In this document: in pieces, positions 1-64,000 of the stretch
How the letters are laid out: each line of letters opens with the position of its first letter
Position numbering within the stretch: position 1 is the first letter of the stretch
NCBI GenBank assembly: GCA_964016885.1
Contig: OZ024741.1
Coordinates: 93,310,001-93,374,000, forward strand
DNA length: 64,000 nt
From: Eledone cirrhosa
Taxonomy: Eukaryota
Direction: 5' to 3'
Made by a program: the position numbers and the translations under genes
Notes under the pieces: model-generated
Told to the model about the DNA's origin: nothing
The model's database searches: none
Seen by the model: only the letters and a program-made list of their open reading frames with translations

Positions 1-360
1 TATATTTCTCGGTGTTTAAGCCTATGTTGAAATTGCAGCTTTATACTAATTTAAACCGGTGCATAATCTTCATTGACCTTAATCTTATTGAACACTCACA
101 TTCATATCTTAACTGTACCTCATTAAATTGGCTTGACAAAGCATAATTAAATTAGCACGTAGTAACTAGATGTAGTGGAATAAATAAATATTTGGTAATA
201 TGGGCTTTAATTTAGATTAATCCAAATAACACCGGAATTACTTCCCTTTGTTCACAAACATAAACATTTAACTTTGTAACACCGAGATAAGAATTTCGAT
301 GTTAAAATCATACTCATACCCATTCAGGGTTCTTTGTTAAATCCTTTATTTCCTTGTATG
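1..360 (+). pseudogene. Highly degraded Penelope-like RT fragment
   Basis: Frameshifted motif remnants ITSL/FTNI (~237-266) and IQGSLLNPLFPCM (~322-360) resemble PLE RT motifs; many stops. Confidence 0.35.
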
Positions 361-1610
361 CCTCTGAAGAAGCTGTCAAGTTTCTTCTGCTTCGCGTAGG
401 GGGTCCAAGCTTTACTGCTGTAGAGCAGAGTGCTGAGCACACAGGCCTGGTAGATGCGCAGCTTGGTCTTCTCTGTGAGGCAGGGATTGTTCCAGACTCT
501 CTGACTCAGGTTGACCATAACTGCTGCAACCTTGGTGATCCTGCTGTTCACCTCTGTATCTAGTTGTGAGCGAGCCTGAGATGGTGGACCCGAGGTAGGT
601 AAACTTGTCGACAGCCTCCAGGGCGTGCCCGTCAATGGTGATGGTTGGAGGGTGATCTGTGCCCTGTGCCATGACATTTGTCTTCTTTAGACTGATGGTC
701 AGTCCGAACTCCTTGCAGGCGTGGGAGAGGCGACTGACAAGCAGCTGTAAGCCCTCTTCCAAGTGCAACGTCAGGGATACATCATCAGCAAAGAACATCT
801 CACGAATAAGAACCTAGGTCACCTTGGTCTTGGCATAGAGACGGGCAATGTTGAAGAGCCTGTCATTAGCTCTGGTGTGGATGTACACACCCTCACTGCA
901 GTCCTTGAAGGCGTACTGGAGGAGCATCGAGAAGAAGATGCTGAAAAGTGTCGCCGCAAGGACACAACCCTGCTTCACGCCACTGCTAACAGGGAAGGCC
1001 TCGAATATAGTGCCGTTGAGGCAAACTGTGCTGCGCATGTTCTCGTAGAACAAGATGACACAGCAAGCAGGTGTGGGGGTCAGCCAATCTTCTGAAGAAG
1101 CCTTGAAGAGTTCGCTCCTGCTGACCAGGTCAAACACCTTCGCCAAGTCGATGAAGGCGAGGTAGAGAGGCATCTGTTGCTCCTGACATTTTCTCTTGAA
1201 GTTGGCACAGTGAGAACACCATATCCACCATTGATCGTTCAGCACAAAAGCTGCTCTGAGACTCAGGGTAGGCGAGGGTCTGCAGACGAGCCAGGACAAC
1301 TCGGGCAAATACCTTTCCCATGATGCTAAGAAGGGAGATCCCTTGATAGCTGTTGCAGTCATTTCTATCTCCCTTGTTCCTGTACAAGGTGATGATGATA
1401 GCGTCATGCATGTCCTGGGGTATGTGTCCCCTCCCAACATCGACAGAGGAGTGCATGCAGGGGCTGGAGCAGCGCAGCTTTCCCGCACTTCAGAACTTCC
1501 GCAGGTATGCCGTCGCTCCCTGGGGTCTTCCCATTGGTGAGGCAGTCAATGGCTTTACCAAGCTCCTCTCATGTGGACTGCATGTCGAGCTTGTAGTGAT
1601 CTACATTCCG
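361..1610 (-). mobile_element. RTE-clade LINE RT fragment (frameshifted)
   Basis: ORFs 1130-1456, 814-1488, 412-798, 324-677: KGDRNDCNSYQGISLLS, AFIDLAKVFDLV, GVKQGCVLA, FADD, FTYLGS, KLRIYQACVLSTLLY. Confidence 0.9.
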
Positions 1611-1967
1611 CGGGCTCACATACATTCTCTGTGCGTGATTTGGCTCAGCTCAGCCAATCAGCGCCAGTAGAAGAGGATGTATCCCTACGCGTTCTGAGGG
1701 AGAAATAGCCCGCAAAGATTTGAAGACGCTATCACTTCCAGCTAGGCCGTGCTAAGGTAAACACCACTTGTTCTTTTGCTCCGCCAGCACAAACAATATG
1801 TAACGACACAACAATTTTACCACAGAATTGGCTAAACGCCTCAGCCAGTCGACCGTATTTTCTCTTGTAATCTTAATTGATTTGTTTCATTTCTCTTGGC
1901 ATGCCAGCCTAATTCACTTCTTAACCTTGGTTAATAAAGAATGTAAAAACAAGCTAAAGTCGTCAAT

Positions 1968-3443
1968 ATTCCTATCATATCTTTCTACCAAACCTGGTTC
2001 CTCGTGGCAACATTACTACAACTTCTAAATACATCTTCAGCCAAATTGGAGACCCTCGACGATTAAGTATGAAAACGCAGCCTATTTGAATTCGCCATTC
2101 GTTTTAATGGCTATGTGGAGTGGCTTAACATTTGGACTGTTCGAATCGGGTAGCTAGACTCACTTAGCGTAAGTCCACAAAATTCATAATATTCCATTTG
2201 TTGAAGCACGCGGCCTGCACAATATTTCTGTCGTAACTCACGCATACAGACGAACACAAAAATACAACACAAAAAAAAATTAATTTAAAAAAAAAGGATT
2301 TCTCTGGATGTGGAATTTTGCTTTCGGCGTTCTGTTGAAATTACAAATGGAGACTCGGAAATTTTGTTTACCCGCGTACAGCTTGTCTTCTTCAATCCCA
2401 GCCATCTGATTGGCTGCATCGTGCCACATGACGGCTTCTTCATCACGGACACATTTTTCGATCGGCCATCATGGAAAATAATTTTTTTTCTTTAGAATAT
2501 TTTCAAATTTTCTTTATAATATTTTTGGAAAAAAAATTAACAGTATTTCAAAAACTTTACGCCACGAGGAAATTTCAAAACGGCTACCACCAAGTACCAC
2601 CCATCAGCTAACTATTAACCAACACCAGGGAACGGCTTGTAACTTTACCGACGCAACCACCATACCTTCTGTCTCGTTACCACAAGGACTCGAGAAATTA
2701 AGACATTAGTTTTCTCACCATTATGGCGTCAGACGTGGCTGCCATGTTGGTGACGCTAGGTTTTTCAATGCTCGACTTCGACTCTACAGAAGATTCATTG
2801 TGACTTTGCTTTAACAACAACTCTACTAGCTCCCTAGTAAGAGCGTTCCCAAAGAAAAAAGAAGCAAACTTTTTGTTAAAAGAAAAGAAACAATTCTTTC
2901 TTCCTTTTTTTTTCAGGCATTTATTTTGGACATTTATTTTTTTTAAACTGTATTATATGAAAATTCATTTCTCTCTATCATTGTATATTGACCGCACGCA
3001 CACATTTTCTTTGCTGTATTACATGGAACTGCAACCCACCTACAGATTTAACTTGTTTTTTTTTCTTTTCAAAGCAACCAGCCATTTTTTCCTGGCTCCC
3101 TAGCACATTCGGCAATACATCTGGGAGGCCAACATTTTCTCGCCTACCCATCATCTTCTTGCCAGCACTGGTAAACTACCATAATAGCTTCGTCCACAGC
3201 TACTGGTACAATACTTACCATTAACATTTAATGCAAGAACAGCAACTTCGCCCATGTCAGACTTTATCTGTTTTCTGGTAGACCTTTGGTGGTCACGTAT
3301 AAACTGCAAAACAGCTAGTCATTTGACAGCGACTCAACACAGTCGTCAAAAAAGTCGTTGTCGATATTCCTATCATATCTTTCTACCAAACCTGGTTCCT
3401 CGTGGCAACATTACTACAACTTCTAAATACATCTTCAGCCAAA
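1968..3443. repeat. ~77-bp exact direct repeat (1968-2044 and 3367-3443)
   Basis: TTCCTATCATATCTTTCTACCAAACC...ACATCTTCAGCCAAA occurs twice, about 1.4 kb apart. Confidence 0.85.
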
Positions 3444-3629
3444 AGCTCTTCCACCACCGGCAGGTCGGGGATGGCAACAAGGGCGGAGTCGGTGATGGTG
3501 CTCTGTGTTGCGTATAACCATCTTTTGTTGGTGGTTGTGTGTTTGTGTTGGTGATTGGTGGTTTTGCGGTGTCTCTTTTTTTGTTTTTTTGATTTCTGAG
3601 GCTCTCCTTCATTGTGTGTCAGCGGGTAG

Positions 3630-4082
3630 CACACACATCTAGGATCACATACAACACATAAGCAGGTAATACACACATCTAGGACCACATACTACACACA
3701 AAATCAGATAATACACACATCTAGGACCACATACAACACATAGGCAGGTAATACACACATCTAGGACCACATACAACACATAAGCAGGTAATACATACAT
3801 CTAGAACCACAAACAACACATAATCAGGTAATACAAACATCTAGGACCACATACAACACATAATCAGGTAATACATACATACATCTAGGACCACATACAA
3901 CACATAAGGAGGTAATACACATAAGCAGGTAATACATACAGCTGGGACCACATGCAATACATAAGCAGGTAGTACATACATCTAGAACTACATACAACAC
4001 ACAGGCAGGTAATACATACATCTAGGACCACATACAACACACAGGCAGGTAATACATACATCTAGGACCACATACAACACAC
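3630..4082. repeat. Minisatellite, ~40-bp unit, ~11 copies
   Basis: Unit ACACATCTAGGACCACATACAACACATAAGCAGGTAATAC repeated with variants. Confidence 0.95.
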
Positions 4083-4085
4083 ATT

Positions 4086-5346
4086 GTATCATGTACTACG
4101 GACGACGCAAGAGCAATAGTCGGCCAACATAAGGGTTTCGTCACTCTTCTGAAGAGAGAAAATCTATCTGTTCGTAGTGTCATTCATTGACAACACTTGG
4201 CTGCGGAGAAACTCAGCGAGCCGCTGAGCAAGTCCTTGCAGGTGGCCATTGATGTCATCAATTTTATCAAACACCATTCCCTCAATGAACAAATTTTTCG
4301 TCAAGTTCCCCCTTCATACTGAAGTGAGGTGGCTTTCAAAGGGCAAGTGCCTTACTTCTTTGAACTGTTCGACTCTATCATTGGTTTCTTCGAGGACGCA
4401 ACACAGAACTGTACAAGAAAACCCTCGATGTGAGGCAAGACTGCGCTTACATGGCCAACATCTTTTGGCTTTGCAGGGGAAGATCACCTTGCTTAAAGCA
4501 AGGAGTGCTGTGAAAACATTCCTGGCCAAATTGAATGTCATCGAAAGGAATCTTTGTTGACGGGAATTCTATAATTTTGCTAGTGTCGCCAATGTTCAAA
4601 ACATTGTAAACAATGACCGACTCCAAATTTATACCGCTCACCTCTGTGCGCTACAAGACAACATGACAGAACAGTTTGTTGACCTTTTGCCGATGGACAT
4701 CCCAATGTGGATAGCAGATCCCTTCATAGCTACCCTCGACGATTTGGACGTTAAATTTCAGGAAGAATTCATTGAACTTCAAACAGATGACATGATCAAA
4801 ATTAGATTTCCCAAAATAGATGAACCCCTGTTTTGGATGCAAGAGGAAATTCAGCATCGATTTCCACTCCTCCATGCAGAGGCTAAGAAATTTGCTCTGC
4901 CTTTTCCAAGCTCATGCTTAGTCGAGATGAGGTTTGGTGCTGTTTCCAGACTGCACAGTAAGTATCACAACCGCTACAATGTAATTACACGAGATCTCTG
5001 GCTACATCTTACGAAAATTCAGCCTCACGTCAAAGAGTTAGCTAGGCTCCATGAAGCTCAAAGGTTCCATTGAAATGAGGTCAAAGTTAAAGTAATTTGA
5101 TTTATCCGAAAACTTGGATATGCTATTGTTACAAAGCAAGCTAACAATTTTTTTATTTGTAGTTGCGGTCTGACTGGACTGGAAACCATCTACTTCAATT
5201 CACTTACTCATTTGTTGTATATATTTTACCATTTACTAATAAATATACCCTCTTACGTGGTCATGAAAACCCTCTTCCATGGCGGGCGTTTCGTGATTTC
5301 AAGAAACAAAAGGGGGCGTTTGGCATAAATGGGTTGAGAACCTGTG
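4086..5346 (+). mobile_element. hAT (Buster/Charlie, ZBED8-like) 3' portion with right TIR
   Basis: [11 protein letters not shown] (4249-4560), C-terminal dimerisation region LPFPSSCLVEMRFGAV (4663-5073); ends GTTGAGAACCTGTG, a degenerate CAGTGGTTCTCAAC-type TIR. Confidence 0.85.
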
Positions 5347-5454
5347 ATCTACACAATGGTATATTATTTAACAGAAAACTTTTGTTTTTTGTATGTAAAA
5401 AAGACTAAAACTTACCAGCGAGACTGGCACACGTTTTCCTTTATATATACTTAT

Positions 5455-5484
5455 ATAAAGTGACATCCTGTCTTAAAGGGTTAA
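5455..5484. mobile_element. Orphan piggyBac-like terminus
   Basis: ...CCTGTCTTAAAGGG followed by TTAA; no partner end seen. Confidence 0.4.
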
Positions 5485-5609
5485 AAAAAGAATGGGTGCG
5501 CATGTATTGGCGGTTAACCCTATGTAGGCCCTACCAGACGTGGGTGTGTCGACCTTACATTTATAGACAATATTACTGGATAGGCATTTCCCGGGTAGAA
5601 GGCAGTCTT

Positions 5610-5765
5610 TCCGTTTGGAGTCGTTGAGTAAGGTATTTTAGCAGTGTTTCTATTAAATATTTTATTATATTTTATTATATTTATGTGCTGAGAGGAAATA
5701 CTTCTTAATTAAAGAGAGAAAGATTTTTGCTGTTGGTTTGGCCACCTGCATATTATATGGTGGGT
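5610..5765 (-). pseudogene. Naiad-type PLE fragment (3' half of host split by the Vingi-like LINE)
   Basis: Reverse strand reads NPPYNMQVAKPTAKIFLSLIKKYF..HKYNKI..FNRNTAKIPYSTTPN, continuing RRIMWYNPPY from 11431-11510. Confidence 0.8.
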
Positions 5766-6811
5766 CTTCTTCTTTTCATATCTTCGAAGCATGTGGTTAT
5801 ATGACAGTTTCCCATTTCTTTACACAATCCTTTGCATTATTATTACATTCTGCAAGATCTTTTAAGCTGCACTGGTTGGGTAGTAGAGGGCAAACAAGGC
5901 TGTGCTGCATTGTATGGTCCTCCTCTCCGCATTCGCAGATGGTTGGGCCGGTCTTCTGATTGCCCCATTCCTGTTCTCAGGCGGTTGAGTGTCTTCCACT
6001 GGACCCATGGTGCTTCTGAGCCAGGAGAGAGGGCTTCAGAAGGGGGGATTCCTATGTCAATAGAAGGGGAGTCATTCTCTAGCTTTCTAGTCCATAGCTG
6101 TAGTCTGGTTGCTTCCTGAGATGTTGTTAGGGGCTGGACATGGCTGAGGAAGCTTCTCCTTGACTTTAGTCGTTGGGCCGGAGGTTCACGTCCGTGAAGG
6201 AGGTGGCGTTCGTCACTGATAGCCTTAGTGATCTCTACTCGGCTGGCAGCTTCCCGTCTCACATCTGCAGGGGCAATGCCACCGACGAGATGCAGGTTGT
6301 TTGGGTTAGTAGGCTTCAGGCAACCAGTGATCAAACGGCAGGTGTTGTTCAACACTGGGTCTAGTTTACTGGCATGGGTTGATCTCTCCCAAACCGGACA
6401 CGCGTACTCCACAGAGGAATAGCACAGGACCAAGGCAGTACATCTTAGTGTGTGTGCTGTGGCTCCCCATTTGGAGTTGGTTAGTTTCCGTAGGATGTTG
6501 TTCCGGGAGCTGACTTTCAATTTGGTGTTTTTGATGTGTTCCTTGAATGAGAGGGTGTGGTCCAGGGTTACGCCAAGGTAGACAGGATTGGTGCAGTTCT
6601 CAAGTGGTGTTCCTGACCATGTGATGTTAAGAGGTCAGTTGGCTTCCTGGTTCCTGAGATGGAACGAGCAGGCTTGAGTCTTCGCAGGGTTTCCCTGCAG
6701 TTGGTTGCTCTCGTAGTAGAGGAGTAGCTCATCCAGGGCTGAGTTGAGGTTTGCTTCTACTGCTTCGAACGTACTCTCTTGGGATGTAACACAGAGGTCG
6801 TCAGCGTAGAT

Positions 6812-9379
<2,568 letters not shown>

Positions 9380-11359
9380 GCTTAGATGAACCGCTCAGTG
9401 TTCTGGTCCATTGGCTGGTCATTGGTGTAGATGTTATATAGTAGTGGAGCCATCACACTACCTTGAGGTAAGCCGTTCCTTTGTCGTCGCCAACGACTTT
9501 GCTTGTTGTTCAGGGTAACATAGAAGCGCCTGTCTTTCAAGAGGGCTCCAATGAGGTCTGTGAATGCCAGGTCTTTTATCAGCTCCAAGATCTTTTTCAG
9601 GAGGAGGCGATGGTTCACAGTGTCATATGCGGCCGACAGATCAACAAAGACGGCTCCTGTTACCAGTCCTTTCTGAAACCCATCTTCAATGTGCTGAGTG
9701 AGATTCAGGAGTTGGCTTGTGGATTTGCCAGATCAGAATCCAGCTTGTTGGGGGATGATGGCTGGTTCAACAACTGGGGCCAACCTGCTGAGGATCAGGC
9801 GCTCAAGCAGCTTAAACGGGTGGCATAGCAAGGAGATTGGGTGGAAACTCTTTGCATGCGCTGGATCTTTACTCGGTTTGAGAAGAGCAATAATTCTGGT
9901 TTTTCTCCAGATCTTTGGGATGTTTCTTGTCAGCATGCAGATGTTCATCAGCTCAAGGACCCATTTCCGAGTCTGAGGTCCAAAGTGTTTGATCTCCTCT
10001 GTGAAAATATTATCTAGGCCGATAGCTTTACCAGTCTTAAGGGCATTGATGCTGATATTGAGCTCTTCAAGCGAGAACGGCTTAGTCAGTCCGGTGGTTT
10101 GGGAGTACTGAAGTCGGTCTACCTTTGGTCTTGGCTGTTTGGTGGTGGATTTCCTATTGAGCAACAGCTGATATGCAACTTGGTTGGCGGTGATGGTGTA
10201 CTGCTGTTGTGTTGCAGTTGACGGGTCGTTGCTGATTTTCCGGATTAGACTCCATGCCTTTTTACTGTTTTTCGTCATATCAGTTGTCTCCAACAGGTTT
10301 TGCCATTTCCATTGGCGGCATTCTGATAGGGAGGTCATGAGTCCCTCACCTACTTCGATGGTACTTTCAGCAAAGGGGTCAGATTCATAGAGCTGTTGGT
10401 ATTGCTCATATAGTTTGCTGCTTTGAGCATCAAGTCCAGGAATGTATTGAGTGCGGCAGCTTCTTGGAATGTTCTTCCGAGCTGCTTGGTGTACAAACTT
10501 GGTGAAGTTATCGTAGTTTTGGGGGTCCACTGGGAGGTGGGGAATCTTCCTTTCAAGATCTTCTTGGAAGCCAGTTGAATCTTCTTCGGAATGGAACTGT
10601 GGCTGGGGTGATTACAGCATTGACTGTAATGCCTATGGGGCGGTGTTGGGTTTTTGGCAGTGGCGCCAGTACCAGCTTCTTGCTCAGTCCGGTGATGTTA
10701 TGACTGACAAACACGATATCAGGATTGTAACCTGCTTTCCATCGTCTGCTGTTGAAGGACTTTGGTTGTTTGGCATCGTGGATCAAATCAAGCTGGTTGC
10801 TTTCAGCCCATGCTTCCACTGCATCTCCATCTGCATTGTTATTAGCATATCCCCATTGTGTGCTGTGGCTGTTGAAGTCTCCGATCACAATCTTTGGTTT
10901 TCCAGATGATGGTATTTCTGGCATCACGAGAGGTGTGAGAGGTGGTTTGTAGACTGAGGTGCTGGTAATTCCTCAGCTCAGCGGTTAGGACTTCGATGTT
11001 ATTATCATCGTTCTTTGGTGATGATTCGATGATTGTCCCATTTTTTGCTAGCATGATGCTTCCATATTTCTCATGTGGTCTTTCCATGAGGGTGGTCATT
11101 CCTTCCACATGAGGGCGTGGATGTTTAGGTCCACGGTGGGTTTCTTGTAGGCAGAGAATGTCACACTGATGCTCTCTGAAGAGTTTTGCAACAAGTTCTT
11201 CTTTAGTTGCAGATAGTCTTTCAATATTTAGAGATATGATGGTCAATGCTGGCCTTAGAGGCGGGCGTTGGCCTCTCTTCATGCTCCGGACTGGTAGGCT
11301 ACCGTCATTCGTTGAGCTTCTGGACATTGCTTGTCTTTCGGCTCGGCTTTGAAGTGTTT

Positions 11360-11430
11360 GGTAGAATTTGAAAGTAAACGTGGGTATTACTTGACAGAGA
11401 TCGCGACGTGAACGCTTCTACCTTCATCCC
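11360..11430 (-). ncRNA. HDV/CPEB3-like self-cleaving ribozyme at the LINE 5' end
   Basis: GGGATG-AA-GGTAGAA(P2)-GCG(P3)-TTCACGT(L3)-CGC-GATCTCT(P1')-GTC-AAGTAA..TTACTT(P4)-TCAAA-TTCTACC(P2'). Confidence 0.82.
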
Positions 11431-11509
11431 ATATGGTGGGTTATACCACATAATACGTCGGGATCTATTTTTCCTAGATTTATGCTCATACTTAGTATAT
11501 TCTACCTCA

Positions 11510-12410
11510 TTAACAAATTCATTATTGAACCCTTCAATGCTGTTGTTTTTTTGTTGGTACGTGGCATGCACCGCTCCACTCTTGAATGAACATTCCACAT
11601 AGGAATTGGGAATAACGGTGTTGACTTTCTCCCATTGTTACCCTTTCCTCTCATAACACCAATGTACGTTAATTCAAAATAGGACAGAAACTCTTCAGGA
11701 ATGTCTTCATCTTTGGATAGCTCTTCAAAGCCTGTAACAACATCATTACACGGGAGGAAAGCCTAGGCTGAAAAACATTGTATCTTTAAACTAAATCTGC
11801 CTTCATTGTGGTATCGATTTTTGAAACTAAGGTTCACAATCTTTCTATAGAGGGCCTGACAAAAGTGGAAAAAACAACCAGTGTGTTCAGTTTGAGGAAA
11901 AACACTCTTTAGTCCATTTATCGAAGCCTTTTGAAAATCGCTCATTATCTTGATTATGTTGAACAGGTTTTCTTAGGTTGTTTCAATTTTGTTAGGAAGA
12001 AATGCAAAAAGACGTGGAAAACTAGGTTTTTTAACCTGTACATGAATTGTAAAAAGCTGATAATACACATCAGGTGACACTTTGAACGTTCCATCCATAG
12101 CCCAGTTTCTATATTTTCTTAAATCTTGAATACCATCATTCATACTAAATAACAATATTCGATTTTCATCATCAGGTCCAGAATCATACTGGAGGAGTCT
12201 TTCTCCAGAATCAAGATTTTGAAATTCGGGTGGAATTATGAATCCTGTCCTTTCAGAGGGAATTAGTGGGGTGCATGATGTTTACTTTTTCCAGTGTCGA
12301 ACATTTCTACTTATAGGTTTGATTCTTGGACCGGGCGATGCGTTATGTCCTTGAGCAACATTGTTTCCTCGGTCGGATTTGACGAAAGTCGATCAACAAT
12401 TTTTTTTTTT
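11510..12410 (-). mobile_element. MULE transposase, catalytic region (degraded)
   Basis: WAMDGTFKVSPDVYYQLFTIH, LPNK, MSDFQKASING, GCFFHFCQALYRKI, WNVH..PRT..NSIEGFN. Confidence 0.9.
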
Positions 12411-12519
12411 ATAGTTAAAATCTGGAAGATAATATTAGAGAAAAGCAATGAAGAATGACATGCTGAATGAAAACAAAAGCAATATATACAAACACACACA
12501 GACCACAACTAAATATTGA

Positions 12520-14070
12520 ATGATACGCGATAGGGCCCCGGCGGTCAGAATGGAGAAGGTATTTCCTCGGAGGACAGCAAGGGAGATGCGCTGGAAAAGC
12601 CACTCCACCTCGCGGGGCTCACACCTACGGCTGGCCAGCTCAGCGCCTATGGTGGTGAGTAGGGAGCTAGCTCTAAGGCTAAGGACACCAGAAGTCTCCA
12701 CTGCCAGGGGTACAACCACAAACCTGTCGGAGAGCGACCGGTATTTGAGGAGTTTAGCTCCCTCAGCCCGACATGCAGCAGAACCCGGGTTAATCGCAGA
12801 CTGCACCAGGTTGCAACTGCAGAAAGTGTCGGTGCAAGTGGCATCCCAGACAAGGGGTTTACCACCGCAGAACGGGAAGATGGTCATGCCATCTGGCCTT
12901 TTACCGTGCCCTCGGTCCAGCCCCATCGGCTCGAGTTGGGAAGGGAAGCCTGCAGCGTCCAAGCCATGCTTTCTGACCTCGTTGAGGGCAGCATGGCATG
13001 GAAGGCGACGGGAAAGCGGGTGGAGGCTGAAATGGTCCACGATGGATTCGCAGATCCGGAGGCCGAGCCTCAAGGAAACGCCAATGCGCAGGTTATTATT
13101 GTCTATTATTGTCTAGCGTGCCAGTGGGGAAGGAGGGCGGGGCATGGAGCCAGGCACCACTGTGTGGTTTGGAGGCCGCAAGAAAACAGGCAAGGTGGTG
13201 CTGGTCGAGATGGCACGTGAGCCTGTCTGAGGCGGCTGCACTGGATGGCATCCCAAGTGCTCTGAGGGGACTTGACGTCAACAGGGGGAGAAGGAGGAGG
13301 GACGTCTACTGGGCTGAGTCCCATCCGGTCCCACGTCTCACAGGCGGCCTCACGTTCTCTGGACACAGGGTTCTATTGTGTTTTGGAGAACCCTGCTAAC
13401 GAGGACGCGGCACGAGGTTACCGATGAAAGATACGCCGGCAAAGCTAGTGAGGTCATGGACCGGAGGCCAAGGCCGCCATACCTGACAGGTAAAGTGGCC
13501 TGTTGCCATCCAATGTTGTCAAACTTGACGTTGCATATCTCCTCATGCTCTTCGGCATGGCGAAGCAGTTCCTCAACAGAAAGAGGGCTGGGTGGCCGTC
13601 GATCAAGCACGCTTGGAATGGGCACTTGCCCAAAGGACGAAACATTAGTCTACAAAGGCTGCTGTTGACCAGCGGCCCCGGTCAGCGCCAGAGCTGGGGA
13701 GGCCAAAGGGCAAGTGGGGCGAAATAAAAGAGTCGCTCCCAGTAGATGGCTCGATTGGAGTCCAGGGCACTCTCAATCGAGGAGGCGAGGGCATCAGCTA
13801 CCAGCACCCGGGTCGCTCTAGGGATCCTGAGTGGGATCTTCTGGAGCCGCCTGAGCCGAGCGATGTTGACCAGCCAGGCTTGGACGTCAGGCAAGCTCAC
13901 TGTCTTATCTGGTGGTGGGGCAGACAAGGGGAAGAGGCAGTTCCTGCATCTCCACGCTTCCGTCTGTTAGGGTGCTGCAGGTGTCGGCTTGAGGGATGGG
14001 GCACCGCGCGGCATCGGGGATGAGTGGCTGGCGTGTGTGGGCGGAAGGGAAAGTGCTGGTAAGAAGGCTT
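12520..14070 (-). mobile_element. CRE-like (restriction-like endonuclease) non-LTR retrotransposon, internally deleted
   Basis: QQATLPVRYGGLGLR, SGAWLHAPP, HAALNE..EPMGL..KRPDGMT..VWDATC..VPLAVETSG..QRISLAVLRGN; the N-terminal RIPRATR region joins directly to the thumb region. Confidence 0.85.
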
Positions 14071-14789
14071 CATAGCTCACCTACATCAGATATAGAGGTG
14101 TCAGAAGACAAGGGAGATGGACACCCAAGAAAGTAGAGTGTTAGCAAATAAATGAGTGAATGGATGAATATACAAAAGAAAAAAACCCAAAAGGCTGGGG
14201 GAGAGAAAATAGGGGGTTCAACTGTTGACTTACGAAAGAGTGCGTATAATTGAAGCCGTGTGTTACTTTTCAGCATAGAGCTACTGCCCTTTAACCCCAC
14301 GGAGAGCCAACAAAACAAGGCACCAGCATGCACTGGTACAATCTCTGCCCCGTGCCAAGAACAGAATAATTACTATTATTATAGTTGTGGTTTTCTTGAG
14401 GTCTGGTTGGTGGTGGCAGTTGAAGTTGTTGTTGTTGTTCCTCTTGATGTTCATTTCATTCTGATGCTGCTGCTGAAAATTTAAGGCTGTGGGTTTGTGT
14501 AATATTTCGCAGGAGTAAATCCACAGTAAGATGAAAAATTGTGAGTTTGTGTAAATTAAATGGTACGACGGTTCAGTTATATTCAAATATTGTAAGCGCA
14601 TCCATTGAGAATATCGAGATGTATGCGAAAATGTAAACAAATATTTATATCCCAGATAGAAATGTTAATTTCCACTTCTATAACTCTTTGGAGGAGGGCA
14701 TCCCGTCCTAGGAAAGAGCTCCGTGAGATCGGTATTACACGCTGTGTCTCTCAGCAATGCCCTCAAAATCTTGTCCATGGAATTGTGTT

Positions 14790-15470
14790 GCACATTTCTT
14801 CGCTCTGAATGTACTCATTCATCTAAAGATGATAAACAACTTGCAACCAAAGAACGAGTAGGTTGACTCGAAGTCAAAACTTCTTCCTTCATATCTTGAA
14901 AGGCTACTTTAGCATCCACCTTACTCTTGGTGAAATTTTAAAATTTTGTAATCATGATCTTTTGATTTGGTGTGTAGTCTTGCTAGATACGATTTTTGTT
15001 TTCTTACAGCATATTCCCAATAGATTTTTGTTCCTTCCTTATTTAGCCCATTTTGATGATACATATTTTGAAGTCCATCAACAAGAATATCCTTACCACA
15101 TTTACTTGTTATAAAAGAAGCCATTATGGGTACAAGAATAATAAAAAAAAAACAGTATATCTCTTTCGTACCAATTCATGCCTTGAACTAATTTCTTTAA
15201 GTAAGTCATGTAAATTTGAGTTCAAATGAAAAAGAGAAATTGTAGTTAGGGTTTGAACAAGCAATTATGAAAAATAATGGATAGAGAAATTGTAGTTTTA
15301 GTTAGAACAAGCAGTTATAAAAAGAGAAATGGATAACCTTATGTTACTAATATTCTCGTCAGTTAGATTACACTTCAAATAATAAAAAAAATAAGCACTT
15401 ATAAAAAGAGAAATGGTAGTTTTGGTCCAAATGAGCAATAATTATAAAAAGAGGAATTCATTTTTAAAAC
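14790..15470 (-). mobile_element. MULE 5' part: FLYWCH-like N-terminus plus subterminal repeats
   Basis: MASFITSKCGKDILV..YHQN..KIYWE..ARLHT (14921-15124); repeated AAAAGAGAAAT(T/G)GTAGTT motifs at 15230-15460. Probably the same element as 11510-12410. Confidence 0.7.
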
Positions 15471-15485
15471 TGGAATTATCTTCAT

Positions 15486-16290
15486 TTAAGATGATATCAA
15501 CTTCGAAATCCTTAACCACTGTGAGCGTTTTAGCAAAATTGATAGCTCTAAGAAGTGGTAAAATGATGGAAGAGTAGTAGTTGTTGATGTCAAATTGGAT
15601 AAAACAGCAATGTTCCTTTTTGCATATGCCATTGAACCAATCACTGTGACAGAATTATTCCACAAGGCTAGAGGGGCCATGCGTCTAATTTTGGATATAA
15701 TCCTATCTAAAATTATTTTACTAAGTCTAGCTAAATCAGACTTCGTTGGGTTAATAAGTGAATCGATGGGTTGTTAACGAAATTGGGTTTATGATCCTTC
15801 AGGGTAAAATGGGGAGAAATAGGGCCCAGAGGTTTGGTCCAGTCCTTGATGTTGAGTTCTGAAGTGATTTTAAACCCAGCATCGTTGATGTCATTAATAA
15901 CACTCCGATCGGTTTTCCCGTAATCCTTTGTTACAGCGTTATGTAGCAGTTAATGGTAAGTTCTTCTCTCCACTTGGTATACATTTCCAGTTTTATCGGA
16001 GTGAACATGCACGGCATTAGAATCTTTTATAACTTGAATTCTATTCTTCAAATAATGTTGGAAGGAATTGCTTCTGTTCCGAAATTTGATACTCCGTATG
16101 AGTTCCAATATGTCCTTTTCGAAAGGTAACAAACCTGGGTTGCTTGGTGGGTTATATGTTTTAAACCCATCCTGGTTGTCGAAAACAAAAGGCACGAATC
16201 CATTTTTTTAAATTAGTAATTTTAAGTACGTCTTCCTGCTAGGTACGAGTATATTTTTTGTAAAAATATTAAGATGTTGTTTCTGCATGT
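15486..16290 (-). mobile_element. Naiad-type PLE (family 2), N-terminal ORF fragment
   Basis: KNILVPSRKTYLKLL, GFKT..PP, FEKDILELI, SDKTGNVY, TLKDHKPNFVNNP; 15486-15780 is nearly identical to 29380-29670. Confidence 0.85.
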
Positions 16291-16399
16291 TGGTTTAAAG
16301 TCTGAAGAGTCCTCAACCGAGGGAGCCAATAATAAATGTGAAGACTAAAATCTGAACAGGGATCGATAAGGATTATATATATATATAAACCCGTAGAGC

Positions 16400-16710
16400 A
16401 AATATTTATTATAAGAACAGATTAAAGTTTAAGCAAAGAATCGCTGCTTACACCCTTGATGGGATCATCTGAAACTAAAAAAAATCAATCAGTGGACACA
16501 GAAGTAAATATTTCGAAAAACATTACAATCAAAGGTTTGTGAAGACGTTCGCTGACAATGAACGGAAAAAAGCGATGATAATTACGTCGTCATGTGGAGC
16601 ATGACAATATTTACTTCTGCGTCCACAGATTGATTTTTTAGTTTCAGAAGATCCCGTTAAGGGTGAAAGCAACGATTCTTTGCTTAAACTGTAATCTGTT
16701 ATAATAAATA
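16400..16710. repeat. Inverted repeat (~110-bp arms), probably PLE terminal repeats
   Basis: AACAGATTAAAGTTTAAGCAAAGAATCG...GAAGTAAATATT versus AATATTTACTTC...CGATTCTTTGCTTAAACTGTAATCTGTT, flanked by (TA)n. Confidence 0.85.
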
Positions 16711-16719
16711 TATATATAT

Positions 16720-17400
16720 TTATATATCCATATCCAGTTTTGGTCTTTCAGGTGCTGCGGTTGTCCCAGACTTCGAGGTAGGCAACACCAGGCAATGTCT
16801 CACAGCCGCTCTCCATGAATTTCTGTCCATAGTATCGACATAGGCCAAGTTCCATTTATACAAATCACTCTTCACGCACTCCAACCATGTCTTGCTTGGT
16901 CTGCCGCGATCTCTAGTGCCAGTAATCGCCAAGTGAGTTGATGCATGACGTGGTTCGCTGTACATGTCTATACCAACGGAAATGTGTGCGAAGGACAGCC
17001 GTAATCTCATCCACACCCGGCTTCTGGTGGAGCACGGTTAAAGGGTTTCATCTTTCAATTTGGCGCCACAGCACCACCTAATCATGGCACGATCATTTCA
17101 CCTGAGCTGTTGCAGATCTGGGGCATTTGGAGCCCGTGTCTCACCACCATGAAGCATGGCGGAGCAAACTCAAGCAGAAAACACTTTGCCACGAGCCTTG
17201 AAAGAGATGTGCCTTTTAGTGATGATGGGCAATAGCTTTCTGAATTTGCCCTATGCAACACAGCAGTGAGAAGCAACAGCACATTCACAGCCTCCACCTG
17301 CACAGATCATGTCACCCAGGTAGCAGATGGTGCCTTCCATATCGAGTAATGCCATCCACATCCACATGCGTATCAGATCGACCATCCACTGGGCGGGCGA
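16720..17400 (-). mobile_element. RTE LINE 3' fragment
   Basis: YLGDMICAGGGCE, AMLHGGET, RGRPSKTWLECVKSDL..DRNSWRAAV. Confidence 0.8.
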
Positions 17401-17579
17401 CACCTTTCTATTTTATGTTGTATAAATATGATAATACAGTACGAATGAAGAGAAGTATATTATAAATAGAAAGAAAAAAAATATATATATAATAATACAA
17501 TGCTTACAGAACGAAAGCACAGACATATAATATAAAGGAAGCGGGTGGACAACTGAGCCACCACCAGAAGAAAAGACAG

Positions 17580-18050
17580 CAGCGTCGCGAGGAGTACTGG
17601 GAAACCTCTCTAATGATTTTTGAGGCAAGCCAGCATGCCTCAAAAAGTTACCTCGGGTGATGGCAAGGCTGATGCGCCCTCGCAAGAGTCGCCAGTTACC
17701 TCTATTAGGCGAGCCACCAGTGAAGATAGGAAACTCGCAGTCAGCAGCCCGATTCCCCCGAACGTCTCGAAAGCCACCAGCTGGAAAATGTAGTTGGCCG
17801 ACAGATTCACAGTATTTTAGGGTTTTGCTCAGTTCGGCTGCGGAAGCTGTGGCTCTCACCCTAACCACAGCATCGAGAATGTGGGAAGAAGCAAAAGAGT
17901 CATAAAAATGACCGATTTCTTCTCTTTTGGTGTGGTGTCATGTTGGTCGATGAATACGAGCTGTTGGCCAATGCGTTGAGCATGTGGTGTCGCTGAAAAA
18001 GGACCAGGGTTATGATACTGATGCTTCTGTGGGTCTGCATTTGAACACGG
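17580..18050 (-). mobile_element. Second CRE-like endonuclease-domain fragment
   Basis: DSFASSHI..AAELSKTLKY, YIFQLVAFETFGGIG, RISLAITRGN across frames. Confidence 0.7.
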
Positions 18051-18499
18051 GCAAGGGGGGTCTATAATATGAACAGCTAAATTGTGGAGAAATTCATTTG
18101 ATTACTGCAGGTCTGACCCTTAGTCTGAATTATATCCACTTATGTAGTTTTTACTTTTCCAGGATTGCCAAATCGCTGCTCGAACTTGGGGCTTTGAAAA
18201 CTAACTCTTCACTGAATAAAATATATATAAATATATAATCATTATAAAGAAATGAATGAAATATATTCATACACACATAAGTGTGCATTAAGATATATCG
18301 AAACTTAAGACTAGAGATAATCTGGACTGAAAGTAAGATTACATAATTCGTTGAGTATCTTATTAAATTTAATAAAAAAATTTAAACGAAATACCTGATA
18401 ACGATCAATATATTTCCCTCATATGTATTCTCCACAAAATCAGAATAGATTTCACCAAATAATGGTGAAATTAGATATTTGGACCTCCTATCAGTAAGA

Positions 18500-18961
18500 G
18501 CCGCATTTCTCGCATCTTCGGCTGCCTGCACACCTCTCCTCACAGTGGAGCGCCAGATGGGCGGTCCTCAGTGTCGGTCTCCCACGAGGCAACGTTGATG
18601 CCTCACGGCTTTAGGTCCTTCTTGCAAACGTCTCTGAAGCGGAGTCGCGGGCGTCCGGTCGGTCGCACACCCTCTGCCAGTTCGCCGTACCGGAGGTCCT
18701 TGGGGATGCGGCCAGGATCCATTCGTTTAACATGGCTGAGCCAATGCAGGCATCTTTCTCTGAGGGTGGCAAACATGCTGTTCATCCGGGTCCGCTTCAG
18801 GACTTCTGTGTTGGGAACCTTGTCCTACCAGCGTATGTGCAGAATACATCGCAGACATCTCAGGTGGAAGCTGTCGAGTTTCTTCTCCTGCTTCGCGTAG
18901 GTGGTCCAAGCCTCACTGCTGTAGAACAGAGTGCTGAGCACACAAGCCTGGTAGATGCGCC
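18500..18961 (-). mobile_element. RTE LINE fragment, same family as 361-1610
   Basis: IYQACVLSTLFY, WLSHVKRMDPGRIPKDLRYGELAEGVRPTGRPRLRFRDVCKKD; ~95 bp shared with 370-460. Confidence 0.88.
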
Positions 18962-19290
18962 GAGTCACTAGATTCCATAGTTATATCAAAGTTTTTAGGT
19001 GTATTCTTTTGGGTCCATAATTGATCCTCAAATACAATTATGGTTTTACGCGCCACAAGGATAACATCAACTTGGGATCTAGTAAGGTTACTATTATTCA
19101 TAGCCATTATTAATGCCTTGTTTAATAGGATAGGAGAAATAGAGGTGTAGTACGAATTAATATCAAATTGGATAAATTTTTTATTTTTATTCTCATTAAT
19201 ATTATTGAACCATTTGATAACTTCACCCCGTAGATTTTTTGCCTAAATTGGGGGTTGATTCTGTCTAATATTTTTTTGCTAAGAATTATT
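18962..19290 (-). mobile_element. Naiad-type PLE (family 1) RT fragment, continuing from 26045-26676
   Basis: ILSKKILDRINPQ, FIQFDIN, ARKTII, FDITMESSDSA; joins PSKSDIGI at 26045. Confidence 0.8.
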
Positions 19291-19438
19291 AGAATTATTA
19301 GAATTCCACCTTTGATTTTGGCCTCAGATAACTTGGGGAAGAACTCAAGAAGATACTTAAAAGCGGCTGATTCTTGGTTGAGAGCCTTCACAAACTGCTT
19401 CATCAACTCCAACTTAATGTGCAATTGCGGTATGAGCA

Positions 19439-20159
19439 TATGGTAATGAAGAATCCTTGTTGGATAGTTTATCAATATAGACGTGAGGGAAAGTCCCTCG
19501 TCTATTTACCATTTTCGTAAGTGAGAGGATAGGTACTCCATAGAATTATAACAAGTGAGTGGGTGTGTGTGTAGACAAGATAATAACCACAACGAGAGTT
19601 CTATTCAACAATGTAAATAAGGATGATGTTTATTTTGTCTATTATGTGTTTGTTATATTACAAATGAAACAACATACCAATATAGACGTGATCAGTTGAA
19701 ATGAAGGCAACGTATTACAATTGTCATGGGTCACCAATGTAATGCCCACGTCTGGGTCACCAATGTGACGGGACCAGTAAAGTGAAATCAGTTATGAGCC
19801 AGTGCTCGGCCAACACTATCCTTGTGGCTTCGGCATAGGAGTTCAGTGTATTGACATCTGTGTGATCTCGTGGTCCAAAGGCTGTCTGCTGTTTCGTGGT
19901 CCAAAGGCTGTCTGCTGTTTCGTGGTACAAAGGCTGTCTGCTGTTTCGTGGTACAAAGGCCGTCTGCTGTTTCGTGGTACAAAGGCCGTCTGCTGTTTCG
20001 TGGTACAAAGGCCGTCTGCTGTTTGCTGTCTCCGTGGCTTGTCGGAGAAAGTAATACTGCTGCTTACTTAAATAGTGTTCTCAACCAGGGGGGGGGGGGA
20101 CAACTAGGCCTGGTCCATTATCCGACAGGGGGGGGGGGGGCGTAAGGCGTCTTATTACA
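19439..20159 (-). repeat. 3' LTR with expanded ~25-bp tandem array
   Basis: Near-identical to 24919-25530; about 6 copies of CGTGGT(A/C)CAAAGGCTGTCTGCTGTTT at ~19868-20020. Confidence 0.95.
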
Positions 20160-20342
20160 GTACCCCCTGCCAAATTTTCAAATCATCGAAAATCGATGTT
20201 ATTACTCACACGTGGAGTAAGATGGCGAACAATGCAACAAGGGGGAGCTATTCGCTCTACCAATCGTTAAATCCAGAATAAGGATTTGAAAAATGTTAAA
20301 AAACATGCATTCATAAAAAAAAAAATGTGCAGCTAACACAGT

Positions 20343-22091
20343 CTAAATATAGACGGTGCTGCAAAATTTTTGGGGCCAGTGGACCCTACGACGTGAACGG
20401 GTCGTGGTCTTGTAACGTGGCGATGGTGGTGGTGTAGGGACAGGCGATGATGGTGGTTCAGGAACAGGCGTTCGCTCAACAGGCAAATACGAAGGGGTTC
20501 GTGGATCAGGAACCACAGCGTCCGTGTCCAGATGTGCCTGCTTAAGCCTGTCTATTGTAACTGTCTCCCTGGACCCTTTAATATCTAGAGTGAAATGCTT
20601 AGCCGAGCGCGCTAAGACACGGTAAGGCTGTGTGAGCGGGGGCTTCATAGAATCTTTCCTTACAAAGACATGCGTCCACGAGGCAACATCCCTCGGGACA
20701 GCAGTCTTGACAGTTTGTTTCCTAGTGTCCATTGGCGGCAAATCCTGGAAATAGGAGCGCAAACGGGACTTTGTAGGAAGCGTGATCTTGGGCATCAAGA
20801 TCGATATGGGCAAGCATTTGCTTGGGCAACGTCAGGGGCATCGTACAGTACTTCGGCCGGTGAAAATCCAAAGTCGACCTTCACCATTGACCGAATCCCT
20901 AATAGCACAATAGGGAGGTACTCGCTCCAACGCGCCGAGTCCATTGAGGCCATTAAGGAGGCCTTCAGTTGTCGGTGAAAACGCTCCACCATACCATTCG
21001 AAGCGGGATGGTACGCCGTAGTTCTGATGCGTTTAGCACCAATTAATTTTGACACTTCGAGGAAACGGCTCGACTCGAACTGTCGTCCACGGTCGGTAGT
21101 TACTGTGGATGGAACTCCATAACGAGAGATCCATCCAGACACAAGAGCACACGCTGTTGTCTCAGCGGTGATGTTTTTCAAGGGGATGGCTTCAGGCCAT
21201 CTCGAAAAACGGTCAACTATAGTCAGCAGATAAGAATAACCGTCGCTGACAGGCCAAGGTCCCACTATATCAATGTGAATGTGCGAAAAACGCGCATCTG
21301 GGTTAGTAAAGGTACCCAGGGGAGCCTTGACGTGTCGATGGACCTTTGATTTCTGGCAAGCGACGCAGGAACGGCACCAAGCAGCAATTTCACGCCTCAT
21401 ATTTGGCCAGAAAAATCTAGCTGATATGAGCTTTACTGTGGCAGAAGATCCTGGATGTGAGAAACTATGTAATGCCAGAAACACGCTCCGACGATGATTC
21501 TCTGGAACGAAGAGCCTAGGCACGCCCAAAGAGACGTCGCAGAGAATTTGGCCAACTGCAGTCGACAGAGGCAAGTATTTCATCTCGCAATTCGCAAACT
21601 CAGGCGATGTAACATCCAATGACTCAAGGGGAGGCTGATCCGCAGCCAAACGAGTCAGATCTATGTCAGAGGGTGACGAGATCGCTGTCACGGGTAAGCG
21701 GGACAAAGCATCAGCCGCTGTATTCAGTGAACCCGGAATGTGTTGGATATCGTTCGTATATTGCGAGATGAAATCAAGGTACCTCGTCTCTCTGGGCGAG
21801 TATTTATCAGCCTTCACTCTCAACGCAAAAGTTAATGGTTTATGGTCAGTGAGGATAGTAAATAGTCTACCCTCTAGGTTTCACGGCTAAATAGATGGCT
21901 AAAAGCTCCCTTCCAAAGGTGCTGTAGCACATCTCAGCAGGTTTCATTTTTCTGGAAAAAAACTCCAGCGGTTGCTGGTTACCATTGATGTTTTGTTGTA
22001 GCACTGTGCCCACAGCGATATCCGATGCATCAACACAAAGCGTTAGCTTTGCACCGGGTACCGGGTGAGCCAGTAAAGAAGCATTAGCCAA
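20343..22091 (-). pseudogene. Gypsy RNase H and integrase (frameshifted)
   Basis: [60 protein letters not shown]. Confidence 0.93.
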
Positions 22092-22169
22092 AGCAGTTTT
22101 GGCGTGCTGAAAATCAGCAACTTGAGTCTCGGTTAAAGAAATGTCTGCATTCTTCTTCCGACAATTTTT

Positions 22170-23501
22170 TTAAATTTCCGTCAGGGAGAAAAGCAATCTT
22201 GCACAATTTGGCACGAAACGTCTATAAAAGTTGATCAGGCCTAAGAACTGACGTAGTGAGGTCGGTGGAGGCATATCCTCTATGACCTTAACTCGCTCAG
22301 GCCGGGGTCGAATACCGTCAGCATCGATGACGTGACACAAGAAAGTCAGTGACTCAGCACCAAAAACACATTTCAGTGCATTAATCTGCATGTTATACGC
22401 CTTCAATCGGCAGAAAAGAAGATTTAAATGGTTTGTATATTGTTCTTGAGAAGAACTAGCAATGAGCAGGTCGTCAATATATGTATAGACGAAATCGAGG
22501 CCACAAGTAACCTCATCCATAAACCGCTGAAACGTACTAGTGGCATTCCTTAATCCGAACGGCATGGTCAAAAACTCAAATGACCCAAATGGCGTAACTA
22601 TAGCCGTTTTTGGAATGTCATTTTTATGGACAGGAATTTGATGGTATGCACGAATTAAATCTAGTTTGGAGAATACCTTGCATCTCTGCAACGAAGACGC
22701 AAAGTCTTGCAGATGAGGGATAGGATAACGGTCCGGTTCCGTTATCGAATTTAAGCGTCGATAATCTCCAGTAGGTCTCCAATCGCCAGTTGCTTTCGGT
22801 ACCATGTGTAATGGGGACGCCCACGGGCTCGTGGACAGACGAATAATCCCCAACTGCAACATATGATCAAACTCTGATCGTGCTGCTTTGAGTTTGTCCG
22901 GAGGCAAGCGACGAGGACGAGAAAAAACGGGAGCACCAGTTGTAGTTATGAAGTGCTCCGTGGTATGAGTTGGCTCATCAACTCGAAAATTTCCCTGAGT
23001 CAGTTGCGGGAACGAGTTCAACAACGCATGGTAAGTATCGCCGGTGTTAGCAAGAAAAAAGGTCGGGCTAACCGTTGGAACTCCTGCTGCCTTGCCAACA
23101 ACAGAAAAACCAGTGATGTCATCAATTAGGCGTTTACGACGGAGGTCCACTGTCAATGAAAAATGGTGGAGAAAATCCGCGCCTAGAATCGGATACGGCA
23201 AGGCAGCGACAGTAAAAATCCATTTAAACTCACGCCGCAGATTACGGAACTGCAAAGGCAGCGAGATTTGTCCGAAGGTTCGAATCGGCGAACAATTTAC
23301 TGCCTGCAACTTAATAGGTGACTCAGGGGGAGTCTCCTTCATACAACACACAGGCCATATTGAACAAGCTGCACCTGTGTCAACCAGAAAGGCTCTACCT
23401 GATAGCAGGTCCTCAATAAAAAAGTGGCGGTTGGATGATGTTTCGCAGAGCGCACTATCCGCCGTTAGTGACTCTGGTCGTCGTTTCCCTTGTAAGCACA
23501 A
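22170..23501 (-). CDS. Gypsy pol: aspartic protease and reverse transcriptase
   Basis: [42 protein letters not shown]. Confidence 0.93.
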
Positions 23502-24241
23502 GGAGGCCTACAACGGGCGGCTTTGTCACCATATTTGTCATGGTAATAACAATATGTTTGATTTGATGTTTTGGAACGGCTACGGCAGCGAGGAGTTGAA
23601 TAAGATCGTGAGCAGCTCCTCTGCCGTCCAAAAGACCTGAATTCCTGGCACAACTCCGCCATTTGACGAGTCATGGCTTCCATTGTTTTGACTAACTTCT
23701 CATCACTCGCTGATGAGCGTGATTGAGGAAGAGAAGAGGAAGCAACGTACTTTTGCTTCGAAGTGTCTCTCTTCGTCACTTCTACTATTTTGTCGGCAGA
23801 GACAGCAATGTGGTCAAGTGTGTTTACTTCTAGCATATGGGCTAAGATCGCCTGTACCTCTTGAGGTAGGCGAGAGAAGAACAATTGCTTCAGGAAAGGG
23901 CTATCCTGATCTTGGGAATCACTCAATTCCCGCAAATGCCGGAGAAAAGCGGTAGGGGTTCTGTCACCTAGTCGTTCGTCCTCGATCAATGACCGAAAAC
24001 GACTCTCTACCGATTTACAGTTCCTTCTCAAGATCTCGCCTTTTAAAGAGTCATACGTTAAGTCAGAGGGGGGGTCTGTAATTAGGTCTTGGACCGAATC
24101 TGCTAAATTAGGGGGAAGTCCGCTAATCAAGACAGCGAGGCGCTGGTCAGACTCGGTCTTACAGACCGTAAAATACGCCTGTAGCTGGGCGAACCACAGC
24201 TTAGGGTTTCCGGTAATGGCTGGCAAATGTGGCGTATTCAT
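23465..24241 (-). CDS. Gypsy gag with CHCC motif
   Basis: Likely start MNTPHLP; [39 protein letters not shown]. Confidence 0.9.
23483..23489 (-). promoter_or_regulatory. -1 ribosomal frameshift heptamer G GGA AAC
   Basis: Lies in the gag/pol overlap (gag KGND.., pol QGKRR..). Confidence 0.75.
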
Positions 24242-24399
24242 TGTGAAACGTTTAAAATAAAAAAAATATATATATAAACAGCAATTAATGTTCCCTCGTA
24301 CAGGGAAAAGTACACACCCAAAATGGAAAAAAAAAATCAAAGGTCAAAAAGAAACAGATATTCAAAACATTAGGAAATAGCAAAAATACATAAAATACA

Positions 24400-24430
<31 letters not shown>

Positions 24431-24899
24431 TTTCCTTCAACCTCTGTCCCCTTGTGTTGCTTCAACGGGCAAGCCAAATCATATAACCCGAGAAAAAGAG
24501 AAGAAAAAAAAATGTTTTAGAATATATCCACGTTGGATATCAACAATAGGTAGCCTGTGGCTAAAAATCCCTTAGAAAAAAAGTAAGGCATGTGTATCCC
24601 CAGCGGGGCAGTAATGTTCACAAAAACAGTTTTTCTCTTGATCAAATATGGAACACACACAAGCAATTCAAAATGTCTCTGTCCTGGCGGGAAAATTGCA
24701 AAACGGAGGAGAAAAGCAACGCCATATTGGAAAAATTTTTGGCTGGTTTTTTGTATACTTTGTCAATACTGTATAAACACATTATTATTTCTGTGTCTTT
24801 TTTTTTTTTTGTGTATTTTTGTAAGTTGCGAAAAGGTTGGCAACGTGGTAATAACAGTGAAATATTTAAGTTCAAATGAAAAAAAGGCTGCGTAAAATT

Positions 24900-24917
24900 C
24901 TTACGTCGGGGTTACCA
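24900..24917 (-). promoter_or_regulatory. Primer-binding site, tRNA-Trp
   Basis: TGGTAACCCCGACGT immediately after the 5' LTR; the Trp PBS consensus is TGGTGACCCCGACGT. Confidence 0.85.
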
Positions 24918-24918
24918 G

Positions 24919-25530
24919 TATGGTAATGAAGAATCCTTGTTGGATAGTTTATCAATATAGACGTGAGGGAAAGTCCCTCGTCTATTTACCATTTTCGTAA
25001 GTGAGAGGATAGGTACTCCATAGAATTATAACAAGTGAGTGGGTGTGTGTGTAGACAAGATAATAACCACAACGAGAGTTCTATTCAACAATGTAAATAA
25101 GGATGATGTTTATTTTGTCTATTATGTGTTTGTTATATTACAAATGAAACAACATACCAATATAGACGTGATCAGTTGAAATGAAGGCAACGTATTACAA
25201 TTGTCGTGGGTCACCAATGTAACGCCCACGTCTGGGTCACCAATGTGACGGGACCAGTAAAGTGAAATCAGTTATGAGCTAGTGCTCGGCCAACACTATC
25301 CTTGTGGCTTCGGCATAGGAGTTCAGTGTATTGACATCTGTGTGATCTCGTGGTCCAAAGGCTGTCTGCTGTTTCGTGGTACAAAGGCCGTCTACTGTTT
25401 GCTGTCTCCGTGGCTTGTTTGAGAAAGTAATACTGCTGCTTACTTAAATAGTGTTCTCAACCAGGGGGAGATAACTAGACCTGGTCCATTATCCGACAGG
25501 GGGGGGGGGGGCGTAAGGCGTCTTACTACA
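24919..25530 (-). repeat. 5' LTR
   Basis: TGTAGTAAGACGCC...CATTACCATA. Confidence 0.95.
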
Positions 25531-26044
25531 AGCACAATCCTGGTATCAACCAGTGGCTCCCACATGACGTTCCAGGTCCCAACTACAAATTCTGTTCGCT
25601 GCTCCCAGTTCTTTCTTTTGTAGTGGTCAGAGGTGGCTCTGCTGTCCCAAAGGCAGAGGAAGCAATGGAATTTGATAAAGCATCCTTGGAGTCCAAGCAG
25701 GAAATCCACCATCTTGAAGTCTCCAATGATTTCCCAATTGTACTGGTTGTATTGCAGAGTCCAAGAGGACTTTCACACTGTAGTAATCTTCCTTCAGGCA
25801 GACTGAATGAGCTAGAGGCAGTGTCGGGAACTTGTTTCCATTGTGGAGGCAGCCTTCAAACTTGTGGTGGAGCTGTCTATAAATCCAGCATACAAATAAT
25901 TCTAGTGAATAGCTTAGAATTTTTACAAACCCAAACTTTCAACTGTTTAATAGCACTTTTTTTTATTTATTTGGGACCTAAGCAACACAAAAAAAGTGAT
26001 TACAAGCCAGGAACAGAGAAAAAGAAATTTTTGGTTACACAGTG

Positions 26045-26676
26045 TAATTCCAATGTCAGATTTGGAAGGGAAAATTAGTCTTATAGAGGGGTTACTATTA
26101 AAGTCTTCCTTATGGTCCTTCAGAGAGAATTTTGGGGGGTTAGGGGTGTAAGGTTGTGTATATTTCTGAAGTCCTAATTTACAAACTATACTATGGCCTT
26201 CAATATTTATATCGTCTAGGTTTTTAATAGTGGTTTTCTTATAGTTCTTATGCAGTTCGTTATATATAAATTTTCTATAAGTTTCATAATCCAGGCTATA
26301 TATATTTTAATAGTAGAATTAAGGTTATTTAAGAAGGTGTTGTTTTTATTAAAATGTTTTTTGTACCTAGTGGTCTTAACTAGTTTTATTAAATCGTTTT
26401 CAAAAGAGTCTAATAAAGTGTTGTGAGCTGCTCTTTTAAAAGTTTTAAAGCCATATGAGTAAAAAAATTGGTTGCATTTTTGTTTTTATCAGTTCGGTTC
26501 CTATCATAATGGAATGTCCTCCATCTCACTCTTTTGATAAATGAATTGACAATATTAATCAACAATTTTTCATATGTATCTTTAGATGGTATTGGGATGT
26601 TCTTAATAGACATAGGAAGATAATCTTTGATCAACATACCGGTAATTTTATGTGTGTTAGCTCAACAGTAAGGAGC
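26045..26676 (-). mobile_element. Naiad-type PLE (family 1) 5' ORF fragment
   Basis: MLIKDYLPMSIKNIPIPSKDTYEKLLI..RVRWRTFHYD; LKDHKEDF; homologous to 47072 onward. Confidence 0.88.
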
Positions 26677-27715
26677 CAGGGCCGTCTTAACAGCATTATA
26701 GGTCCCTGGGCAAAGCAGAGCACTGGGGCCCCTACCTACACAACCACTCACAGGAAGAAAAATACAAATGATCAATATAATTAAAGATATATTCATTGTA
26801 TTGGTATTTCCAACGAAATCAGTGTTTATACATTAAAAACATATGGTACACAAACGTTTGAACAATATAACATGAGCTTTGAAAAACACAAAAATTTCAG
26901 CACAAATGATATTCAATTCGTAAAACATACAGACGGGGATCGAATTACGATGAACTATTTATTAATAATCAGGTAGTCAATACAAATATTTGTGAAATTT
27001 CTTTGAAGAGAATTGCTTTATAATTGGCTTGAAGTCAATGGTTTTCAGGATTTCATTTTCCATACACATGAGTGAAAGCCAGTTCAAACACTGCTGTCCC
27101 ATTGTGCTGCGAAGCTGATTTTTTATAAGTCTCAGTCTTGAAAAGGAACGTTCTCCTGCACAGTTGGTCACCATCATGCAGATGAACATTCTGAGTGCAA
27201 TTTCAACATTGGGAAACACAAATTTCAAGTTGTCCGAAATTATTTTTCTGTACAATCCTGGGAGAGTCTCACAATTTTCATCAAGAATCATGTAGTGCTT
27301 GAGATGCTTACATTCATTTAAAAGGTCATCATAATCAAGATCTTTGTGATACACATTAGCCAGATGTTCACACTTTTTGTTTAGCTCATCAAAACCAATT
27401 GTTTTCAATTCACTGAAGAAGGGAAACTGATTTCCAATCAGTGAATAGGCCTCTGCACGTTTTGTCAGTTCAGAGATTAGGGAGTCCAGAACAGGAAGGA
27501 ATGTTTCCATCTTGAACTTTTCACTGTTACTGAGAAGTACCTCTTCTTCAGGTCTGTCATATCTAGTAAAATGCTTTCATTCCCGTTTTTTTCACATTGC
27601 TATAATCTGAATCTGGACACCTACTCCTGGCTTTCAATTCGTATTCACTAAATTTGTCTCTAATTTCTTGAAGATAGGTTTTCATCGAGTCAAGAAGATT
27701 CATAGCAACAAGTAT
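26677..27715 (-). mobile_element. hAT (ZMYM1/Tip100-like) 3' portion with TIR
   Basis: TIR-like CAGGGCCGTCTTAAC; dimerisation domain FPNVEIALRMFICMMVTNCAGERSFSRLRLIKNQLRSTM (26977-27510). Confidence 0.88.
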
Positions 27716-27717
27716 GT

Positions 27718-27980
27718 TCACATCCTCTGACTGCAGGATGTGAAATTGTGGAGGAAATCCGCTCCTGAGATAGGGTATGGCAAGTCAGCGACCGTAAAAA
27801 TCCATTTAAAATCCCTAAGAAGATTTAGGAATTTGAGAGTAAGCGAGATTTGTCCGTACGTCTTTATAGGCAAGTGGTTAACGGCCTGCAGAGTAACGGA
27901 TGACTCCACAGGGGTATCTTTTAGGCAATGGACCGGCCAAATACTACAGGAGGCTCCTGTATCCACGAGGAAGGTCCTTG
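27718..27980 (-). pseudogene. Gypsy protease fragment related to the 19439-25530 element
   Basis: [38 protein letters not shown]. Confidence 0.85.
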
Positions 27981-28299
27981 ATGAAGAAATGGCGGTTTGG
28001 TGGCTTTATACTGAGGTTAGCTGCTGCCGTCAGCACACCTCTCTGGCGTTTCCTGACTTCAGGAACGAACAAGGTTGCAAAACGCTCATGGTACCAGCAT
28101 AAAGATAAAGCTGGTGACCTGCAGCAAGTGGAAAGTGAGAGCGAAGGCAGAAGTCATCTCTTCAGCTGCGGCGAGTGGAAAGTGAGAGAGAGTATGGTCT
28201 CACGCTCTCAAATATATAGTCCCCATGGGAACGTAACTCTGTTTAGCTCATGGATGTGACACTAGGGGTCTTGACCATCAGAAAGGGACGCAACTCTTA

Positions 28300-28995
28300 A
28301 GGGAATTATTGTTAAATATGGTTTCGTTATATGATAGATTAGAGATTCTATTTGATATTCCTTTAGTAATTGAGTTTAATATGGATTTAGGGTGGTTAGA
28401 GTTAATATCTACATAAAGTAGTTTTTCATTTGGTTTATGAAAGGGTGTATATATTTTAGAGTCCAGGTAAAGGGTAGCATCAAGGAAGTTAACGTTTTTA
28501 TCTAAGGTGATACCTAAGTTGAAGTTTTTGAAAATTTTATGTAATTGTTTCCTAGTTCGTTCTATATTAAATATTTAGTCATCATCGCGGTATAAACCAC
28601 CATCGAGGTAGGGTAGGTTCTTATGAATTTCATTTAAAGCCCACCTGCGCTGAGTCACTAGATACCATAGTTATGTCAAAGTTGTTATGTGTATCCTTGC
28701 GGGTCCATATTTGATCTTCAAATGTAATTATGGTTTTTCGGGCCACAAGGATGACATCAATTTTGGATCTAGTAAGGTCACTATTGTTCATAGCCATAAT
28801 TAATGCCTTATTTAATAGGATAGGGGAAATAGAGGTGTAGTATGAATTAATATCAAATTGTATAAATTTTTTATTTTTATTCTCTTTAATATCATTGAAC
28901 CATTCAATAACTTCACCAGTATTTCCCCACTGGTTAAGATATATTTTATGCTTAAATTGTGGGATGATTATATCTAATATTTTCTTGCTGATAAT
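28300..28995 (-). mobile_element. Naiad family 1 RT fragment
   Basis: GIISKKILD, QWGNT, FIQFDINSYYTSI, FDITMVSSDSAQV, GGLYRDD, NFLDATL, PFHKPN. Confidence 0.88.
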
Positions 28996-28999
28996 TCCA

Positions 29000-29670
29000 A
29001 TGCCTAATGTAATTTAGCGTACCATTCGGCTTTCTATACGGGTAGTGCAAGCCATTCGGCAAGTTGAGTGTTACATCGAGGAAGTTTACAACTGAAAGGT
29101 TGGCCTCAACTTGAATGGAGATGTTGAAGCCTTTAAAGAAAGCAATGAGTTCCTTCCTAAACCTGTCAATAGTGTGGGGTCCGCACTTGGTCATGGTCAA
29201 AGACCATCATCGCAGTACAGGCCTACATTAGAGAATTCCTCCTTGATTGAGAATAATAGGAATAGGCCAATGAGGTCTGTGACCTCTGCCAAATCGCTGG
29301 CACCCAGCGAATGGGGTACTAATTGATTTTTTTTAGGCCAAATAGAGTCGTCGGAATTTATCACTGAATTACAAACATTTAAGATGATATCAACTTCGAA
29401 ATCCTTAACCACTGTGAACGTTTTAGTGAAATTGATAGCTCTAAGAAGTGGTAAAATGATGGAAGAGTAGTAGTTGTTGATGTCAAATTGGATAAAATGG
29501 CAATGTTCCTTTTTGCATATGCCATTGAACCAATCACTGTGAAAGAATTATTCCACAAGGCTAGAGGGGCCATGCTTCTAATTTCGGGTATAATCCTATC
29601 TAAAATTATTTTACTAAGTCTACCTAAATCAGACTTCGTAGGGTTAATAAGTGAATAGATGGGTTGTTAA
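29000..29670 (-). mobile_element. Naiad family 2 RT fragment
   Basis: GASDLAEVTDLIGLFLL, GLYCDDGL, VNFLDVTLNL..PYRKPN. Confidence 0.85.
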
Positions 29671-30897
29671 AATTTGTTGTAAAGTTGAAACTTTTATCAA
29701 AACCTGTCCTGTTGATAGCCAGCGAACCTTGCAGTAGTACGGTAGATCAACACTACGTTTCCTCGTTTAAAGTTAGCATCTGCCTAAATTCACAATGACA
29801 CATTGCATTAACGCGAATATGGTTGACAATCACAATTGCTCTATCCAGAGTGTCTTGCAAAATGGTGGATTTTGCTGATGCAAAATGCAGTGAAATGATA
29901 TCAATTTTTTCAAGTTTAAGTTTTCCTTTTTTAATAAAGCAACAAATCCTTCTTTTTTACCTTTCATAGAGAGTGCGCCATCTGTGCAGACACTGACTAA
30001 ATTACTGACATTTAATTGTAATCGATGACATACCTCTCTGAAGTTTTCGAAAATGTTAACTCCGTGAGTTCTTCCAGTTAGTGTACCCAGCGCAAGAAGT
30101 TCTTCGTAACACTGAAAATCTTTAGTTACAGCACAAATAAAATATAAAACTTGCGCCAAGTCAGTTTTATCAGTGCTTTCATCCAAAGTAATTGAAAAAT
30201 AAATATCTTCATTTTGTATAATTGTACGAAGTTGCTCTGTTACATTTTGAGCTAATTTGTGCTGTCGATCTGTTATAGTTCTTCTTGAAAGAGGCAATTG
30301 TTTGTATTTATCAACATGGCCAATTATACGTTACTTTATCAAGGACACAAAATGGACTATCATCTATTATAACTATGTCTAGAGAAGTACGAAACGTAGT
30401 CTATGATTCTGTTTTTCAAAATTCATAATTTTTCATATTTTACATTTATATAATACTATATGTGTCTACTTTTAATTTTGATACAATAAATTGGTCTTTA
30501 ATTGGTTAATTTAACCAATCAATATCTATTTGATTTTTAACATATTTTTATTCATCACGCACAAAGAGCGAGTAACTTACTCATTAATTAAAACAATAAT
30601 AACTAGATTTCACAATGGCCGGTAGCAATACGAGACGAGACTGTCACAAGCATGTTACAAGATTGACAAGTCACAAGCGTCTTTTTTAGAACAGCCAATT
30701 GTAGAACACCACCTGGCATTCTACAATTGGCTATTACCACTAGTATTCACTGAAACTTACATTCATACCGTTCTTATTTAATTCCATTAATTTTTAAATT
30801 GTCGTAATCTAAATGATAAATTATTAATTAATACAAGAGCTAGCTTTTATGAAGGCCGCACAAGAAACTCACGGAGGCCGCAGGTTCCCCACCACTG
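29670..30897 (-). mobile_element. hAT (SPIN/GTF2IRD2-like) 5' portion with TIR
   Basis: TIR CAGTGGTGGGGAACCTGCGGCC at 30897, flanked by CACTATAC (central TA); LSRRTI, ITLDESTD, VCTDGALSM, FHCILHQQ. Confidence 0.88.
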
Positions 30898-31627
30898 CAC
30901 TATACTATGGCCTTCTATATTTATATCCTCTAGGATTTTAATAGTGGTTTTCTTATAGCCCCTATGTAGTTCTTTATATATAAATTTTCTATATGTATCA
31001 TAATCCAGGCTATATATATTATTAGTTTTATCAGCATGTACTAGAATTTTTTTTTTTTTATTAAATCCTTTAATAGTGGAGTTAAGGTTGTTTAAGAGGG
31101 TTTTGTTCCTATTATGATGTTTTCTGTACCTAACTAGTTTTATTAGATCATTTTCGAAAGAGTTTAATAAGGTGTTGTGAGGAGGGCTTTTAAAAGTTTT
31201 AAAGCTGTAAGAGTCGAAATTGTTTGCATCTCTGTTTTTGTCTGATCGGTTTCTATCATAATGGAATGTCCTCCATCTCACTCTATTGATAAAAGAGTTG
31301 ACACTATTAATCAATAATTTCTCATACGTATCTCTGGATGGTATTGGTATGTTCTTAGTAGACATAGGAAGATAATCTTTGATTAGCATATTGGTAATTT
31401 AATGTATGTTAGCTCAACAGTATGGAGCAGTTAATAATAATAATATTATTTATAGTTATGTATACACTATATACAACTATAAACATATAAAATATTCCTG
31501 CTCTGTAAAACATCTAATGTATTTACATTGAGCTATTTTTCTTTCTAGTAATAAGGTAGTAATTCATTACTGACCTTTCCTGTTGTATATAGTGTATACA
31601 TAACTATAAATAATATTATTATTATTA
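30898..31627 (-). mobile_element. Naiad family 1 5' fragment with inverted 5' repeat
   Basis: ORF 30847-31389 (MLIKDYLPMS..ADKTNNIY); perfect ~45-bp inverted repeat at ~31433-31477 / 31582-31627. Confidence 0.88.
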
Positions 31628-31638
31628 CATATACATAT

Positions 31639-32461
31639 GAAGAATTAGTATATCTGCCAACATATTTATACAGATGTATACTTACGCTAGCAAAGATATA
31701 GGTTTTGTCTTAGTAACTTTGTGGTTCAATACAAAGAGATGTAGAACAATTATATAAAAGACGTAAAATAAGAAAATTATAGTAATTAACTTACTTACTT
31801 AAATTTCATTCCAACTAATTAGTTTCTGAAAGGGGATATACATAGTCTTCAAATGGATACCATGGAGAATCCTTTCTTCATCAGGGAGTCATTCTCGGCT
31901 AAGATTCCTGGCAATACACGGACACAGGGAACTTATACAAAAATAATTCAGTGGATGGAAAAAAGCAAGCGCGGACTAAATTCCAAGACATTGAAAATTT
32001 CACTGCCTTCCTGGTCAGTCGCAAATTCTAAAGAATCAATCACGTAACATTGAGGTTAATCAGTGAGGAGTGGGGTGTTAAAAAGACAGTAGCCAAACTA
32101 ATACAATGAACCATAGTAATTTAGGCAAATTTTTGCTCAACAAAATAATTTGGAGATAATTATAAAGAATTAGTATATCTACCAACATATTTATACAGAT
32201 GTATACTTACGCTAGCAAAGATATAGGTTTTGTCTTAGTAACTTTGTGGTTCAATACAAAGAGATGTAGAACAATTATATAAAAGACGTAAAATAAGAAA
32301 ATTATAGTAATTAACTTACTTACTTAAATTTCACTCCAACTAATTAGTTTCTGAAAGGGGATTTACATAGTCTTCAAATGGAGACCATGGAAAATCCTTT
32401 CTTCATCAGGGAATCATTCTCGGCTAAGATTCCTGGCAATACGCGGACACAGAGAACTTAT
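31639..32461. repeat. ~300-bp direct duplication (31639-31937 and 32165-32461)
   Basis: AAGAATTAGTATATCT...GGACACAG(G/A)GAACTTATA occurs twice with few substitutions. Confidence 0.9.
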
Positions 32462-32581
32462 AAAAAAAATATGTTTTAACGGCTTGTAACTCTTTCATTA
32501 ATCTTTTTGCCTATATATATATATATATAAGCAAAACGATTAATGAAAGAGTTACAAGCCGTTAAAACATATTTTTTTATA
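32460..32581. repeat. Hairpin with ~50-bp arms around (TA)n
   Basis: AAAAAATATGTTTTAACGGCTTGTAACTCTTTCATTAATC / GATTAATGAAAGAGTTACAAGCCGTTAAAACATATTTTTT. Confidence 0.9.
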
Positions 32582-33099
32582 AAGCTCTTACATATGCTTC
32601 GCTCAATGGGGTAGTGAATTGGTTTATTTGGATTAATCTACTTGAGTGGATTCCGTTAACAACCAACCACTAATTTAATACGAGAAGAAACATGAATATT
32701 TTATCTTTATTTTTCTTTGTTGAGTGTAGATTTTTCCATGTGACATGATTTTTAGCAATGACTGAACAAGGAGTCGTTCGAACGAGTAAGAATAAACAAT
32801 TGCTTTTTATTTGTGTTTAAGGCGTGTGCATAATGATAGGTTAATATCGTACCTTGATAGAAATGGAAACAGTCCTGGCATGCAAGTGAGGTAGAGCTAC
32901 TTTTGACATAGTCGTGCCTGACCTAGTAGTCCAGGCAGCCAAAAGAGGAAAAAAGAGAGCAAGTCCTGAGATCTCGCCTATTTATTTTGTTTGCGGGAGG
33001 TAACTCGTAATAGTTCTGTTTTCAGCGCTAGATGTCACTACAGGGCTCTTCTGAGGCAATTATAAAGGTATTTAATAAAGTACCCTGTACGGGCAGAAA

Positions 33100-36000
33100 C
33101 ATTCAGAATGCATTATTACGTATATATTTCTTCATTTACTGCTAAGCAGTCTGAATTTTTGGGGGATAAGATTACTTTGGTTTTCATTTCTTCTGCTGTG
33201 CAATTATCAAAGATATCAGATTCCAAAGAATTATTGCATATGCATGCCTCAGGAATATCAATCATATCTTCTGCGACATTATCAAGAGAGCTTCGTAGAA
33301 ATCCACTTCCAAGTTGTAGTAGCGACCTCGAAAAATCTTGTTCATGTGTGAGTTTCATTTGATGAAAATGATCCCACTGGAGGAGCGTTTGAGGCAGACA
33401 TCAATACAGCTGCAGGTGGAGCTCTGGGAACAACTGTAAGAACTTGTCTAAAATCCCCTCCTAGTACGATGATTTTTCCACCATACTATCTCTATTCATA
33501 ATATCTCTTAAACATTTATCTATTGCATGCAAAGCATAAGCTGGTATCATTGAAGCTTTGTCAATAATGAACATTTTTACTCTCCCAAGAATGTTTCCTT
33601 GGTCAAAATTTGGAGGAACATTGCACACACTTGTTTCACTCAAAGGAACTGGAAGCTTGAATATACTGTGAAGAGTTTTACCACCTTTCAAGAGTGTTGC
33701 AGCAATGCCAGTCCAGGCAGATGTACTTACTGTTATATTGTTAGCAGTAACGTTATCGAAGATCGTATTGAACAAAAATGTTTTTCCTGATCCTCCCGGC
33801 GTATCTAAATTGAACAGTCTATTATTGGTTTCTTCTCCTCAGTTAACTGCTAATGCAGCATCAATCACGCAATTAAATACTTCTTTGTTCATTGTTCAAT
33901 AAATTTGGATCTATGATTGGGTTTTCAGCATAAGGTTCATTTGAAGGGGTTCTCTGACTGGTTCAGGAAGGCCAAACATGCTACAATGCATGCCATTTTC
34001 TCTAAATGTAGCATTCATCAACTGAAGATCAATATTTTCAGCTGTTGTGTTATTTGTCTGCAAAAGATCCTCAATCGTGAACTGTTTGTTTTCATTCCAC
34101 AGTTGTAAAGCATTGACGGGTTGACTAAAGAGCCAAATCATAGCAAACATGTTTAGAAGCTGTTGAGGCATTTGATATGCTGCTGCCTCTGTCAAAGTAT
34201 CTTGTAGTTCATTATCATCATCAGGAAGTCTCAATCTAATACACGCCACTTTGAAAGTTTTAAATTCTTCACCTTCAACAGTTCTTAAATCATTGAAAGA
34301 AGTCGCGCCAGGAATATACAGGAGTAGTATTCTCAAATGAAATTTTTCTGCATTACGTTACGTTGAGTACATTCTGGTTACAATATTATGGAAGCGTACT
34401 CGCCGAGTCTATTTGGTACTCTGTTTCTGAAACATATTGTTGAGGAATATCACAGTACAGAAGATTTCTAGCATTCTCGTCAGATTGGTTTAGCTTGAAC
34501 CAAGCGGTCAAATGTGTGTCACGCTCTTGTGCTCGTGCAGCTGCTTGTCATTGCTCTCCTTTTCTGTAGTACACTTGTTCATCAGGTAAATGCAGAGCCA
34601 AACGGTATACTGTGTGGGACTGCTCATGCATTTTGAACTCCGATAATTACCAAAATGCTTCAGGTGGAGACATGTACCTGCACAAAATATATTGTTTTAT
34701 TTCATTGTATTCATTTCCATTGATTTGTTTGTTGTTATTTGTAATATCATTCCTCACTTCCATCATTGCGCAATCATGTCCTTTATAGACATATTTGAAA
34801 AGATATTTCACACTTTTCACAGAAGAGCACACTTCAACGTTAATGTGTGCATGATATTTTTTCAATAGATACTTATTATATGGAACAACAAATCTATTGT
34901 CCACTTGATGAGTTCCTACTTGTACTGTGTTTCCAATGTTTCTCCGTCTGTAAGCCGGATATCCTGAAACATTGTTGATGGTATCTTCCTGATATTCCTT
35001 AGGGAATTTCTTCTGACATTGTCCGTCGACCATACAGACAGAATTCGGATTTGATACTGCGCAAGGTCCCTGTATCATCAGTGTTCGAACCAACTCCCTC
35101 AACTCCGGTTCTTCCATGGGCGGAATCTCAGCAGAGACAATGATATCAATTTGTTCTTTTGTTCTAATTTTATCTTCTTCATGCAACATGATAAGCATAT
35201 AAACAATGCGGAAGACCTCTTTTCTGAAATTCAATCACATGTATATGAGCAATGTGTATTTCTTTAATATCAATCATCAATTCATTAAGATGTAATTTGT
35301 AAACGCGCGCTACTAAATCTGACCTGTTTTGAGCTGTTTCGTGAGGCCCTAGGTTTTCGGTAATTTCTTGGCATTTTGGATTACAAGTATAAGTTATAAA
35401 TAGGTCAGGCTTTCCATATTTGCAAACTATCGCCATTGAGTCTTGATATGATTGTTGCATATTCTTTGGGCTCCCGGTGAAAGTTGAAGGCAGAATAACA
35501 GGGACTCCTGGCTCATCAATTTCATTGTTTCTAGCTAAGTGATCCATGAGGCTAGAGTACATTGCTACTCTTAATTGTGCTTGGTTATTTTCAATGAAAT
35601 TCAAGCGACATCCCTCTACTTTAACATATGCATCAACAATGTATTGCTGAAATAATTTTTCCGCCTGATGTATTACACTGAAACCACCTCTTGTGGCTAA
35701 GTGAAATTCGTAGAATTCCTGCATTGTTACTTTGTTACAAACTCTTGTTTGATGATGTTGTACATGCGACATGTTAATATGCCATCCTTGATCGCCATTT
35801 GGAAAGAGAAGAGGATATACCATGGGGTCTAAGTGGCAAGAAATGTACGATATTCTCTCTTTATGTTGTCCTATAGGATATACAATATCACGATGTAGTG
35901 GCGGTGCTCCATCTTCACCAACAAAAATTGCTGCAACCTGATTGTTTGTTGGATTATTGTATCTTCTTGCATCATGGCCTGCTATGAATTTTATGGTTAC

Positions 36001-36850
36001 TTTTCTAGAAGGGATATTTTCTATTGCAGCTCGCATTTGCTCGGGTATGGATTGCTTCATTTGTTTCAATGATTTAGAGCTGACCATATCTTCTCTGTTC
36101 ATTTTCGTTTGGATGCAAGTTGCTGGCATAATGATATATTTGACCTTGTAACCAGAAGCAATAAGCACCACGTCCCGGTGGAGGTTTGATATTGGCAAAT
36201 GCAAGGGCAGAATTATAATTTATGTTGTTCCTAAAATTAGATCCTTCGTGGTTATTTATATCAAATAATAGCCTAAGATTATCAGGATATTCTTGTAAAG
36301 CAAGAAGTAATACTTTTCCATTGTGGCAGCAATTCAGGGGCTCTCCTGAGAATCTTAGAGCTTCACAGTATTGACAAATGACATTCATATCACCAATATG
36401 GAATCGTAAAGGCTGCTCTTCATTTATGGCATTTTGTCACTGTTGAACTCTGTTTCTCATATTCTCAAGATAAAATTCTCTCTCCTCTGGATTCATGTCA
36501 TTTCTTCTCTCTTGAACTCTGTTTCTATTATTCTGTAGATAAGCCTCTCTCTCCTCTGGATTCATGTTAATTCTTCTATCATAATCTACGTTTCTTCTAT
36601 ACTGTAGATAAGCCTCTCTCTCCTCTGGATTCATGTTATTTCTTCTGTCATGATCTCTGCTTTTTCTATTCTGTAAAGCTTCTCTCTCCTCTTGGTTCAT
36701 ATCATTCCTCCTTTCTTGCATTTGTTCTCGATTACGGTCACGGATTGCTTGCCTCTCTTCTGCTCATAACCGTTGTCGTCATCTTCTTTGTCGCTCTCTC
36801 GCTGCCTCTCTTTGTTGTCTTATTCTATCTTCCATTTTTTAAAATGGTTG
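33100..36850 (-). mobile_element. Helitron 1 RepHel (degraded)
   Basis: CQYCEA..CCHNGKV, ILPSTFTGSP, GKPDLFITYTCNP, IEFQKRGLPH, KYLFKYVYKGHD, PGGSGKTF, AWTGIAATLL, GDFRQ; N-terminal 23-aa repeats. Confidence 0.95.
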
Positions 36851-37033
36851 TTTCAGTAATTATGAAGAACACCTAGCTGGTATAAGAAAGTGCTTAGAGA
36901 TGATGTTTGTCATAAATAAAAAACAAACAAACAAACTAACTGAGGGTAAAGCATTACCTGTTTGGCAGAGGTAAAAATAGTGTATTATCAATTTTCAACT
37001 TACCTCACGACAGTAATATAAACTATATAATTT

Positions 37034-37673
37034 TATGGTAATGATGAATCCTTGTTGGATAGTTTATCAATATAGACGTGAGGGAAAGTCCCTCGTCTAT
37101 TTACCATTTTCGTAAGTGAGAGGATAGGTACTCCATAGAATTATAACAAGTGAGTGGGTGTGTGTAGACAAGATAATAACCACGAGAGTTCTATTCAACA
37201 ATGTAAATAAGGATGATGTTTATTTTGTCTATTATGTGTTTGTTATATTACAAATGAAACAACATACCAATATAGACGTGATCAGTTGAAATGAAGGCAT
37301 CATCATCATCATCATTTAACGTCCATGTTCCACGCTTGCATGGGTTTGGACGGGAGTTTTCCCACTTGAGGCAAGAGTGGTTGTCTTGCTCGCATAGGAC
37401 TGTCTGAACGTATTACAATTGTCGTGGGTCATCAATGTGACGGGACCAGTAAAGTGAAGTCAGTTATGAGCCAGCTCAGCCAACACTATCCCTGTGGCTT
37501 CGGCATAGTTCAGTGTATTGACATCTGTGTGATCTCGTGGTCCAAAGGCTGTTTGCTGTCTCCGTGGCTTGTCTGAGAAAGTAATACTGCTGCTTACTTA
37601 GTGTTCTCAACCAGGGGGAGACAACTAGGCCTGGTCCATTATCCGACAGAGGGGCGTAAGGCGTCTTACTACA
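37034..37673 (-). mobile_element. Solo LTR of the CsRn1-like Gypsy, TSD ATTT
   Basis: Matches 24919-25530; ATTT at 37030-37033 and 37674-37677; carries a ~110-bp (CAT)n-tailed RTE/SINE 3' end at ~37298-37407. Confidence 0.93.
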
Positions 37674-37837
37674 ATTTCTTCTGTTGGGAGTTGAAGTCCT
37701 TCTTGGGCAGTGAATGATAAGACAATGAAAGAAAATATTTGGCGCAAGGCATTACGTCAAATTATTGTATGTATGAGACGGACTTTTTTCAACAGCATAT
37801 AAATTATTATGTAATTACTGAAAGCGTGACACACACG

Positions 37838-38082
37838 GTCGGACACTTTATTTCACATTGCTCCAGTTTACTCAGCTGTAGAAATGAGATGATAGAGACT
37901 GGGGTCCATATCATTCCATTGTAAAGTGGTCGTGTAGGTGCCACAGCAAAAAAGCACCCAGCATTCACTGTAAATGAGGTTGGTGTTAGGAAGGGCATCC
38001 AGCTGTAGAAATCAAGCCAGAATCAGTTCCCGTCCCACCCTTGCAAGCAGGGAAAAGCAGACGTAAAATGAAATGATGATGA
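37838..38082 (+). mobile_element. SINE, 5'-truncated, RTE-type tail
   Basis: Same family as 51298-51623; ends GACGTAAAATGAAATGATGATGA. Confidence 0.88.
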
Positions 38083-39343
38083 TAGTTCATTGCGACTTGC
38101 AGATTCCACCTCACGCACGTCAATCTCCCCCGAAAGTTAGCGCCAGCTTGTCTGACCCCTTGGGCGCAGGTCTAATTCCTTCCCCTGACCCTTTGAACCC
38201 AATTATCTTTGATATTCGCCTGGCCACCCTATGTAACCCTCTGTCACACGCACACACAATTAGTCCAGTTCCTTGTGTATTTTCGTTCAAATTTTTTTTG
38301 AGATTTACTAAACTATACATTTTTGGAAACGTTAGGATGTATTGAACACAAAAATCAATGTTGCCATTTTTTTAGGGTTCTGAACATGGCCGTCTTAGAG
38401 CTTCAAAATGGCGACAGTTTGAAATCTAAATTTACCAATATATTCACTTCCAAGCCATGTAGCCTTTTACTTTCAGTGGCTAAACTTACATTTTAAGGGG
38501 CCAGAAGTCTAGAGAAATTGACTACAATCACTTACATTTAACAAGAAAGATTTTTTAAATAAAAATACCAATTTTAATGACAAAAGTGCAAACACCACAT
38601 GCAAATATGATATTTCTTCTCTAGATCCACTCATAATCAGGATATCGAAGCACCAGTCAAACATAATAAAAATAAATTTGTCTTCACGTACCCTTTATTT
38701 TAATACATAAAACAAATAAAAATAAATTTGTCTTCACGTACACTTTATTTTAATACATAAAACAATTAATTCGTGGACACTTTGCTTTTGTCCATTTCAC
38801 GATAAGATCAGTCATGACTTTTAACAGGGAGGAATACAAATTTGTGCACACTTTGTTATTGCCACTTTTAGAACGGAATCAGTCATCACTCTCACTATCA
38901 GTATTACCCGAGTCAAGGTTTTCATAAACTCTTTCCGCGTCATTTTCACACTGTGTGATGCACAGGCAAAGGTCGGTGCACTGCAGATTCTTTGACTTGC
39001 AGGAACATCTTTGTGAGGAACAATCTCCCTTGCACTGGCATCTCACCATATCAATGATGGCTTTAGGTGCTGGAGGATCATCAGTAGTGGTTGGCCATCA
39101 TCTCCCTTGTAGTAGCCGTTCTGCATTGGATCAAGCGGAACTTGCTGGAGAGGGCTTGCCTGGCCCCAAACTCGTGCTTGCACATGTACCCTTAAGATAT
39201 GCTGCTTGAGGGCACCAACTGTAGGTGGTAACTTGTTGCTCTCTGACATGTATTTACAGAACAGGTACCATCGCAACTCTGGAATGCTTTTGATTTGAAT
39301 TCCCTTTGGACTGTAGGCAGGACACACAAAACTTTCCAAGCTT
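38083..39343 (-). mobile_element. Academ-like DNA transposon 3' portion (Cys-rich C-terminus)
   Basis: LPPTVGALKQHILRVHVQARVW, CQCKGDCSSQRCSCKSKNLQCTDLCLC; putative terminus TAGTTCATTGCGAC. Confidence 0.65.
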
Positions 39344-39344
39344 T

Positions 39345-40760
39345 AGGTTGTTTGCGTTTCGGGGATTGTGGGGGTGGTGTCGATGTTACTGTTGGTGCTG
39401 ATGTTATTGGGGAAGTGTTTGCGTTAGTGGTGTCTGTATTTTTTGTTGTGTATGTTTTTGTGTTTTGTTGGGGCTTTTTTTGGGTGAGTTTTCTGGTCTT
39501 TTTTGCACTTTTGGGTTTTCCATCATCTTCGCTGCTGGAAGACAAAGGGTCTGTGTCTGTGTTTATTGTTTTGTCTATGTGTATAATTGGGGGTAGAGGG
39601 AGTGGGAGAGCTTTCCTTGTTTTCCCCTTGGATTGGTTTTGGTGTTGGTGGTGATCCGGCTGTTTTTGATGTTGGTGTCCGTGTCTTTGGTGGTGGTGGT
39701 GCAGCTTTCCGTGCTGACACTGGCATTGGCAACAAAGGAGGTTTGCGACGCCCTGCATTTTTGCGCTGAGGGCAGAAGGTTTGCAGATGCGTTGCTTCCC
39801 CGCAGACGAAGCAGCGTGGCCTTCCATCAGTGATTAGTTGGATTGTTGTCCCGTCTTGCAGGCGGGCAAAATCCGGGATGTTGTTCATGTCCTTCGGTTT
39901 CATTTGGAGAAGAATCTCCAGATCCATTCCGGACCAGTCCTCTCTCTCTGTCCTTTTGATATCCAGGAGGGTAGTGTCTGTCCCCTCCTCGATTACGCAT
40001 GTATGGAATGTGGACCTTTACTGTCCTTTTACCATGTAGGACGGATGCATGATAATGCATTCCGTTCTGCAGGGGGTCACCGAGTACTTAATAGTGAGGG
40101 CCTCGGTTTTGAACAGTACCGAGATGGTACCGAACTGTTTACCTCTTGCTTTATACTCTGTTACTTCCGATGTACTCCAAAGCAGCCTCGACCTCTGCTT
40201 GGCTGGCAAGTTCCACTTTTCGTGTCTGCAGCGAGAGTACACCGTCCTCCTTTGCATGGCCACTATTGCCTCGTCCGGTATGGTCAGGTTTGCCCAGGAC
40301 TTCTCCCGTTTAATTAGCCTCCACGCCTGGGTCCACTGTTCGTCTTTATCGCTAATATCAATATCAATATCCAATAAGCGCTTTGTTTTTGCTGCTGCTG
40401 CAGCAAATGTGGTGCTTCTGATGCTCTTGTCATTCTTGGTGTTGTTGTTGTTGTTTTGTTTGTTGATGTTGTTGCCACCGCCATCCGTGTTTACATTGAA
40501 GCTGTCGGTGTTATTGTCGTTTTCAGATGATATTGCTGCTAACACATAAGGTTGTGATGGTAGCTTTTGAGTTTTGCCTTCACATTCAGTAGAGTGGAGG
40601 ACAGGCATGATTGTAGCCGTCGTAGTCGTGGTGAAATCTACAGTGGCTGCTTTTAAACTTTTGACCTGAACGTTGTTTACCGTTTCAAGGTCGAAAATTT
40701 CCATTTTTTCTTTTGGTGGGGAAGCGATTTTTTTCGAAGTTTTTTTAAAAATAAATCTGA
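39345..40760 (-). mobile_element. LINE ORF1 (zinc knuckle; L1/Tx1-like), 3'-truncated
   Basis: ORF 40018-40704 then ITDGRPRCFVCGEATHLQTFC (CCHC) and a low-complexity Pro/Thr/Lys tail. Confidence 0.65.
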
Positions 40761-40929
40761 ATATTCGGGCTTAAAGCCCGAATATTAAGAGGTATATCCC
40801 TCTCTTGAAACCAAGATGTGTACCTTATGTTTCGTTAACGACAAGAAAATACAAAAAATGACACTTTAAAACAGCTTAAAGTTACGAACCTTTTGCCCCC
40901 CACAGATTTGTACTGTCTTCACACATGTG

Positions 40930-41690
40930 CGTCCAAAAACATAACAATAATAATAATAATGTTAATGGTAGGAACAATAATAGCAACACACACAACTATG
41001 AAGATAGACATAATGACACCCCCTTAGAGAAACTATCCTTCAACCCAGCTGACAAAACTTATAAGATGAGGAAAATTTATCCTACCAACTTACCTTTTAA
41101 TAAAAGGGTTTGTATACCACAACAAATAGATGGCGAGACAGAAGCACAGTTCACCATAGATAGAAATAAAATTAAACAAATAGTAGACCGGTATACTAAG
41201 ACACAAAGCAGACCAGAGGTCCAACAACTTTGAAGGAAACCTGTAAAAGGCTTAGTTAGCCTCAAGCAGCGCACAAGGGAAGGTGAGGTAGTGTGTCTAT
41301 CGACAGATAAATCTGGTAGGATGTCGATAGACAGCATGCTGAACTTCATCAAGGCTATGCAACCCCACATCACCTACATGAGCAAAATTATGCAACAAGC
41401 ACATGAGGGGAGAGAGAAGATCCTCAACGCTCACGTGATGATGTGGACCGACATCCTAAAGCCAAGCAGACACACTGCCAACAACTTCCAGGCGTCTAAC
41501 AATGACATACCACCCTTGTATGGGCTCCACAAAGACCATAAGACAGTCGACAATCTGACGACAGGACCACCAACAAGACCTGTATGCAGAGCCAATATCG
41601 CTAGCAAATACAGGATCTCCTACTTCCTCTCAATGGTTATACACCCCATAATTAAGATGTCCTCAGACGTATGTGACAGTACAGAGAGAG
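40930..41690 (+). mobile_element. Penelope-like element fragment (non-Naiad), pre-RT region
   Basis: TDKSGR, PPLYGLHKDHK, PPTRPVC, VCDSTE. Confidence 0.75.
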
Positions 41691-42112
41691 GGTGGTGCTG
41701 GTGGGAGTGGGAGGATTGATTAGGGTGATATTTGGTTAAGAGGTGCCTACTGACTGTAGGTTTTGCTTTGTACATAGGCAAGGCGGGACTTCTGTATTAT
41801 GGCGTGGCGCCAAAGATCTCGGTCCAGTGACATTGTCTTAGAGAGGTGCAAGTGTGTAGGGTCAGAATTTATCAAATCATCCCAGGTTTTTCTGGGTCTA
41901 CCTACTCTGTAACTCCCATCAATTTTGATCGCCCTGCACTTTTTTTATACATCTGTCATCTTTCATGCGCATCACGTGACCAACGTAGTCTTCTCTCAAG
42001 CAAACAGCATCTGATCCTTCTTATTCCTAATTTCTCATTTAGTTCATTTATGCTTTGCTATTCACTTATATTATATACGTATATATGTATGTATGTATAT
42101 ATATATATTTAT

Positions 42113-42714
42113 GTCAGGTCACCAGTTGGTACTACTGGTAACATGTATCCCAGTACAACCTGTTTCATGGTCGGGTCGTTGGCGACTAAACTGGCAACCC
42201 CACCAAGGTTTCTTGGTGAGGAGGGTGACTTTGGACATCCTGCAGGACTAAAAACAAAACCTGTCAAAGGGCAAAGGAGCTCTTAAGAGTCAATGGCTAT
42301 CCAAAATCACCGGGAGAGATGACCCCTTAGCCTTTGTCAAGGCAGAATTCTAGGAGAAGGTAAACTCTGATATAACACCTGCAACTCTGATGGTATCCAA
42401 TTATGCTGACTTGTTCTTTTTGGTAAATATCATCTTGGTTAAGAGAGTGGGACTGGCTTTGTGCAGTGCCTTTGCTCACTATAAAAGCTTCACGGCACAG
42501 TCATTGCTTTATATCTGGAGATCTCTCTGCACTTGTCATCACATGGTACCAAGGGCCCAGCACTATGTGTCAATAATTTTCACAAGTGTAGTGTTACCAG
42601 AGTTTTCAAGTCGCTAGCTGGACTAAAAAGTCACACTCGTTCAGCACATCGGTAGGAGTTCTCCTACATGGATATAAAGTAGTGGCCGTACTCCAAAACG
42701 AGTTGGCAGCCACC
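42113..42714 (+). mobile_element. RTE 5'-UTR-derived non-autonomous element
   Basis: CTAGGAGAAGGTAAACTCTGA and AACCTGTCAAAGGG resemble RTE 5' UTR motifs; lies between (TA)n tracts; no ORF. Confidence 0.5.
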
Positions 42715-42729
42715 ATATATATATATGTA

Positions 42730-42930
42730 CCGTGTTTTCCCGATTATAAGCCATGGCTTATATTAATTTTTACTCCGAAATGTACCACTACGGCTATTTT
42801 GGGGGTGAGGGGGTTAATATACCGAAAAAATGACACTACGTAACTGAAAATTACAAATTCGCTAAATGACTGGAAATTACGAAAAAAACAATCAGCATTT
42901 ATGCGCAATGTTTACTTCAAAGATCAAATT
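42730..42930. mobile_element. Tc2/pogo-type MITE end
   Basis: TA followed by CCGTGTTTTCCCGATTATAAGCC. Confidence 0.55.
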
Positions 42931-42939
42931 TATTAAAAA

Positions 42940-43275
42940 TTAATAGTTGATTTTATGTATGTGTGATTCTATGTTGGCTGCAGTAGAGTAAGAGAGTTTG
43001 ATAGTTTTTCTGTTAAAGATTGTATGGTATTTGTGTAGTTTAGGTAGGTTGGTTTTTATAGAAGAGTTGAATATTGGATTGAACCATAAGTATTTCCTAT
43101 CTCTGGATTTTCTGTAGTTCCTAGTGGTCCCTATATTAGTGTTCGGTTCAGTTATTTCTGTTGCTCGTTGTCTTTACATGTTCCATGTTTAGTTCTATAT
43201 TTGTTATTCCTATGGGTGCAGGTAGTGTAGTTATCATTAGGTTTGTTGTTGCTGCCTGTATCTGGTATGTATTTG
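42940..43275 (-). pseudogene. Naiad-type linker fragment
   Basis: RKYLWFNPIFNSSIKTNLPK..HKYHTIFNRKTIKLSYST. Confidence 0.75.
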
Positions 43276-43279
43276 AGCC

Positions 43280-46200
43280 CCGCCTGCGACCAGGACTGTT
43301 ACACCACCCATGATCCGTGTGTTGTGCCTCAGATCTTGAAGTAACCTGTCAAGAGCCTCAAAGGCTCCCTTAAGGCTCATTGTCGCCTTATCCCAAATAA
43401 TTAACCTGCACTCAGTAAAAAGTTTGGCTTTTGTAGATCCCCGACTGATATTGCAGGTCGCCATCTCTTTTTTGGCCAAGTCCAAAGGCAATTTGAAGCA
43501 CGAATGTGCGCCCACCATTTAGCAGGGTTGCAGCTATTCCACTTGAGGCAACCGCTAGGGCTATCTGTCTCATTTGTCGCAGCTTAGCCGAGAGAAGGTT
43601 GATGATGAACGTCTTGCCAGTTCCACCTGGAGCATCGAGGAAGAAAAGATCTCCATTTTCACAGTCAATGGACGAAATAACGGAGCAGTAAGCTGTTCTT
43701 TAATCTTCATTCATTCGATGCTCGCTATCAGCCACATACGACGCCATTTCTTCCACATCGTAGTTGATCTCCTGTAAATACTCGATTTCTAGAGCGTTGG
43801 ATGTCACATCTGGTTGAGGCAGACCAAAAGCGGCGACTCCTTTGCCTCCCATAGATAGCCCATAACTGGAGTTCCCTGTTTGCGTTTGATCCATTTTTTG
43901 TCTGATGACCAGGTGTAATAGACAGGAACCTCAAAATAAAGCAGCAATCTGGCGAATTTGTCGGTTTTGCATAGATCGACAAAAGCTGTCAGGGTTGTTT
44001 CTTGCGGATGTTCAACCACATTTTGGGCATTATCTTTTGTGAAATATACACGCTGGCCTTTTTCATGAACAGCTAGATTCACAACTGTTGGATGCCACCC
44101 GTAGATTTCGAAGCCAAAGATGCACCACATCACCTCATTAGATGAAATATATCTGCCCAACAGATAATGTTTTATTTCATCCACTTGCTGACCCTCCTGG
44201 TTTACTCCAAAAACTGCCATATCCGAACCCTTGTTAATGTATTTGCAGACATACTTGATGCTCTTTATTGAGTTACATGATTCAACATTGATATGGGCCT
44301 CGAACGTTTTTAAAAGTAGTCTGTTGTTGTCAACTTCAACCTCTTGACAGTTTATCTTGAGTATTCCCCCCAAAGTCGGGCGCACGTTGGCAGTAAATGG
44401 GGTACCCGTGAACCCCAGTGCATGTTTCTCTGTTGAAAGCTCTGGGATATCGTTTCGTGCACTTGTTCTGTGCCATACATGGTGCTGCAGAGTTTATGAC
44501 ACGCATGTGCTTTGAAACAATCCTGAAGAGTTCGGGGTCCTTTTGAGGGTCAGGCAGCTCTGCCCATATAATCCGATCGATGTCCGAAGGCCTGATTCTC
44601 TCCTTGCACCAAATTAATATGAGCGTGTGGAAGACCCTGTTTCTGCCATTCCACTGTGTACATCCAAGCATTCAGTTGCCCGAAAATGGCACCATGTTTC
44701 AGCAACCACATAAGGTTTTGCAATTTAAGATGGGGAAAACTCTCGCAAATAAGTCATGTCTGTCGCAGGTTGCCTGTCCGTTGAATAGGTATTCCTTAAT
44801 CTCTGGCCAGTTAGGGTTGCATGTGAAGGTTATAAACAGGTCAGGACGGCCAAATTTACGAACATATGACATTGCATCCTGTGTTCGCTGATGCATATAC
44901 CGCGGTGACCCGGTAAAGCTGGAAGGTAGAATCACCTGATGTCCAACATTGGATCCGTCACGCTGCACAGCGTCCTTTAGGTGGATGTATTTCTCGGCTT
45001 GCAGAGTTTTCTGATTAAGTCGTATGAAAAGTAGCCTTTCACCTTCTATCTTGGCGTACATGTCGACCAAGATTTGGTTAGTCACGTCTCTGAAGCGTAG
45101 AATTTGGTTGAATTGACCATCTCGAACCATTAGACGGTATGCCTAAAAATCCTTGCAAGAAACGCGTTTAGACAATTCAGCACCGCTCGTTTGATTAACC
45201 TGGCGCAGTTCAAAGTTGTAGCCGTCTTCCCCGTTTGGAAAAACCACGGGATACTGGAGGCAGTCGTACGCTCGATTACTTGCGCAAACAAATGAAAGTC
45301 GACTGTCGCGATGATGAAGCACGATATTGCGCTTACCGTACTGTTCACCGACCAAAATGGCTGCTACCTCGTTAGTAGTTGGAGCATTGAAACGCCTGGG
45401 ATGTTCTCCAGCAGGACGACGGTCAGCTTTAATGGTTAATTGAAGTTCGGGTCGGCCGTCCAGCAGTTCCAAAGCATTCTTAAAATCTCTAACATTAGGG
45501 TGAGTTGCATGAAGCATGATTTGAAGGTTAGCAACAATACTCACGTCAACACTGGAATTTAACTTACATCTTTGGGAAACCTCCTCGTCGGACCCCCCCT
45601 CCCCATGAAGAAGACCTGCAGAAATTTGGGTTCCACGTTTGGCTACGGACAAAGACTGCCCATCAGATGGTACACTGACCCTGAATTTTGAAGGTGTACG
45701 CTTTTTCCTTTTTTTCCCTGTCAGAGTTGGAGTTTTCCTCACCACGGCCGTCATTAACACGGCCATCATTATCACCAAAAGATGTCATAGCAAAACACGA
45801 ATTATATTTCCACGTGTCCTTGCAGAATTTCTTGATGTCGTTGGAGTTTCTGGTGAGCAGATTTTTCAGAATTTCAGGTGGATCTGCCAACGCTTGAAGT
45901 CGAACCTTACCTCTAGAACAACAAAGACCGGGTGCCTTGCCGCCCCACTTCTTAGCTCCGCAATACTGGCATATCTTGTCCATTTTACCAAGAGTTATGG
46001 CAGGGTGATCAGTAAAATCTTCAGAATGGCTGTAGTTGAAGCCAGCTTTCATCCAAACAACGCCTCTTGCAGAAGCTACATTTCTTTGACGTCTTGCTGC
46101 CAGCCTTTCTTCTCTTACCTCAACTGACTCTTCAAGAAGAGTGCGTTTGTCAGCAAGGCGGGCTTCCCTTGCTTCGGCTGACTCTTCAAGAAGAGTGTGT

Positions 46201-46745
46201 TGATTGCGAATGCACTGGTCAGCCAGGCGGGCCTCCCTAGCTTCGGCTGACTCTTCAAGAAGAGAGCGTTCATTACGACCGCGCATGTCAGCAAGACGGG
46301 CCTCCCTTGCTTCGGCTGACTCTTCGAGAAGAGAGCGTTCATTACGACCGCACATGTCAACAAGATGGGCCTCCCTTGCTTCGGCTGACTCTTCGACAAC
46401 AGAGCGTTCATTACGACTGCGCATGTCAGCAAGGCAGGCCTCCTTTGCTTCGGCTGACTCTTCAAGAAGAGAGCATTGATTGCGGCTGCGTTTGTTAGCA
46501 AGGTGGGCCTGCCTTGCTTCTTCGGACTCCTCGAGAACCGAGTGTTCACGATACTGACGTGACGTTGAAGGTCAGCCTTCCCTTTGGCTAGCCGTTTCCT
46601 AGTAAAATAAAGACAAAAAAAGTTAATTTAAAATAAAATACAGATAAACGTGTATTGCAAAATAAGCATAAAAAATAGAAGAGGCGTACCTGTGCTCGCG
46701 ATTCCCTTTGTCGCAATTTAAGGTGTTTGGTTCTTTTAGAAGAGA
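43280..46745 (-). mobile_element. Helitron 2 RepHel (degraded, 3'-truncated) with 5' TC end
   Basis: A|TCTCTTCTAAAAG start at 46745; 69-bp/23-aa repeats at 46130-46550; CQYC..CCSRGKV, ILPSSFTGSPRYM, FGRPDLFITFTCNP, KYVCKYINKGSD, DAPGGTGKTF, ASSGIAATLL. Confidence 0.95.
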
Positions 46746-46751
46746 TAATAG

Positions 46752-49700
46752 AGTTGAATAGGAGGTTAACTGTGTGTACAAACATTAATAATGCTCCGAA
46801 GACTCCAAGCCTAGGTTTGGAAGAAACAATTGTCAGCGATTAAATGTTTTAAACATAACTTTGATTCTTGTGTATTCAATATTACTGCTCTGTAAAACAA
46901 CTGATGTCCTTACATTGAGCTATTTATCTTACTGGTAATAAGGTAGTAATTAATTACTGACCTTCCCTGTTTATAGTTGTCTATAGTATAGTATATACAT
47001 AACTATAAATAGTATCTTTAATATTATTAACTGCTCCATACTGTTGAGCTAACATACATTAAATTACCAGTATGCTGATCAAAGACTACCTTCCTATGTC
47101 TACTAAGAACATACCAATACCATCTAAAGATACATACGAAAAATTGTTGATCAATAGTGTCAACTCCTTTATCAATAGAGTGAGATGGAGGACATTCCAT
47201 TATGATAAAAACAGATCTAACAAAACCGATGATACTAACAAATTTGACTCCTTCTGCTTTAAAACTGTTAAAAGCCCTCCTCACAACACACTATTAAACT
47301 CTTTTGAAAATGACCTAATAAAACTAGTTAAGAAAATTAAATACAAAAAAGCATCGTAATAGAAACAACACCTTCTTAAACAAACTTAACTCCTCTATTA
47401 AAGGATTCAATACAAATAATAAAATTATTGTACATGCAGATAAAACTAATAATATATATAGCCTAGATTATGATACTTATAGAAAATTTATATATAAAGA
47501 ACTACACAGGAGCTATAAGAAAACTACTATTAAAAACCGAGAAGATATTAATTTGGAAGGCCGTAGTATAGTGTCTAAATTGGAACTTCAGAGACATACA
47601 CCCCTAACCCCCCAAGATTCTCTCTGAAGGACCATAAGGAAGATTTCATTAGTAACCCTTCGATAAGACTAATCTGCCCTTCAAATCTGACATTGGCATT
47701 ATCATAAGAAAATTTTAGATAAAATCATCCCACAGATTAAGCACAAAATATACCTTAAATAGTGGGGAAATACAGGTGAAGTTATTGAATGGTTTAAGGA
47801 TATTAAAGAGAACAAAAATAAAAAATTTATACAGTTTGATATCAATTCATACTACACCTCTATTTCCCCTATCCTATTAAATAAGGCACTCATTATGGCC
47901 ATGAACAATAGTGACCTGACTAAATCCCAGATTGATGTCATACTTGCGGCCCGTAAAACCATAATTACATTTGAAGATCAGTTATGGACCCTAGTGACTC
48001 GGCGCAGGTCACTGATTTGGTAGGCCTATATCTACTAAATGAAATCCATAAGGACCTACCATACCTCAACGGTGGTTTATACCGCGATGATGCACTACTC
48101 CTTATAGACTATAACAAATTTAATATAGAAAGAACTAGGAAATTATTACATAAAACTTTCAAAAACTATAACTTAAGTATCACCATAGACAAAAACACTA
48201 AAAATGTTAACTTTACCTAGACTCTAAAATATATACACCCTTTCATAAACCTAACGAAAAACTAATTTATGTAGATACCAAGTCTAACCGCCCTAGATCC
48301 ATATTAAACTCAATCACTAAAGGAATATCTAATAGAATCTCTAATCTACCTTATAACGAAACCATATTTAGCAATAATTCACAATACTATAATCAGGCAT
48401 TAGCTAAATCAGGCCATAATAATGGGATTGAGTTCCTACCTATAAAATCACATGGTTATATTATTTCTCACAATATGGCCATGAGGAAAAATAGTAATAA
48501 GAATAACCACCCTTACACTAATATGAAGGGTAGTATCAAACTTAACTCGCACCAAAGTAGACACCAAAATATTATAAACAGAAATACCTCAATAGATATA
48601 AAAAACAAAAATAGAAGAACTAATACATTTTTCAATCCCCCTTTCAATCTAAATGTCTCTACCAACTTACCTAAGGCTTTCTTCTCAATCCTGGAAAAAA
48701 ACTTCCCATCTGGCCACAAGTACCATGGTCTTATAAATAAAAACACCATTAAAATCTCCTACTCTACCACACCTAACATAGCATACGATATAGCTAGTAG
48801 TAATAAAAGAAAGATTAATACTTATTTTCAACAAATTAAAACACAGCAGGAGGTAAACTTTCTAAACAACATAATAACTACAAACCCTAATAACAATAGT
48901 AATAACACTAATAAAATCAATAACATTAGGAACGACAACCATCATAGCCCTAATGCAATCAGACTTCTACACAACATAATAACCGACAAGATAACATCCA
49001 AAATAAATGTAACTGTAGATCAAATAGAACCTGCCCTTTAGGTAACAACTGCTTAATCAAGGACATCATTTACTCATGCACGGTCAACACTAACAACTCT
49101 TCTAAAACCTATATAGGCTCTACTTCGAACTGCTTCAAGACGAGATACAACTCACACATCCATTCTTTCAAAAAACACAATCTAATCAACTCCACTTCAC
49201 TATCTAGCTACATACACTATCTGAAAACTAGGAATAGATCATATACACTTCAATGGGAAGTAGTAGGTAGGGCTGCATCGTATAAACCACCTAATAAATT
49301 TTGTAACCTCTGTCTACTAGAGACCCATACTATAATCTTTTCGAATCTTAACCTCCTTAATAAAAAATCAGAAGCGTTTGCATCATGCCAGCACCGCTTC
49401 CGACACTCTTTCCAAAACTTTAAACCTAGTATATAACAATGTCGGATTTGAACTCATCACCACCATTAGCACTTCACCTCTAGGACTTGCCATCCACCAC
49501 TGCATCACACTTTTTGATCCACCCTTTCCTCTGAACAAATCATTTTATCTATAACTTTATACCCTAGAAATATTCTTATAGACACTACCTTTTAATATAA
49601 TTACTTTAGATTACTTATAATTATATAGTGATTGAAATATTATACAATTTATATAAACTTTAAATATTAAATGTAACAATGAATTATATATACATTTATA

Positions 49701-51293
49701 AATAAATGTATAAATTAACATTGTATATATAGGATTAATTTATTAACATAAGGGATTTATCTAACTTAAATGTATTATGGAACAATGAATTATATATTTA
49801 TAATTAAATGTATAAATTAATAACATTGTATATAAAGGATGTATCTAATTTATCATGCAAACAGCTATATGTTATTCCATAGCTTACCAGATATTGGGTA
49901 GACAACTTTCTAATGAAACCTTTAATATATTATGAGAGAGTAGACTGTATTTAAAATGGAATATAAATATATAACTTTTATATAAGAGACTCAATTGAGG
50001 CACCATATAATGTGTAGTGGTTGTGTGTATAATGGTGAAATATTGATAAGGCATGTGTATGCTAGAAAAATGAACAAGTAGGTGAATGGATTCCTTATAA
50101 AAATAATTTATTTCACTGGAACTTAATTTGTGGTTATGTACACATGCTTTACTACATACAAAAATGTTAATGTTGACAACTGCTACGAGCTGTTAGAAAA
50201 TAGAACCAGGATACATTTGTGGAACTGGTGTGTTAGAATGAATATGTTTGTGTGAGTGTGTGTGTGTAGTTCATCTGACACAGTAGTTCATTACGCTTGC
50301 TTTGCCAGGTCTCTCTGTGTCCGGTGTCAGACCAGCTTTCTGTCTCGGGTTTCCCTTGACTCTCATATATATAATGTTGCGGTGGCTAGAATGATAGACA
50401 TACCGCAACAGGGTTTCTACGTCCTTTGGTCAATTTGACTTTGGCTTGACCTAGCTGAGGTCGTAGGTCAAAGGGAGGCGATCAATCACTTTTTGACAGG
50501 ACAAAGAAAAAAACCTTTCTTTGTCGCCTGTCGTCGTGATTTTGAACAGCGAGAATTCTTAGATTCGGTTTCGAATCTAGGCTTGGAGAAGGAAGTGTTA
50601 TTTGTTTAGAGCAATGAATTTAATTATTATAATGAGCTAGTTACCTCCCCTTAATTCCATACCCACTTCCAGATATTAAACCGTTGAAAATTCTAGCAGC
50701 TGAATAACTCTAAGTTACAATACATTACAACCCATTACTTTAACAAACATTCAATACAAATATATCGTAGCTTATGTAATGGATGTGAAATCTGTAACTT
50801 TCTTTTTCTACACACATACAAATTTGAACTATACAGAAAATATAGTACACTAACATATTCGCTTAAAGTGCTTGTATTGCTTGTATTTCATGTAATACCT
50901 TGCCATACAGTACTCATATATGCATAATACATTTGCTTGTTCCATTCCTTTATATATGACTAACGCATGTACTATCTCTTTAATTTGATTATTAGACTAT
51001 TCTCTTGTATTATCTGTCGCATGTATTCCACCCTATGCTTTTAATTTTAAATTTAATTTTGATTTTAATCTTAATTTGAATTATAATATAATATATATCG
51101 CATCCATTCCACACTGTAAACATGAAACTGTTGTCAATATATATGTATCTGTATGATTCTTTAGTTGAATAGGAGGTTAACTGTGTGTACAAACATTAAT
51201 AATGCTCCAAAGTCTCCAAGCCTAGGTTTGGAAGAAACAATTGTCAGCGATTAAATGTTTTAAACATAACTTTGATTCTTGTGTATTCAATAT
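46752..51293 (+). mobile_element. Near full-length Naiad-type PLE (RT + GIY-YIG) between direct pseudo-LTRs
   Basis: ~131-bp direct repeats at 46752-46882 and 51163-51293; frameshifted ORF 47072-~49435 with ADKTN, FDINSYY, GGLYRDD, FFNPPF, CNCR..CPL..CL, IIYSC, TYIGST, FKTRY, CNLCLLE. Confidence 0.92.
46790..46841 (+). ncRNA. Minimal hammerhead ribozyme in the 5' pseudo-LTR (degenerate copy at 51201-51252)
   Basis: AATGCT-CCGAAGA-C-TCCAAGC/GTTTGGA-A-GAAA-CAATTG-TC-AGCGATT. Confidence 0.8.
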
Positions 51294-51297
51294 ATAT

Positions 51298-51623
51298 ATC
51301 ATTTCATTTCATTTTACGTCCGCTTTTTCCCTGCTTGCAAGGGTGGGACGGGAACTGATTCTGGCTTGATTTCTACAGCTGGATGCCCTTCCTAACACCA
51401 ACCTCATTTACAGTGCTTTTTTGCCGTGGCACCTCCACGACCACTTTACAGTGGAATGATAGGGACCCCAGTCCTTATCATCTCATTTCTACAGCTGAGT
51501 AAACTGGAGCAATGTGAAATAAAGTGTCTTGCTCAAGGAAACAACACATCACCCGGTCTGAGAATTGAACTCACAACCTTTCGATTGCAAGGCCAATGCT
51601 CTAACCACTAAGCCATGTGCCCC
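51298..51623 (-). mobile_element. Full-length tRNA-derived SINE with CORE-like body and RTE-derived 5'/3' pieces
   Basis: A box TGGCTTAGTGG, B box GAGTTCAATTC, CCTTGAGCAAGACACTT; tail identical to the RTE end at ~55345-55391. Confidence 0.9.
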
Positions 51624-51648
51624 CATATATATATACACACACACACAC

Positions 51649-52644
51649 AATATTAAACAAATGGAAACTACATTTATAAAACCATATTTATTTCATTATA
51701 TATATTTCAGGGATATCATATTAAAAATACGGTATGCCCTCTTCAGACAAAATACAATATATAAACAGTTTTATGTATATGTATGTATGTATGTACATAT
51801 ATGTACGGTAAAATCTATTTTAACGCAATGAAGCTTTTCATGTGAAATAAAAATTTACAGAGCTGTTCACGTAGGCTCACACATGTCTATAATGTCAATT
51901 TGAGATAACCTTCTCTTTTTCTTTTTCTTTTTTCATGAAAATACATATATACTTATGTATTTCAGTATTTTTTTTTGAAGTTTTATCTCAGATTTTGATT
52001 GTAAACCTAAGAATTTTTAAACTAAACATATAGTCATTATTTTTTCACACATTATTGATATGTGTCTCATTCATATTTACATTATAATTCATAGGAATTG
52101 ATAGACTGATGAAACATATTTTAAAACTATCATTTTTATTTCTAAGTATATCTCCTCTCCTCCTCCCACTACATTTAACGGGACTTATGTATCGGCTATT
52201 TTAACTCTATCTCCTGTATCTCACCCCTCCCCTATCTCTCCCACCTCGTATAATAGATATTACTCTCTCCTTATTTATTTTTGTTTTTGTTTTATTTCTC
52301 CCTGTATCCTTAACACTAAATAAATAAATAATTACAGTACCCCCTTCCCTCATAAATCTCTCATTTGCGGTTTTCTCTTTACATACATTTCTTCATCTTC
52401 TTCACCTTCCGCTCTTTCTTTTTCTCCGTCTTTCTTTCTAACTGTCATTAACATTCTCACTACCATAACAACTTTTTAAATGGAAGTTGTAAATTTTCCA
52501 AGGTATGTCAAATTTATTTATAAAACTGTTTATATATTGTATTTTGTCTGAAGAGGGCATACCATATTTTTAATATGATATCCCTGAAATATATATAATG
52601 AAATAAATATGGTTTTATAAATGTAGTTTCCATTTGTTTAATAT
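51649..52644. repeat. Inverted repeat (~125-bp arms), PLE terminal-repeat-like
   Basis: 51649-51773 versus 52521-52644 are near-perfect reverse complements. Confidence 0.9.
52541..52604 (+). ncRNA. Hammerhead ribozyme (antisense copy at ~51690-51753)
   Basis: ATTTTGT-CTGAAGA-GGG..CATATT/AATATG..CCC-T-GAAA-TATATA-TA-ATGAAAT; canonical core and palindromic stem III. Confidence 0.75.
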
Positions 52645-53049
52645 CGTAAAATACTCCAAAATCTGTTGAGTGCTTTTATATCAGTTATAAAATATTTACT
52701 TGTTGTAACCCAACAATTTTAAATAAAATTTTTGCATATATATATATATATATAATAGGAACCAGTAAGACCCCGACGGCTGAAATCATGCCGTTTCGAC
52801 GGCTAATTCTGGACGTTATGGTCCACCTGGTTCCTTACCACATTTCCTTCGTTATATATATATATAAAATAAACAACATAAGACAATTATTTCATTTACC
52901 AGTGGTTTCTTAAAAGCAAACAAATTTTGCTTTCAATCATCAGAATGAAAAAATCCTGGTGTATTTATTGGCATTAGATTTTAAAAACAAAAATATAATC
53001 TATATGAAAGTGAGGCTGGAAAAGGAAGAAGGAAAGGAAAAATAAACAC

Positions 53050-53668
53050 ACATGCAAACTCACACATATATATATATACATACACACACACATATGTGTA
53101 TATATATACATACACATACATACATACACACACATATACATGCATATATATACATAAACATATATATACATACACACATACATATATACATACACATACA
53201 TACATACATACACACAATCATACGTATATACACACATACATACACATATATACACGCATACATACGCACACACACAAATAAATATAAGAAAAAATATAAT
53301 AATAAAAATGATAAAGATTATTATAGTGTTGACAGCGATACAGGCAACAAATAAATGAACAAACACACGTGGTAAGCAATACACACAAATGCACGTACGC
53401 ATACATACGTAAAAATAAATACATACACTCTCACACATACATACGCATACGTTATACACACACACATATATATATATATACATATATATTATATATATAT
53501 ATATATATACATACATACATACATATCCATACATACATACATCTACATACATATCAAACACATACATACAAATACAAACACACACATATGTATGTGTAAA
53601 ACTCATTCTTAGATATATTCATATGAACCTTGTTTAACTCTAAAATATATATATATACACATATATAC

Positions 53669-53700
<32 letters not shown>

Positions 53701-54300
53701 CTACACACACATATACATACACATACGTATGTATACATACATACATACACACACACATAATTATGTATATATATATATAAGAAAGAACATACATATTATA
53801 TATATTAAAAAAACTAAATATTGTATAAATAAAAATAATTAGAAAAGGGTATAAATGTTTATAGCTAATTTAGATCACTCAATAAGTTCCTGGAGCAAAT
53901 GATCAATGAAAATAAGCATTAAATCACTGTATGTAATTATGCATATACATACACACACAAACACAACCACAAAAATACACACACACATACATAACCGTAT
54001 ATAATTATACATACGGCAGAGCTCAAGCCGTTTCTGAGGCTATTATATATATACACACAAAACCATTATATAAAAATACATATACACGCCCATACACACA
54101 CATTAAATCTATATATACACACATATATATATATATACACACGCACAAATACAACAGAAGTATATAATATACAATTATATATACATATACATACAGATAA
54201 ATATAAACATACATACATACACACACATATACATATACATACACATATATATATACACATATATATATATATATACACACATATACGCAACACACACACA
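53050..54300. repeat. Compound (TA)/(CA)/(TACA) microsatellite field
   Basis: Directly visible; further tracts at 55210-55342 and 58600-59175. Confidence 0.95.
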
Positions 54301-54419
54301 AAAATAAATATCTAAAAATAAAAAAATTGGGTATGTGAAGGGTAAGGCAGAAAGTAGGGGAAAAAAGGAAAATAATTGACATAGGAAAAGGTTTAAATAT
54401 AAGGGGAGAAAGAGAATAC

Positions 54420-54970
54420 GAGAGTACAGAACGTGGATTCAGCAGGTAAAAAAACCGTAGTGGAAGTAAAGAGCAGAAGTGGCTTTCAGTTTTGTAAAAT
54501 CCTATATTTTTCCGTGGTACACAAAGAACAATTCTTTGTGCCCCTTTGGTACTCCCTCGAATGGTCTAAAATAGACCAATCGATAGAGTACGAGATGTTT
54601 TTATCCTTGAATTCCCACACCTTACTTGCGAGGGCCGTTGCTGTTCTTTTATCGGAGTGCTTAAAAGAAGCGACATGTGCATAAAACCTGGTTTTAAACC
54701 TGTCCTGGGTCATGCCAACATATCGCTCACTCCTGGCTGGCTGGTTGTTGATTAAAGATGTCACTCTGGCCTCATAAACAACGGATTTGGTGTTACATTT
54801 GCCCTGTAATGGGCATTCATCCGGCTTCCTGCAACTGCATCCTGGATTTGTTCTCGTATGATTTGAATTAGTGATCTTAGACTTCATTGATGGGCAACAA
54901 GAGTAACTGATCTTAACTACATTTCTATTAAATATCTTATAATATCTATGATTAGGAGGAAAATGTTTTC
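54420..54970 (-). mobile_element. Naiad-type GIY-YIG endonuclease fragment
   Basis: KISYSCCPS, CSCRKPDECPLQGKC, VVYEARV, RYVGMT, FKTRF, CSLCTTEK. Confidence 0.9.
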
Positions 54971-55266
54971 CTTCCTACATTAGTTTTGACAGTTAGAGAG
55001 AAGGGGGGGGGGGGGCAATTAATTTTCTTTTTCCTATTATTGTGGTTAGTTTTAGGGGGGGGGGAGTAGGTAAATAATTAATTTGTTCTGTAAATCCGCT
55101 GTTATTAAGGGCTTTATTAAAAATGTCTAGAGACAAAGATAAGGTAGAATTCCTACGGCTAATGTTGGGAATAAGATTTTTTTAAATTATAGGGGGATGG
55201 CAAGACTCTGTGTGTATATATCTAAGATTTTTGTTATATATGTGTATATATGTATGTATATATGTG

Positions 55267-55303
<37 letters not shown>

Positions 55304-55342
55304 ATGTATGTATATATATATGCATATATGTATATGTATATA

Positions 55343-58300
55343 TCATCATCATTTTACGTCCGCTTTTCCCTGCTTGCAAGGGTGGGACGGGTCTTATTCA
55401 GCACAGCATCTCTCCACTCGTCACGGTCCTTCGTCATCTCCACCGTGAGATTCAATGATCTGAGGTCTGTTCTCACCACCTCCGCCCATGTTTTTCGTGG
55501 TCTACCTCTACCACGTCTTCCTTCAACTGGCATTTCCTGGCACTTCTTCACCCATCGGTCATCCTCCATGCGCATCACATGTCCATACCACCTCAGTCTC
55601 CTCTCCCGTACACTACATTCTATCCCTCTCAGACACAGTTTCTCTCTCAACACATTTATGCTGGGTCGTTCACGCACATTTACACTGCACATCCAACGGA
55701 TCATGCTTGCCTCATTTCTCTGCAGTTGCTACCCATGTCTCACTACCATGCAGCATCGCGCTCCTCACACAGGCATCATACAACCGGCCTTTCGTACGCA
55801 GGGAGAAACCCTTCGTCAATAGAGGAAGCAGCTCCCTAAACTTCTTCCAACGCGTCCTTATTCTAGATACTATGGCCTCGGAACACCCTCCTCCCATGCT
55901 AATCTGATCTCCTAGGTACCGGAAGCTATCCACCACTTCTATAGCGCCCTCCTGCATTTGAAAAATGTGTCTATCAATGCGACTTCTACTGTCTAATTTC
56001 CCTGTACATCTACTGCATACATATTTCTCCCTACCTGTTAGTTTGCCTGCTATCCCGCTACATCTCTTGTGTACCCAGGATCTGCATTGTGTGCATTTTA
56101 TAGAATTTATGCCAGTTCCTTTTCTGCATATCGAACATGGCCATTTCCCTGACGGAATCAGGGTTTTGTCCTCTTTTCTACTCATCAACACTTTTGTCTT
56201 AGCTAGATTCACACTCAGTCCTCTTGCTTCCAACTGCTGTTTCCATAGCCAGAATTTATTCTCTAGCTCCTCTACTGATTCTGCTATAAGAACCAGATTG
56301 TCAGCATAGAGAAGTTCCCATGGACAGCCAGTCTTAAACTCCTCTGTTATGGCTTGGAGGAAGGACTATAATGAACAAGAGCGGGCTGATGACCGAACCC
56401 TGATGTACTCCTACTTGTATCTGGAATTCCTCACTAAACTCCATTCCTACCCTGACTTTACTGAGACTACCTCTGTACAAAGTTTGCACTGTCCTCACAA
56501 GCTATTCCTCAACACCTAGCTTCCTTAGGGACCACCAGATGACAGATCGGGGTACCCTATCAAAGGCCTTCTCTAGGTCAACAAAGGCTAAGTATAGTGG
56601 CTTATTCTTCTCTAAGAACCTCTCTTGCAATTGTCTCACCAAGAAGAGGGCATCTGTTGTACTCTTCCCAGGCACAAAACCAAACTGCACCTCATCTAGT
56701 TTGACCCTTTCTCTAATTATTTGTGCTAAAATCATTTCTGCCACTTTCATAACCTTTTCTATCAGTTTTATACCCCTATAATTGCTCCTCTCCAGAGCAT
56801 CCCCTTTACCTTTGTAGCAATTTATGAGAATACTGCTGCACCAGTCTTTGGGTATGACACCACCATATATAGCCTGATTGATGATGCGTGCAACCAGTTT
56901 AGTGCCTACGTCCCCTGATGCCTTCAGCATCTCAGCAACTATTCCCGATGGTCTGGCAGCCTTACCATTTTTCATTTCCCTAATCGCCTCTTGGACCCTA
57001 TATTCGTCAATCTCAATAGCTGGTCCCTCTGTCGGATCTACCAAGGGTAATTTCTCTCTCTCCCATTTGTTCTCCACATTCATCGGTCTCTCATAATGAC
57101 ATTTCCAGGCCTCCTTTTTCTGATCATTCGTGACACTAAGTACACCGGCATCATCCCGGACACATTTATCTCCAACAACATCCTGATTTGTATTGACACA
57201 CTGCCTTGCAATGTGGAACACCGCACGCCTCTGATCTTCCCGTCGCAGAACATTGGCAAACCTCCTACTCTCTGCCTCCCTGCATGCTAAGTACACCTGA
57301 CGTCTAGCTTCTCTCTTAGTGGCTGTATATTCTTCCCTACTACCACCCTTTTTCCAAGCCTTCCATGCTAGTCTTTTGTCTCTAATAGCCTTATCTACTG
57401 TGCTGTTCCACCACCAGGTCACTCTCTGTCTGGTTGGAGCTCTGCTCCAGCTACAAGTTTCATCAGTAGCCTGCAGCAAGTTGTCACATAAGAAATTCCA
57501 GTTATCTATGTCATACGTCTCTAAATCGTCTTCTTTTTCGTCATACACATCTTGAAGGGCTTTCCTAAATTTGTATTTTAGTGAAAGGTCTTTTAGCTTC
57601 CAGACCTTTCTTCTCCACACCTTCCTATATGTCTCATTCCATCTCTTGCTTACTGAGATATCACTAACAACTAACCTATGCTGTGGGGTACATTCTTCCT
57701 CAGGGTATGCCTTGGTATTAGACACTATCTGCCTGTCCCGCTGCCTAACTAGTAAGAAGTCAATCTGGCTTATGTGCTCACTAGATTTGTAGGTTATTAG
57801 GTGATTGGCAGGTTTCTGGAAGTTTGTGTTGCAAATAATCAATGTACCTACATCACAAAATTCAAGAAGTCTCACTCCTTCTTCATTTCTTGAACCGTAA
57901 CCGTGCCCACCATGTACCCCAGTGTAACCATACTGGAGCTGTCCAACATGACCATTGAAGTCTCCTGCTAGCATAACGATGTCTCCGTCCTCTGTCATTG
58001 CGGTTGTTTGCAAAAGTTGCTCATAAAAGCAGTCTTTCTCATCTTTGCCTAGGCCTGCTTGGGGAGCATAGGCCGAGATGATTGTCAGTAGTCTCCTACC
58101 TACAACTAATCTAAGCTTAATTATTCAATTACTAACTCGAACTACCTCTATTGTCTTATTGATCCATTTCTCAGCCAGGAAAATGCCTACTCCCTCTAAC
58201 CCATCATCCTTACCTACCCAGAATAGCTTATAGCTAAGACGTTTGCCTACGACTAGTCTCGCAGAGGCACCTCTCCATCTCACCTCTTGCACGCACCACA

Positions 58301-58520
58301 CATCCACCTGCCTTCTCTCCAGCATCTCCGCTATTTCAGCAGATCTACTTCTGAGAGTGCCAACATTAAGTGTTGCGACGTCTTCATATTTTGTTGTTGT
58401 TCCTATTTGTTGCTGTGCTGATAAGCGTTTTGGCATTGATACACTGGTTGGATGCCCTTCCTAACACCAGCGCCACTTTACAGCATGGACTGGGTGCTTT
58501 TATTTGTGCCACCAACACTA
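55343..58520 (-). mobile_element. Near full-length RTE LINE (APE-RT with PHD-like insert), (ATG)n tail
   Basis: ATLNVGTL, VQEVRW, YAPQ, GDFNGHVG, NYRGIKL, FVDLEKAFDRV, LYADN, CSIC..CTQC..H..C..CSRC, RLRWYGHV; several stops and frameshifts. Confidence 0.95.
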
Positions 58521-59859
58521 GAGAGGATGTCTTACTAGACTCAAGGGCCCTCTCTACCCCTCCATTTTACAGCATGGTCATAAAAAAAAAATTAAAAAAA
58601 TTATTGACACGACGCACACACACACTAACACTCATGCATACAAACCACAACCACACGCACGCCACTCACATACCAACACTCATTCATGCATACAAACACA
58701 CACACCACTCACAAACACACATATATATATATATATATATATATTACCGGCAGTACTGATACAAATACAAAATCAAAATCAATATCATGTCAACTGTTGT
58801 CCTTTCCCAGTCCAGTTCAGCTTGTATATAATAATAATTGTTTGCTTTACGCTGGTAATGGCGGTGGTGGATGGTCAGTGATGGTGGTGGCAGTTGTTGG
58901 TGCTGTAGTTGTTATTGTAGTTGCTGCTGCTGCTGTTGTTGTTGTTGCTGTCGCTGTTCTTCTTCTTCTTCTTCATTTCACTGCTGCTGTAGACAATGGT
59001 GTTGATGCTATTGCAGTCGCATATATATAAATACATACATACACACACATTCAACACAGACAATGGTGTTGTTGCAGTTGTTTGTGCTGCTGTTGTTGTT
59101 GTGTTGAAATCTGGTCTCATCCACTGAGATATACATATACACACACATATATATATGTATATACACATACATACATCAAAAGAGTCAGCAGTATGTCAAC
59201 AAGGAACAGGTCAGCCACGTTAGATAGAGTAATGAGTACTGTGGTGATGGTGGGGAGCGAGTGTAGACGTTATTGTTATTGTGGTGGCGGGGCTCAGTGA
59301 GATGTACAAGTTCATAGATCACTTGTCTCTTTTCCTCTCTCTTCAAAATTTTGAATTTATGGCCTTTTGCAATGGCGGACAAGTATATATAATATATAAG
59401 AAGCAAAGAAAATTTCAATGATACGAAAGATTTCCTGGTGGAAGTTCAGGTGTACTCAGGGTTGGTATCCAGTTTCGGGGTGAAAATCCAACGAATTTTG
59501 AGAAGTCCACGTGAGTTCATCCATCTTAAGGTACAACGCTAGCAGGTCGCCCCCGAGATAGTGCGATGAGCCCCGCTACATCGTCTATCTTTAAAAGTAA
59601 TGACTTTATGGATAAACACAAAAATTAAAACTTTATCTGACTTACCTGCTAGATTTGTTACAAAGAATATCCAATAATGACCTAGATGTTGACTTCTAAC
59701 AATTTTAGCACATTTCCGAATAGGTGAATTAATTTAAAATGCAGGTGTAATCAGTACACGGTTTTAGTCTGTCTCTATATTTCATGCAAATATTTTCATT
59801 GAAAAAAATGTATAAAACTCTTTCACCAGTCAAAATAATATTGGCAATGTACTCTTACA

Positions 59860-62479
59860 CAATGTACTGAGTAGATTTATATAACAGAATGTGCCCAATA
59901 TATAAGTTCATTAACAGGTGTGACACAGGTGAATGCAGGTGTTTTTGTATTTAATGTGTTCCAATATATTTTTTTAATATTTTTTTCAATATTGTCAGAC
60001 AATATTTCTATCATGATATTGGCCAAAACAGCCTTACATAATGGCACTTTGCAAAAGGAACACATGAATGTGGTTTGAATTCCATAACCTTTAACAGTTT
60101 TTTCTCTTTTGCAAAGAGCACATTCGGCAAACCTTCTTCCTCCCATTAATTTTCTCCACTTTGTGAAAATCAATATTTTCTTTGTTCACCTCAGATAATT
60201 TCGACTTTCTCCAAGCTTTGTGTTTACGAGAAGTATATCCTCCACGTAGTTAGATCCGACGTCCACACGAAATTTCATGTGGCAGTAGTCCATTGGTGGT
60301 GGCGGATCCTTGTGGCTTTTAGTGAATGCTATAAAAGAATTCACAATGGTTAAATTCACTAAAAACCACAAGATATATCTCCACCATTTCTTTATGCACA
60401 ATATTGGTCTGATTTGTCAACCCTGCCCATATATTTATTATAGGAGAGGTTGACTAAAGGTTTACCTTCAGCCCCCAACTCCTGGTTCTTGGTTAGACGA
60501 TAGGAACAAAATTTGCCGCTTGTCTTTATACAATGTGGTTAACAAGTTCCATTTTTGCAATTGGACAATGTCCCCGCTCTTTTTACATTTTGTGATTTTC
60601 ATTTCTTGGGCTAGCCCTTTGCGATTTCCCATTATTGTACCGCAGGTGTACGTATTTACGAGGGCAAGATCCTCTGCTAGACGCACTGAAAAAAAAAATG
60701 ATCAAGGCGATATCCAATTTTATCGGCCTAAATGCCGCTTACTTCAATGTATGAGGCTATTCCAACAAATTTACATTCCCCTTTTTTTAGCCGTTAAAAG
60801 AAATATAGATTTATTTGTTTTTTTTTTGCGATTTATTTGCCACTGGGGCATAGATTTCTTTATTTGCCCCTTTTTTGTTTGTTTGTTTTTTGTTTTTGTT
60901 GCGATTTATTAGCCTTTTGGGGTCACACACACCCCCCGTAGAAAGTGTGCGACCTTTCTGCCAGGGAGCACAGAGAGAGGGGGTGCTCCCTTCTTCTCTT
61001 ACCTGTACAAGCCGATATAGAGAGATGGCCCACTTACACGGGCCATTATTGCTACTTTCACCCATCTTTCATGGAATTGGCTGGGACTGGGTGCCTTTTT
61101 CTCCACCTTGATCCTTCTTTCGAAGTGGTATCGGAAGAAGAGGACCATTTGTTGGCCGGCGACATATCCCCACAGGTAAGAGAAGGGAGCACCCCCCTCT
61201 CTCTGTGCTCCCTGGCAGAAAGGTCGCACACTTTTTAGCCAAAAGGCTAATAAATCGCAAAAAAAAAAAACAATAAATAAATCTATATTTCTTTTAACGG
61301 CTAAAAAAAGGGGGAATGTAAATTTGTTGGAATAGCCTCATACATTGAAGTAAGCAGCAACTACAGCAAGTAAGCGGCATTTAGGCCGCTAAAATTGGAT
61401 ATCGCCATGATCAAAATATATGTCTGTGTTGAGAGTGAAAGGGTTCAGTCAGAGACCACACAGCATCGTACCCCAAGCCATATTTTCTCTCTCCATCAAA
61501 GTTTATACAGTAGCCTGTGTCCGATTCACAGAGTTCCCACACTTTGATGCCCCATTAAGTGGGTTTAGCTGGCATGTATTGTCTAAAATGAATACTACTC
61601 TTATACCCAATCATAGCTTCATCAACACTAAGATTTTTCCCAGGTATATATACACTGTTTTAAATTTTTCCGAGAGCATTTTAATTACTGGTCGAACTTT
61701 ATACAGAGGGTCATAATTGAAATCATTTCTACCAGGTGCAAATATTGGTTTAATTTCAAATACCTTGTTTTTGGCATAAGACTTGATATATAAGGGTCGC
61801 TAAACCTTATATCAGTGCTCCAGTAATTCCACAGTCTTGGAAATTATTTAAAAAACGCTTGCATCTCCAGGTCGCCGTAACTGATCGGGTTTTCTTCGAT
61901 ATGAAATCTGCTGTTGGGCATATTGATTCTATTTTGCCACAACTTCGAAGAAAGTTTGTGGCAAAAACAAAAAGAAATAATCCAGTGCTTTAGCATCGGA
62001 AGGTAATATATGCTGTGGACCAGTATTTTCAACAAAATCGGGAACATGTATTGGTGTGGTATTTTTCGACCATGTTGCTGAAATATCTTCAATGGCGCCC
62101 TGGAGATCTGGTTCGCTTTCACTTTCAAAACAATCATCGTCGGACGAAATTTCAGAAATATAAACATCAGATTCATTTGATGATATATCACTAATATTAT
62201 CTTTTGTTTCTTGTTCATTCTGAATGTCGTCGTGTGTAAAACCTTCAAAGTCGGTATCGCTACTTTCAGAAGCCATGTTGATACAAAAAAAATTTGTTGC
62301 ACTTTCAAAGTTAAAAAAACATGTTGCTTTAACTTGTTTCACTATATTAAGTGTTAATTTTCGCGGTAAAGGCCTAATCTCGCAGTAGTCTCGAATTGAC
62401 GAGATTTTGATGATGGTTTGTTTATTTTTAGAACGATATTTTAGTGTAGGTGTTTTGGAGCGGTTTGAACACTAAAGGG
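59860..62479 (-). mobile_element. piggyBac (PGBD4-like) transposon, degraded
   Basis: TTAA|CCCTTTAG 5' end at 62479; acidic N-terminus, DPLYKVRP, SVDEAMI, KWGIKVW, YFD, CGTI, YNKYMGRVD, KKWWRYILWFL, C-terminal CALC..CSFCKVPLC. 3' TIR not found. Confidence 0.92.
60706..61406. mobile_element. Foldback MITE (Merlin-like), ~250-290-bp TIRs, 8-bp TSD
   Basis: GGCGATATCCAATTTTA...TAAAATTGGATATCGCC; TSD ATGATCAA at 60698-60705 and 61407-61414. Confidence 0.88.
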
Positions 62480-62499
62480 TTAAGAGAGAATTTCGGCGT

Positions 62500-62860
62500 C
62501 ATTGGTTTGTAAGGGTCAGTGTACTTCAATGTCTAAGCTAGTTATGATAGTCTTACCTAATCTATCTATGTGATTAAGTGTGTTAGTAGGTGTTTTTTTG
62601 TAATTTTTGCTTAATTCGTTGGAGATGAACTGCCTATATCTATTTGTCTATCTTGTATAGGTTTTTAGTTTTGTCAGAGACTACATACAAGTGTTTGTCA
62701 TTCCTTATTTCAGTTATGAGAGTATTCAAAGAGTTCAAGAATTTGTTGGTGCATTTGTATTTTTTTGTATTTTTTAAAATCTGTTTCTGATCATGTTTAG
62801 CAAATTGTTTTCGAAGGAGTCTAGTAGGGTGTTGTGTGGTGGGTTCTTATAAGTTTTAAA
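62500..62860 (-). pseudogene. Naiad-type 5' ORF fragment
   Basis: FKTYKNPPHNTLLDSFEN, VSDKTKNLYKI. Confidence 0.8.
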
Positions 62861-62864
62861 TGTT

Positions 62865-63940
62865 GTCTGTGCACTCTATGACAGCGTCTTAACCTGGAAA
62901 TTCAAGCTTGGGTGGCGTGCTTGGGTGGCGTTTTAAAGGATAACTAGTGGGATATCATTCCAAGCTCTTGCCAAGCACGTTTTCAAATCATCAATGACGT
63001 CTGTGTCACGTCGATATTTCTGAGTCTATGTTAATAACAAGCTCCAAACACAGTAATCCATGACATTTAAGTTTGGACTTTTTGAGGGCCAATCTTCAGG
63101 AGTCGATTACTGAAGAAATTGAATTGTAGCCCTTGCTGCCATGACACTTTTTATATCTCGGAACATCTGTGGACACATCTCATAATAAACTTGTTGGTTT
63201 ACTGTCTTTTTCTTCTTGCCTTGAGGATTATGGTAATATCCTTCAATAAATTGTAGCTCCGTTTTACCACACCATGAAACAGCAGCATTACAAAGGACAG
63301 ATGGCTGCAAATTCTCATATTTTACGGGCAGGTCTTCCTCAGGTATGTCAGTTTTCACATTCACTTCTCGGTAAATGCAATCATTTTGTCTATTCAAAGG
63401 AGGTCGCAATGAAAACTTTGCTTCGTCCGAAAACCATACTCTTCTCCAAGCATACTCTGGTTCAAAGCGATCAATCGCACATTTTCTGATGTCGATCAGT
63501 GAGGACGTTGTATTTTATTCGACGATAGCATTTCAGTTCACTTTCTTTGAGAATTTCAAACACAGATGTTTTTGAAATATTGAGATGTCTAGCGATTTCT
63601 CGTTGAATTAAATGACATCTCTCCGTTGAACTGCGTCGCACAGGTGAAACAGCTAAATCTTTTACTGTGTCACGTGTTTCGTCCGAAATTCGTTTCTTTG
63701 GACCCGTCCCTTGTCGGTGAGAACTAGCTGTTTCATGTCCCCGTTTCAAAAATTGCAACATTATCAAACTTATGCCTTGTGATCGTTGAAAAAAAATTCA
63801 GTAACATGGTTAAACATTTTGTCAGTCCCCAAGTTAGATTTTCAGTTTTGAACAGAACAATCACCTGCCTTTGAAAGTCTGAAAGCTGTTTCCTCCCGTT
63901 TACAGACTTACATGTATAAACCCCTGCCATCATGTTTTGT
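62865..63940 (-). mobile_element. Tc1/mariner (maT/DD37D-like) transposase, degraded
   Basis: HTH QREIARHLNISKTSVFEIL, FSDEAKF, LNRQND, WPSKSPNLNVMDYCVW. Confidence 0.85.
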
Positions 63941-64000
63941 AATGTCCCATTGTGTGCTCTTCTGGCAAATAAAGAAATCTATCTATCTATCAACATTGTG

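Follow-up and report, generated by a model that had tools for sequence, protein, structure and literature searches.

Transposon insertions in the 64-kb window

The stretch of DNA analyzed (the window, 64,000 nucleotides, positions 1-64000) forms the distal part of a one-way transposon array of about 305 kb (C2, about 93.069-93.374 Mb), which continues from the Hus1 gene, the plus strand being the presumed transcribed strand. All elements described below lie on the minus strand unless otherwise stated. The first two are an RTE-type LINE fragment at 327-1545 (Pfam RVT_1) and a hAT-type transposase fragment at 4119-5147, one of four plus-strand exceptions, recognized by open frames and a DNA match to a hAT of the sister array described below (label presumptive). 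A Penelope-like element at 5466-16614, left in pieces at 5466-5765, 11420-11521 and 15463-16614 (blastn to one copy, tblastn), hosts several nested inserts. These include an RTE-X-type LINE at 5846-11442 (Pfam RVT_1, Exo_endo_phos), whose 5' end at 11360-11442 matches an HDV-like ribozyme (Rfam RF00622) and which is itself split by a complete hAT insertion at 6812-9379 with 15-bp TIRs and an 8-bp target duplication (7/8), the ends of which were read (Pfam Dimer_Tnp_hAT, zf-C2H2_12). A MULE transposase at 11505-15175 is split by a LINE into 11505-12508 (Pfam MULE) and a probable N-terminal piece at 14924-15175, assigned by a sequence motif; a CRE/R4-like LINE fragment lies at 12516-14182, with a second piece at 17487-17912 (tblastn, blastn to relatives; label presumptive). 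Two RTE-type LINE 3' fragments at 16723-17322 and 18475-18960 (tblastn, blastn) come next.

The second nest consists of a Penelope-like element in two pieces (18956-19287 and 26045-26676; tblastn, blastn), a Chapaev-like DNA transposon split into 19302-19438 and 25531-26049 (blastn, tblastn; label presumptive), and the Gypsy LTR retrotransposon splitting it, at 19439-25531, which has two LTRs identical at 602/612 positions and broken gag-pol frames (Pfam RVT_1, RT_RNaseH, rve, DUF7041). Following it are a hAT transposase C-terminal fragment at 26980-27576 (Pfam Dimer_Tnp_hAT), a second Gypsy fragment at 27566-28299 (tblastn, blastn), and a Penelope-like element in pieces 28303-29002 and 30850-31485, which is split by another Penelope-like piece at 29004-29670 and a hAT-type fragment at 29756-30330 (all tblastn, blastn). 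A Helitron Rep/helicase occupies 33119-36718 (Pfam PIF1, Helitron_like_N), and a lone LTR of the same family as the 19439-25531 Gypsy lies at 37033-37674, split by an RTE 3' piece at 37289-37416 (blastn).

A run of 20 minus-strand pieces is closed by a high-copy RTE 3' fragment on the plus strand at 37842-38087 (blastn). Beyond this point lie a Tx1/L1-type ORF1 fragment at 39195-40770 (tblastn to relatives; label presumptive), a plus-strand retroelement-like coding fragment of uncertain class at 40880-41716 (open frames and few relatives, without Pfam match), an RTE-type LINE fragment at 41680-42112 (blastn), a second Helitron at 42943-46753 (Pfam PIF1, Helitron_like_N), and the last plus-strand exception, a near-complete Penelope-like element at 46968-49768 (Pfam GIY-YIG). 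The distal end carries an RTE 3' fragment at 51289-51635 (blastn), a Penelope-like element with microsatellite tracts at 52853-55231 (tblastn, blastn), an RTE-type LINE at 55209-59516 that is nearly full-length and belongs to an abundant family (Pfam Exo_endo_phos, RVT_1, PHD), a piggyBac at 59592-62479 split by a minus-strand Tx1-type fragment at 60878-61162 (Pfam DDE_Tnp_1_7, zf-Tnp_2), a Penelope-like fragment at 62480-62863 (tblastn, blastn), and a Tc1/mariner-type transposase fragment at 63110-63978 (weak Pfam HTH_32; label presumptive). A tRNA scan found none.

The first-pass annotation counted 31 of 37 orientable elements on the minus strand. Our manual list, built from the tblastn and blastn results with interrupted elements joined and with about 8 more repeats that could not be oriented, gave 31 minus and 4 plus (p 3.5e-6), or 30:4 if two Penelope-like pieces represent one insertion, as is probable; the minus strand carries 30-31 of the 34-35 insertions that could be oriented. 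Automated tblastn calls gave 28 minus and 3 plus (20 and 1 without self-hits). By the Pfam scan (n=280), 28 ORFs of the window carry transposon-type domains, 27 on the minus strand and 1 on the plus strand, and these collapse to 12 elements, 11 on the minus and 1 on the plus strand. The strand bias of the window is thereby confirmed as real, as are the run of 20 consecutive minus-strand pieces claimed for about 5600 to 37700 (here 5466-37674) and the nesting up to three deep, in the orders Penelope-like, RTE-X, hAT and Penelope-like, Chapaev-like, Gypsy, with TIRs, target duplication and LTR pairs read at the ends of inserts. The window is one pick from about 47,000, and its bias alone would lack significance after correction.

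The element classes named at first stand on Pfam for hAT, MULE, piggyBac, Helitron, LINE (RT/endonuclease) and LTR (Gypsy), with GIY-YIG and transposase-type HTH domains also detected. The Chapaev, CRE/R4-like, RTE-X, Tx1, Tc1 and most Penelope labels are presumptive, taken from sequence motifs without Pfam support; for the motif-labelled elements the strand was read from open frames and same-frame matches to relatives. When three contig sets from one sample were compared over 5400-19300, one contig spanned the junctions at 11339-11681, a result that is assembly-dependent and carries no information on expression. Base skews in the window track transposon orientation and were left out of the argument.

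The array behind Hus1

Extension along the scaffold, proposed at first for finding the limits, placed the array between the 3' end of Hus1 and a point before LDHD. All coding exons of Hus1 (plus strand) were mapped; the array starts just behind the last of them, which is 241 kb upstream of window base 1, and thins out short of LDHD, a convergent gene on the minus strand that ends at about +94 kb. Over the whole array the tblastn calls were 76 minus and 20 plus (67:17 without self-hits), and the bias is present in all classes, including DNA transposons plus Helitrons (22:2) and LINEs (29:6). The 241 kb upstream of the window, which were unselected, gave 48:17 (p 1.5e-4). The ratio along C2 was 9:11 upstream of Hus1, 12:8 in the Hus1 introns, 76:20 behind Hus1 and 13:12 beyond +64 kb. 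Since the DNA is unbiased upstream and biased behind Hus1, the polarity fits a promoter at the gene. The bias is uneven, being only 11:8 from -135 to -66 kb and only 19:12 for Penelope-like calls (self-hits dropped), and the array contains one 7-kb tandem duplication. AATAAA counts were 338:338, the plus strand being without depletion.

The first-pass annotation had offered, as the alternative, an intron of a plus-strand coding gene. This alternative is weakened in its coding version, because the array lies between the complete Hus1 coding sequence and the 3' end of a convergent gene, and because local introns are less biased; its non-coding version is considered below. The array does not lie within an intron bounded by known coding exons. 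No convincing host-gene Pfam matches were found in its unique-sequence ORFs, a screen that can miss short exons and did miss its control, the last Hus1 exon.

The genome has four Piwi-domain loci, and a PIWI-clade gene with 19 exons lies 138 kb past the window. The proteins closest to the exons of this gene and of Hus1 are those of Octopus and Argonauta, in agreement with the cephalopod origin first supposed. That the array could be an intron of this Piwi gene was rejected, as the two are separated by LDHD and RPL8-like genes and the 19 Piwi coding exons are all contained in 36 kb. Conserved adjacency was likewise rejected: if accession order reflects gene order, 198 accessions separate Hus1 from Piwi in O. 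vulgaris and 151 do so in Argonauta, so that the position of Piwi next to the array is probably a coincidence.

A sister array behind Mis12

A second array, first noticed in genome-wide match lists, lies on the same chromosome in the opposite orientation (C2 46.76-47.23 Mb, plus strand). The plus-to-minus ratio there is 50:3 over 200 kb and 66:5 overall, or 39:3 (p 6e-9) after removal of seeds and one tandem run. A minus-strand gene was predicted at its upper edge beforehand, and six Mis12 exons (minus strand) were found there, ending at 47.234 Mb; upstream of Mis12 the ratio is 15:14. Both arrays begin no more than about 10 kb from the last coding exon of a correctly oriented gene. Families common to both are inverted in 125 of 177 label-free pairs, compared with 89 of 164 in controls. 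Segmental duplication of one array from the other was rejected: the matches are not collinear, indicating that the two are not duplicates.

Rare transposons and viral remnants

In a library-free genome search, the Hus1 array, about 0.01% of the genome, held 2 of the 12 MULE matches found genome-wide (p about 7e-7) and 3 of the 125 piggyBac matches listed (p about 3e-7), both p values being post hoc and one MULE lying in the selected window. Among the best 150 genome matches to the Helitron, 0 fell in this array.

A rhabdovirus-type glycoprotein remnant (Pfam PF24833, E 1.7e-11) lies 13 kb behind Hus1 as three tandem pieces, all antisense, with no copies elsewhere in the genome; protein search detected no full-length relatives, and none were found in the PDB. 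Its Atlas neighbours, with scores below 0.9, are glycoproteins of negative-strand RNA viruses and give no more than a lead. The sister array contains 2 of 8 genome-wide rhabdovirus nucleocapsid matches; of its three viral pieces one, a nucleocapsid remnant, lies sense, as does one Gypsy integrase. Viral remnants as such do not mark one-way arrays: this idea was rejected on finding a polymerase remnant at 130.16 Mb of C3 flanked by 10:10 and a C23 remnant, inside an apparent gene, flanked by 3:1.

Origin of the strand bias

The genome background was sampled with 12 control blocks of 50 kb, hand-picked at arbitrary places with no random generator, one of which was without calls. Their pooled ratio was 46:38 against 76:20 in the array, so the bias first noted stands out from the background. 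A third biased region, at 290.3-290.8 Mb of C3 (36:15), looks partly duplicated.

The window takes in the distal end of a 305-kb antisense array of transposon and virus remnants; we put the probability at roughly 0.5 that this array is a uni-strand piRNA cluster whose predicted transcription starts at the Hus1 promoter and reads through into it. The reading proposed at the outset, a uni-strand piRNA source transcribed from the plus strand, is the best one; it is partly supported and is strengthened by the genomic context. By the proposed mechanism, Hus1 transcription in germ cells would continue beyond the poly(A) site and through the array, and the read-through extension would be processed into piRNAs. 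Antisense insertions would then yield silencing piRNAs and be kept by selection, while sense insertions would give no piRNAs or shorten the transcript and be lost. The nesting may reflect new elements landing repeatedly within old ones.

An unlikely alternative is a long plus-strand non-coding transcript, either a giant Hus1 3' UTR intron or alternative last exon or an lncRNA, with few piRNAs, from which sense insertions were purged for their poly(A) and splice signals. Intronic antisense bias of LINEs and LTR elements is established (PMC3088655), and the introns of Hus1, Mis12, LDHD and Piwi together lean antisense (27:17), indicating that purging operates in this genome; in the last Hus1 intron, already expanded to 74 kb, RTE LINEs are 10:1 antisense. 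This alternative also accounts for the equal polarity relative to Hus1 and Mis12. However, the bias of the two arrays pooled (142:25) exceeds that of introns (Fisher p 0.001) and the 24:25 upstream of the anchor genes (p 1e-6), the difference from introns being modest for the Hus1 array alone (p 0.04). Moreover, purging only removes insertions and gives no reason to expect rare DNA transposases or viral remnants to be in excess. DNA-transposon calls numbered 24 in the 305-kb array, 2 in 161 kb of introns and 4 in 600 kb of controls (14 versus 3 without self-hits, p 5e-5), although local element density is inflated relative to controls because the protein library came mostly from the Hus1-array locus. 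When copies of LINEs, Penelope-like elements and DNA transposons were compared for mutation asymmetry linked to transcription, private changes were too few and no clear signal emerged; known introns were likewise without signal.

Slightly less probable is a uni-strand piRNA cluster that has its own promoter, a stand-alone precursor gene merely adjoining Hus1. All array features fit it equally well; the several kb just behind Hus1 are mostly unique (68%) and could hold a promoter, and AATAAA motifs occur about 1 kb past the Hus1 stop. Against it, each array starts near the final coding exon of a gene that is oriented as read-through would demand, the second as predicted, and the antisense lean starts already within the introns of both Hus1 and Mis12. 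The improbable explanation without transcription, a gene-poor transposon pile biased by chance, local duplication or insertion preference such as replication direction, could appeal to the choice of the window from a whole-genome scan, one control block at 7:1, the 7-kb tandem duplication and the C3 region, but is already largely refuted by the unselected upstream part, the sister array (39:3), some 19 element labels, insertion-site signatures, the lack of collinearity, and a bias that stops at gene boundaries and takes opposite sign at the two loci, each time antisense to the upstream gene.

Comparison with known piRNA clusters

Extending the read-through interpretation from Hus1 to both loci, we propose tentatively, at somewhat less than even odds, that octopods may form their principal piRNA clusters by read-through from single-copy housekeeping genes of the cell cycle (Hus1 and Mis12), as extensions of 300-470 kb in which every transposon class is archived together with RNA-virus remnants; this would be a piC-DoG architecture in a cephalopod, readable from the genome alone. 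No cephalopod uni-strand piRNA cluster was found described in the literature searched, and supplementary cluster tables (PMC12479628, PMC11615739) could bear on novelty. If true, these would be the first structurally defined piRNA cluster candidates that the literature searches found in cephalopods, whose genomes are rich in repeats; the 'downstream of gene' route would extend from mammals to molluscs, and virus-derived piRNAs would be suggested for octopods. Both loci offer exact coordinates and predicted strands.

The first-pass label 'flamenco-like' does not hold in its strict sense. The array resembles flamenco in its size of hundreds of kb, nested fragments and strong one-strand bias, but the bias of Drosophila flam-like loci, which van Lopik et al. 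define as LTR-rich and expressed in ovarian somatic (follicle) cells, is described as driven only by Gypsy elements (PMC10643416), whereas Gypsy makes up 5 of 96 calls here and the bias extends to every class (LINE 29:6, DNA 22:2). Intronic bias shares the sense deficit along the transcribed strand, but does not entail rare-element enrichment; DNA transposons were omitted from the analysis described in PMC3088655, and the array lies outside known coding introns. A unidirectional cluster of 143 kb in Aedes aegypti (PMC7161354) contains endogenous viral elements and likewise combines transposons and non-retroviral remnants in a one-way array. There, however, the antisense transcript and phased piRNAs were demonstrated and the viral pieces are many, against one glycoprotein remnant in the Hus1 array and three viral pieces in its sister.

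Closer in phylogeny, most clusters of the slug Arion vulgaris are uni-strand and have transposon fragments densely packed on the opposite strand (PMC11615739), uni-strand clusters are reported for Deroceras laeve (PMC12506671), and those of Lymnaea stagnalis are enriched in DNA transposons (PMC6128900). The present arrays share with these molluscs the one-strand layout with opposite-strand fragments and the enrichment of DNA transposons such as hAT. Gastropod clusters were defined by small-RNA data and the present arrays by genome layout, and ties to an upstream gene or to viral remnants do not appear in the passages on gastropods in these sources. As in uni-strand clusters generally, dense and diverse transposon fragments lie on one strand and PIWI proteins are encoded.

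The closest likeness is to mammalian pre-pachytene piRNA clusters formed by read-through downstream of genes, piC-DoG (PMC11615739), to which a preprint on 'promoter hijacking' is related (PMC13252550). In piC-DoG clusters, dense antisense transposon fragments extend from behind the last exon of an intact host gene, and at both Hus1 and Mis12 the array starts behind the last exon with its transposons antisense. They span 50 to over 100 kb in mammals, compared with 300-470 kb for the cephalopod arrays, which differ also in their many DNA transposons, Helitrons, Penelope-like elements and RNA-virus remnants and are known here from genome sequence.

Strand bias and nesting of transposons in the window

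The window spans C2:93,310,001-93,374,000 of a 3.0-Gb animal genome; its flanks (400 kb on the upstream side, 200 kb on the downstream side), twelve 50-kb control blocks and three further regions were also examined. The exons of host genes near the window have Octopus and Argonauta proteins as nearest relatives, which makes the host an octopod. Transposon-type Pfam domains were detected in 28 of the 280 window ORFs scanned (27 minus, 1 plus), and these assemble into 11 minus elements and one plus element. Annotation by tblastn with 114 locally derived proteins gave 28:3 (minus:plus, as below unless marked), or 20:1 once self-hits were dropped, while a manual count using tblastn and DNA matches, with interrupted pieces joined, gave 31:4 (p 3.5e-6), or 30:4 with two Penelope-like pieces taken as a single insertion; some 8 further repeats without assigned orientation are outside these counts. 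The one-strand bias reported in the first-pass annotation was thus borne out, as was its run of 20 consecutive oriented pieces, all minus, at window positions 5466-37674. Nesting three deep was likewise confirmed by a hAT element (15-bp terminal repeats, 7/8 target duplication) within an RTE-X LINE within a Penelope-like element, and by a Gypsy element (LTRs 602/612 identical) within a Chapaev-like element within another Penelope-like element. The labels Chapaev, CRE/R4, RTE-X, Tx1, Tc1 and most of the Penelope pieces are names that we presume to apply, and no Pfam support was found for them in the window. An HDV-like ribozyme match (CPEB3 family, RF00622) lies at 11360-11442 (minus), at the 5' end of the RTE-X LINE. 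A transposase-like frame at 39046-39342 (minus), with no family assigned and in unannotated DNA, was left out of the counts.

The array behind Hus1

Corrected for about 47,000 windows, the window bias by itself would lose its significance. However, the adjoining upstream 241 kb, which had not been selected, showed 48:17 (p 1.5e-4), standing out from the pooled control blocks at 46:38 (calls in 11 of the 12; one block 7:1). Extension along the scaffold, proposed earlier for finding the limits of the locus, placed them at the last Hus1 coding exon and at +64 kb (kb relative to window base 1): tblastn calls were 9:11 from -400 to -330 kb, 12:8 from -330 to -241 kb, 76:20 across the array (-241 to +64 kb), 13:12 from +64 to +184 kb and 9:8 from +184 to +264 kb. 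Within the array the ratios were 22:2 for DNA transposons and Helitrons, 29:6 for LINEs, 5:0 for Gypsy and 19:12 for Penelope-like elements, the weakest stretch, -135 to -66 kb, giving just 11:8. A tandem duplication of about 7 kb surrounds a CR1-type LINE at -212 to -198 kb (core 98-99.8% identical).

All coding exons of Hus1 (plus strand) were mapped, from -328 to -241 kb, the last at -241.1 kb. Its last intron is 74 kb long (C2 92.995-93.069 Mb), nearly all repeats, versus 0.3-5 kb for the others. Since the next gene found downstream, D-lactate dehydrogenase (LDHD; +133 to +94 kb), is on the minus strand, the array occupies the space between two converging genes, antisense to Hus1. No convincing host-gene domain was detected by Pfam in unique-sequence ORFs of the array (272 selected, some of them already covered by the window ORF scan), in a screen that failed to pick up its control, the short last exon of Hus1. 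Beyond LDHD lie a minus-strand gene near +184 kb, which we take to be RPL8-like, and a plus-strand PIWI-clade gene of 19 exons at +202 to +238 kb (C2 93.512-93.548 Mb), 138 kb past the window. The closeness of Hus1 and the PIWI-clade gene is probably a lineage-specific rearrangement, because by accession order they are not near each other in O. vulgaris or Argonauta.

MULE and piggyBac are enriched in the array, which is 0.01% of the genome: library-free searches placed there 2 of 12 MULE genome matches and 3 of the 125 piggyBac matches listed (116 of 1116 candidates scored). None of the best 150 Helitron matches fell inside. DNA-transposon calls numbered 24 across the 305-kb array, against 2 in introns totalling 161 kb and 4 in the 600 kb of control blocks; because the protein library was derived locally, this contrast is exaggerated, and with self-hits dropped it is 14 versus 3. 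On the minus strand, 13 kb behind Hus1, lies the remnant of a rhabdovirus-type glycoprotein (PF24833, E 1.7e-11), as three tandem partial pieces (L058:1984-3969, a fetched segment) adjoining a Penelope-like element; no further copies were found in the genome.

A second array behind Mis12 and other loci

Among the genome matches to transposases, consecutive ones at C2 46.8-47.2 Mb all lay on the plus strand. Over 200 kb this sister array (C2 46.76-47.23 Mb) contains 50 plus and 3 minus elements, or 39:3 (plus:minus) after removal of seed matches and collapse of a tandem run; six samples further down, where the lower limit was only sampled, gave 13:2. In a label-free count, repeats shared between the two arrays formed 125 inverted and 52 direct pairs, versus 89 and 75 against controls. 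It had been predicted beforehand that, if the arrays arise by read-through, the upper edge of the sister array should coincide with the end of a minus-strand gene; Mis12 was found there, with six coding exons from 47.271 to 47.234 Mb on the minus strand. Antisense:sense was 6:2 in Mis12 introns, and the 140 kb upstream gave 15:14. Two of eight genome matches to a rhabdovirus nucleocapsid lie in the sister array, of which one is antisense and the other sense, as does a weak match to parvovirus NS1.

Mononegavirus polymerase remnants occur at C3:130.160-130.165 Mb (most of the domain, with stops), C23:16.22 Mb, C3:37.50 Mb and C27:17.00 Mb; no flanking one-way array was found at the two loci checked. 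Near-identical Helitron domains recur on one strand every 100-150 kb or so at C20:3.5-5.2 Mb, C27:13.7-15.5 Mb, C19 and C16, and this regularity suggests very large tandem segmental duplications. A third minus-biased region, C3 290.29-290.77 Mb (36:15 in 20 samples), contains repeated Tx1 plus piggyBac units and is possibly duplicated.

Origin of the arrays

The layout, limits, polarity and content observed for the Hus1 array, together with its replicate, would be explained if transcription from the Hus1 promoter read through the array, the transcript were processed into piRNAs and selection kept antisense insertions. We assign this reading a probability of about 0.5. Behind Hus1 and Mis12 the pooled antisense:sense ratio was 142:25, versus 24:25 upstream of the two genes (p 1e-6). 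Counted against this reading are the unbiased flanks (10:10) of the viral polymerase remnant at C3:130.160-130.165 Mb, the purging of sense LINEs from introns in this genome and the equal frequency of AATAAA on both strands (338:338, plus versus minus). An underpowered analysis of mutation asymmetry, with few private changes to draw on, gave no clear signal in the array and none in known introns.

Purging of sense insertions within a non-coding transcript, without piRNAs, is a doubtful explanation, although RTE LINEs in the last Hus1 intron are 10:1 antisense and intronic antisense bias of LINE and LTR elements is documented in the part of PMC3088655 covered; introns of four genes gave 27:17 (antisense:sense), differing from the pooled arrays (p 0.001) and modestly from the Hus1 array alone (p 0.04). 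A stand-alone cluster with its own promoter is unlikely, the gene at the sister array's edge having been predicted from read-through. Taken together, read-through and an own promoter make the array a probable piRNA source. Chance or duplication is highly improbable; matches shared by the two arrays are not collinear.

Comparison with known piRNA clusters

Judged from its sequence, the array is a candidate for the kind of uni-strand piRNA cluster that lies downstream of a gene. The flamenco-like character proposed in the first-pass annotation did not hold: Gypsy alone drives the bias of flam-like loci in the covered part of PMC10643416, unlike that of the Hus1 array, where DNA transposons, Helitrons and LINEs are biased. 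In a search of mainly open-access papers, nothing was found on how cephalopod piRNA clusters are built or on molluscan clusters formed by read-through; the covered parts of PMC12479628 hold O. bimaculoides piRNA expression data without cluster architecture. As far as the covered text of each paper goes, most slug clusters run on one strand and have their transposons on the other (PMC11615739), a second slug also has unidirectional clusters (PMC12506671), snail clusters are enriched in DNA transposons (PMC6128900) and a mosquito one-way cluster contains viral remnants (PMC7161354). In mammals, the same portions describe pre-pachytene clusters that lie downstream of genes, arise by read-through and are densely filled with antisense fragments of transposons (PMC11615739), and host genes have been proposed as cluster anchors (PMC13252550). 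There is a credible chance that the array extends this mammalian downstream-of-gene architecture to cephalopods.
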